A stretch of DNA of 64,000 nt from Gammaproteobacteria bacterium (GCA_965221695.1 OZ244905.1:1760001-1824000), one strand, 5' to 3'. Shown: positions 1-64,000, counted from the stretch's first letter. The notes: a model not told the origin generated them from the letters alone. A program made the numbers and translations.

Positions 1-1089
1 GTATTGATCGAATTTGCCGTCCTTGGTCTTACCGTCCAGCAGACCGACCGAACTGAAGTCCGGCGAAACCTCTGTCTCGTTCAGGTTGTCAAAACGCGAA
101 TAGCCGCCCAGCAGGGTAACAACATGGTCGCCAACATCCCAGTCGATATTCACCGAAGCGTTCATCGTGTCAATGGATTTGACCTGTGGGTTGTCATTGA
201 ACAACGCATAAGGACCGGCCGCCGCCCCGTTGTCGCGCCGCCCGTCCCTAACGCATTCTGTGCTCCCAAACGGAGTCTGGATGAAATCTATCCCTTCCGT
301 GGTGCATACCAGTTGCTCGTCGCGGCCGTCCGTATCCATTTCCGTGTATTCCAGTTTGGCGACAACATCAACCGTAGCGCTTGGCGCCCAGGTGATAACA
401 CCGCGGATGGCCAGGTTTTCCACCTCGGGTTCGTCCCGGTTGAATCGGGTATTCCTCAAGTAACCACCATCCTCCTTGAAACGCATGGCCAGGCGCGCGC
501 CAAGTTCGTCGCTCACTGGCCCGGACAATACGCCTTCGACCGAATATCCATCGTATTCCGCTTCATAACCGCCGCTCAGGTAGCCCTCGAATTCATCGCC
601 GGGGCGCGCAGACACCACGCTGACCACACCACCGGTAGCATTTTTACCGAACAGAACCGCCTGCGGTCCCTTCACCAACTCTATCCGTTCGACATCGAAC
701 ATGGGCGCTAGAAATTGTGTCGGTCGCCCGCCGTAGATGCCATCCGAGAACAATACCACCTGAGATTCAAAACCGCGGTTGCCGCCACTGGCGCCCAGGC
801 CGCGCACCGCTACGATGGGTTGGAAGGGCGATGCCGAATACTGTACATTCGGCACCCTCTCAGAGAGGTCGGCTATCTGATAGATATTATTATCTAAGAC
901 GAATTCCCCGCTGAATGCTTGTATCGCGATGGGGACATCAGTCAGCGATTGTTCGCGCTTCTGCGCGGTAACGATGACTTCCTCAAGGGTCGCGGAAAAC
1001 GCGGTATGGGTTGAGAATACAAGGAAGCCTGCCATACAAAGGCTGCAGAGCTTCCCGGCGGATGATATGGATTGCAAGCTGTTGCGCAT
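1..1089 (-). CDS. TonB-dependent receptor, N-terminal part (runs off the window edge)
   Basis: Own translation of the minus strand from ATG 1089: signal-like N-terminus, then LEEVIVTAQKREQSLTDVPIAI and FDVERIELVKGPQAVLFGKNATGG (plug domain). Frame is open to base 1, so it is absent from the ORF track. Confidence 0.9.
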   Translation of the reverse strand, partial: MRNSLQSISSAGKLCSLCMAGFLVFSTHTAFSATLEEVIVTAQKREQSLTDVPIAIQAFSGEFVLDNNIYQIADLSERVPNVQYSASPFQPIVAVRGLGASGGNRGFESQVVLFSDGIYGGRPTQFLAPMFDVERIELVKGPQAVLFGKNATGGVVSVVSARPGDEFEGYLSGGYEAEYDGYSVEGVLSGPVSDELGARLAMRFKEDGGYLRNTRFNRDEPEVENLAIRGVITWAPSATVDVVAKLEYTEMDTDGRDEQLVCTTEGIDFIQTPFGSTECVRDGRRDNGAAAGPYALFNDNPQVKSIDTMNASVNIDWDVGDHVVTLLGGYSRFDNLNETEVSPDFSSVGLLDGKTKDGKFDQY

Positions 1090-1339
1090 TCTAATTCCCC
1101 CGGAAGTTACGCTGTTATACGATGTTGCATTTTCTGCAACAAAAACCAGTTCATGTGTCATTATCCGGCTTCTGATATTTTATCCTTTGAATTAAATATG
1201 AAAGACTTGGATCTAACAAAGCCCTAACGTCCTACTCTACAGTCTGATCGTCCAATAATCACCTGACCATCGCTGAGGCTGTGGCATTTTCGATACACCC
1301 GTTTAAGGAACATCTTATATCAGGTCATGGTTTGCTTCG

Positions 1340-1813
1340 CTACGCGATGATCAGAAAAAATTGGAGCAGCAATACACTGACCATCGTGAACAGGCCGGTA
1401 TGGTGCAGGGCCGCCAGGCGCCCGGTGCCGGCGCGTACTTTGGCAATATCGCCGTCATAGGGAACCTCTGCAACGCCCCTGATGCGGGCGCGTAAGCGGG
1501 AAAACAGGTAAGTCATCATAACCAGGAAAAACCCCAGGATGATCAGCGATGGCCGGTCAAAATCCCGCTGCAAGGCTTGCAAGATCAGCAATACCAGGCC
1601 CGTAAGCGTCGTGGTGATCATAGTCGGCGGCAGTAATGGGATCAGGCGCTGCAGCGCTTCGTGAACAAACCGCGCATCCTTGTCGGCAGCTTTCTCACTC
1701 TCTGCATTGCGCATCAGCGACCACACTGGTTTTTCCAGGCAGGAGAGCACATAAAAGATCCCGCTTCCAAACGCAAAGCAAAATACAATCAGCGCAGCGA
1801 TAAGTTCATTCAT
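1340..1813 (-). CDS. Small multi-pass membrane protein (possibly DUF1772/anthrone-oxygenase-like)
   Basis: 157 aa with about four hydrophobic segments; GGAGG RBS upstream. Confidence 0.6.
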   Translation of the reverse strand: MNELIAALIVFCFAFGSGIFYVLSCLEKPVWSLMRNAESEKAADKDARFVHEALQRLIPLLPPTMITTTLTGLVLLILQALQRDFDRPSLIILGFFLVMMTYLFSRLRARIRGVAEVPYDGDIAKVRAGTGRLAALHHTGLFTMVSVLLLQFFLIIA

Positions 1814-1903
1814 GTCAGGCCTCCGGTAAAAAATGGTACTATAATTCTGAACAAATCATAGCTTTCTGAAAAATGAAAAACACGTAAAAAGCGAGGAACT
1901 GTC

Positions 1904-2491
1904 ATGGCAATTATCGAACCATTGCAACGCGAGCAGGCGCCGGAACTGGAAAATTACTTTGCGGTATGGGACGAGCGCATGGGCTACCTGCCGAATGCGC
2001 TGATGACCATGGCGCGCAAACCGAAGATGGTGCAGGCGCTGGCACAACTTTCCGAGGCTGTGCATAACGATTGCAGCCTCTCGCCTGATGTCAGGGGACT
2101 GGTTGGGCAGATGGCGAGCAAAGTACATGGCTGTAATTATTGTCTTGCCCACACTGCTGCCAACTCTGAACGCTATGGCGTTGACGTTGAAAAGATCGCG
2201 CGCATGTGGGAGTTCGAGACCTGCGACCTGTTCACTGATGCCGAGCGCGCAGCGCTGCGTTTTGCCGCGGCGTCTGCCTCGGTGCCCAACGCGGTCGATG
2301 AGGACCTGGCCGAAGACCTGAAACGTCATTTCAATGATACGGAAATTGTCGAGATCATGGGAGTTATCTGTTACTACGGCTGGTGGAACCGGTGGAACCC
2401 CTCACTGGCGACAGTGCTGGAAACGCATCCCCGGGAATTCGCCGAGCAACATCTTGACGCAACGAAATGGAATATCGGCCAGCATGGCTGA
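1904..2491 (+). CDS. AhpD/carboxymuconolactone decarboxylase family protein
   Basis: GCNYCLAH CxxC motif, FTDAERAALRFA and EIVEI motifs; GAGGA RBS. Confidence 0.88.
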   Translation: MAIIEPLQREQAPELENYFAVWDERMGYLPNALMTMARKPKMVQALAQLSEAVHNDCSLSPDVRGLVGQMASKVHGCNYCLAHTAANSERYGVDVEKIARMWEFETCDLFTDAERAALRFAAASASVPNAVDEDLAEDLKRHFNDTEIVEIMGVICYYGWWNRWNPSLATVLETHPREFAEQHLDATKWNIGQHG

Positions 2492-2516
2492 TGGATCGTC
2501 AGCCGCGATAAATTGG

Positions 2517-2549
2517 GGAAACTCTGAGGTTTAATCAGAGCTTCCTTAA
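2517..2549. repeat. Short palindromic MITE/REP-like element
   Basis: GGAAACTCTGAGGTTTAATCAGAGCTTCC followed by TTAA, between convergent genes. Confidence 0.85.
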
Positions 2550-2598
2550 CTGCTGAACTTCTGCTTGCATCGTAAGGATGGTCAGATAAACTCATACT

Positions 2599-3645
2599 TC
2601 ATGCAGCCGGCGCCGCGTTCTCTGTTTGAGTCATGTTTCTTTCGCGCCGGCGCAGCATTTTCTGCGTCAATTTCGGCGCCACCCCGGGGCGGCTGTACGG
2701 GCAGGTTGTAAGACAAATCGCACAAGCCTTGTTTTCCGTCATGTATGGCACGCACTTGTCGAAATCGACATACCAGCGATAAGTGCCGCGCACCCATTGC
2801 TTCTCATTGCTGATTGCGCCAGGTGGGCAATCTTCCACGCACTTCTGGCAACTCATGCAGAAATCATCCGAGGCAATATCGCGCGGCTGGTCCGGGACCA
2901 GGGGCGCATCTGTTACCACATCGGCAAGGCGAAACGCCGAACCAAGCTGGTCATTGATGATGGAACCATGTTTCCCCAGGTTGCCGAACCCGGCTTCAAT
3001 CGCATGCGGTAAAGTAAGAAACATTTCGCCCTTGGTGGTATCGAGTCCTCCATGCGCGGTTGCATTATAGCCCTGGCTGCGTAGCCAGTTGGCAACATCA
3101 AAAGCGGCTTTTTGCGAACGTTCATAACCGCCAATCACCTGTTCGATGGTGTGACTGAAATCCCGATCCAGGTTCAGGGCAAGTTTTTCATAATCCATCG
3201 CCCGACCGATGATAATTACCCAGGGATACGGGGGTTCTCCCGTGCCTTCGTAACGGTATTCAGGCTTGTATCGGGTCACTCCGACGATATCCACCTGCGG
3301 GTGTTGCAGCGCAAATTCCTTCATCTTCGAGGTAAATGCTTCAGGCGTTTCCTTACCCTGCGATTTTGCTATCGAGCGATGCCCAAAACGGGTGCGCATG
3401 CTGTGCCGAATCACAATTCCCAAGGTCTTCCAGCTAGCGAATATCGCGTTTACGTGAAACCAGTTCATGTATGTGCTCAAAGGATGTTTTGCGAACGGCA
3501 TAAAGGACGGGTCAGGACGCGAGACCTCCCGCTGGCCCAGGCGATTGACATCGTTGCCGGATAAATGCTCCGGCCACAACCAACGTCCGATCAAGGACTG
3601 CTGGAAATCATGTTTGCCGCGTTCTATACCTCTGAAAAGCCCCAT
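2599..3645 (-). CDS. Reductive dehalogenase-like (RdhA/QueG superfamily) cobalamin and 2x[4Fe-4S] protein, copy 2
   Basis: AIEAGFGNLGKHG, FRLADVVTDAPL, CMSCQKCVEDCP and CAICLTTCP motifs; no Tat signal. Confidence 0.8.
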   Translation of the reverse strand: MGLFRGIERGKHDFQQSLIGRWLWPEHLSGNDVNRLGQREVSRPDPSFMPFAKHPLSTYMNWFHVNAIFASWKTLGIVIRHSMRTRFGHRSIAKSQGKETPEAFTSKMKEFALQHPQVDIVGVTRYKPEYRYEGTGEPPYPWVIIIGRAMDYEKLALNLDRDFSHTIEQVIGGYERSQKAAFDVANWLRSQGYNATAHGGLDTTKGEMFLTLPHAIEAGFGNLGKHGSIINDQLGSAFRLADVVTDAPLVPDQPRDIASDDFCMSCQKCVEDCPPGAISNEKQWVRGTYRWYVDFDKCVPYMTENKACAICLTTCPYSRPGVAPKLTQKMLRRRERNMTQTENAAPAA

Positions 3646-3661
3646 GGGATACCTCCCAGCG

Positions 3662-4702
3662 CTATGCCGGCATGGATTGGCCCGGCGGGGTTTGCAGGCG
3701 CTCCTGCCGCTTTAACATCTTTTGAGTAAGCTTCGGCGCCACGCCCGGCCGACTGTAAGGACAGGTGGACAGGCAAATCGCACAGCCTTTCGTCTCCGTC
3801 ATAAACGGCGCGCACTTGTCAAAGTCCACGTACCAGCGCATCGCCCCGTTGACAACTTGTTTATCATTGGTGATTGCGCCAGGCGGGCAATCGGTCACAC
3901 ATTTCTGGCAACTGGCGCAAAAGTCTTCACTACCGATATCCTTGGGCGCATCCGCAATTAACGGTAGGTCGGTGAGTACACAAGACATACGAAACGCGGA
4001 ACCCAGTTCGTCGCTGATCAGCGACCCGTGTTTGCCGAGCGTGCCCAACCCGGCTTCTATCGCGGGCGGAATGGCAAGAAACATGTTTTCCGGCTTGAAC
4101 GTGAGCGTGCCGATGCCGCGCGCCTGCCAACCTTGGGAGCGAATCCAGTTGGCGAGATCGACTGCCGCCTTCTGCGTGCGCTCATAACCGCCGATGACTT
4201 CTTTCAGCGCATGATCAAAATTACGTTCGGTCAAGTTGCGTGACAGCTTGTCATAATCCATTCTGCGCGCAAGCATGATCACCCAGGGCAGTTCTGTCGT
4301 GGGGAACGTATCATAGTAGTATTCATCCCGCATCGGCGCCACGCCAACAGTTTCAATCTCGGGATGCGCGATAGCCACCTCCTTCATCCGCGCGGTAAAT
4401 TCTTCCGCGCTCCCACTGACACGTGTCGGACTGATACGCTTGTGGCCGAACAGTTCCCGAAACCAGTGAATCGTCCAGGACTTCAACGCGCCAAAATTGC
4501 CGAAGTAACAACGCAGCAAAAAATATATCATCAGAAATTTCCACGGATGCTGCACCGTGCCGTGGAACGGCGGATCCGGCCGCTTGGTGTCAGTAGCGCC
4601 GACCCGGTTGAAATCATTACCTGATGTTTCGGGGATCAACCAGCGCGAGATGGCGCCGGGGATATAGCCCCCATCAACTTCCCGACCGTGAAAAAGCCCC
4701 AT
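3662..4702 (-). CDS. Reductive dehalogenase-like (RdhA/QueG superfamily) cobalamin and 2x[4Fe-4S] protein, copy 1
   Basis: AIEAGLGTLGKHG, CASCQKCVTDCP and CAICLSTCP motifs; full-length paralogue of 2599-3645. Confidence 0.8.
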   Translation of the reverse strand: MGLFHGREVDGGYIPGAISRWLIPETSGNDFNRVGATDTKRPDPPFHGTVQHPWKFLMIYFLLRCYFGNFGALKSWTIHWFRELFGHKRISPTRVSGSAEEFTARMKEVAIAHPEIETVGVAPMRDEYYYDTFPTTELPWVIMLARRMDYDKLSRNLTERNFDHALKEVIGGYERTQKAAVDLANWIRSQGWQARGIGTLTFKPENMFLAIPPAIEAGLGTLGKHGSLISDELGSAFRMSCVLTDLPLIADAPKDIGSEDFCASCQKCVTDCPPGAITNDKQVVNGAMRWYVDFDKCAPFMTETKGCAICLSTCPYSRPGVAPKLTQKMLKRQERLQTPPGQSMPA

Positions 4703-4986
4703 CTGGTATTTACTTGATAGTAATGCTGGTTGATATGATATTTCAGATTAATTCCGACACCCGATTTGGATGAGCTATTCGGTCAGATTGACGCAATTGT
4801 TGATTGTCCTGTCATTCAGTTATCCGAAATCAAGTGTGACGACAGGTCAATCGTACTGCGAATTACTGGAATTTGCTGATCTAACAGTATCAGCAATAGG
4901 TTTATGCGTCCAATAATCTCCTTATAGTCTGAATACTGAAGCGTAGAGCATTCTCCCACAAAAATGGGAGTCCTGTCATACAAGAG

Positions 4987-7272
4987 TTACAGACTCTTGG
5001 TTTTGCCCAACTCCAGACGCACCAGGAAAATAAGGAGCAACAACGCGCCCAGCGCAAACACGACATCGCCCGGCACTCTCAGCCAGACCAGCGTTTCCAT
5101 CACTGGCGAATGCAGCAACTCGGGCGAACGCGCATGCCAGTAGCTCTGGTCGAACGAGACTATGGCCTGGATGATGCCTTGTGGCAGTAACGAACCGAAC
5201 ACCATCAGCGCCAGGCCGCCGTTGAACAACCAGAAAACCCAGCGAAGGATACGATCGGACCAGGCGTCTGCCGTTTGGGGCAGATCGCGCCGGCAAAGCA
5301 GCATCAGACCGATACCCAACATGCCGTAAACGCCAAACAGCGCGGCATGGCCATGAGCAGGCGTAGTCATCAGGCCCTGCAGGTAATAAAGTGACAGGGG
5401 CGGATTGATGAGAAAACCGAGCACGCCGGCGCCAACCAGATTCCAGAAAGCGACAGCCAGAAAAAACATCAACGGCAGGTGGTAACGGCTGACCCAGGGG
5501 GCGTGGCGTTCGGCTCGCCAATGATCATGGGCCTCGAAGGCGATTAAAGCCAACGGCACGACTTCAAGAGCCGAGAACACCGCGCCGAGCGCCAGCACGG
5601 CGGCGGGCGTGCCGGCAAAATACAGGTGATGGAAAGTGCCCAACACACCGCCACCCAGAAAAATCATTGCTGAGAACATCACATAAACCGCGGCGGTTTG
5701 TGGCCGCAACAACCGCATATAAACAAACACCCAAGCCACCCATGCGGTGGCAAACACCTCGAACACACCTTCCACCCAGAGATGCACTACCCACCAGCGC
5801 CAGTACTCGGCAATAGTCAGGTGAGTATCTTTTTCATACATCAAACCGGCGCCAAACAACAGGCCGATAGCAGCCGAGGAAAACAGCAGCAGTATGAGCA
5901 GATGCCGGTCTTCATCTCTCCGGTTAATCGCTGGAATAACGCAACGCGCCATCAGCGCCAGCCAGATGAGCAATCCGGCAAAAATGAGTATCTGCCAAAA
6001 GCGTCCCATATCCAGGAACTCGTAGCCTTGGTGACCGAACCAGTACACCAGAGTCGGATCAGTGAGCCGCCCGGTCAGAGCCAACCATTCGCCGACCAGG
6101 GAGCCAAGCGTTGCAATCACCAGCGCAGCCCAAAGAATGTCTACCCCCAACTTCTGACTGGGTGGCTCTATACCAGCGATTAAAGGCGCAAGATACAGTC
6201 CCGCGCCAAGCCAGGCCGTCGCAATCCAAAGCACCGCCAATTGAACATGCCAGGTGCGAGTCAACGCATACGGCGCGACATCCGCCAGCGGAAAGCCGTA
6301 AAACTCATGGCCTTCCACAGCATAATGCGCGGTAATGGCGCCCAGCACAATCTGTAAACCCAGCAAGGCCGCTACCACCCAGATGTATTTCACGACAGCT
6401 CGCATGGAGGCGGTAGGTTGAGCGGCGCTGATGGGACTGACTTCGTCCGCTCCGGCAAGCGGTTCGGTATCTTTACTCCATTCCTCGCGTTCTCTCAAAA
6501 AGAACCAACATAACGCGCCAATGCCCGCGATCAGCAATACGACGGAAATAAATGTCCAGATGAAAATAACCGCGTCGGGCTTGTTCCCCACCAGTGGCTC
6601 GTGAGGCCAGTTATTGGTATAGGAGACGTTATCATCCGGGCGCAAAGTCGCCGCGGCCCAGGCCGTCCACCACCACCATGACACCAGCGCGCGAATATCT
6701 TCATCCGGATTGGGCCCCAACGGTGAGTTCGGAATGGCAAAGGCCTCGCGCAACTTTTCCGCCTCAGGCCCGTCGCCAGCGCCGCCGAATAATGCCAGGT
6801 AATGGGGGATAATGGTCTCAATCGCCTGCGCTCTTTGCTGGGATATGATGATGCGATCCGTCTCCGAATCGTAGGTGTTGATGCGCAGGCGGGTGGCAAA
6901 TTCTGCAACCCGCGCGGCGCGCTCCGGTTCAGTCAGCAACGCGAAATCCCCATTGGCATCCAACATCGCCAGCGCTTCCCGATGCAGCACATCGGCCGTC
7001 CAGTCCGGCGCCAGGTAACTGCCGTGGCCCCACACTGAACCCAACTCCATACCACCCAGGCGCCGCCATACATCCCGTCCCCTATGGATGTCAGCCTCGG
7101 AAAATACCACGTTCGTTACGCCTTCGCTAATCGTTACAACCTGGTCAGGCATGGGAGGCGCCTGCTGGAACGCCCTGCCGCCGACAAACAGCAGGATGCT
7201 GAACATCAGGATCAGAGAAACAGCGAATAACGTCCAGAGTCTTCGGAAGGTAAAAATCTCGCGGTAGTTCAT
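4987..7272 (-). CDS. norB: Quinol-dependent nitric oxide reductase (qNor, single subunit)
   Basis: GSVWGHGSYLAPDWTAD, WWVVHLWVEGVFEVF, GTFHHLYF, HGHAALFGVYG and RVPGD motifs. Confidence 0.95.
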   Translation of the reverse strand: MNYREIFTFRRLWTLFAVSLILMFSILLFVGGRAFQQAPPMPDQVVTISEGVTNVVFSEADIHRGRDVWRRLGGMELGSVWGHGSYLAPDWTADVLHREALAMLDANGDFALLTEPERAARVAEFATRLRINTYDSETDRIIISQQRAQAIETIIPHYLALFGGAGDGPEAEKLREAFAIPNSPLGPNPDEDIRALVSWWWWTAWAAATLRPDDNVSYTNNWPHEPLVGNKPDAVIFIWTFISVVLLIAGIGALCWFFLREREEWSKDTEPLAGADEVSPISAAQPTASMRAVVKYIWVVAALLGLQIVLGAITAHYAVEGHEFYGFPLADVAPYALTRTWHVQLAVLWIATAWLGAGLYLAPLIAGIEPPSQKLGVDILWAALVIATLGSLVGEWLALTGRLTDPTLVYWFGHQGYEFLDMGRFWQILIFAGLLIWLALMARCVIPAINRRDEDRHLLILLLFSSAAIGLLFGAGLMYEKDTHLTIAEYWRWWVVHLWVEGVFEVFATAWVAWVFVYMRLLRPQTAAVYVMFSAMIFLGGGVLGTFHHLYFAGTPAAVLALGAVFSALEVVPLALIAFEAHDHWRAERHAPWVSRYHLPLMFFLAVAFWNLVGAGVLGFLINPPLSLYYLQGLMTTPAHGHAALFGVYGMLGIGLMLLCRRDLPQTADAWSDRILRWVFWLFNGGLALMVFGSLLPQGIIQAIVSFDQSYWHARSPELLHSPVMETLVWLRVPGDVVFALGALLLLIFLVRLELGKTKSL

Positions 7273-7367
7273 GGCGTTACCTCGGTTTTGCCTGATTTCA
7301 GGATGATACTAACGATTATACTGACAATGAATTGATGAAAGTCAAATTTTACTCCGCATTATTCTCT

Positions 7368-7394
7368 GGAAGCTCTGACTTAATCAGAGTTTCC
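7368..7394. repeat. Short palindromic MITE/REP-like element
   Basis: GGAAGCTCTGACTTAATCAGAGTTTCC, identical to 54610-54636. Confidence 0.9.
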
Positions 7395-7612
7395 CTCTGT
7401 TGTAATAACGGGCTGAGCATACGGGCGAGACGCTCGCGAACCCGGGGAGAGGGGGATGACACACACCATTTCCTGGAAAACAGGGAGCGAACAATATTCG
7501 ATCCGACCCACACTCCCGTGCCTGTGGCGCCATACTGGCTTTTTCCAAGCAACTGCATTATCTTGTTTCACAATGGCGCGCTTCTTTTTTTATCAAAAAT
7601 AATCAGCTAACG

Positions 7613-8503
7613 ATGACGTTTCAACAATTGATTGTCGCCCTGCAACAGTTTTGGTCTGAGCAGGGCTGTGTCATACAACAACCCTATGATATGGAAGTTG
7701 GCGCCGGCACTTTTCATCCGGCCACTTTTCTGCGCGCGATCGGTCCGGAGCCCTGGAATACCGCATACGCGCAACCTTCCAGGCGTCCCGCGGATGGTCG
7801 TTATGGTGAAAATCCGAACCGTCTTCAGCGTTATTACCAGTTCCAGACACTGCTGAAGCCTTCGCCGCCTGATATCCAGGAACTCTACCTGGCTTCACTA
7901 CGACATCTCGGGATTGACACGCTGACCCATGACGTAAGATTCATCGAAGATAATTGGGAATCGCCCACCCTCGGCGCTTGGGGTCTGGGCTGGGAAGTGT
8001 GGCTGAACGGTATGGAGATCAGCCAGTTCACTTACTTTCAACAGGTTGGGGGATTGGAGTGCAGGCCGGTTTCAGGTGAAATTACCTACGGTCTGGAGCG
8101 AATCGCTGTGTACCTGCAGAATGTTGATAGCGTCTACGATCTGGTCTGGGTTAACGGGCAAGATGGCCCCGTGACCTATGGCGATATCCATCACCAGGAT
8201 GAAGTGGAATTGTCAACCTACAATTTCGAGAAGGCGGACACTCAAGCTTTGTTTCGCTGGTTTGATGAATGCGAGTCGCAATGCATGAAGCTGATTGAGG
8301 ATGACCTGCCCCTGCCCGCTTATGAACTGGTACTCAAGGCATCGCATATCTTCAATCTGCTGGATGCCAGACACGCTATCAGCGTGACCGAAAGGCAACG
8401 TTTCATACTCAGAGTCAGAACCACGGCGCGCGCGGTTGCGCGCAGTTATTTCGACAAGAGGGAAAAACTGGGATTTCCATTGTGCGCAAACAAGACTTAC
8501 TGA
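7613..8503 (+). CDS. glyQ: Glycine--tRNA ligase alpha subunit
   Basis: TFQQLI...[26 protein letters not shown] and EITYGLERI motifs. Confidence 0.98.
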
Positions 8504-10548
8504 TCGAAATAGGGACGGAAGAATTGCCGCCAAAGTCGCTGACCCGACTGGCGTCCTCACTGGCTGAAGCTATCGCCCAGGGTCTGCAGGAAAAGGCCCT
8601 TGACCATGGAGATTATTCATGGCACGCCACCCCGCGCCGGCTTGCCGTCATTGTGAAAGAGCTTGCGGATGCCCAGGCAGACAAAGAATCAGTAAAACGC
8701 GGACCGGCCCTGGCGTCTGCCTATGATCAAGCAGGCAATCCTACCCGGGCCGCGCAGGGGTTTGCCCGCGCCTGTGGCGTAGAGGTTTCAGACCTTGATA
8801 TCCTGGAAACAGACAAAGGCAGTTGGCTGTCTTATCGCCACCTTGCCAAGGGAGCCAGAGCAGAACAACTGCTACCCGAAATCATCGCCCGGGCCCTGGC
8901 TGGATTGCCCATATCAAGACGCATGCGCTGGGGTGACGGCGACATCGAGTTTGTCCGACCCGTCCATTGGGTGGTCCTGTTGTTCGGAAAAGATATTATC
9001 CCGGCAACAATCCTGGGAACGGAAACAGGCCGGGAAACCCGCGGGCATCGTTTTCATCATCCGGCATCAATAGCCCTGGCCTGCCCTGACGAATACCTGG
9101 GAAAACTGCAAAAACCGGGACATGTTATAGCCGATTTCAGGGAGAGAAAAAAACAAATCAGACAAGCTGTGACAGAACTGGCGCAGACTGTTGGCAGAAG
9201 CGCATTGATTGATGATAATTTGCTGGATGAAGTGACCGCGCTGGTGGAATGGCCTGTGGCTATCGCCGGCTCGTTTGATGATGAGTTTCTTGAATTACCG
9301 AGGGAGGCGCTGATCGCCAGCATGCAGTCGCACCAGAAATACTTTCCCGTCTTGCGCCAGGATAACCGCGAGCTGACTGCTGATTTTATTTTCATAGCCA
9401 ATATCGACAGCGCCTCCCCGGATGCAATCAAGCGCGGGAACGAACGGGTCATCCGCCCGCGTCTGAGCGACGCTGCGTTTTTCTGGGAACGGGACCGCAA
9501 CCAATCCCTGGAAAGTTTTTCAACAAAACTGGACAAGGTCATCTTTGAACAACAGTTGGGGACTCTTGGGGACAAAGCCGCGCGGGTTGAACAACTCGGG
9601 GCATATATAGCGGAGCAACTTGGATTTGAAACCAGCTTGGCTGTGCGCGCTGCGCAACTGGCGAAATGTGACCTGATAAGCGATATGGTTGGCGAGTTTC
9701 CGGAACTGCAGGGAATAATGGGGCGTTATTATGCGCTGGAGTCCAATGAGCATCCGGAAGTGGCCAGAGCGCTGGAAGAACAGTATATGCCACGATATGC
9801 CGGCGCCGACTTGCCGGAAACTGATACTGGTATGGCCCTTGCGTTGGCCGACAAACTGGATACGCTGACAGGAATTTTTGCCATCGGCAAGGCGCCCACT
9901 GGCGACAAGGATCCCTTTGGCTTGCGCCGCGCGGCCCTGGGGTGTTTGCGCATCATGATAGAACGCGAGTTGCCCCTGGACCTGGAGGCTTGTCTAACGT
10001 ATTCAGCCGACAGATTTCCGGATTCGGTCAAGGCTGCCACCACGGTCTCCAAGGTATTTGATTTCATGCTGGACAGGTTGCGGCGTTATTATCTTGATAA
10101 TGGTGTAAATCCGGCAGTGTTCGATGCGACGCTGGCATGCCGCCCGGTCCGACCCCATGATTTCCACCTAAGGACACTGGCAGTAAGCGAATTTCTGCGC
10201 TTGCCGGAAGCGGCCAGCCTGGTGACGGCCAACAAACGCATCAGAAACATTCTTAAACAAGCGCAGTACTCCGGCAAATCCCAACCGGATGAAACGCTGC
10301 TTATTGAAAAAACGGAGCGAGAGCTATATCAGCAAATAAATTCGCCCGGTATACTGGCACATGAGTCTTCCGACGATTACATTGCCCGGCTGACCGCGCT
10401 GGCGGGCCTGAGAGATTACGTGGATGCTTTTTTTGATGAGGTAATGGTCTTGTGCGAGGACGAAACCTTGAGGAATAACCGCCTCGCCCTGTTGAACCAA
10501 TTGCGCCAATTGTTCCTGGCTACCGCGGACATTTCAAGACTGCAATGA
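8482..10548 (+). CDS. glyS: Glycine--tRNA ligase beta subunit
   Basis: [22 protein letters not shown] and DPFGLRRAA motifs; follows glyQ. Confidence 0.98.
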
Positions 10549-11081
10549 AACTGGCTATACTCGACATGGACGGCGTGATTAACCATGATTCCGATGACTA
10601 TATCAAGTCGGAACAAGAATGGATTCCAATTCCCGGCAGCCTGCAAGCCATAGCCAGGCTTAACCAACAGGGTTATCACATTGTCATCGCCACCAATCAA
10701 TCCGGGCTGGCCAGGGGCAAGCTAACTCTGAATGAGTTGAACAGGATTCATAGGAAAATGCATATCCATCTCGCCCAATACGGCGGCGAGATAGATGCTA
10801 TTTTCTTTTGCCCGCATGGTCCTGACGAGGGCTGTGTCTGCCGTAAACCTAAACCAGGACTACTAAAAGAGATAGAGAGAAGGTTACACACATTGCTACC
10901 CGGTGTGCCTGTTATCGGCGATCGGTTGAGCGATATCCAGGCGGCTCAGGCAGTCAAAGCAAGTCCGATTCTAGTAAGGACAGGGAAGGGACAAACACAA
11001 CTGGATGAAGGTCTGATCCCGGACGGTATTCCCTGCTATGACGATCTTGCCCAGGCTACGACCGCGCTGCTTTCCGGTTGA
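10545..11081 (+). CDS. gmhB: D-glycero-D-manno-heptose 1,7-bisphosphate phosphatase
   Basis: LDMDGVIN, ATNQSG and CPHGPDEGCVCRKPKPG motifs; glyS-gmhB-plsC synteny. Confidence 0.93.
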   Translation: MKLAILDMDGVINHDSDDYIKSEQEWIPIPGSLQAIARLNQQGYHIVIATNQSGLARGKLTLNELNRIHRKMHIHLAQYGGEIDAIFFCPHGPDEGCVCRKPKPGLLKEIERRLHTLLPGVPVIGDRLSDIQAAQAVKASPILVRTGKGQTQLDEGLIPDGIPCYDDLAQATTALLSG

Positions 11082-11230
11082 CCCGGATTTTTCACAAACT
11101 GATGTGATGACAAATCGCCAGGATAACGATTTTCACGGCGACAACCGCGCGAAGAGTTACTCACAGCAACGCGCGCAATGAAAGCCGAGAATTTCTTCTG
11201 CCCCACGGGTTGCGCGCAGGAAAACGCGCA

Positions 11231-11983
11231 ATGAATCCGCCGAACGGGACAACCTTATCCATCTGGATAGGCTCGTCAATGTTCCTGCTGGGAATGGTCA
11301 TCTCTACCCTCATCGCGGTCCCTATCACATTTTTCCTTCTGGCTGTGCCCTTCCCGCTCAGGTTTCGACTGGTCGCAAACTGGGCCAGGTTCAACCTGTG
11401 GTGGTTGGGAATTACCTGCAGGATCAAAGCCGAGGTGCAGGGTCTCGAACATATCGCCGACCGACCCGCAATCATCATGTGCAAACACCAGTCCGCGTGG
11501 GAAACCCTGATGATTCAATTATTGTTCCCCCCGCAGGTGTGGTTATTGAAACGCGAACTGTTACGCATCCCTATCTATGGCTGGGGACTCGCTACGATGA
11601 AACCCATCGCTATCGACCGTTCCCTGGGTCTGCGGGCGCTGAGGCAACTCGTGCGTCAGGGCAGGGAACGCCTGGATTCCGGCTTGTGGGTCGTGGTGTT
11701 CCCGGAAGGCACCCGGCTGCCTCCGGGCGCGCGGCAAAAATACCACCCTGGCGGCGCGTTGCTGGCAGAGAAATCCGGTTATCCGGTTATTCCGATAGCG
11801 CATAACGCCGGCTACCTGTGGCCGCGCAACAGTTTTCTTAAACGGCCCGGAACAATACAGATGGTGATCGGTCAGCCCATTCAATCCAAGGGCAAGAAAT
11901 CCGCACAAATCCTGCGTGAAACCGAGGACTGGATTGAGACTACCGTCGCGACCCTGCCGGCGCCGGTTGGCATGAAGCCATGA
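11231..11983 (+). CDS. plsC: 1-acyl-sn-glycerol-3-phosphate acyltransferase
   Basis: KHQSAWET and FPEGTR motifs; ATG at 11231 preferred over the TTG at 11210. Confidence 0.92.
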   Translation: MNPPNGTTLSIWIGSSMFLLGMVISTLIAVPITFFLLAVPFPLRFRLVANWARFNLWWLGITCRIKAEVQGLEHIADRPAIIMCKHQSAWETLMIQLLFPPQVWLLKRELLRIPIYGWGLATMKPIAIDRSLGLRALRQLVRQGRERLDSGLWVVVFPEGTRLPPGARQKYHPGGALLAEKSGYPVIPIAHNAGYLWPRNSFLKRPGTIQMVIGQPIQSKGKKSAQILRETEDWIETTVATLPAPVGMKP

Positions 11984-12795
11984 ATAACAAGCCAATAAAA
12001 GACGGTGAGTACCTCAGCACACTGGCCAGAGGTCTGTCCGTATTGCGGACGTTTACCAGGGACAACCCGGAAATGACTCTCAGCGAGGTTGCCGCAGCAA
12101 CGAACCTGAACCCCGCGGTAGCCAGGCGTTGCCTGAATACCCTGGTTGAACTCGGTTATGTGGGGAAAAGAGGCAAGTTGTTCCTGTTAACCCCTGAGGT
12201 AATGGGTTTTGCATCGGCGTTCCTGGAATCGGTAAACCTGGAGGAAATCGCCCGTCCGTACCTCCAGGATGTTCGGGACAGCACCGGGGACAGTTCATCA
12301 CTGGCTGTACTGTCTCACCAGGACATCCTGTACCTGGTTCATGTCTCGACCAATCGCATGATCAGGCTTGATGCAGGGATCGGTACCCGCTTCCCGGCAT
12401 ACGCAACGTCTCTTGGCCGGGTCATCATTGCACACCAGTCCGAAGCCTTTATCGAAGACTATCTTGCCGGCATTGAACCGCGCAAACTGACCGACAAGAC
12501 GATTATCTCCAGGACGAGGCTCCGGCAAATCCTGAATAAGTGCCGGCGCCAGGGTTTCACCTCCACACAGGATGAACTTGACTACGGAATCATATCCGTA
12601 GCCGTGCCGGTATTTGACAATGAAGGTGAAATACTCGCCGCGATAAACTGTTCAACCGCAACTACCCGCGTCAACCAGGAAAAGATGATCGAGACCCGTC
12701 TGCCTCACCTCAAGATGGCAGCAAAGAAAATTGAGCAGGAGCTGCGCCGCTATCCTATTCTTGCGCACTCGATCAGGGCCGCGTCATTCCGCTGA
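11980..12795 (+). CDS. IclR-family regulator (PcaR/PobR-like)
   Basis: STLARGLSVL HTH, GTRFPAYATSLGRV and DELDYGIISVAVPV motifs. Confidence 0.9.
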   Translation: MNNKPIKDGEYLSTLARGLSVLRTFTRDNPEMTLSEVAAATNLNPAVARRCLNTLVELGYVGKRGKLFLLTPEVMGFASAFLESVNLEEIARPYLQDVRDSTGDSSSLAVLSHQDILYLVHVSTNRMIRLDAGIGTRFPAYATSLGRVIIAHQSEAFIEDYLAGIEPRKLTDKTIISRTRLRQILNKCRRQGFTSTQDELDYGIISVAVPVFDNEGEILAAINCSTATTRVNQEKMIETRLPHLKMAAKKIEQELRRYPILAHSIRAASFR

Positions 12796-12807
12796 AGGAA
12801 CCTTGAA

Positions 12808-12837
12808 GTAACCTCTGAGATTAAGTCCAGAGCTTCC
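12808..12837. repeat. Degenerate short palindromic MITE/REP-like element
   Basis: GTAACCTCTGAGATTAAGTCCAGAGCTTCC between convergent genes. Confidence 0.75.
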
Positions 12838-12841
12838 TGAA

Positions 12842-13663
12842 TTACAGCGGCGCCCTTGAGAACTGCGTTGAATCCACGCCGGCGCAAAATCGCAGTATCT
12901 GTTCGTTATACAACGCAGGTTCGGTGAGGTTGCTCATGTGTCCGCTATGTTCGAGGATAACCTCACGGCTATCCGAGATTATCTCAAGGAGTTTTTTTGC
13001 ATGCGCTCTCAGGCGGACAGTTTCCTGTGCGCCGGTAAGGATAAGCGTGGGAGCATAGAACCGCGCCAGTTCCCCAAGAACATCCAGAGAAGTGGAAAAT
13101 TTATCCGGCGAGAAGTCAAGCAAATCGGCGCCACTGTAATCACCCACTATTTCGTTGAGTAACCGCTGCTTGTTGTCATGTCCCGACCCCAATGCCAGGA
13201 TTGGATGCTTGAGCCAGCGCCGGCGCATCTCATCGATTTTTCCGGCGCGCACAAGCTCCGCATAGTCAAAAAAGGGAATGTTTTCGCGCTCAGGTCCGGC
13301 AATATCCAAGCCGTCGACCACTGCGCCCTGTAGAACCAAAGAACGCAGTCGCTGCGGCCTGGTTACGGCATAACGCAACGCGAGGCGTCCCCCCTGGGAC
13401 ATGCCCAACAGGTGCAGTGTGCCCAATGACAACGCATCTGCGATTCTGTCCACGTCATCAAGTTCCAGGTCCAGGTCCGGAGGCAGCTTGGAGCGGCCAA
13501 ACCCGCGCCGATCATAGCTGATAACGCGAAAGCGCTCACTGAGGCTGGGCAACTGTGGCTCAAACATACGGTGGTCCAGGGTCCAGCCGTGCATAAATAG
13601 CAACGGCGTACCCTCTCCCGCTTGCTTCAGGTACAGCCTGCCTCCGCTGACGTCAATCCACAT
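12842..13663 (-). CDS. Alpha/beta hydrolase (enol-lactone hydrolase-like)
   Basis: HGWTLD, YDRRGFGRS, GMSQGG nucleophile elbow and GHMSN. Confidence 0.88.
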   Translation of the reverse strand: MWIDVSGGRLYLKQAGEGTPLLFMHGWTLDHRMFEPQLPSLSERFRVISYDRRGFGRSKLPPDLDLELDDVDRIADALSLGTLHLLGMSQGGRLALRYAVTRPQRLRSLVLQGAVVDGLDIAGPERENIPFFDYAELVRAGKIDEMRRRWLKHPILALGSGHDNKQRLLNEIVGDYSGADLLDFSPDKFSTSLDVLGELARFYAPTLILTGAQETVRLRAHAKKLLEIISDSREVILEHSGHMSNLTEPALYNEQILRFCAGVDSTQFSRAPL

Positions 13664-13678
13664 GATAGAGCAACCGGG

Positions 13679-14443
13679 TCAGCGCGGCGCGCGGATATTT
13701 TTTCGGGCATCGACCCACAAATCGTGCGCGATCGGGTTGTTCATCTCCTCAAACAGGTGGCCCACCAGGCCCGCGCATCGGGCAGTAAGCACCACTCCGC
13801 GCATCATGGCTGACGGCACACCGGCCTCTGCAAGGGCCGCCGCGATAGCAGCGCTGACATTGGTGACCAGGGTCTTGTTCAGAACCTCCTGCAAACAAGA
13901 TTCGAGCGTACTCAGGGCTTTGACATATTCGCCGCCAACTCCCGTCTCCGCGACTATTTCCAGTAGCCTCTCGACACGCGGGTCCTTGCCATGGTGAATT
14001 GGGTGGCCGAAACCGGGCACCGGCCGCCGTATTTGCCGATACGATTTGATTTTCTCCAGCGCTACCGTTTTCCTTTCCGGTTCAGACGCAGCGACGACTG
14101 CCTCCAGCAGCGCGCCGCATTCGCCCGCCGTGCCCGCATAACGGTCTCCTACTCCCAGCAAGCCGGCTACCACCGCGCCCTGGAAAGATTCCGGTGCGCC
14201 GTAATGGGTCAGCCTGGTGGCCAACGCAGAAGGCACCAGACCATGCTCCATGATGGTCACCATCACCGCGTCGACGATGCGACATTGACTCGCGGTGGGT
14301 TCCTCTCCGAGCGCCTGCAACAGGAACAGCTCCGTGAACGAATACTTGCCCATTATGTCGTTCACGAGATTTTTCCCGCGAATCAATATGTTGTCTGCGT
14401 CAAACCCGCATATGGCCGTTGCCGGAGACGCTTTGTCAGTCAC
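13679..14443 (-). CDS. Citryl-CoA lyase / citrate synthase-like protein
   Basis: EHGLVPS, VPGFGHPIH, DPR and ARCAGLVGH motifs. Confidence 0.85.
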   Translation of the reverse strand: MTDKASPATAICGFDADNILIRGKNLVNDIMGKYSFTELFLLQALGEEPTASQCRIVDAVMVTIMEHGLVPSALATRLTHYGAPESFQGAVVAGLLGVGDRYAGTAGECGALLEAVVAASEPERKTVALEKIKSYRQIRRPVPGFGHPIHHGKDPRVERLLEIVAETGVGGEYVKALSTLESCLQEVLNKTLVTNVSAAIAAALAEAGVPSAMMRGVVLTARCAGLVGHLFEEMNNPIAHDLWVDARKNIRAPR

Positions 14444-14500
14444 AGGCGCTTCCCCCTGTTGTGGTTATAGCAATAGAAAAATAACTATAACATGATTGCA

Positions 14501-14626
14501 GGAACCTCTGAAAATCCCGTCTTTAGCTTTTTTGTCGGTGCACCATCAACCGCTGCGATATTTTCGATAATCGAACTTGACTTCGGAATACGAAAATTGT
14601 AGTATTGCCCGAAAATGATGATGATC
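14501..14626 (+). mobile_element. IS-end remnant with the same terminal repeat, carrying a sigma70-like promoter
   Basis: Begins GGAACCTCTGAAAATCCC; TTGACT (14577)-17 bp-TAGTAT (14600); abuts the long MITE. Confidence 0.5.
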
Positions 14627-14630
14627 TTAA

Positions 14631-14781
14631 GGAACCTCTGATTAAGACAGAGGTTCCTACGATACAAGGATGTATCGTCAATATCAATGACTGTAAGGCA
14701 TTGATATTGTGAGGAAAATAAAAATCACATTTTTGTTTTCCGTACTCTGACAAGTCTAGGATGGACTTGTTCAGAGTTTCC
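14631..14781. mobile_element. Long multi-hairpin MITE, copy A (151 bp)
   Basis: Terminal repeats GGAACCTCTGA / TCAGAGTTTCC, TTAA on both sides, five internal hairpins; close to 37650-37803. Confidence 0.88.
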
Positions 14782-14826
14782 TTAATTATATGCTGAAGAT
14801 ACCCGTTGCTGGGGGAGTAACTGAGA

Positions 14827-15369
14827 ATGAACGAGAAACTCAAGATATTCAGCCGACTGCACCACAATGCGCACGTGACCACGGACATGGAGGCCACCAG
14901 GAAATTCTACGAGGAAATTATCGGGTTTCCACTGGTTGCCACCTGGTGTGAAAAGACCGAGTTATTCGGCAGGGAACGAACCTATATGCATTGCTTTTTT
15001 GATATTGGCGATGGCGAATGCCTGGCTTTTTTCCAGTTTGCCGATGAGGATGACCAGCGGGAATTCGGACCGGAATTACCGCTTTCCGGGTTTCGACACC
15101 TTGCCATGAAGGTCGATCAGGATACCCAGGACGGTATTGTCGAGCGCTTGACGGACGCCGGTTACAAGGAACCTGACATGTATATCCTCAACCATGGCTA
15201 TTGTTATTCGCTGTATGTGTATGACCCGGCCAAGCTGTTGATCGAATTTACCGTCGATCACGAAGATGTCGAGCAAATCAACGCAGATCAGCGTAGTAAG
15301 GCCCGGCGCGAACTCAGTCGCTGGCTCGCCGGCGACCATACGCCGAATAACGAGGCCTACCACCGGTAA
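14827..15369 (+). CDS. VOC (glyoxalase/bleomycin resistance/extradiol dioxygenase) family protein
   Basis: LHHNAHVT...FYEEIIG, HLAMKV and SLYVYDPAKLLIEF motifs. Confidence 0.88.
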   Translation: MNEKLKIFSRLHHNAHVTTDMEATRKFYEEIIGFPLVATWCEKTELFGRERTYMHCFFDIGDGECLAFFQFADEDDQREFGPELPLSGFRHLAMKVDQDTQDGIVERLTDAGYKEPDMYILNHGYCYSLYVYDPAKLLIEFTVDHEDVEQINADQRSKARRELSRWLAGDHTPNNEAYHR

Positions 15370-15391
15370 CGCGGTTTGCAGAGAAGATCCA

Positions 15392-16732
15392 ATGTATGAC
15401 AGGCAAACCGAAACCAGGCCGCTGGCCGACCAATTTTCGTTGGACCGGGAAGTATACCGGAACCAGGTAAGGTACATATTCGAACGATCTGCGTTTTATC
15501 GGCGCAAGTTGAGTGAGGCCGGGTTTCGCACGCCTGAAGAAGTGGGTGAACTGGATAATATCTCCGACCTCCCGTTCACTGAGAAAGATGAGCTCAGGGC
15601 GACCCAGGCAGCCTCTCCCCCGTTTGGGGAGCACCTGGCGTGTTCTCCGGAAGCATTACGGCGCGTCTACAATACCAGCGGCACGACTGGCGTACCCTGT
15701 CTGTTGGCGCTTACGCGCAAGGATCTGGATGTCTATGCAACGAATGTAGCCCGCGGCTATACCGCGGCCGGTTTTTCCAGGGGGCAACGTATCGTTGTCG
15801 GATTTAATGCGGGACCCTTTGTTGCCGGCGCGGTATACGATGGATTTAACAAGATTGGCTGCACGGTCATTCCAATAGGAACCGGAAACACGGAACGCTT
15901 GGTGGCGGCAATCAGGAACCTCAAAGCGACGGGGATAAGCTGCACGCCATCTTACGGACAATACCTGATCGACTGGTGCGGCAAACATGATATCGATACC
16001 CGCAGCCTGGGTCTGAAGAACATGATCACCGCGGGAGAACCGGGGGGCGGCGACCCGCTGATTCGCGGGCGCCTCGAGGACGCGTTTGGCTGCAGGGTGC
16101 GTGAATCCATGGGGATCGGCGATATCACTTTATCAGCCTGGGCCGAGGACGACGACGGCAACGGTATGCACTTCATGGCCCGTGGTTATGCCCATGTGGA
16201 ACTCATAGATCCCGAAACCGGCGCGCCGCGCGCCTGGGAGGACGGCGCGCAGGGCGAACTGGTATATACGGCATTACAGCGGGAGGCAATGCCATTGTTA
16301 CGCTTCCGCAGTCGCGACCATGTAGTAGTAAACATGCAACCTAATCCACTGGGTCGAACCGGACCCAGGATACGTTGTATCGGGCGGACTGACGACATGC
16401 TCATCGTGCGCGGCGTCAATGTGTTTCCGTCGGCGCTGCGTAGCGTGCTCAACGACTTCTCCCCTGATGTGTCGGGTGTAATACAGGTAAGACCCAGAGA
16501 AACAGGGGTGAGGCAGACACTGCCGCTGCCGGTAGTGGTTGAACTTGGCCGAGACGGCGCGGTAGCGTCTGGTCATTTACAGCAACGAATCGCGGATGAG
16601 GTGCGCGCGCGGCTACTCGTTACCACTGACATCAAACTGGTCCCTTACGGGACGTTGCCCCGGGAAGTCTATAAGTCACGGCTGGTCGATTATTCCGATG
16701 CGATGCCGGCGGAAGCCGTGGCCGCCGGATGA
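15392..16732 (+). CDS. Phenylacetate--CoA ligase family protein
   Basis: NTSGTTG, AGEPGG and IGRTDDMLIVRGVNVFP motifs; ATG at 15392. Confidence 0.9.
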   Translation: MYDRQTETRPLADQFSLDREVYRNQVRYIFERSAFYRRKLSEAGFRTPEEVGELDNISDLPFTEKDELRATQAASPPFGEHLACSPEALRRVYNTSGTTGVPCLLALTRKDLDVYATNVARGYTAAGFSRGQRIVVGFNAGPFVAGAVYDGFNKIGCTVIPIGTGNTERLVAAIRNLKATGISCTPSYGQYLIDWCGKHDIDTRSLGLKNMITAGEPGGGDPLIRGRLEDAFGCRVRESMGIGDITLSAWAEDDDGNGMHFMARGYAHVELIDPETGAPRAWEDGAQGELVYTALQREAMPLLRFRSRDHVVVNMQPNPLGRTGPRIRCIGRTDDMLIVRGVNVFPSALRSVLNDFSPDVSGVIQVRPRETGVRQTLPLPVVVELGRDGAVASGHLQQRIADEVRARLLVTTDIKLVPYGTLPREVYKSRLVDYSDAMPAEAVAAG

Positions 16733-16774
16733 AGACAGAAACTATGGGGATGAATCTGAGTACAGGGGAAGATT

Positions 16775-17827
16775 ATGTGGCCATTCGCTGAAGGCGAGGA
16801 ATTTCTGGAGAACCAGTGGTATGTCGCGGCGTGGAGCAGCGAAGTCACTGCGGAGCGTCCGTTTGAGCGCTGGATCTGCGGGCAACCGGTGGTTTTTTAC
16901 CGGGATACGCAAGGCAAGCCCGTCGCCCTGTATGGCCGTTGCCCACACCGCAGCTTCCCGCTGGCCAAGGGGCAGGTGCGCGGCGACGTGTTGGAATGCG
17001 GTTATCACGGTTTTCAATACGGCCCTGACGGCAACTGTGTCAGGATTCCGAGCCAGGAAACCATTCCTGATGTCTGCCGGGTGCCGGCATACGTGCTGGT
17101 AGAGAAATGGAAGTGGCTATGGATCTGGGTCGGCGACCCGGCGCAGGCAGACCCTGACCGAATTCCCGATCACAATGAAATACGTCTGACCGAGCCCGGT
17201 TGGCTCGCCGTTCCGGCGCTCACAAATCACCTCAACGGGCGGGCGCAGTTGCTGCATGAGAACCTGACGGATATCTCGCACCTGTCCTACCTGCACCCGG
17301 GCACCATAGGGACAGACTCGGTGGCGGCCACACAGGTGGAAATTTCCGAACACGATGGATTTCTGCGCGGACTGCGGATGATCCCCAATGAGAAGCTGAC
17401 CGGTTTCTTCAAGGAAGCGCTCGGTACCGAGGGTCCGCTGGACCGGGAGGTATTGATTGATTTTTATCCTCCCAACCTGCATGTTGCGCGCGAAAAGTTT
17501 ATTCAGCCGGGGGGCGATACTGTTGCCCAGTATCGGGTCTGTCACGCAGTGACCCCCGCAACGGCGACATCAACCAACTATCTGGTTGCCTGGTCTCGTA
17601 CCTTTGCCCGAGATAACCAGGAAATTACCGACACGGTCAACAGTGTATTTTCGGCCATTATCGATGAGGACATCGAAGCGGTGGAAGCCGTAGAAAAGAT
17701 GATCTCGGATCAGCGGCAACCCGCGGAAATACTGGTTGCCGCAGATACGCACTCAATGAAGGCGCGCAGAATCATGAAAAAACTGTTTGCAGAACAGACT
17801 GCATCAGCCTTAGCCAATGCCATATAA
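16775..17827 (+). CDS. Rieske non-heme iron oxygenase alpha subunit (VanA-like)
   Basis: CPHR...CGYHG Rieske motif, ENLTDISHLSYLH iron site and EDIEAVE. Confidence 0.92.
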   Translation: MWPFAEGEEFLENQWYVAAWSSEVTAERPFERWICGQPVVFYRDTQGKPVALYGRCPHRSFPLAKGQVRGDVLECGYHGFQYGPDGNCVRIPSQETIPDVCRVPAYVLVEKWKWLWIWVGDPAQADPDRIPDHNEIRLTEPGWLAVPALTNHLNGRAQLLHENLTDISHLSYLHPGTIGTDSVAATQVEISEHDGFLRGLRMIPNEKLTGFFKEALGTEGPLDREVLIDFYPPNLHVAREKFIQPGGDTVAQYRVCHAVTPATATSTNYLVAWSRTFARDNQEITDTVNSVFSAIIDEDIEAVEAVEKMISDQRQPAEILVAADTHSMKARRIMKKLFAEQTASALANAI

Positions 17828-17855
17828 GATTCACAAGTAATCGGAGGAACCAACA

Positions 17856-20054
17856 ATGAGCAAACTGATACGATTCGCCGTCGCAGTATTGGCGGCGCTG
17901 GTGAGTGTAACGGGGTTTACGCAAGGAACCGGCATGTTGGAAGAAGTCGTTGTTACCGCGCAAAAACGCGAACAGTCACTGCAGGATGTACCGATTTCAA
18001 TCACGGTATTTGGCGAGGAAAACATCAACAGGCGCCAGGTGGACATGATAGGCGAGCTAGCCAATATCGTTCCCAGTTTTGAGTTCGCGCGCCCTCCCAG
18101 TGACAGCCCCGGTGTGACTTTTCGCGGCATTGGCACCCAGGCAGGAAACGTCGCTTTCGACAATTCCATTGGCATGTTCATCGACGGCGCATTCCTGGGT
18201 AACGTTCGCCTGTACGGGCACACCTTGTTTGACGTCCAACGGGTGGAGCTGATAAAGGGCACACAGAGCACCCTGCTCGGGAAAAACACCACGCTGGGAG
18301 GTATCTCGGTCGTCAACAATTCTCCGGAGCAGGAGTTCGGCGGAGACATCGAATTCGGGCTCGAAGCCCAGAATGGTGGATGGTTCGGTTCAGGTGTGGT
18401 AAATCTGCCGGTGGACGATACACTGGCTTTGCGCATCGCCGGCACATGGTCCGATCTGAATGGTTGGGTGCATAACGTCAGCACCGGAAAAGATGTGCCG
18501 GAAGACCGGGATGCCGGGATTCGTACTTCCCTGCTATGGGAACCAGCGGGTGGGTTCAATGCACTGATCAGTCACCAGTACACCGATAACCGGCGTGTTG
18601 GTCTGCCGACCCAGATCACCGGTCCCGGTCTGTCTGCGCTTGGTCTCGGCGAAGGCCCGGACCTGGGCGAATCCGATTTCGACGACACCAAGGCATCCTG
18701 GAGTTCGGACCCGCGTCTGGTAGATGGTGACGACCTTACTCACCTCAAGGCTCATATAGCCACCGGAACGCTGAATTACGAGTTCGACAATGCCACCGTG
18801 ACTTCGATTACGTCGTATGCAACCTCCGATCACAAGAACTATTCGGACTTCGATTTCGACAACAAGGACGCGAGCCTGTTTATCCGTACCGAGGACTACT
18901 GGCAGGTCATGCAGGAATTACGCCTGGCTTCCAGTGGGGGTGAACGCCTGAATTACCTGGCCGGGGTGTTTTTCTTCCACAGCGATTGGGACATGTTGTG
19001 GGATAGTGTATTCGGCATCCCGGACTTCCCGCCGCCGCCGGCTCCTATCAGCGGCCAGATTTTCAACGGTTCCTATACCAACACATTCGCCCAGGAAACC
19101 ACCGCTTACTCGGTGTTCGGTCAGGCAAACTACAGCTTGACTGATCAATTTCGGGTCAACCTGGGCTTGCGCTTTACCCACGAAAAGAAAAAAGTGCATT
19201 TTGGACGCACCAACCGGGCGCCATTCACCCTGTGGAATTCGGTGATACAAGCGCCGTTCCCCTACCAGAGACTCGATAATGTCACCGATGACCTGGTGAG
19301 CGGCAGTGTCTCATTGCAGTATGATCTGACTCCGGACGTGATGGTCTACGCATCTTTTGCTCGCGGCGGCAAGTCCGGCGGCTATGGCGAGTTCAATTCC
19401 ATCGCGCTGGATCCCGCGCTGGGTACGGGCAACCCGCAGCGGGACGCGTTTGTGGATGATGAACGCGCCAACAGCTATGAAGTCGGCATGAAGTCGAGCC
19501 TGCTGAACGGCCGCGTACAGCTTGATGTGGCGGTGTTTCACATCGATGTTTTCGGTCTGCAGCAACTGCTGTTCACCGGCGAGTTCATCTCCAGCAACGA
19601 CCGGGCACGTTCGACCGGCATTGACGGCTTGTTAATCTGGCAGGTGACCGATAACCTCAGGATAAGCGCAGCAGGCGCCTATGCTGACGCCGAAGACAAG
19701 GGCAGAAATGAGCGCCTGGCGCAATCGCCCCGCGTATCAGTGGCATTTAACGCTGACTGGGAACAGCGCATGTTTGCAGACTGGTCCGTAGCCATCGGCG
19801 GCACCCTAAAGCATCGCTCATCCAAGTTCAACCAACTCAGTGAAGGACTGTACGACAATGCTTTTACTTCGTTGGCCCTGAGCGCGCGCCTCAGCAGCGA
19901 TTCATCGCCCTGGTTTGCGAATATCGTGGCAGAGAATGTGACCAACACGATCGGCGCAGATTTTGGGTTCCCGGGACCGGACCCGTTCGTGGATACGTTC
20001 GAGACCAACACCCCATTGCGCTCGATCAAAATCTCCGTGGGAACGAGTTTTTGA
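17856..20054 (+). CDS. TonB-dependent receptor
   Basis: Signal peptide, LEEVVVTAQKREQSLQDVP, RVELIKGTQSTLLGKN and C-terminal Phe. Confidence 0.93.
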   Translation: MSKLIRFAVAVLAALVSVTGFTQGTGMLEEVVVTAQKREQSLQDVPISITVFGEENINRRQVDMIGELANIVPSFEFARPPSDSPGVTFRGIGTQAGNVAFDNSIGMFIDGAFLGNVRLYGHTLFDVQRVELIKGTQSTLLGKNTTLGGISVVNNSPEQEFGGDIEFGLEAQNGGWFGSGVVNLPVDDTLALRIAGTWSDLNGWVHNVSTGKDVPEDRDAGIRTSLLWEPAGGFNALISHQYTDNRRVGLPTQITGPGLSALGLGEGPDLGESDFDDTKASWSSDPRLVDGDDLTHLKAHIATGTLNYEFDNATVTSITSYATSDHKNYSDFDFDNKDASLFIRTEDYWQVMQELRLASSGGERLNYLAGVFFFHSDWDMLWDSVFGIPDFPPPPAPISGQIFNGSYTNTFAQETTAYSVFGQANYSLTDQFRVNLGLRFTHEKKKVHFGRTNRAPFTLWNSVIQAPFPYQRLDNVTDDLVSGSVSLQYDLTPDVMVYASFARGGKSGGYGEFNSIALDPALGTGNPQRDAFVDDERANSYEVGMKSSLLNGRVQLDVAVFHIDVFGLQQLLFTGEFISSNDRARSTGIDGLLIWQVTDNLRISAAGAYADAEDKGRNERLAQSPRVSVAFNADWEQRMFADWSVAIGGTLKHRSSKFNQLSEGLYDNAFTSLALSARLSSDSSPWFANIVAENVTNTIGADFGFPGPDPFVDTFETNTPLRSIKISVGTSF

Positions 20055-20060
20055 CATCTA

Positions 20061-20276
20061 TCACGTATCATTATGTTGAAAATAATACGTCGCAATACTG
20101 CCAATTACTATGCCTCCGATTCCTAAAGTCAGTACGGTTTTAGCAAAGTCGTAGTTACCGTTGATGTAGGAGTCATAGATAAGCCAAAGCAGAAAAGCGC
20201 TTGTCAGCAAATAGCGCGTCCCGGCGAACATCATCCGTGATTGTTGCGGCTGCTTTGATAGCGTCGCGAAGTTCAT
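20061..20276 (-). CDS. Small two-TM hypothetical protein (uncertain)
   Basis: 71 aa with two hydrophobic stretches; no family recognised. Confidence 0.35.
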   Translation of the reverse strand: MNFATLSKQPQQSRMMFAGTRYLLTSAFLLWLIYDSYINGNYDFAKTVLTLGIGGIVIGSIATYYFQHNDT

Positions 20277-20373
20277 TTTTCACACTTGTTTCCAATCAAG
20301 CCCGTAAATCTAACCAATTCGCTTGTGTTGATCCAACTTGTCTTCGACAACACGTCAAGTCATCCCCCACCGA

Positions 20374-20396
20374 TAAGTCAGAGGTCCTAAGATACA
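20374..20396. repeat. Fragment of the long MITE
   Basis: TAAGTCAGAGGTCCTAAGATACA resembles TAAGACAGAGGTTCCTACGATACA of copy A. Confidence 0.55.
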
Positions 20397-20644
20397 GTGA
20401 CTTTTAGCGTCCTGCCAAATCCGATTGAATATTATCCGCAGGTATCGCAGATGAAATGACTGTTTATTATTCTTGCAAGTTTAATATCCAATGTTAAATT
20501 TGCATGAATAATATCCGGCGCCACTAGGCGTCAACAATTAAACAAGCAATAAAATTTTTTCCGGTAGTTTGTATTTTTCTTCTGTGCGGCGCTCGGATAT
20601 ACTTTGCAAATCAATTCTGAAAAATATATATAACGGAGCACAGT

Positions 20645-21652
20645 ATGAAGGCAATCGTATTGGAAGAACTCGGCGGTCCGGATAACCTGCAGGTCAAAGA
20701 GGTGGATACGCCTGAGCCGGGGCCGGGAGAGGTGCGTGTCAGGTTGCACAATTCTGCCCTGAACCGGCGCGACTACTGGATCACTATCGGCAGGTATCCG
20801 CGCACCAGTCTGCCCTGTATTGCCGGGTCGGACGGCGCGGGTGAGATTGATGCCGTGGGTGAAGGCGTGGACAGCAGCATGATCGGTCGGGAAGTGGTGG
20901 TGTATCCCGCCCGTGCCTGGGGCGACAGGCAGGACGCGCCGGGGGCGGAATTCCGCGTGCTGGGCATGCCGGACCAGGGTACGTTTGCCGAATATATCTG
21001 CTGTCCGGCTACCGATGCCTATGACAAACCCGCGCATCTGAACTGGGAGCAGGCAGCGGCTGTTCCCCTGGCCGGCCTGACTGCCTGGCGGGCCGTGGTG
21101 ACCCAGGCAGGAGTGCAGTCCGGACAGACCGTGTTGGTAACCGGCGCCGGCAGCGGTGTTTCCACGTTTGCCATCCAGTGGGCCGCCGCGGTCGGCGCCA
21201 AGGTGTACGTCACCAGCGGGTCGGAGGAAAAAATTGAGAAAGCCAAAACCATTGGTGCGGTCGGCGGTGTCAGCTACAGGCAGGAGGATTACCATAAAAT
21301 CCTGAAGAAGCAGGCAGGAGGATTTAACGCGATCATAGACAGCGCCGGCGGGGATGACATGAACAAGGCACTGAGTACGTTAAAACCCGCCGGACGCTTC
21401 GTGTTCTTCGGCGCCACCCTGGGCGTTCCCTCCACCGGGTTGGAACTGCCGAGACTGTTTTTCGGTCAGGTACGTATCCAGGGGACCACAATGGGCTCCA
21501 ATGCGGAATTCAAATCCATGCTGGAGTTCGTTAGTGAAAACAAGATCGAACCCGTGATAGATCGGGTGTTGCCGATGAGTGAAGCGATCGCTGCGCACAA
21601 GTTGCTGGAATCGTTCGGCCAGATGGGCAAGGTCGTCCTGAGTAACAAGTAA
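20645..21652 (+). CDS. MDR-family (quinone) oxidoreductase
   Basis: ALNRRD, GSDGAG, VLVTGAGSGV and GKVVL motifs. Confidence 0.9.
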   Translation: MKAIVLEELGGPDNLQVKEVDTPEPGPGEVRVRLHNSALNRRDYWITIGRYPRTSLPCIAGSDGAGEIDAVGEGVDSSMIGREVVVYPARAWGDRQDAPGAEFRVLGMPDQGTFAEYICCPATDAYDKPAHLNWEQAAAVPLAGLTAWRAVVTQAGVQSGQTVLVTGAGSGVSTFAIQWAAAVGAKVYVTSGSEEKIEKAKTIGAVGGVSYRQEDYHKILKKQAGGFNAIIDSAGGDDMNKALSTLKPAGRFVFFGATLGVPSTGLELPRLFFGQVRIQGTTMGSNAEFKSMLEFVSENKIEPVIDRVLPMSEAIAAHKLLESFGQMGKVVLSNK

Positions 21653-22866
21653 TGACACAGGTGAAGCAAGCGATTATCTACGACGGAGTCCGTTCCCCCT
21701 TCGGCCGTTATGGCGGAGGATTATCGGGAATGCGCCCAGATGACCTGGCCGCGGCCGTTATCAAGGCGTTGCTTGACAGGAGCGGCATTGAGAGCAGCCT
21801 GGTGGAAGACGTAATCCTGGGCAATACCAATCAGGCGGGCGAGGACTGTCGCAATGTCGCGCGTAATGCCGCGTTGCTGGCCGGTATGGATACCTCGGTG
21901 GGCGGGCTCACCGTCAACCGTTTGTGCGGTAGCGGCGCCGCGGCGACCCTGGATGCGGCGCGGGCGATCAGTTGTTCCCAGGGACAGTTATTCATCGCCG
22001 GCGGTGTAGAGAGCATGAGCCGCGCTCCCTGGGTGCTGAACAAGGCGGAAACCGGCTTTGATCGCAACCAGAAGATGTACGACACGGTGATTGGCTGGCG
22101 CTTTCCCAACAAGACGCTTCTAAAGCAATATGGAGACGACACCATGCCACAGACTGCGGATAACCTGGCCAAAGACCTCGCCATCAGCCGGGAGGACAGC
22201 GACGCGTTCGCGTTTGCCTCCCAGCAGAAATACGAGACCGCAAAAAACGCCGGGTTCTATCTGGAAGAGCTGCTCGAAATAGAGGTTCCGGCCAAACGGC
22301 GCAAGGACCCGCCACTAAAGGTTATGGCCGATGAGCACCCAAGACCCGGAACCACGTTGGAAAAACTGGCTGGCCTGTCCCCATTGTTTGAGGATGGCGT
22401 GGTTACCGCCGGTAATGCCTCCGGCATCAACGACGGCGCGGCAGCGCTGTTGTTGGGGAACGAGGATATAGGTAATAAACTGGGCCTTGCGCCGCGGGGA
22501 CGCATCCTCGCCGGGGCGGTCGCCGGCGTTGAACCACGGGTGATGGGAATGGGGCCAGTCCCGGCGTCACAAAAAGCCCTGCAACGCGCCGGTCTGTCAT
22601 TATCCGATATGGCCGTGATTGAGATCAACGAAGCCTTTGCTACCCAGGTTCTCGGTTGCCTGAAACAACTGCAAGTCGATTTTCAGGATGAGCGGGTCAA
22701 CCCGAACGGCGGCGCCATCAGCATCGGGCATCCGCTGGGCGCATCCGGGGCGCGCTTGATCCTCACGGCATTGAGGCAACTGGAACAGATACAGGGCCGC
22801 TACGCACTGGTGAGCATGTGCATCGGTATCGGCCAGGGCATAGCCGTTGTGATCGAAAGGGTCTGA
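21652..22866 (+). CDS. pcaF: 3-oxoadipyl-CoA thiolase-like acetyl-CoA acyltransferase
   Basis: NQAGEDCRNVAR, NRLCGSG, NEAFA, GHPLGASG and SMCIGIGQG motifs. Confidence 0.85.
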   Translation: MTQVKQAIIYDGVRSPFGRYGGGLSGMRPDDLAAAVIKALLDRSGIESSLVEDVILGNTNQAGEDCRNVARNAALLAGMDTSVGGLTVNRLCGSGAAATLDAARAISCSQGQLFIAGGVESMSRAPWVLNKAETGFDRNQKMYDTVIGWRFPNKTLLKQYGDDTMPQTADNLAKDLAISREDSDAFAFASQQKYETAKNAGFYLEELLEIEVPAKRRKDPPLKVMADEHPRPGTTLEKLAGLSPLFEDGVVTAGNASGINDGAAALLLGNEDIGNKLGLAPRGRILAGAVAGVEPRVMGMGPVPASQKALQRAGLSLSDMAVIEINEAFATQVLGCLKQLQVDFQDERVNPNGGAISIGHPLGASGARLILTALRQLEQIQGRYALVSMCIGIGQGIAVVIERV

Positions 22867-22909
22867 CAATTCGGGTTTGTCCGCTTCTGTCTGATCCGGA
22901 TATGGCCGC

Positions 22910-24190
22910 ATGAGGATCCTGGCTGTCGGCGATATACACCTGGGACGCACGCCATCCCGGTTACCGGAAGAACTATCAGCTCGGGCGCGCGAATTGGGTC
23001 CGGTCGGCGCTTGGAAACGCGCAGTAGACGTTGCGATTGATACCGGCGTCAAAGCCGTTTTGTTAGCCGGCGATGTGGTCGAACGGGAAAACGATTTCTT
23101 CGAGGCCTACCGGGAACTGGAGCAGGGTGTCCGGCGACTTACCGAAGCCGGCATTGATGTCATCGGCGTCGCCGGCAACCACGACGTGAAAGCGCTGCCC
23201 CGTCTGGCAAAACACATTCCTGAATTTCGACTCCTGGGCGCCGGGGGGCACTGGGAGTACTGCCGGATCGGCGATAATGCGAATTCGCTCACCCTCTGGG
23301 GATGGTCGTTCCCCCGAAAGGAAGTCCGAACAAGTCCTTTATCCGATCAATCCTTCGCGCGTCAGAGCGGCATTAACCTGGGATTGTTACACTGCGACCG
23401 GGACTCTGTAGACAGTCCTTACGCCCCGGTCAGCAGCCGGGAGTTGCAGCAATCGGGGCTCGACGGCTGGCTGCTGGGACATATCCACAAGCCAGATGGC
23501 TTGTCTGTGGGGTCACTGAGCGGGTATCTCGGCAGCCTCACCGGACTCGATCGCAGCGAAACCGGCTCCCATGGACCCTGGCTTATCGGCATAGACCGGG
23601 GCAAGATTGAATCGGTTGAGCAACTGCCGTTGGCGCCGCTACGCTGGGAGACCGTGGAGGTTGACCTGGAAGGTATTGGCGAACCGGCAGAGGGGAATGA
23701 GCGACTCCTGATTGCCTTGCGTGAACTGGATCGTGAAATCGTAAAGATTGCCGCGGCGAGAGACCCGGTCGTCGCGCCGGATGCGGTCGGGGCGCATATC
23801 ATTTTGCGCGGGCGTACTCGCTTCGGCGCCGTCGCGTATGACCAAATTTCCGGACAGCGCGGAGAGATTGTCTACAGCCCCGACGACCGGGAGTACTTCA
23901 TCGGGCAGGTCAGCGTGAACACCCATCCTGAGATCGACCTGGAAGAACTCGCAAGGCAACTTACCCCGCCGGGATTACTGGCAAGACGCCTGCTCTTGCT
24001 GGATGAGCCGGAAGGCCATCCCGAACGGGACGACCTGGTGGCCAAGGCTCGCCGGCGTTTGCGTGAACAGGGGCAAAAACCTCTCTGGAATGGCCTGGAT
24101 ACCGATGACCCTGACCCGGTCGCCCGCTTGCGGGAAGCCGGGTTACGCGCCCTGGATCAATTACTGGCGCAAGCTGCCGATAAGAGTTAA
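22910..24190 (+). CDS. Mre11/SbcD-like metallophosphoesterase (YhaO-like)
   Basis: GDIHLG, AGDVV, GNHD and LGHIH motifs. Confidence 0.9.
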   Translation: MRILAVGDIHLGRTPSRLPEELSARARELGPVGAWKRAVDVAIDTGVKAVLLAGDVVERENDFFEAYRELEQGVRRLTEAGIDVIGVAGNHDVKALPRLAKHIPEFRLLGAGGHWEYCRIGDNANSLTLWGWSFPRKEVRTSPLSDQSFARQSGINLGLLHCDRDSVDSPYAPVSSRELQQSGLDGWLLGHIHKPDGLSVGSLSGYLGSLTGLDRSETGSHGPWLIGIDRGKIESVEQLPLAPLRWETVEVDLEGIGEPAEGNERLLIALRELDREIVKIAAARDPVVAPDAVGAHIILRGRTRFGAVAYDQISGQRGEIVYSPDDREYFIGQVSVNTHPEIDLEELARQLTPPGLLARRLLLLDEPEGHPERDDLVAKARRRLREQGQKPLWNGLDTDDPDPVARLREAGLRALDQLLAQAADKS

Positions 24191-27100
24191 TGCGACTCAA
24201 GCGTTTACACATCCGAACGCTACCCGGCATCGAACCCGGCTTTACGTTCGAGCCGCCCGACGCCGGTATCAATATCGTGACCGGTCCCAACGCTATCGGC
24301 AAAAGCAGCCTGGCGCGCGCCTTGGGTTATCTCCTGCACACTCAGAAAAACGACCCGGTAGCGCTTTCTCTGGAGGCTGAGTTCGAGGGTGACGAGACTG
24401 CTTGGCGCGTAGTACGCAACGGCAGCCAGATCATCTGGCATCGGGACGGCAGATCCACATCGCCGCCGGCGTTGCCCGGCGCCGGCCAGACTGGGCTGTA
24501 TCGCCTGTCAATGGAAAGCCTGCTGGACAGCGATGACCAGGATCGCGATCTTGCCCGGGAGTTGCGTAACAGCTTGCGCGGCGGTTTTGATCTTGATGCG
24601 CTGCGTACCGAATTGGGCGCTCGCTTTGCGCAAAACGATCAAAAGAACCTGCGCAACGCAGAGAAGGCGTTGCGACAGGCGGAAGCGGAATATGACGCAT
24701 TGGAGCGGCAGGAACGGGAGGAACTGCCCCGTCTTGAGCGTGAGCTCAAGGCCGCGCAGGAAGCGCAGGAAAGATTGAAGCGCCTGCAACATGGACTGGA
24801 CCTGCACAAAGCTATTCAGGCAAAAAAGTCCTGCGAGGAGCAACTTAATGCATATCCACCCGACATGGATCGGCTGCGCGGCGGTGAACGGGATGACCTG
24901 GCGAAGCTGGAACAAAGAGAGAAATCATTACTGGAAAAGCTCAGGGATCAACAGCGCCAGCTGCGCGCGGCCGAAGCGGTGTTGGAACAGACCGGACTTC
25001 AAGATTCAGGCCCCGCTCCGGAGGACATGGACGCGATGGAATCGCGTCTACAATCGCTTGGACAAAAACTGGCGCGACGAAATAATGCACGGGTTGCGCG
25101 AGAGCAGGCTGCTGCCGGTCTGAAACAAGCGCTGGAACCGTTCAATAACGATGGTAAACCGCCCAGGCTGGATGAGGAGGACATCAAACAGGCAGAGGAG
25201 ATCGCAGTACCGCTGATTAAGGAACAATATAAACGGGAAGCGCTGCAACTGAAACTTGACCAGGCCGGTCAACCTCCCGATGAAACCGAAATCAACAAGT
25301 TGTACGAAGCCGGCAGCGCCCTGCGCGAGTGGCTGGCGGCTTCGGCAGGGGAGTCGCAAGTTCAACCGGAATCACCCAATCGTTGGTTGCGAAGCGCATT
25401 TTGGGTTGCCCTGACGGCCAGCGGCCTTGCCGCTGTGCTGGCGTTGGTAGAACAGGCATGGTTAACCTTTTCAGCGCTGATAGTCGCACTGGTAGCTTTG
25501 AGCATAGCGTTATGGGGACTGATGCAACGACAGCGTCCCGTGGCCGGGTCAACTGCCGGCAACGCAAAACAGCGCTTCATCCGAACTGGCTTGAACGAGC
25601 CGCCGGAGTGGACTGCCGCCATAGTAGAAGAATACCAGCGCGCGGAAATCGACAAACGCCACAGTGCCCTGGCGCTGCAAAGGGAACATGCGGCGCAGGC
25701 TGGGAGCCTTTGTGCTGAACTCAAAAAGGTTGAGTCAGACATCACAAGGTTGCACGTGTCAAAACAGGAAGCCGCCGCACGTCTTGGCTTTGACCCGGCA
25801 TTGCCGAGTATCAGCCCCGATATCTTTCTGCAATACTGCCGCCAACTGCTGGAGGCGCAAAGCCGCCACGCTCAGGCAAACGCTGAACTGGCTGAAGTGG
25901 AACGGGACATTGCTGATGACATCGGCTCGGTGCGTGACTTTCTGGCTCCTTGGGTTAGCACAGATGAGGATATCCACCGGTTACAGGCGTCATTTCGGAA
26001 CCTGAAGCGACGCTTTGATGACGCGCAAGGCGCAAGAAAAGACATTACTCACTATAAGCATGAGATTCAGTCATCAGAGGAGGCAATCAAACAAAGTCGC
26101 GCCGATATCGAAGCTGTCTTCACACAATGCAAACTTGAACCGGGCGCCCATATTGAACTTTACCAACGGCTGGAGGGCCTGGAGCAATGGAAGGAAAAAC
26201 GGAAAGATCTTTACGACGCGGAGAATGAGGAGAAACGTATACGATCCCTGCTCTTGTCTCACGCAGATATCATCAGGAATGTCGATGAAGACAAGCTCGC
26301 GGCCTTGGAGACTGAATTTGCCAAGACGGCAGAGCAGGCCGACAAGCACACGGAACTGCTGCGGCAGCAAACTGAAATCACCACACGGCTTGCAGACGCC
26401 GGCAAAGAGCATAAGCTAAGCCAGGCGCGCGCCAGCTTGGACAGCGCCAGAGCGACCTTGCAAGACAAGCGTGAGCAGGCCTGGTTGTATGAAACGACTG
26501 AACTCTTGCTCAACGATGTTGAACAGGCATTCCATAGTGAAAACGAACCGGAAATTCTCAGTCGCGCCCGTAAGCTGTTCCGGAACATCACTGCAAATGC
26601 CTTCGACCTGCAACTGGACAAGGACGACACATTCTTCGCGCGGGACCTCAAACAAGAAGCGCCACGACAGGTGAGCGAACTCTCTTCTGGCACGCGCATG
26701 CAACTGTTGCTCGCGCTGCGCATGGCCTGGCTCGAAGCGCAGGAGCAGGGCGGAGAGACTCTGCCGTTGTTCCTGGACGAAGCGCTGACCACCAGCGATG
26801 AAGAGCGTTTCGCCGAGATGGCGAAGAGCCTTGAACGGCTGGCGTACGCGCAAGAGCGGCAGATATTCTACCTGTCTGCGCGACGGCACGAGCGCGCGCT
26901 ATGGAAGCAGGCTACCGGAAATGAACTGCCAACCATTGATCTTGCCGACGTGCGCTTTCCCCGGCAGGCGCGCGCCTCGCATGAGTATGATATCTCACCA
27001 CCCTCGTCGCTGCCGTCCCCGGAGGGACAAACACCTGAGGATTATGCTTCCGCTCTTGGCGTGCCTCCCTTCAACCCGCACCTGGAGCCCGGCGCGACGC

Positions 27101-27633
27101 ACCTCTTCTACCTGTTGCGTGATAACCTGGATCTCCTGTGCCAGCTAATGGAAAACTGGCGTATCGCCAGTCTGGGCCAGCTTGAAGGCTTGCTCAACAG
27201 CGATGCGGTGTCTGCCGCGATAGCCGACAGCGAACTTCAGAGCCGGCTTCGGCACAGACTCAAGACCGTGCGCGCCTGGATCACTCTATGGCGCCGGGGC
27301 AGGGGTCGCCCCGTGAATCGTATTGCCCTGGAACAGTCAGGCATCGTATCTGAAACATTCATGGATCGCCTCTCGGACCTTGCCGAGACCGTCAACGAAG
27401 AAGGGAAGACGCTGGTGGAAGCGTTACGCGCCGGAAAGGTATCCCGTTTCCAAAGCAGCAAGATTGAAGAACTGGAGCGCTGGCTGGCTGGCGAGGGCTA
27501 CATTGAGCTGGAACCGGTTCTCTCCGCAGACGAGCGCCGGCGCCTGACGCTGCAACAGGTCATGTCCGTTCCCAACGCCGATGTGGAAGACGCCAACCGG
27601 GTCATCACCTGGCTGGAGTCGGCAAGTCCCTGA
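24190..27633 (+). CDS. YhaN-like Rad50/SMC-type coiled-coil ATPase
   Basis: Walker A GPNAIGKS, signature LSSGTRMQL, Walker B LPLFLDE, central hydrophobic hairpin; 1-nt overlap with the upstream gene. Confidence 0.88.
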   Translation: MRLKRLHIRTLPGIEPGFTFEPPDAGINIVTGPNAIGKSSLARALGYLLHTQKNDPVALSLEAEFEGDETAWRVVRNGSQIIWHRDGRSTSPPALPGAGQTGLYRLSMESLLDSDDQDRDLARELRNSLRGGFDLDALRTELGARFAQNDQKNLRNAEKALRQAEAEYDALERQEREELPRLERELKAAQEAQERLKRLQHGLDLHKAIQAKKSCEEQLNAYPPDMDRLRGGERDDLAKLEQREKSLLEKLRDQQRQLRAAEAVLEQTGLQDSGPAPEDMDAMESRLQSLGQKLARRNNARVAREQAAAGLKQALEPFNNDGKPPRLDEEDIKQAEEIAVPLIKEQYKREALQLKLDQAGQPPDETEINKLYEAGSALREWLAASAGESQVQPESPNRWLRSAFWVALTASGLAAVLALVEQAWLTFSALIVALVALSIALWGLMQRQRPVAGSTAGNAKQRFIRTGLNEPPEWTAAIVEEYQRAEIDKRHSALALQREHAAQAGSLCAELKKVESDITRLHVSKQEAAARLGFDPALPSISPDIFLQYCRQLLEAQSRHAQANAELAEVERDIADDIGSVRDFLAPWVSTDEDIHRLQASFRNLKRRFDDAQGARKDITHYKHEIQSSEEAIKQSRADIEAVFTQCKLEPGAHIELYQRLEGLEQWKEKRKDLYDAENEEKRIRSLLLSHADIIRNVDEDKLAALETEFAKTAEQADKHTELLRQQTEITTRLADAGKEHKLSQARASLDSARATLQDKREQAWLYETTELLLNDVEQAFHSENEPEILSRARKLFRNITANAFDLQLDKDDTFFARDLKQEAPRQVSELSSGTRMQLLLALRMAWLEAQEQGGETLPLFLDEALTTSDEERFAEMAKSLERLAYAQERQIFYLSARRHERALWKQATGNELPTIDLADVRFPRQARASHEYDISPPSSLPSPEGQTPEDYASALGVPPFNPHLEPGATHLFYLLRDNLDLLCQLMENWRIASLGQLEGLLNSDAVSAAIADSELQSRLRHRLKTVRAWITLWRRGRGRPVNRIALEQSGIVSETFMDRLSDLAETVNEEGKTLVEALRAGKVSRFQSSKIEELERWLAGEGYIELEPVLSADERRRLTLQQVMSVPNADVEDANRVITWLESASP

Positions 27634-27722
27634 ATTACAGACTCAGCGCCTCGATCAAATCATTTACGCTTTGCTGCCACCTGTGATGGTGGCGATTTTA
27701 CTTTGGCCCAACCTTTCCCGGA

Positions 27723-28295
27723 TTATGCAAAAAGAGCTCTCAGGAAGGGCATCGCTTCCACGACGATAATTAATCCAACCATCCATTTTATCACCAGCAT
27801 CTCGCTTTTGAGTTCCTCCAAGTTGGTTCTCATCTCACCTTTGAATCCCTCCATATTGGCGCCCATCTCGCCTCTGAATTCCTCCATATTGGCGTTCATC
27901 TCGCCTCTGAATTCCTCCATGTTGGTTCTCATCTCACCTCTGAATTCCTCCATGTTGGCGCTCATCTCGCCTCTAAATTCCTCCATGTTGGTTCTCATCT
28001 CGCCTCTGAATTCCTCCAAGTTGGTTCTCATCTCGCCTTTGAATTCCTTCATATTGGCTCTGATCTCACCTTTGAATTCTTCCATATTGGCGGCCATCTC
28101 GCCTCTGAATTCCTCCATATTGGCTCTCAGCGACTCCATATCTACTTTTACTGCCAGGATATCTGATTTTGTTGCGAGACTCTGGTTCATCGCGTAATTT
28201 ATCGTGGTTACTATTGCTTCGGCCTGAGTGTCATTAAGTCCTGACCTGACTATGGCTTTGACAGCCTGGTGTGTATCAAAAGTTGCAGTATCCAT
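27723..28295 (-). CDS. DUF1640/CCDC90-like coiled-coil protein with C-terminal TM anchor and 11-aa repeats
   Basis: FDTHQAVKAI...QAEAI...LATKSDI head, ten MEEFRGEMxxN units, IKWMVGLII tail. Confidence 0.8.
   Translation of the reverse strand: MDTATFDTHQAVKAIVRSGLNDTQAEAIVTTINYAMNQSLATKSDILAVKVDMESLRANMEEFRGEMAANMEEFKGEIRANMKEFKGEMRTNLEEFRGEMRTNMEEFRGEMSANMEEFRGEMRTNMEEFRGEMNANMEEFRGEMGANMEGFKGEMRTNLEELKSEMLVIKWMVGLIIVVEAMPFLRALFA
27789..28118 (-). repeat. 33-bp coding tandem repeat, ten units
   Basis: Repeating CATCTCGCCTCTGAATTCCTCCATRTTGG units on the plus strand. Confidence 0.95.
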
Positions 28296-28421
28296 ATTTT
28301 CGACCCCGTTATTGTCCCGTTTAGCCCTGTGAAAGTAACGCCGTCTATTTCTGACTGAGTCATATCGAATTATAGCTACAGCGCTGCTGCTGTCAATGAG
28401 CTTGAACCCAAAATTCGCATA

Positions 28422-28742
28422 TCAATACTGTGATTCCGGCATATTCACAACCAGGCCGTCCAGTTCCGGGGTGACTTTGATCTGGCAACTCAACCGGCTG
28501 GTAGATTGTGGGCTCATCACGAAGTCCAGCATTTCCTTCTCCATGGACTGGGCCTCGGGCAGTTTATCAAACCATTTCTGATCTACGTAAACATGACAGG
28601 TGGCGCAACTGCAGGCGCCGCCGCATTCAGCAACGATACCGTCCACCCCGTTGTTAACAGCGGTCTGCATGACAGTCATGCCCTCTTTAGCGTCTACTGT
28701 CGTTTCTGTCCCATCGAATGCAATATAGGTGATTTTCGGCAT
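28422..28742 (-). CDS. [2Fe-2S] ferredoxin (putidaredoxin/adrenodoxin type)
   Basis: [14 protein letters not shown] and SRLSCQI motifs. Confidence 0.95.
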
Positions 28743-28799
28743 TTGCTGAACTCCATACTAACAGTTATGTATTATCCACGTGCGGATGCTGATTATAAA

Positions 28800-29924
28800 T
28801 CAATTCCGAAGCCGTTCAAATTCGGTTCTGGAAATATCAGTTTGGCGGAAGAAGTACTGAAGAAACTGGCCGGTTAACACACTATGTGGAGTTGGGTTCT
28901 CAATATAGTAATTCATGCTGAACCGGCAATTTTGTCTTTTTTCCGATTTCAGGTTACCCAGGCTTACAAATGGTCCTGCCATTAGGCTGAATTCCTCGAA
29001 GGAAAATTTTTTGTGTAGTGGCCAATCGCCTAGCAGATCCAATGCTTGACTGGTATCGAATGCATCACCAACGTAGTCGACGACACTCATACCACGTAAC
29101 TCCTCGTTTCTTTGAATCAGTGTAATGCCGTCCTCTTCCAAATGCATAGTGCCAAGGGGGATGGATTTCCCGCGCAATTTACCCGCGCCGCTAGCGGGAC
29201 GTTCGTATATGCATAATACCAATCCTCCTGCTTTTGTTCTGGTGATTTCATCCTTCAGGATATTCATTTTATAATCAGATTCAGCTAGTTTTTGAGCTTG
29301 CTCAGAAGCTGATTGTTCCAGTTCAGCGCTATGCTTTTTTGCTTTCTCTAAGTTGGCCTCGGACTCGGTTAACTGTTCCCTAAGTTTTTCAAGTTCTTGC
29401 TGTAATTTGTTGTCATCCTTAAGCAAATCCATATCTTTATGAGCTATATCCAATTCCTTGGTTAGTTCAGAAATACTATCTTCTGCTTTGGCCGAGCGTT
29501 GCTTTTCTTTTTCCAGGTCTATTTCGGTTTCAGTGAGTTTGTCTTCCAGTTCTTCCACTTTTTCCCTTAACATTTCGTTGTCAAATTTTTCTTGTTCTGC
29601 GTCTTCTGTATTTTCTTCAAGGTCTTTGAGCCAGCTATCAAGTTGTTTGGAACTGGCAGCCTGTTGTTCAACTTCGCGGGTCAACACGGTCCAAACTTCG
29701 CTTAATTCACGTTGAGTATCAGTTTCGGTGATTAACTGTCCCAATTTGGTGGCTTCGGATAATGACTTTGGCCCACCAAAATTTTCCTCAAGGTCTTCTT
29801 CTTTCTGCTGGTAGTCTTTCAGGAACAGGAGCAACACGAATAGTGTAATGAGCATTAATTCGGCCAGGATGATCCCCATCAGAAAACCGCGACGGCTGGC
29901 GCTTAAGGTATCCGGTGAGGGCAT
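28800..29924 (-). CDS. MotB/ZorB-like single-TM coiled-coil protein without a recognisable OmpA domain
   Basis: RRGFLMGIILAELMLITLFVLLLF TM with an intramembrane acidic residue, long coiled coil, two-Cys C-terminal domain. Confidence 0.55.
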   Translation of the reverse strand: MPSPDTLSASRRGFLMGIILAELMLITLFVLLLFLKDYQQKEEDLEENFGGPKSLSEATKLGQLITETDTQRELSEVWTVLTREVEQQAASSKQLDSWLKDLEENTEDAEQEKFDNEMLREKVEELEDKLTETEIDLEKEKQRSAKAEDSISELTKELDIAHKDMDLLKDDNKLQQELEKLREQLTESEANLEKAKKHSAELEQSASEQAQKLAESDYKMNILKDEITRTKAGGLVLCIYERPASGAGKLRGKSIPLGTMHLEEDGITLIQRNEELRGMSVVDYVGDAFDTSQALDLLGDWPLHKKFSFEEFSLMAGPFVSLGNLKSEKRQNCRFSMNYYIENPTPHSVLTGQFLQYFFRQTDISRTEFERLRN

Positions 29925-29961
29925 TGTAACAGCAGCGGGAAAATACGGGACAGGAATGTGG

Positions 29962-31515
29962 CTATCGTCGCAACAAGCGCGATAGTATATTGGACCTTTC
30001 AGGGCTCAGGGTATCAAGAGTATTTCTAAGTTCGATCAATTCCGATAAACTACGATTGACCGCACTAGACAAGGCTTCGGTCCTGGTGGACAGTTCCGAG
30101 AGATGCTGGTTGTGATCGGATCCGAGGTTGCGCTGTGTCAAAATCGTCGCCTGTACCATTTCTAGCAATGTCTTGATAGCATCGCGAGCTTCGACAATAG
30201 AATTGACATTATCCATATCCAGATTGGCGATCTGACTATTGCACTCCGTCAAGTATCGCTGTGTGTCTTCCAAGGAGGACGACAGATTTTGCATACAGTC
30301 AACAAAAAGCTTTGTACTCGAATTAATCTGGTCTAACGCAGGTACTATGCGTTGTGCGATGAGTTCCGACGGTATTTCAATTGCCTGAAAACGCTCCATC
30401 AGCGATTTTTCTATCTTTTGGGAAAGGTTTTGTGTTCGGTCGGCAGCAAAGAGACTGGACAGGCGTTGGTGGATGTCAGCAGATATCTGGTCGGTAAGTT
30501 TGCCTACCGTTTCCGACAAACGGGTGAATATCTGGTCAATATGGGAGACAATCAACTCATCAGAAATATCAATAGTATTCAGTTCGTTTGTAAATTTGGT
30601 GATTGACTGAGAAGCGCTGTCAAGTGCTGGAGAGAGTTGGGAACTGACCAGGTCCGAGGGGATGCTGAGAGCATCCGATATTAGTTCATCTAGGCGATTT
30701 ATGTTCACTACCAATTTATTCGTGGCTAATTTTATGCTGGTGTTCATACCGTTCATGGCTTGGCGCGTATTGATTTGTCCTTCTTCAATTGTTTCAGTAA
30801 GGCTTGCAAATATCTGGTCGGTGCGGGTAGTAATCAGGTTAGCCGGGATTTCAATATTCTCGACCTGATTTGCGAATCTCGTGATTGATTGGGAAGCGGT
30901 ATCCAAAACGGGAGACAGTTTGGAACTGAGCAAGTCAGGCGGTATATTCATCATATCCGATACCCGTTTCTCCAATAGATTCGTATTAGTCGCTAGCTTA
31001 TTGGAAGCTGCTTTCACGCTGGTATTCATCTCTTCGAGAGCTAGCCGGGTAGCGAGTTGTCCTTCTTCAACGATATCAGCTGTTTGACGAATTCTGCCTA
31101 TGGTAGCCTCGGCGACTTCAACCAATTCCTCGCGTACCCTATGCTCAATCTGTTCTGATGATTCCCGTCTGAGACACAGCACCCGTAGGAACAATCCCAA
31201 CACAGTAGTAGAAAGACCTATACCCAAATCACCGACAATATGGGTTATAGGCAGTTCGTCTTCAGTAGAAAACCGATACAGAGATACGCCTAGTGTGCAT
31301 ACTGTAAAGATGAAACCCATATAATAGAGGTTGTCAGCCGCCCGTTCGTCTTGGAAGTGTTCGTAAGCCCAAGCCGCCCCTGTATATGCGACTATGAGAG
31401 CGCATAGAACTAAAACCGTGAGCCATGTCGTTGAGTCAAGTGCAATGCGCATAACAACCAGAAGGACAATTCCGGTAATAATGAACCCGGCGAATAACAC
31501 TTTATTGTCTATCAC
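29962..31515 (-). CDS. MotA/TolQ/ExbB-like (ZorA-like) membrane protein with a long helical tail
   Basis: N-terminal TM cluster with YMGFIFTVCTLG and GDLGIGLSTTVLGL; about 400-aa helical tail containing a 94-aa duplication. Confidence 0.6.
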   Translation of the reverse strand: MIDNKVLFAGFIITGIVLLVVMRIALDSTTWLTVLVLCALIVAYTGAAWAYEHFQDERAADNLYYMGFIFTVCTLGVSLYRFSTEDELPITHIVGDLGIGLSTTVLGLFLRVLCLRRESSEQIEHRVREELVEVAEATIGRIRQTADIVEEGQLATRLALEEMNTSVKAASNKLATNTNLLEKRVSDMMNIPPDLLSSKLSPVLDTASQSITRFANQVENIEIPANLITTRTDQIFASLTETIEEGQINTRQAMNGMNTSIKLATNKLVVNINRLDELISDALSIPSDLVSSQLSPALDSASQSITKFTNELNTIDISDELIVSHIDQIFTRLSETVGKLTDQISADIHQRLSSLFAADRTQNLSQKIEKSLMERFQAIEIPSELIAQRIVPALDQINSSTKLFVDCMQNLSSSLEDTQRYLTECNSQIANLDMDNVNSIVEARDAIKTLLEMVQATILTQRNLGSDHNQHLSELSTRTEALSSAVNRSLSELIELRNTLDTLSPERSNILSRLLRR

Positions 31516-31516
31516 T

Positions 31517-32272
31517 TCAGTGTACGCCAGTTATCTTGGTAACGGAGTTCACGTAACCGCCACAGACTCCCAAGTATTCGTCCCACCAGGAGACAAGCGC
31601 ATTATCCTGAGTGGATCGCTCCGGACGTGTGGGCATAAGGATGTCGATTTGAAAACCATCCAGCATAGGGCATTGATCGTGAAAGCGTCTTCGATTGGAT
31701 TGGTAAACCGTTAGCCAGTCCGGATTGTATTGCGATAACGTCTCTGAGTATTCAATGAGGTCTGATACCAACAAGATGTATTGGGATGAGTCATCCCGTT
31801 CCCGGTCCGCAGCAACCCAGCCTAGAGATGCTACAATAGGAGATTCATTACGTGTTCCCTGTAACTGTTCCAGTGCATTGTTCAAAAACTCTTTAAAACT
31901 GGCATCTTTCAAGCGTTGAAATATAGGCGTATCCTGAAGCTCCTTTCCTGGCTTACACAAATGAAAAATTGGTGGTTGAGCAATCGATTCCACGGTGTAA
32001 ATCTTAATGCGATCATAGACCTCCAGCGCATCAACCCTATCCCAAACCCTGTTCACGATAGAGCGCTGCTGTGTCGCGCCGTAATTTTCCGTAGCATCAA
32101 GCAGTATGGACAGGGTAACGGCAGTGTGTCCTTTTTCTGCCGGACAATAAGTATCATCATCAGTTCTTGGTGATTCAAAGATGAATAACGCACATATCGC
32201 AGCTAAGGCAACTATGGACAGGATAATAAATAAGTTCCTGGCAACGGACGTTTTCTTCTTCCTCCGTCTCAT
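31517..32272 (-). CDS. Membrane-anchored vWA-like domain protein
   Basis: Basic N-terminus plus TM; ILLDATE, NESPIVASL and ILLVSDLIE resemble MIDAS-like strands. Confidence 0.55.
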   Translation of the reverse strand: MRRRKKKTSVARNLFIILSIVALAAICALFIFESPRTDDDTYCPAEKGHTAVTLSILLDATENYGATQQRSIVNRVWDRVDALEVYDRIKIYTVESIAQPPIFHLCKPGKELQDTPIFQRLKDASFKEFLNNALEQLQGTRNESPIVASLGWVAADRERDDSSQYILLVSDLIEYSETLSQYNPDWLTVYQSNRRRFHDQCPMLDGFQIDILMPTRPERSTQDNALVSWWDEYLGVCGGYVNSVTKITGVH

Positions 32273-32280
32273 AACAGTTC

Positions 32281-33756
32281 CTAAGATATCGTGATAGTAA
32301 GTGGGTCAAGGAGAACGATTTCTTTAGACGACTTAATATTGTTTATCATATCTTTAAACTGCTGATTTAACTTGGTGGTGGTCTCGAGTAACTGTTTAAT
32401 GAGAATCTCCTTGCGGTCTTCTATATTGTCTGATGGAAGCTCAAAAATTGCTATCGTTATTCGAGACAACTGTGGCTCGCGTTTGAAATAGGTCGGAGCC
32501 GGTGTCTTCCTGTATTTCGTATTGGTCTGCCGATACTGGTATATCAGTTCCTGATAATCATCGTTAAGGGCATGGCAGGTGCGTTCACATTTTCCTTGGA
32601 ACGCGTTGATACTGGCTATAAGTTCCTGCTCACGGGAAAAGCTGTCAACAAGTTTGCGTTTTTCACATTCTATGTCGTTTGTTCCCTTCTTGCGTAGTTC
32701 TTGGTGTTTTTCTATTGCTTCAGACATTTCCGTATCGTATTTATTCCGCTGTTTATGATAGCGTCGGGCTTTTTCTCCATACTGAGGATAACGATCATCT
32801 TTTGTCAGTCCTTCCCAATAGCCAAAGAGAAAAATGAAAAGTCCTGCGATAGCCAGTAGCACTGACCATACATCGTTAATTCCTAAAGGCGATGCCCAAA
32901 AATCATGTAAGGCGGTGACGCCTATATTTGATATCTGATTATTCAACTCTGTCAGGATTGCGACACTATCCTGCTGAGAACTTACGGTCAACTTTAGCGC
33001 TGCGGAGCGATAATGGCCCATTAACAAATTCAGCCCAATCCCAAAGATTATTGTAAAACTTGTTACTATCAATCCAATGCTCTTTTTTTGAGGATGTCGC
33101 GCCCATGGATAGCTGCTCCAGCGTCCTCCAAATTCATTAGCGATCAAAAGTGGAAGCCAACAATTAAGAACGCAGTACATGATCGATAGAACAAGGACCA
33201 TAGGCAACCCTCCGCTCTCTCTTAAAAGGAATACGGTGATCACCACTTCTATAACAAACGCAAATAGCATCATTAGCCAGCAAGTCCATGGATCCTGATA
33301 TACCGGAGTTCTATCTAACAATTGATGCTCATGACGGAAGTGGCGTAATTCATCGGCAAGGGATCTCAGATTATCAGCGTTCTCAGCTAACGATGCCTGA
33401 ACTGCTTTTCCTTCAATGATAACCTGATCACCCAATGCCTGTAGTTTATCCTGGACTACATCAACGTTCCAGGATGCATGTATTTTTGAAAGCCTGGAAG
33501 TGTTCCTTTGTTGGCGATCTTCGTAGTTCTGCATATATTCGCGCATGCGTTCTTCACACTTTTTGCGAATTGTCTGTTCCGTAGAGGTTTCTTCGTCTGA
33601 CGCGGACGCAGGATGTTCGTTTGCTCCATCGATCTGCGCTTGCTCAATCAAGTGTGTTGACCTGTAGATTTCCTCTTTGTCGAGAGGCGGGAACGGGCTC
33701 AGGATATCTGCTTGGTCGGGTTCCGTATTGCCAAACAAGCGTCGGAACCATTTCAT
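32281..33756 (-). CDS. Four-TM protein with N- and C-terminal coiled coils
   Basis: 491 aa; TMs at about aa 157-205, 226-245 and 296-315, followed by DDRYPQYG; first gene of the operon. Confidence 0.75.
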   Translation of the reverse strand: MKWFRRLFGNTEPDQADILSPFPPLDKEEIYRSTHLIEQAQIDGANEHPASASDEETSTEQTIRKKCEERMREYMQNYEDRQQRNTSRLSKIHASWNVDVVQDKLQALGDQVIIEGKAVQASLAENADNLRSLADELRHFRHEHQLLDRTPVYQDPWTCWLMMLFAFVIEVVITVFLLRESGGLPMVLVLSIMYCVLNCWLPLLIANEFGGRWSSYPWARHPQKKSIGLIVTSFTIIFGIGLNLLMGHYRSAALKLTVSSQQDSVAILTELNNQISNIGVTALHDFWASPLGINDVWSVLLAIAGLFIFLFGYWEGLTKDDRYPQYGEKARRYHKQRNKYDTEMSEAIEKHQELRKKGTNDIECEKRKLVDSFSREQELIASINAFQGKCERTCHALNDDYQELIYQYRQTNTKYRKTPAPTYFKREPQLSRITIAIFELPSDNIEDRKEILIKQLLETTTKLNQQFKDMINNIKSSKEIVLLDPLTITIS

Positions 33757-33925
33757 CGGATTTTCTCTGGGCTGGTGTGAATCACATATTGCTTCATGAC
33801 GACAGTGTCTTGATTATTATTTTGGGATGAGTATGCATACCCTGCCTTCCCCCTGACAGCCCTTGCGCAATTCAGTTAAATTGGTAATTGGACAAAAGGA
33901 TAATCTCTTGCCCCGAGTTATTCAA

Positions 33926-33961
33926 CTTCTAAAACCTCTTCTAAAACCACTTCTAAAACCA
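33926..33961. repeat. 12-bp tandem repeat x3
   Basis: CTTCTAAAACCT CTTCTAAAACCA CTTCTAAAACCA. Confidence 0.9.
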
Positions 33962-34287
33962 TCGCGACATAAACCTGGAGTAATGTTCCAGACATTTGTC
34001 ACTGTATCAGCGTATTTGCCCTCAACTATCCCATTAATGTCAGAAAATCAGTTTATGTCGTGACTGGATGTTGAAATGTTGCTCAATCCAATCCGTCCAT
34101 CAAAAATGTAAGATACGATATACAATCTTTGAGTTTTCTCATTATAACGGTGCGGATTCACCAACTGTAAACACACAATGGTTTTATTGAGTGTTACAGG
34201 AAAAATAAGGAAGTTCTAAAGATAAAGGGTTAGTATTTGATATGCCTTACCAGAGTTTCTCTCGGCGGGTAAGACAGGACTCATATA

Positions 34288-34656
34288 TCAATAGGATGCA
34301 AAGTCACAGCTCAGCTTGATGCCGGTAGCTTTGGCAACGGGCAAAATTGCTCGACTGCCGGGAACCTTTTGCAGGTCAACCAGGCCATATCGCTCAAATG
34401 TTTTTAACGTTCTACTCAGGTTGCTGCTCTTTCGTCCGCTTAATTTTTCCAGATCCTTGATGCTGGACGGTTTCTGTTCCGCAATCATTTTCAGTAAACG
34501 AACATTGTTATCACTCAACACCTCACTAAATGATTTCATCGAACTGAACCATATTTTCGGTTCTCCTCGACCTGGTTTAACACGACCACCAGCAATGTCC
34601 AATACCCGCTTCTCAAATCGTTCTCTTGGCATAATACCGACATGTAAATTAGCCAT
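34288..34656 (-). CDS. HTH antitoxin/regulator (HVO_A0114/TumA-like)
   Basis: IWFSSMKSFSEVLSDNNVRLLKMI...SIKDL...GRKSSNLSRTLKT motif. Confidence 0.82.
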   Translation of the reverse strand: MANLHVGIMPRERFEKRVLDIAGGRVKPGRGEPKIWFSSMKSFSEVLSDNNVRLLKMIAEQKPSSIKDLEKLSGRKSSNLSRTLKTFERYGLVDLQKVPGSRAILPVAKATGIKLSCDFASY

Positions 34657-34668
34657 GCTTTTTGCCTC

Positions 34669-34883
34669 TTAATCCAGGACAGCACTCTGTATTCTTTTTG
34701 TCACTTCATTAAAAAAATCTTCTAACAATTGTTCGGCACTCTCAAAACTGTAAGGAGTTCCTGGATCATCTTTGCGATAATGAGCGTGATCATATTCCAC
34801 AATACGGCCCTTATACTTCCTGCGCCCCTTTCCAGGCGGCGCATGGGCATTATCGAATGTAGACCGATATCCATGGTATCCAT
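34669..34883 (-). pseudogene. Truncated DUF6516/TumE-like toxin
   Basis: Keeps FDNAH...YDHAH...PYSFESAEQLLEDFF; the plausible start MDTMDIGL (ATG 34883) is out of frame with it. Confidence 0.65.
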
Positions 34884-34891
34884 ATATTAAC

Positions 34892-34908
34892 TTATCAGCA
34901 GTTGATAA
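34892..34908. promoter_or_regulatory. Putative TA operator palindrome
   Basis: TTATCA-N5-TGATAA between a minus-strand TATAAT (34913-34918) and the ATG at 34883. Confidence 0.5.
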
Positions 34909-34989
34909 TAATATTATAGTCTGAAACCTGAAAAAGTAAAGTCCCCCTTCAGAAATAGGGATATTGTTTACGCTATAGTCCCCTTTCAA

Positions 34990-37056
34990 TTAAAATGGCT
35001 TCCTCACCGACACCCCGCCATACACGTTCAGGGTCGGCGCCGGCTCAAACACTCTGCCGCCGAAGCCATTCAGGCGCAGGTTGGACATGTATTTCGTGTC
35101 GAACAGGTTATTGATGCCGATGAACGGCGATAATTCAACTCCGCCGAGCTGAAAGGTGTGTCCGGCTCTCAGGTTTGATACTTCATAGGAATCGGAAATA
35201 ACGCTGTTGGTGTTATTCACTGCCAGGTCGTCCACTGCGAGGATATCCCAGCTAAGGTAGAACCCCGAATCATGGTTGTACGCCAGTTCCGCAAAAAACT
35301 GGTTTTCCGGTATGCCAGGCAGCATCTTGCCTTCCGCCGCCATGTTGGTGGGGAAACTGTCGAACTCGAAGTCGGAATAGGTGTACGACGCGGTCAACCG
35401 CAAGCCGTCCACGATGTCAACAACGATAGATGCTTCGATGCCATTGCGGTCGGTATCGGCATTTTCAAAAAATGAGCGATTGCCGATATTGGATACACTG
35501 ACCACCTCGTCTTCCACTTCCATTATGAATCCGGCGATATCGAAGTATACGCGCCCGCCGATGAGTCCTCTGGCGCCTATCTCGAAACTGTCGGCGTTCT
35601 GCGCGTCCACGGAAGCAAACCCACCCAGGTTCACATTGAGATTGCGCGCCGGGTTGGCCAGTTCGGTAAAGGTGGGCGTCTCGAAAGCGGTTGCGTAATT
35701 AAAATAGAGGCTCACCGCATCCGTTGCCGACCAGGTCAGACCGACGCTAGGACTGAATTCATCGAAATCCAGTTCGCCGGACTGGTCGGCGTTGGCCAGG
35801 AAGCGATCCTTGACGGACAGGTCCACCATGTCATAGCGGCCGCCCAAGGTAAGTTGCAGGTTATCGGCCAGGGCCAAGCTGTTGCGGATGTAAAACCCGT
35901 AAGCTTCCGCTTCTTCCAACTGGTCGAATGATAAAGCGCCTTTAATTCCAGCGTCATTAGAGTAGCGTTGCCGATCGTCTTCCTGGATGTCGATGTCGAA
36001 ACCAACACTAAACTGGTTGGGAAGGCCGAGTAATTCTCCCGTGTAGGTATATTGAGCGCCGCCACCGAAAAAGAATCGGTCGAATTCGACGACACCGTCA
36101 TCCGAGACGAAGCGGATATGGGACCCTATAGGCAGAAAAGTCTGGAAATCCCGCCACAGGTAGTAATTGCGCACCCTGATCTCATGGTCCTCGCCGAAAC
36201 TGTGGCGATAGATCCAACCGACCTTTTGCTGTTCCAGTTCCTCCCCGGAGTTGGAACTCAGGTTCCTGGGTTGGGCCTGGCGCCGGTCCGCTTCCACGTC
36301 AGCCGACCTGATACCGCCTGCATCGTCCGCCTGCGGGGAGTCCACCAGGTTGAAGATCACTGTCAGGTCGGAGTCATCATTGAATTCATAGCGGAACTTG
36401 CTGTTCACCAGTCCGTGCTCGACCCTGGAGTTGTCGCGATAGCCATCGTTCTCCATGTAAGAACCATTGACAAGGTAATTCAGTTTACCGGTCTGCCCGC
36501 CGAACTTGAGTTGATATTTTTGGTGGTCGTATTCCCCCACTGTCACCCTGGCTTCGGCAAACGGCGTCTCCGGACCATCCTCGGTATATAGACTCATTAC
36601 GCCGCCGGAGGCGCTGCCGTACAGTGAGGAAGAAGGCCCGCGGATGACTTCGATGCGGCCTACCGAACCAATATCAATGTCATCAACGCCGCTCTGGCCG
36701 TCGGCCAGGGTTGCCGGCAGATCATCGACGAATACCTTGATACCGCGAATACCGAAGTTTGCGCGTGCGCCGAAACCCCGGATCGCTACCCGCAGGTCCT
36801 GGGTAAAGTTATAACGGTTCTGGAAGAACACGCCGGGCACCCGGTTCAGTGATTCGTCCAGGCCCAACTGCTGTCGTCCGGCCTGGATGGTGTCCTGCTC
36901 CACCACGCTGACCGCGCTGGAGACATCAGCCAATGACTGGTCCAGGCGCGTTGCGGTAACGATTACTTCGTCAAGCTCAGTGACTGCGTAACCGGATGTA
37001 GAAAAGATCAGTATACCCGCGGCGACTGACCGTATGATAAAACGTTGATTTTCCAT
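34990..37056 (-). CDS. TonB-dependent receptor (YncD-like)
   Basis: LDEVIVTATR, IRGFGARANFGIRGIK, IEVIRGPSSSLYG and C-terminal Phe. Confidence 0.93.
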   Translation of the reverse strand: MENQRFIIRSVAAGILIFSTSGYAVTELDEVIVTATRLDQSLADVSSAVSVVEQDTIQAGRQQLGLDESLNRVPGVFFQNRYNFTQDLRVAIRGFGARANFGIRGIKVFVDDLPATLADGQSGVDDIDIGSVGRIEVIRGPSSSLYGSASGGVMSLYTEDGPETPFAEARVTVGEYDHQKYQLKFGGQTGKLNYLVNGSYMENDGYRDNSRVEHGLVNSKFRYEFNDDSDLTVIFNLVDSPQADDAGGIRSADVEADRRQAQPRNLSSNSGEELEQQKVGWIYRHSFGEDHEIRVRNYYLWRDFQTFLPIGSHIRFVSDDGVVEFDRFFFGGGAQYTYTGELLGLPNQFSVGFDIDIQEDDRQRYSNDAGIKGALSFDQLEEAEAYGFYIRNSLALADNLQLTLGGRYDMVDLSVKDRFLANADQSGELDFDEFSPSVGLTWSATDAVSLYFNYATAFETPTFTELANPARNLNVNLGGFASVDAQNADSFEIGARGLIGGRVYFDIAGFIMEVEDEVVSVSNIGNRSFFENADTDRNGIEASIVVDIVDGLRLTASYTYSDFEFDSFPTNMAAEGKMLPGIPENQFFAELAYNHDSGFYLSWDILAVDDLAVNNTNSVISDSYEVSNLRAGHTFQLGGVELSPFIGINNLFDTKYMSNLRLNGFGGRVFEPAPTLNVYGGVSVRKPF

Positions 37057-37124
37057 CTTGGCTCCCCTGAGAAAAATGTAATATCCGGCAGAAAACGTGC
37101 CAATTCAGTGAGAGATATTATAAA

Positions 37125-37153
37125 GGAACCTCTGAGATTAAGTCAGAGCTTCC
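37125..37153. repeat. Short palindromic MITE/REP-like element
   Basis: GGAACCTCTGAGATTAAGTCAGAGCTTCC. Confidence 0.88.
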
Positions 37154-37179
37154 TTTGGATGGTCACTCGTCAGAAAAAA

Positions 37180-37590
37180 CTACGACGGCATCATCTTCGG
37201 ATGAGATACCATCTCCACCTGTTCACGAGTCCATGGTTGAGCACTGTCGCAGTAGATTTCCATGACCGGCCTGACCCAGGATGCGTCGTCCAGGGTGCCC
37301 GCCTTGAGAACAGTGATGGTAGCTACTGCCGATGGTTCGCTGGTGATAACCGACGCGCAGCGCCCGCAGAAATTGCGGTCCAGGGTATTTCCGCTGTCTC
37401 CGGTATCCACATAGGTGGTCATTTCACCGTGGATATCCACGGATCCTCTCGGCATAACCAGGTTTAACGAATATGCCCCGCCACTTTGCTTCTGACAGTT
37501 GATGCAATGACAGATCACCGTCGCCAAGGGGTCTGCCGCGCTCGTGTAACGAATGTTGCCGCACAGGCAACCGCCTTCAATCTTTGCCAT
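37180..37590 (-). CDS. GFA/CENP-V family protein
   Basis: GGCLCGNIRY, CHCINCQK and FCGRC motifs. Confidence 0.93.
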   Translation of the reverse strand: MAKIEGGCLCGNIRYTSAADPLATVICHCINCQKQSGGAYSLNLVMPRGSVDIHGEMTTYVDTGDSGNTLDRNFCGRCASVITSEPSAVATITVLKAGTLDDASWVRPVMEIYCDSAQPWTREQVEMVSHPKMMPS

Positions 37591-37649
37591 GTTTTTCTCC
37601 TGATGGATATTAAAGTACGAGCCTCACCTGGTAAGTATAGGCGAATTAA

Positions 37650-37803
37650 GGAACCTCTGAGATTAAGTCTTAGAGGTTCCTACGATACAAGGATGTATCG
37701 TCAAAATCAATGACTTTAAGGCATTGATTTTGTGGGGAAAACAAAAATCGCATTTTTGTTTTCCGTACTCTGACAAGTCCAGGATGGACTTGTCAGAGTT
37801 TCC
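37650..37803. mobile_element. Long multi-hairpin MITE, copy B (154 bp)
   Basis: TTAA-GGAACCTCTGA ... TCAGAGTTTCC-TTAA with the same five hairpins as copy A. Confidence 0.88.
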
Positions 37804-37820
37804 TTAATATCTCAGTTCCG

Positions 37821-37849
37821 GATAACTCTGAGACTTAATCAGAGTTTCC
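37821..37849. repeat. Short palindromic MITE/REP-like element
   Basis: GATAACTCTGAGACTTAATCAGAGTTTCC just after copy B. Confidence 0.75.
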
Positions 37850-37896
37850 TTTAAGAGGTTATTGAGAATCTGAATATCTGCAAAGCTACCCGCTCT

Positions 37897-39021
37897 TCAT
37901 AATTCCTTGGCAGCTTGTTTGTGAACCTCCAGCAGCGCCGGGATGGTTTCCGGTGGGCGGCGGCCGAAACCGCATTCGGTACTGATACCGAAGTCTGTTT
38001 TGTACTGCTTTGCAACGTCGATACGCGTTGTTGTGCCTTCAACCCCGTCGGTGAGATGTACCAGGCCCAGGTATAGGTGTGTGGCGTCGCTGAGTTGTTG
38101 CAATGGCCGGTAGTAGGCATCATCTTTTCGGTCCCGCGGCGCCGGCATGTGCACCCAGTTGACCTTGCGCCCTGCATGCTTAACCGCTTCGTTGGCCAGG
38201 TGGACGCAGACCGACAGGTCGCGTGGCTCGAATATATGCTTGTGACCGATGTCGCCATAGCAAAAATGGATGCCGAACTCGACCTCGGGCGGGACATTGG
38301 CGGCAAAGGTTTTCAGGATTTGTCGAAAGCGTTTATCAGGGCTCCCCATCAGCAGCTTTGCCAGCAACGGTATTTTCATCGGTAGCTTGTGGCCGGTGAT
38401 TCGTGCCTCATGTTCCAGCACACTGCTTACGTTATCCCACTGTATGGCCAGGTCCTCGGGTGGTATTACCTCCAGCATGCGCCTGATATCCGCGGCCATT
38501 GCGTTTTCATAGGCGGGAATGAAATAGCGCATATCAGCAAAGCGATCCACAAACAAGCACATGCCGTCCACGACCGCCGGCAACGACACCTGGAACCTGA
38601 CTCCTGCGGGGATGATGCCCTGCTCGCGGACTGCGCAAAAAGTCTTGTAGGACTCGATAGCCGCTTCAGCGTACCCGAGTGTTTCAAAACGCAGAGTCTT
38701 GACTCCGTTGCGCAGACCGAATTTCCATAAATCCGACGCGTCGTTGGCCATCGGTATCCAGTCCTCACTGGGATTTCGCCATTCAAGCGGGTTGTCCGGG
38801 TCCACCGGCGGCGGGCGCAATAGGGTGACCACATCCGGATGCCTCGCATAAACAGTATGAGCAAGGTGGCTGATGTACTTGGAACGGTTACCCGTCTCAC
38901 CATCCGGGATTCTTGCGAGGAAGTTTCCGACGGCTGCGCAACACTTGTGAAATACCTCGCCGGCATTGTTACCGGCGATGCTGCCGACAAAATGTATCCT
39001 GTTTCTGTCAGCTATCTTCAT
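37897..39021 (-). CDS. MetE/UROD-like TIM-barrel protein
   Basis: HFVGSI, IPDGETG, RFQVSLP, HFCYGD and STECGFGRR; H-x-C...C resembles the MetE2 Zn ligands. Confidence 0.7.
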   Translation of the reverse strand: MKIADRNRIHFVGSIAGNNAGEVFHKCCAAVGNFLARIPDGETGNRSKYISHLAHTVYARHPDVVTLLRPPPVDPDNPLEWRNPSEDWIPMANDASDLWKFGLRNGVKTLRFETLGYAEAAIESYKTFCAVREQGIIPAGVRFQVSLPAVVDGMCLFVDRFADMRYFIPAYENAMAADIRRMLEVIPPEDLAIQWDNVSSVLEHEARITGHKLPMKIPLLAKLLMGSPDKRFRQILKTFAANVPPEVEFGIHFCYGDIGHKHIFEPRDLSVCVHLANEAVKHAGRKVNWVHMPAPRDRKDDAYYRPLQQLSDATHLYLGLVHLTDGVEGTTTRIDVAKQYKTDFGISTECGFGRRPPETIPALLEVHKQAAKEL

Positions 39022-40217
39022 TTGTTGCGGGCAGACAGGTATTTCAGCGTCGGGAGCATGATGGCCCGAAGCGTGCGTTGCAGGGCTGACAATACCGGTC
39101 CCACTACTTTCGTGTTCTGTGCCGAGGTGAAATTCCCGATGCCGAGGCTGTCACGGAGTTCGCCACCCAGGACCTGCATCGGGGTGTCAAGCGGGATGCC
39201 GGTGGCGTCGGCGATGCGGTCCATCTTCTCGTAATGCGCGACCAGGGCGGCGGCATCCACGAGTTGTTCCGGTCCGAGCTTGTCAAGAATTTCCTCGCGT
39301 ATGCGTTCGAGTGCGGGTTCGTCTCCGGTAACCGCGGCGGTCGCAAAATCGGATAGCAGAGCGCCATGGGCTACCCCGCCGTCGGAACCGTTGGCCCCTT
39401 CGACGGCCAGGCGCAGATCGACCTCCTGCCCCGTAATCTCAGCGCTCGCACGGAGCGCCGCCGCATGTGCGCTGGTTCAGTAGAAGCACTCGTTCAGTGC
39501 TGACACCCGGGTTGCGATCAGCTCTGTCTGGCGGCGGTCCAGCGAGCGCTGCGCGGTGAAGTTCACCAGGTCGGCAAAAGTCAGGTATTCTGCTTGTGCC
39601 AGCTTCTGCAGGCCGCGCGCTTCGTCCGGTACAAGGCTCAGAGAACGTACGATATTCGGCGCGACGGGTAAGGGCACATCTGCGTAGAGATCTGCGTCCG
39701 GACCGCTCGGCTTGGCCAGCAGCGGCACAAAAGCGCCGTAAAAAAGCTTGCCGCTGGCTTTTCTGCGCGATGGATCACCCGCTTGTGGTTCAGGCAGCGA
39801 CCGCGGGGCGATCCCGAGACTGCGGCAAAACGCGTCAACACTAATCGTGAGTACAGTAATGCTGATGATCTCAACATATTGTTCGGGAGTAAGACCATCT
39901 CCAATGGCCTTGTCATAGAAGACACGCGACAGCCTCTGCGGGTCAGTGGTTACCCGATGAATCACCTCAACCGCTGCCGCCGGCAGGATGCCTTCGCTAT
40001 CATGCTCTCCCTCTACCGCGTAAGGGGACAGCGCTGACTTGCGCTCTGCGCAGAAGGCACAGTTCCGTGCCAGGCGTACTTCTGCGGCAATGGATACACG
40101 TTCGCGTCCGTCCCACCAGGCGCCCGGTTGTGCGAGCCGGCTCCATTCCTGCTGTTGGGCGTTGGCTAGATCGGCGCGCACGGGGACCGGCGTGTCGGGA
40201 TAAAATGCGTGTCTCAT
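39018..40217 (-). CDS. AhpD-like alkylhydroperoxidase-related selenoprotein (399 aa, Sec at codon 247)
   Basis: NECFY-TGA-TSAH gives a CxxU motif; the frame stays open for 152 codons after the TGA; hairpin downstream; final stop overlaps the next ATG (ATGA). Confidence 0.78.
39442..39458 (-). promoter_or_regulatory. Candidate bacterial SECIS hairpin
   Basis: GCGCUC-CGUGC-GAGCGC starting 19 nt after the UGA, with GU in the loop. Confidence 0.55.
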
Positions 40218-40319
40218 TATGGTCTCGCCTGTTTTGAATATTTTATCCCACTCGCCAGCTCACCTCACAATACTTGGAATACATTATGATGGTTCAAGCG
40301 TACTGTTTTTTGCCAGCGC

Positions 40320-41288
40320 TCATGGCCTGTCGTTTCGCAGGTGGTTGGCCCGGTAGCGCGAAGGCGTTGTGCCCATACTGCGTCGGAAAGCTTTGCTGAA
40401 CGCGCCTTCTGATTCATAGCCGACCAGTTCTGCGATCTGAGACAAGGATAGCGCGCCGTTGCGGATTTCACAGGCCGCTCGATGCATGCGCGTTTTATAC
40501 AAGTAATTCACCGGCGTATCTCCAATTACTTCGCGAAAACGACTAGCAAATGCCGAACGGCTCAGCAATGCCTCATTGGCTAGACTGGCAACAGTCCATG
40601 GATGATCCAAGCGGGAATGGATCGCGTTGATCGCCCGTTTAATGCGCGAATCTATCAGGCGTGAATTCCAGTTAATATCTTCGCTGAGTAGAGAAAATTC
40701 CATAAATTCTATTGCGATGATTTCCGCAAGTCGCTTGACAATAGCCTCGCGTGCGTCTTTGGAAGCGGTGTATTCAAGCAGTACCAGGTTAATGATATGC
40801 TCAAGCCGCTGGTATATCCGGACATCGTCCGGCGTGACAAGTATCGCTGCTGGAATCACATTCGGCAATGGGTTGGATGAAACCGGGATAGACGCTCTTA
40901 TGATGACCGTCGCTGAAGTATTTAACGCGTTGACAAAATCGAAATCTTCCAGACTGATGAAAGGATCGGAAGCCCTCACATCGACTTTTGTACTGATGGT
41001 GTCCCGCAATGTGTGCCCCGCGCCGCTAGGCAACGTCATGATGCTGTTAGCGCCCACCTCGACTGGCCCGTCGCCATCCATTTCAAACACAGCTTTACCC
41101 TTTCGAAACGCGTACAACAAAGCGATATCTCCTTGAGGGACTGTCAACGACCAGGGTCGTGAAAAAGCGGCTATGCTTATCCACGCTTCAGGCACCCGGA
41201 TATCAAGCAAAGAGTTCATAAAATTCTCCGGACAATTCTCGAACAAGCTCACTCGGACGTCTAACACTTGCTTCAGAACGTCTCTCAA
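40320..41288 (-). CDS. AraC-family regulator with cupin N-terminus (start uncertain)
   Basis: WTVASLANEALLSRSAFASRF and GYESEGAFSKAFRR motifs. Confidence 0.9.
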   Translation of the reverse strand: MRDVLKQVLDVRVSLFENCPENFMNSLLDIRVPEAWISIAAFSRPWSLTVPQGDIALLYAFRKGKAVFEMDGDGPVEVGANSIMTLPSGAGHTLRDTISTKVDVRASDPFISLEDFDFVNALNTSATVIIRASIPVSSNPLPNVIPAAILVTPDDVRIYQRLEHIINLVLLEYTASKDAREAIVKRLAEIIAIEFMEFSLLSEDINWNSRLIDSRIKRAINAIHSRLDHPWTVASLANEALLSRSAFASRFREVIGDTPVNYLYKTRMHRAACEIRNGALSLSQIAELVGYESEGAFSKAFRRSMGTTPSRYRANHLRNDRP

Positions 41289-41313
41289 GTAGAGAAATCC
41301 ATTGTTATTTTAT

Positions 41314-41433
41314 GTAACCTCTAATCAAGTCAGAGGTTCCTGCGGCACAGGGTTGTGTCGCCAATATCAATGACAATAAATCATTGATATTGCGAGCACA
41401 ACAAAAATCGCAATTTTGTTGTGCGTGCTCTGA
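41314..41433. mobile_element. Diverged, right-truncated long MITE, copy C
   Basis: Same hairpin order as copies A and B, with compensatory substitutions. Confidence 0.8.
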
Positions 41434-41438
41434 TATGG

Positions 41439-41466
41439 AAAAAAAAAGCCGCCCTTTCGGGCGGCT
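41439..41466 (-). terminator. Rho-independent terminator of the phasin gene
   Basis: Minus strand GCCGCCC-GAAA-GGGCGGC followed by a T9 run. Confidence 0.85.
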
Positions 41467-41526
41467 GACCAACCGCAGGTCCTGGGGGAAGGGAAATCCT
41501 GCGGCAAGGAGGGTTGAGTTGCCAGC

Positions 41527-41910
41527 TTATTTGCTTTGGGGGGCTGCTTTAGTGGCTGTTTGAGAAGCAGTTTTCGCTTTGGTTGCTGCCACGGGCACAT
41601 CCTGCCTGATGGTCTCGGTGACAATCTGCTGCACCTTATCGGTATAGGTGACGCCCAGCTCCATGGCAGCCTGGCTGTCCTTGATAAAACGCTCACCGAG
41701 CGTTTTTACCATTTCCGCCTGTTCGGTGAAGTACTTCTTCAAGCCATCAATATCATTGATGTCGGCAGTAGATTTCAACTGCTCAACACCCAGCCTGGTG
41801 GTGTCATTGATTGACTTGAGCTGGATATCCAGCAGCTTTTCTACATTTTCCAATGCCAAAGCATTGATCTCTTTTACGGGTTCAAAGTATTTTGTGGTTG
41901 GTACATTCAT
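41527..41910 (-). CDS. phaP: Phasin (PHA granule-associated protein)
   Basis: EPVKEINALALENVEKLLDIQL helical protein with an Ala/Lys-rich tail; GAGGAG RBS before ATG 41910. Confidence 0.8.
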   Translation of the reverse strand: MNVPTTKYFEPVKEINALALENVEKLLDIQLKSINDTTRLGVEQLKSTADINDIDGLKKYFTEQAEMVKTLGERFIKDSQAAMELGVTYTDKVQQIVTETIRQDVPVAATKAKTASQTATKAAPQSK

Positions 41911-41936
41911 GGTTGATATCTCCTCGTTTAGTTGAA

Positions 41937-41990
41937 TGTTGCAATGCATCATAAACCAATGTCTTGTGCAATGCAACAAAAAAATGCAAT
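41937..41990. promoter_or_regulatory. Putative PhaR-type TGC boxes
   Basis: TGCAATGCA occurs twice, plus ATGCAAT, directly upstream of the phasin gene. Confidence 0.55.
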
Positions 41991-42180
41991 TTTTTTAAAA
42001 AAAAACTACATTTTTTTTATAAATCTATATAAAACAAAAAGTTATATAAGAAAAATATTATGTGTTAGGGCTGTTTTCTGGTTCTGAATCCGGTGTTTTA
42101 CCGGATTTTTGGGGTAAGTCCGGATATAGCGCAAGTGGATCTGCGCCCAAACTTGCGCTATATATGGGCTGGAAAGAGTA

Positions 42181-43275
42181 CTAGGATTCCTGTTCAGTTA
42201 CAGGGTCGCGCACCAGGTCTGAGAGGGTCTGGTTGTACAGTTCCGCCTTGGATGCGGATAAAAGATAGGCCCAACCCTGTACCAGGCTGTTGAGGATTTC
42301 AGCTTCCTGTTCGGGTGTCTGTTTGTTTGCTTCCTCCATGCTTGTTTCCGCCGACGCCTCATCAACGGTTTCTGCGCTGACCGGCCGCGCCGCTTGCGCG
42401 CCAAATGAAAATCTTGCGTAGCTTTGTTCCCCGCTTTTCACGACCTCGATCTTAGCCGTCAAACCATCGAATGTAGTCACCTCGATGATGGAATCCGACC
42501 GGGAAAAATCAAAACTATTCTCTTTTCTCACACCTTCCACAAATATATTTTCCAGGATGGATGCCATCCGGCCGATAAGATATTCGGACTCTTGCTCCTT
42601 GCCTTCCGGTATATCCAGCAATGTCAGATCATCTGCGAGTTTATCTCGGTTCAGGACCAGTTCCACCCCGTCCGCAGGCCGTATGCGGACAGCCTTGACA
42701 CGTTCTCCTTCGATATCGATGATATCTCTCTTGATCCAGTCGATGATATCGGCGCTGACCGATAATCTGCCTTCCACCAGCAGTGTCTGTTGCTGATCGG
42801 GAATGCGCACATACAAACCCGGCGCGCTTGCAGCGGATTTGCTACGCCGAGTATTGCCGACTACCAGCTCTGCCAGCACATCGCCATTGCTCGCTAACCT
42901 GAGCAGGTGAGAGGTGGCGCCCTTACTATCGGGGGCTTCCACGCCCAGCCTCTTGTACAGGTCGGGATTATCCGTCTTTTCCGCTATCACCAGAAGATTG
43001 GAGACGGCCAGCGCGATTTGCTTTATCTTGTCTACCAGCGCCGGATAATCGTCAGCCTCGGCAATACTCCAGCTATCCGCCACGCGCCGAATGGTCAGCG
43101 TGGATTGAGCGTCGCGTACCACCAGTTCGCTTATATCATTGATCCGTTCTGCAAACCCCGGGAACAGTGTCGTTTTTTCTCTGTTTGTCTGGGGCGCCCT
43201 TTGCTGGCTGACAAGCGCTGCCGCGACGGCGACAATGACTGTCAGTACTATGATTATCTTATGGCGGTTGTTCAT
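42181..43275 (-). CDS. DUF4340 domain protein (Gld-like ABC accessory)
   Basis: N-terminal TM, YPA...EKTDNPDLYKRLGV and LYVR motifs; last gene of the ABC operon. Confidence 0.8.
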   Translation of the reverse strand: MNNRHKIIIVLTVIVAVAAALVSQQRAPQTNREKTTLFPGFAERINDISELVVRDAQSTLTIRRVADSWSIAEADDYPALVDKIKQIALAVSNLLVIAEKTDNPDLYKRLGVEAPDSKGATSHLLRLASNGDVLAELVVGNTRRSKSAASAPGLYVRIPDQQQTLLVEGRLSVSADIIDWIKRDIIDIEGERVKAVRIRPADGVELVLNRDKLADDLTLLDIPEGKEQESEYLIGRMASILENIFVEGVRKENSFDFSRSDSIIEVTTFDGLTAKIEVVKSGEQSYARFSFGAQAARPVSAETVDEASAETSMEEANKQTPEQEAEILNSLVQGWAYLLSASKAELYNQTLSDLVRDPVTEQES

Positions 43276-45137
43276 CAGACTCTGCGGCGCGCCCGTTGTA
43301 TGCCCGCGACCAAAGCGAGCAAAGCTATGATTAACGGTATCAGGCCGATGTTTATAAATTTGAGGTGGGCGCCCAGGCGCTCGATATTTTTTTGCAGTTC
43401 GTGCTGTACTGCGCGCAATTCCTTACGCGTCCTGATTTGCTCGAGCCTGAATTTTTCAATTTCAGCGGCCTGTTCCTCAGTGAGCAACAACGCGTTGTCT
43501 CCTCCTTCCTGTTGCAGTTGGGCAATTTTCTGTTCAGTCTCTTCCAGGCGCGACTGCAACGCCTGTTCCTGTTCGCGGAAGCGGGCCTCAGCATCCCGCT
43601 GTATCTGTTCAACCACGGTGAACGGACGGGAAAATTCTCCGCGGCTGCGCAGGCTGATCAGGTCGGTATTGCCCGACAAATTTTCCAGCGTATTGATGAC
43701 GAAATCGCCATTGTTGGCAATGCTTTGGGGAATCTCAACACCGAAGAAATTCTGCCTTCTGATCCAGAAATGGTCAGCCAGGATGTCGGTGTCTCCGACC
43801 AGAACGACATCCACCCTGCCCTCCTTGATGATATCATCAGCAGAGGCTGTTTGTTCGTTTTCGTCCTCAATCAAGACCCCGTCAGGGTAGGCGCTGGGCA
43901 CATCGCCGCTGATGCGCGCCGCGAGCGTTAACGGAATATTGCCGGATTCGAAGTTAGACAGCATCACGTTGGGGTCGCGCTGGAAGAAAATCAGGTCCCG
44001 TTGCATTCTCATCGAGTCGGCCGTGGTCTGGATCAGCGGCGCAAATTCGACCATTGCGTCCTCTTTTCGGTCGATGATCCCTGCGCTACCCATATGGATC
44101 AGATTCAACTCGCTGGTGCTGAAATCCTGCCGATCAAAGTTGGCTGCCTCCAGCCTTATCCAGGGCAGGTAATTACTCTCCTGCGGACCGCGCGCGCCCT
44201 GAGTCTGCACCCGCATCGCCAGGTTGATGTCCGCGGCGACCTCACTAGCGCTCACTTCCAGACCCCAACCTTGCAACATTTCATTCAGGTTGGAAGACAG
44301 ATCCGGCATGACATACGGGTTTGCCGGATCCGGTTCGGCGTTGTCCCCTTCCGCCAGTGGATCAACAAACAGCATGGCATGACCACCTCGCAGCAGATAC
44401 TGATCTATGGCAAATAGCGCCTGTTCGGTAAAGCCCTTGGGATGGACAACCATCAATACATCGACATCTTCATCGATGGAGTCGGCGGTTGCGCCGAGGT
44501 TGCGCACATCAAAGAACTCCTCCATCACGTCGATGATAGCCCACCGCTGCTGTATGCCTCGCACAGGGTCGCCGAATAGCGGCAACCCGGACATTACACC
44601 GATAACCCGTTTGTTCGGGTTGGCGAGGTTATAGATCAGCTTGGTTATATCGTATTCCAGCGCGTCTTCCCGGCTAGCCTGAAAAAACGGAATGATTGCC
44701 TCATCATCCGTAGAGTTGACGCCTACCAGGCCAAAATAGGCAAGATCGCCCGCAGCCGAGACAGAGATGCCATTCAAACCACTGGCAACGGCTTGGTCCT
44801 CTTCCTCCGAAAACGGTTCTGGCTCAATGACGGACAGTTCGATCTTGCCGCCGGATTTTGCCGCGTACTCTTCCAGCAGGTCGCGTACCCGGTTGGCGTA
44901 ATTGACCAGTTGCGGAAAGTCAGCCATGGTCTTGCGGGATACGTACAAATCCAGGGAAACAGGCTCATCCAGGGAGGTGATAATGTTAATGGAACCCGGT
45001 GACAGGGTGAACAGCTTATTCTCAGTCAGGTCAAGCCGAACCCCGGTAAACAGGTTGTTGCTGATGGTAATCAGCGACACCGCCAGAACTGCCGCCAACA
45101 GGATGCCCGAGCCTGATAAAAGACGTTTATACCTCAT
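43275..45137 (-). CDS. GldG-like ABC transporter auxiliary component
   Basis: RLDLTENKLFTLS, EPEPFSEEED, LEYDIT and IDQYLLRGG motifs. Confidence 0.88.
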   Translation of the reverse strand: MRYKRLLSGSGILLAAVLAVSLITISNNLFTGVRLDLTENKLFTLSPGSINIITSLDEPVSLDLYVSRKTMADFPQLVNYANRVRDLLEEYAAKSGGKIELSVIEPEPFSEEEDQAVASGLNGISVSAAGDLAYFGLVGVNSTDDEAIIPFFQASREDALEYDITKLIYNLANPNKRVIGVMSGLPLFGDPVRGIQQRWAIIDVMEEFFDVRNLGATADSIDEDVDVLMVVHPKGFTEQALFAIDQYLLRGGHAMLFVDPLAEGDNAEPDPANPYVMPDLSSNLNEMLQGWGLEVSASEVAADINLAMRVQTQGARGPQESNYLPWIRLEAANFDRQDFSTSELNLIHMGSAGIIDRKEDAMVEFAPLIQTTADSMRMQRDLIFFQRDPNVMLSNFESGNIPLTLAARISGDVPSAYPDGVLIEDENEQTASADDIIKEGRVDVVLVGDTDILADHFWIRRQNFFGVEIPQSIANNGDFVINTLENLSGNTDLISLRSRGEFSRPFTVVEQIQRDAEARFREQEQALQSRLEETEQKIAQLQQEGGDNALLLTEEQAAEIEKFRLEQIRTRKELRAVQHELQKNIERLGAHLKFINIGLIPLIIALLALVAGIQRARRRV

Positions 45138-45146
45138 GTCCGATAC

Positions 45147-45884
45147 TCAGTTGGCCTTGCGGGAATCGATAACCACGACATTGGCATACAACCAAAAAGC
45201 GATCAGCGTGAGGTAATACACCAGATCGCGCAGATCGATCACGCCTTTGTTGATGGAATCGAAGTGGGTAAGAAAACTGAGCGACGAGATTACGTCCACC
45301 AGGGCCTGAGGCGCCCAGCCCTGGAAAAAATCCAGCACCAGCGGAAAGCCGCTCAGAATGAACAGAAAACAAATGACGACACTGATCACAAAGGCAATGA
45401 CCTGGCTTTTTGACAGAGCTGATATACAAGAACCGATGGCGAGGAAGCCCCCGGCCATGAGCAGGCTGCCGAGGTAGCCGGCCAGGATAACGGTGTTGTC
45501 CGGGTCGCCGAGGTAATTTACGGTGATCCACATCGGGAAGGTCAGCGTCAGGGCTATTGCGGTAAAACACCAGGCGGCCAGGAACTTACCAAGCACGGCA
45601 TCCGTGACCGAAATGGGCAAGGTCATAAGCAGTTCAATGGTGCCGGTCTTGCGTTCTTCGGACCACAGACGCATGGAAATAGCCGGTATCAGAAACAGGT
45701 AAAGCCAGGGGTGAAACCGGAAAAACGGTTCCAGATCTGCCTGGCCCCGTTCGTAAAACGCGCCCAGATAGAAACTGAAAATGCCAGTCAGAAACAGGAA
45801 TATAATAATGAAGACATAGGCAACAGGGGTATGGAAATACCCATATAGTTCCCGCTTCAATACGGCTTTGACGCTGTTGTTCAT
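45147..45884 (-). CDS. GldF-like ABC-2 permease
   Basis: PAISMRLWSEERKTGTIELLMTLP motif. Confidence 0.9.
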   Translation of the reverse strand: MNNSVKAVLKRELYGYFHTPVAYVFIIIFLFLTGIFSFYLGAFYERGQADLEPFFRFHPWLYLFLIPAISMRLWSEERKTGTIELLMTLPISVTDAVLGKFLAAWCFTAIALTLTFPMWITVNYLGDPDNTVILAGYLGSLLMAGGFLAIGSCISALSKSQVIAFVISVVICFLFILSGFPLVLDFFQGWAPQALVDVISSLSFLTHFDSINKGVIDLRDLVYYLTLIAFWLYANVVVIDSRKAN

Positions 45885-46657
45885 GACTGACCCGCTTGTC
45901 CCTGGTTTGTGTAGAACCGGCTGGTTATTGCGCGGAACGCATCGTCGTAGTCTTGCTGTTCGGACTGCGCGCGTAATTCGGCCGGCGTGCCATCAAACAG
46001 GATCTGGCCATCAGCGATTATAATCGCCCTACTGCATACGGCATCGACTTCCTCAAGGATATGGGTGGAGATCACGATCGCCTTGTTCTCAGCCATTTCC
46101 TTGATCAAACTCCTGACTTCGTGTTTCTGGTTAGGGTCCAATCCATCCGTGGGTTCGTCCATGATCAGCACATCCGGGTCGTGTAATAGAGCTTGCGCCA
46201 CGCCAACGCGGCGTTTGTAACCCTTGGACAAGGTTTCCACAGTCTGTTCCAGAACATTATCGAGGTGCACAAGGTCGACAACTCTGCTGATCCGCTGTTG
46301 TTTTTCCGCGCCGTTATAACCGCGTATCTCGGCCACGAACTCCAGAAACCGAATGACTGTCATTTCGCCATAAGCCGGGGCGCCTTCCGGCAAGTATCCG
46401 ATGCATGACTTTACGCTGATCGGGGAAGTCCTGACGTCGTGTCCGTTAACCAACGCGGTCCCGTCAGTCGGTTCGAGAAACCCGGTAATCATCTTCATGG
46501 TGGTTGACTTGCCGGCGCCGTTGGGCCCCAGGAAGCCCAATACCTCGCCATGGCGTACGGAAAAGGAAACATTCCGCACCGCATGAATGGGTCCGAAGCG
46601 CTTATCCAGTCCTTTGACCTCGATTGCCGGCGGCTTGTTATCAACTGTCATAATCAA
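45881..46657 (-). CDS. GldA-like ABC ATP-binding protein
   Basis: GPNGAGKST, LSKGYKRRV and MDEPTDGLDP motifs. Confidence 0.93.
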   Translation of the reverse strand: MIMTVDNKPPAIEVKGLDKRFGPIHAVRNVSFSVRHGEVLGFLGPNGAGKSTTMKMITGFLEPTDGTALVNGHDVRTSPISVKSCIGYLPEGAPAYGEMTVIRFLEFVAEIRGYNGAEKQQRISRVVDLVHLDNVLEQTVETLSKGYKRRVGVAQALLHDPDVLIMDEPTDGLDPNQKHEVRSLIKEMAENKAIVISTHILEEVDAVCSRAIIIADGQILFDGTPAELRAQSEQQDYDDAFRAITSRFYTNQGQAGQS

Positions 46658-46845
46658 TATTGAGTTGCTTCATTCAAATTAAGGTAGCCCTGCATAAATC
46701 AGGGATTCCTTAAAGGGAGTTAATGCCTATCAGGGAGAACACCTTTAAAGCAGCGTATTTTCCATATTTTTCAGTGTTCGTCAATACTCTGCGTCAGGAC
46801 GCCCAGGGTAAACGCATACTTTTTTTGCTGTGTAAATTGTACTGA

Positions 46846-47712
46846 TCAGGAGGAACTTGGCCGTTTCAAGCGGTATAGAGCTGAGATATCTTCATCGCCA
46901 TAGCCCTGTTCCATCAGTTGTTCATAATGTTTGAGGGTCATATCTACCAGCGGCAGTGAAAACCGGTCCAGTTCCTGAGTCATACCTTTGCAGATGGTCA
47001 GGTCCTTGTGGTGCAGGTTCAGTTTGAACCCGGTCGCGTTGTCATTCACCAGCATGGTCTTGCCGCGATGGTCCAGGAACCAGTTGCCCGCGGCCCCTTT
47101 CGCAACAACATCCACCACCTTGTTCATATCCAGCCCCATGGCCTCGCCGAAGGCCAACGCCTCGGTCACAGCCTGGTTGACACCGGCGCACATGATTTGA
47201 TTCACTGCCTTGCAGGCCTGGCCGCTGCCGGTGGGTCCTATCAGCGTAATGGTTGCGGCGATTGAACGAAGCGTGCCCTCAGCCCGGGCCAACGCCGCGC
47301 CATCACCGCCAACCATCATTGCCAGGGTACCGTTTTTTGCGCCTTCCACTCCACCAGATACGGGACAGTCCAGGAAAGCTAAGCCGTTTTTTGCCAATTC
47401 TGCCGCAGCCTGCTTTGCAGTAGCGCTGCTGACAGTGGATGTATCCACGACAATGGCGCCGGTTTTTGCGCTCGATGCAACCTGCCCAATCATTTCCAGA
47501 ACGTCCGTATCCCGGGACACGCACAAGAGTATAAGTTCGCACTTTGCAGCTAACTCAGCGGGCGATTGAAACCGGATTACGCCGGTTTTCCGCGCCATGT
47601 TCTGCGCTTTGCTCCGGGTGCGGTTCCAGACACCATGCAGATGGCCTGCCTTATGCAGGTTCATCGCCATGCCGCTACCCATTGCGCCCAAGCCAATTAC
47701 TCCGGTTTTCAT
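46846..47712 (-). CDS. 3-hydroxyisobutyrate/tartronate semialdehyde dehydrogenase family oxidoreductase
   Basis: IGLGAMG, DCPVSGG and KAVNQ motifs. Confidence 0.92.
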   Translation of the reverse strand: MKTGVIGLGAMGSGMAMNLHKAGHLHGVWNRTRSKAQNMARKTGVIRFQSPAELAAKCELILLCVSRDTDVLEMIGQVASSAKTGAIVVDTSTVSSATAKQAAAELAKNGLAFLDCPVSGGVEGAKNGTLAMMVGGDGAALARAEGTLRSIAATITLIGPTGSGQACKAVNQIMCAGVNQAVTEALAFGEAMGLDMNKVVDVVAKGAAGNWFLDHRGKTMLVNDNATGFKLNLHHKDLTICKGMTQELDRFSLPLVDMTLKHYEQLMEQGYGDEDISALYRLKRPSSS

Positions 47713-47768
47713 TCAATAACCCTCCAGGCTTCGTGTTTGCTTTTGCCCACGCTCGACATCTATCGCCT

Positions 47769-64000: not shown

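Follow-up and report, generated by a model that had tools for sequence, protein, structure and literature searches.

A repeated hairpin element in the window

The window, a stretch of 64,000 nucleotides from a gammaproteobacterium, carries three plus-strand copies (A, B and C) of a MITE unit, non-coding and 151 bp long, with five hairpins (H1–H5). All three lie where a preliminary description had placed them, a covariance model gave identical bounds for A and B, and the arm pairs previously quoted for H2, H3 and H4 read as given. Copy A (14631–14781) is a complete 151-bp element, which scored 178 bits over covariance-model positions 1–151 and is bordered by TTAA duplications at 14627–14630 and 14782–14785 (flank comparison). 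Its predicted fold places H1 at 14631–14657, H2 at 14659–14678, H3 at 14679–14709, H4 at 14713–14741 and H5 at 14744–14777. A lone terminal-repeat-like fragment is found approximately 120 bp to the left (14497–14511, plus strand), and a minus-strand ORF of 124 aa (14523–14897), which was left out of the ORF scan, crosses the copy. The copy A locus is also present in a public assembly (L009; 98.1% identity, 3023 bp), the only locus overlapping the window, and no empty sites were seen.

Copy B (37650–37803; 164.6 bits) is likewise complete, spans 37646–37807 with its TTAA duplications and is flanked by two minus-strand genes, a GFA gene with a Pfam hit (37180–37590) and a 374-aa ORF without one (37897–39021), its GGA-bearing strand being antisense. 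Copy C (41314–41433; 105.5 bits) is diverged, truncated within the 5′ arm of H5, and antisense to both of its minus-strand neighbours, an AraC-type gene (40320–41288) and a phasin gene (41527–41979). As described earlier, it lacks both the GGA and the last hairpin, the H2 loop reading AGGGTT and the copy ending after the first bases of H5. Copies B and C are without a counterpart in the fetched loci, for which altered sequence at the search pattern is an equally good explanation. The window ORFs scanned comprised ordinary chromosomal genes only, with no transposase among them.

Terminal repeats, target duplications and spread

The ends of the element are 11-bp terminal inverted repeats, GGAACCTCTGA ... 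TCAGAGTTTCC, which are in inverted orientation in 45 complete copies. An exact 4-bp target-site duplication flanks 29 of these 45, compared with 9.2 exact repeats when flanks were paired at random (maximum 18 in 2000 trials). Seven different 4-mers are duplicated (TTAA, n = 15; CTAA, ATAA and TAAA, n = 3 each; CTTA and TTAG, n = 2 each; TATA, n = 1), the insertion targets being A/T-rich and chiefly TTAA, CTAA or TTAG. In the window, the terminal 15-mer occurs 22 times with three or fewer mismatches, where 0.98 occurrences were expected and the largest shuffle gave three.

A collection scan and covariance model recovered 52 copies at 50 distinct loci, from 12 uncultured gammaproteobacterial assemblies and the window, with scores of 69–186 bits against 62 bits for the best wrong-strand match. 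Flanking genes vary between loci. Derivatives include deletion forms, with L034 lacking H4, L013 reduced to H1-H2-H5, and copy C and L041 truncated, and also nested inserts in six copies; a second palindromic element occupies the loops of H4 (six copies) and H5 (one copy). The mobility proposed in the preliminary description is borne out by the terminal inverted repeats, the variable 4-bp duplications and the dispersal of copies over many genomes. Together with the deletion and nested derivatives, these features of the sequence make it likely that the repeats are copies of a new MITE family, a small non-coding mobile element.

The duplications resemble those of IS5-type insertion sequences and their MITE derivatives, for which a YTAR target motif and a 4-bp target duplication are described (PMC5009759). 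While 20 of the 29 exact duplications fit this motif, the remaining nine (ATAA, TAAA, CTTA and TATA) do not. The mover is probably an IS5-like transposase supplied in trans, a DDE enzyme which would move the element by cut-and-paste. The window and 57 loci yielded neither a transposase nor an autonomous, full-length parent element sharing these ends.

Covariation in the hairpins

Copy A is predicted to fold at −69.3 kcal/mol on the plus strand (z = −10.3) and at −63.9 kcal/mol on the minus strand (z = −9.7). In the collected copies, 98.0% of cells in paired positions were paired compared with 91.5% after shuffling, and 35 of 55 pairs showed two-sided changes compared with 9.2 after shuffling, neither value being reached in any of 500 shuffles; with slid-structure controls, 38–48% of cells pair. 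By the covariance model and these shuffle tests covariation is strong, and the earlier claim that substitutions preserve pairing in the five hairpins holds well beyond the window.

This covariation could be a phenomenon of DNA, in which template switching within a strand or conversion of one arm by the other keeps paired arms identical, with the hairpins mattering, if at all, as extruded DNA. DNA-level hairpin conversion had been raised as a caveat from the start and has gained direct support, both from the insertions into hairpin loops and from L003, in which the H3 loop is inverted and the stem and remainder are not (7/9 bases match the reverse complement, 4/9 the forward loop). Transversion double changes without a wobble intermediate point in the same direction (A-U to U-A in 16 copies at one H3 pair, G-C to C-G in seven copies at one H4 pair), as do a compensated double change in H1 of L024, absent from all other aligned copies, and the near-equal folding of the two strands. 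Such a process leaves the conservation of GGA in the loops and the bias in gene orientation unexplained, and on its own does not predict the weak plus-strand wobble excess of 30 G.U to 16 A.C over 49 distinct copies (p = 0.054), a count which, on a G.U-favouring alignment, falls to approximately 20:12 once poorly aligned copies are dropped by hand. The plus-strand wobbles reported for the window hold for copy A and for H2 of copy C, but across the 49 distinct copies come to this 30:16 ratio only. Furthermore, copy orientation on the complete chromosome OZ252091.1 is not divided into two arcs, which a replication-linked process would predict. We regard an origin of the covariation in DNA alone as possible but doubtful. 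Within the species, substitutions per site per copy were 0.023 or 0.017 in stems compared with 0.034 at unpaired positions, a difference faintly suggestive of constraint acting on single copies.

GGA loops and the CsrA consensus

The SELEX consensus for CsrA is RUACARGGAUGU, with ACA and GGA placed within a hairpin (PMC4347634). As the preliminary description had recognised, H2 is an exact match to this consensus, its GGA sitting in a 4-nt loop closed by ACA/UGU and both motifs positioned as in the SELEX hairpin. Among distinct copies, the H2 loop retains GGA in 48/49, ACARGGA in 46/49 and the full consensus in 33/49, and GGA is also present in the H5 loop of 42 of the 46 copies having a short H5 loop. 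The exact 12-mer AUACAAGGAUGU occurs in the window only in copy A (14662–14673, plus strand, where AGGA forms the H2 loop) and in copy B (37685–37696, plus strand), with 0 occurrences expected (100 shuffles). The loop GGA persists where the stems wholly differ and the terminal repeats are lost (L018, L038 and L040), and in a related genome two GGA-loop hairpins, one matching the 12-mer exactly, lie within a palindromic element (L006:745–855) that is unrelated to this one. With GGA exposed in H2 and in the inner hairpin of H5, RNA of the plus strand would be expected to bind CsrA well, judging from its predicted hairpins.

The element could be read as a transposable structured RNA module which seeds transcripts with high-affinity CsrA/RsmA sites (H2 and H5), or as a self-transcribed CsrA sponge. 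The SELEX-like hairpin, the GGA loops outlasting complete stem replacement and the L006 palindrome all favour this reading, as do the weak G.U excess and the best Rfam match, H2 to RsmV. The latter reached 12 bits where the gathering score is 100, and no Csr/Rsm or other Rfam family matched at its gathering score; each unit also has two GGA sites only. No CsrA-like protein turned up when the window and 57 loci (227 kb), translated in six frames, were queried with two short CsrA motifs.

Orientation relative to genes

Both flanking genes are Pfam-supported at 33 of the 50 distinct loci, where the GGA strand is antisense in 16, sense in three, and lies between divergent genes in 11 and convergent genes in three. 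Among co-directional Pfam-supported neighbours antisense copies thus outnumber sense copies by 16 to 3 (binomial p = 0.0044), and by 20 to 3 once ORFs of at least 250 aa are added (p = 0.0005), hence a CsrA-like site would rarely be expected in messenger RNA. The H1 end is directed toward a gene start in 27 of the 33 loci (p = 0.0003), and on this side the gene start is 60 nt or less away in 22 of 32 cases, leaving no space for a plus-strand promoter. On the other side, the stop codon of the H5-side gene falls inside the duplicated 4-mer in seven cases.

No plus-strand promoter-like site was detected inside the two window copies scanned, nor upstream of the copies without terminal repeats (L018, L038 and L040). 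Copy A has a plus-strand promoter-like site just upstream (14577–14605), through which the gene at 14827 could carry the copy in its 5′ leader. The few sense copies are L014 (between ftsZ and lpxC), L036, L018 and perhaps copy A.

The orientation bias is itself consistent with a plus strand which acts once transcribed, and the site ahead of copy A would suit a Csr module. Against this, the GGA strand is antisense at 16 of 19 informative loci, no conserved promoter was found and the Rfam match is below threshold, so that the part of the preliminary description which assigned a Csr cis-control or sponge role is not upheld, while mobility, compensatory hairpins and the SELEX match stand. A working module of this kind appears unlikely. 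That the minus strand is the useful one, placed in 5′ leaders as an outward promoter, an H1-end ribosome-binding GAGG or Shine-Dalgarno-pairing UCC loops, is improbable: the H1 end does face gene starts, and in L029, L030 and L035, with an ATG 4–5 nt past the H1 end, the element GAGG lies 8–9 nt upstream with no other Shine-Dalgarno sequence, but an 11-bp stem buries this GAGG, most of the downstream genes come with a Shine-Dalgarno sequence of their own, and the minus-strand TTGATA-17-TATCGT promoter-like site called in copy A satisfies the calling criteria in only 14/49 distinct copies, copy B not among them.

A probable, largely selfish MITE with compensated hairpins

The best explanation, and in our judgement a probable one, is a MITE with compensated hairpins which is largely selfish rather than a working Csr module. 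Its hairpins would be kept perfect by compensatory change, either because the structure is required in founding copies or because the palindromes are restored by template switching between arms. Surviving insertions mostly put the GGA strand antisense to adjacent genes, sense insertions presumably being selected against as they disturb expression, via CsrA capture or otherwise.

A purely selfish element fails to explain the conserved GGA in the H2 and H5 loops, which is kept even with different stems. A transposon carrying a near-optimal CsrA hairpin as conserved cargo, whose sense copies rewire genes or drain CsrA and are mostly purged, may be entertained tentatively, although we think it rather unlikely. 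Purging of CsrA-binding sense copies would account for the 16:3 antisense bias as well as for the retention of GGA, and L014, L036, L018 and perhaps copy A would then be domesticated Csr targets.

Promoters, terminators and nuclease sites are among the features already described in MITEs. We found no report in the full-text literature (MITE with CsrA, RsmA or GGA) of a MITE equipped with sites to which a global RNA regulator binds, and the main text of a 2024 review of prokaryotic MITEs has 0 occurrences of "CsrA" (PMC10969869). If the GGA hairpins bind CsrA, the family would show the rewiring of a post-transcriptional regulon by transposition, with the orientation bias as a natural record of selection against it, and if the hairpin is indeed cargo, the L006 element would imply that mobile repeats of this lineage recurrently carry CsrA hairpins. 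Even without binding, the family offers a clean case in which to separate RNA-level from DNA-level "covariation" in palindromic repeats, the latter being a known trap in predicting structured RNAs from genome sequence.

Comparison with known elements

The Correia repeat-enclosed elements (CREE) of Neisseria have a TA duplication and 26-bp repeats, compared with a 4-bp duplication and 11-bp repeats here, belong to another host lineage, and have functions involving promoters, IHF and RNase III rather than GGA loops. They are otherwise similar in being non-coding, intergenic elements of approximately 100–150 bp with terminal inverted repeats, a conserved core and an RNA fold, and may change the expression of adjacent genes (PMC2649163). 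The QMITEs of Coxiella burnetii are likewise MITEs of a gammaproteobacterium for which stable RNA folds are predicted, and some of them overlap small RNAs (PMC5896051, PMC10969869), but QMITE2 is described with 7–9-bp duplications and 23–29-bp repeats (PMC10969869).

GGA-loop hairpins are shared with the regulatory RNAs CsrB/CsrC and RsmX/Y/Z/V, and H2 here equals the SELEX optimum. Those RNAs each come from a single locus that has a promoter of its own and a terminator, and they carry numerous GGA sites, whereas the present element is a transposon with two sites and no promoter detected, and is mostly antisense.

Short hairpin units

The terminal repeats of the MITE also exist alone in the window, as hairpin units of approximately 30 bp at 2517–2545 (two terminal repeats only, with a 5–7-nt loop), 7368–7394, 12808–12837, 37125–37153, 37820–37849 (16 bp to the right of copy B), 54610–54636 (TTAA on both sides) and 56983–57009. 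In the build that we infer, H1 would be one complete short unit and the outer stem of H5 a second, with H2–H4 as a three-hairpin core between the two and a fourth hairpin inside the H5 loop.

These units resemble REPs and BIMEs in size and in adjoining gene ends, but share their arms with the MITE and are in some cases flanked by TTAA on both sides. REPs are not known to have target duplications and are linked to RAYT transposases; an assignment to REP/RAYT-associated palindromes was rejected in view of the variable 4-bp duplications, with no RAYT-like gene among the scanned ORFs. Elements of the IS200/IS605 type are not known to have terminal inverted repeats or a duplication and insert beside a fixed tetranucleotide, and a palindrome-associated element of this type was rejected given the terminal repeats and true duplications of seven different 4-mers. 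The unit at 12808–12837 occupies the gap between two convergent genes, an IclR gene (11980–12795, plus strand) and a hydrolase gene (12842–13663, minus strand).

Anatomy of the element in the window

Copies A (14631–14781), B (37650–37803) and C (41314–41433) lie where the preliminary description placed them, and reading all three bears out the arm pairs it quoted for hairpins 2–4. Copy C has, as stated there, lost the GGA from its hairpin 2 loop, which reads AGGGTT, and it ends just inside hairpin 5 (hairpins are H1–H5 below), at a point adjoining the terminator of a phasin gene. Complete copies are 151 bp each, start 5' with GGAACCTCTGA and end 3' with TCAGAGTTTCC, and in the window each has TTAA on either side. 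The terminal 15-mer occurs 22 times in the window with up to three mismatches, against 0.98 expected. Outside A, B and C these matches fall in seven ~30-bp hairpin units, each made up solely of the two terminal repeats (2517–2545, 7368–7394, 12808–12837, 37125–37153, 37820–37849, 54610–54636 and 56983–57009), minimal relatives of the 151-bp element which are intergenic and often touch gene ends.

On the plus strand, the strand with the GGA loops, copy A forms five hairpins in a row (−69.3 kcal/mol, z −10.3), and it folds nearly as stably on the opposite strand (−63.9 kcal/mol, z −9.7), as palindromes must. Rfam gave no match at the gathering score anywhere in the window and only sub-threshold matches to copy A at E up to 10 (STnc250, 22 bits vs 42; RsmV, 12 bits vs 100). 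The element is not assigned here to any Csr/Rsm RNA family. A blastn search of a plasmid collection with copy A found no match.

Relatives in public genomes

Relatives were gathered by scanning genome contigs with the top of hairpin 3 as the pattern, which yielded 57 loci (numbered with the prefix L below). Nine were chance matches in unrelated organisms; the others belong to 12 assemblies with the title Gammaproteobacteria bacterium, and an Arenicellales assembly contributed a partial copy. The pattern fixed eight hairpin 3 pairs, whose invariance is therefore uninformative, and it missed copies with an altered hairpin 3 top. Locus L009 is 98.1% identical to window positions 13183–16205 over 3023 bp, so the window and assembly CBDCSC01 represent one species. 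A covariance model built from a 35-copy alignment recognised 52 full copies at 69–186 bits, with the best wrong-strand match at 62 bits; these represent 49 distinct sequences at 50 distinct loci (window copy A is L009, and L018 is L033). In three copies from two other assemblies (L018, L038 and L040), H2, H3, H4 and the inner hairpin of H5 are kept but the stems differ, and no terminal repeats can be recognised.

Transposon features

An exact 4-bp direct repeat flanks 29 of the 45 copies with both ends, and seven more show a three-of-four match; random pairing of flanks gave 9.2 exact matches (maximum 18). The exact duplications are TTAA (n = 15), CTAA, ATAA and TAAA (n = 3 each), CTTA and TTAG (n = 2 each) and TATA (n = 1), and 20 of the 29 fit YTAR, described as the IS5 target motif (PMC5009759). 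REP/RAYT and IS200/IS605 mechanisms were rejected on account of the terminal repeats and variable duplications. A scan of ORFs found no transposase in the window, where the genes are ordinary chromosomal ones, and inverted terminal-repeat pairs spaced 500–3000 bp in the window and loci contain nothing but ordinary genes. Judged by its sequence, the 151-bp element is a transposon whose movement is inferred; no pair of ends in the window or loci encloses a transposase, so no parent element was found there. It works like a MITE, having those defining features of one that were tested. Its target duplication is like that of IS5 derivatives, and its size and habit recall Correia elements; its cargo of CsrA-like hairpins is unusual for a MITE. 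Full-text searches found no literature linking MITEs and CsrA except an Rfam release note, and the word CsrA is absent from a 2024 MITE review.

H1 is itself a complete short unit. Its CTCTGA/TCAGAG core recurs in the outer H5 stem, which covaries with the right end. The whole can thus be read as two short units framing an H2-H3-H4 core, with a further hairpin in the H5 loop. Shortened forms include a 125-bp deletion derivative without H4 (L034:1451–1575), an H1-H2-H5 deletion form at a locus edge (L013:1–60, minus strand) and the truncated copies C and L041. At L036, two full inverted copies (190–340, minus strand; 1449–1599, plus strand) surround a single alanine dehydrogenase/PNT-type gene (357–1448), the layout of a composite transposon.

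Covariation at the RNA or DNA level

Pairing is clearly preserved across copies, as first proposed from the three copies in the window. The 52 copies were aligned with the covariance model, which biases the alignment towards the modelled structure; in it, 98.0% of pair cells are standard (91.5% in 500 shuffles) and 35 of 55 pairs have changed on both sides (9.2 in the shuffles), with no shuffle reaching either observed value. Pairing fell to 38–48% in a slid-partner control, and an independent MAFFT alignment already shows double changes at 11 of the 55 pairs.

The evidence on whether this covariation arose in RNA or in DNA is mixed. In favour of an RNA or single-strand reading of the plus strand, 2619 cells include 30 G.U against 16 A.C and 36 other mismatches (p = 0.054); the G.U:A.C ratio drops to about 20:12 once poorly aligned copies are set aside by hand, and the covariance model itself favours G.U in aligning. 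Several features point instead to causes acting on DNA. Many double changes are transversion swaps without a wobble intermediate, and in L003:1449–1598 the H3 loop alone is inverted, with 7 of its 9 bases matching the usual loop when reverse-complemented. On chromosome OZ252091.1, six copies hold a second, GC-rich palindromic insert in the H4 loop and one copy holds it in the H5 loop. Covariation of H1 and outer H5 may, for part of the signal, reflect two ends tracking the same transposase; double changes also occur in H2, H3, H4 and inner H5. Within the species, 27 copies are much alike, three of them identical to the consensus, with a modest difference between stems (0.023 substitutions per site per copy, or 0.017 without one polymorphic pair) and unpaired positions (0.034).

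The GC-rich insert is ~50–70 bp long and is carried by L006, L022, L045, L049 (two copies), L001 and L055, the last being the H5 case. Two of these, L001 and the second copy at L049, have the appearance of deletions between two inserts of this kind. Across the window and fetched loci the insert does not occur outside these elements.

CsrA-like hairpins

The SELEX consensus for CsrA is reported as RUACARGGAUGU, in which ACA and GGA do not vary and the GGA is displayed in a hairpin loop (PMC4347634). Hairpin 2 had been proposed as a match, and the sequence bears this out: the full 12-mer is present in 33 of 49 distinct copies, ACARGGA in 46 and a loop GGA in 48, while the H5 loop has GGA in 42 of the 46 copies where that loop is short. 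Within the window the 12-mer occurs in A and B only, with none expected. The motif also persists in diverged copies whose stems differ, for which a purely selfish element offers no explanation; this is the strongest point for reading the element as a putative CsrA module. A motif scan for csrA in six-frame translations of the window and loci gave one match, which is not CsrA-like.

A different palindromic element of ~110 nt lies at L006:745–855 (minus strand, OZ252091.1). It has a 27-bp terminal stem around two GGA-loop hairpins, one with an exact CsrA 12-mer, and closely follows a flavin reductase gene, in sense orientation. It folds at −68.4 kcal/mol (z −13), has no Rfam match and is a single instance across the window and fetched loci.

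Orientation relative to neighbouring genes

The main new result is a bias in orientation. Neighbours were assigned only from ORFs with a Pfam match, and both flanks qualified at 33 of 50 loci: both neighbours were antisense to the GGA strand at 16 and sense at three (p = 0.0044), with 11 divergent and three convergent. Adding five loci through ORFs of at least 250 aa raised the split to 20:3 (p = 0.0005), leaving 12 loci without assignment. At 27 of the 33 loci the gene next to the H1 end begins on that side (p = 0.0003), with a gap of ≤60 nt in 22 of 32, and at the opposite end the duplicated 4-mer contains the neighbour's stop codon in seven cases. With placement mostly antisense, read-through RNA at most loci would carry UCC rather than GGA loops. 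In the window, B and C have antisense placement. Copy A is set between divergently oriented genes, and a promoter-like site immediately precedes it on the plus strand, making it one locus at which the GGA strand could be part of a 5' leader.

Selection against sense insertions would fit these data: plus-strand RNA would have some effect, with CsrA capture the obvious candidate. A terminator was considered as the cause and set aside: scans of A and B called no terminator-like site on either strand. By eye both exits are borderline (H5 followed by TTTCCTT; H1 read backwards followed by TTAA), which does not discriminate. No plus-strand promoter was found within copies A and B, nor any promoter-like site upstream of L018, L038 and L040, and a minus-strand promoter-like site qualifies in no more than 14 of the 49 copies. 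Replication-linked orientation is ruled out, as strands alternate along OZ252091.1 (+ + + − + − + − by position) and cannot be separated into two arcs.

At L029, L030 and L035 (minus strand, H1 end) the neighbour's start codon lies 4–5 nt past the element, whose GAGG, 8–9 nt before the ATG, is the only Shine-Dalgarno-like sequence; but for most genes downstream of a copy, a Shine-Dalgarno sequence of the gene's own is present.

Other genes in the window

Four consecutive minus-strand ORFs (28800–33756; 374, 517, 251 and 491 aa) matched no Pfam family at E 1e-5, nor did a 1147-aa ORF (24190–27633) adjoining a metallophosphatase gene. An ORF at 51519–53657 (plus strand) has RTX calcium-binding repeats and a PPC domain. 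Adjoining it (53817–54501, minus strand) are a PIN-domain ORF and, before that, an ORF of 89 aa; the two may form a toxin-antitoxin pair.
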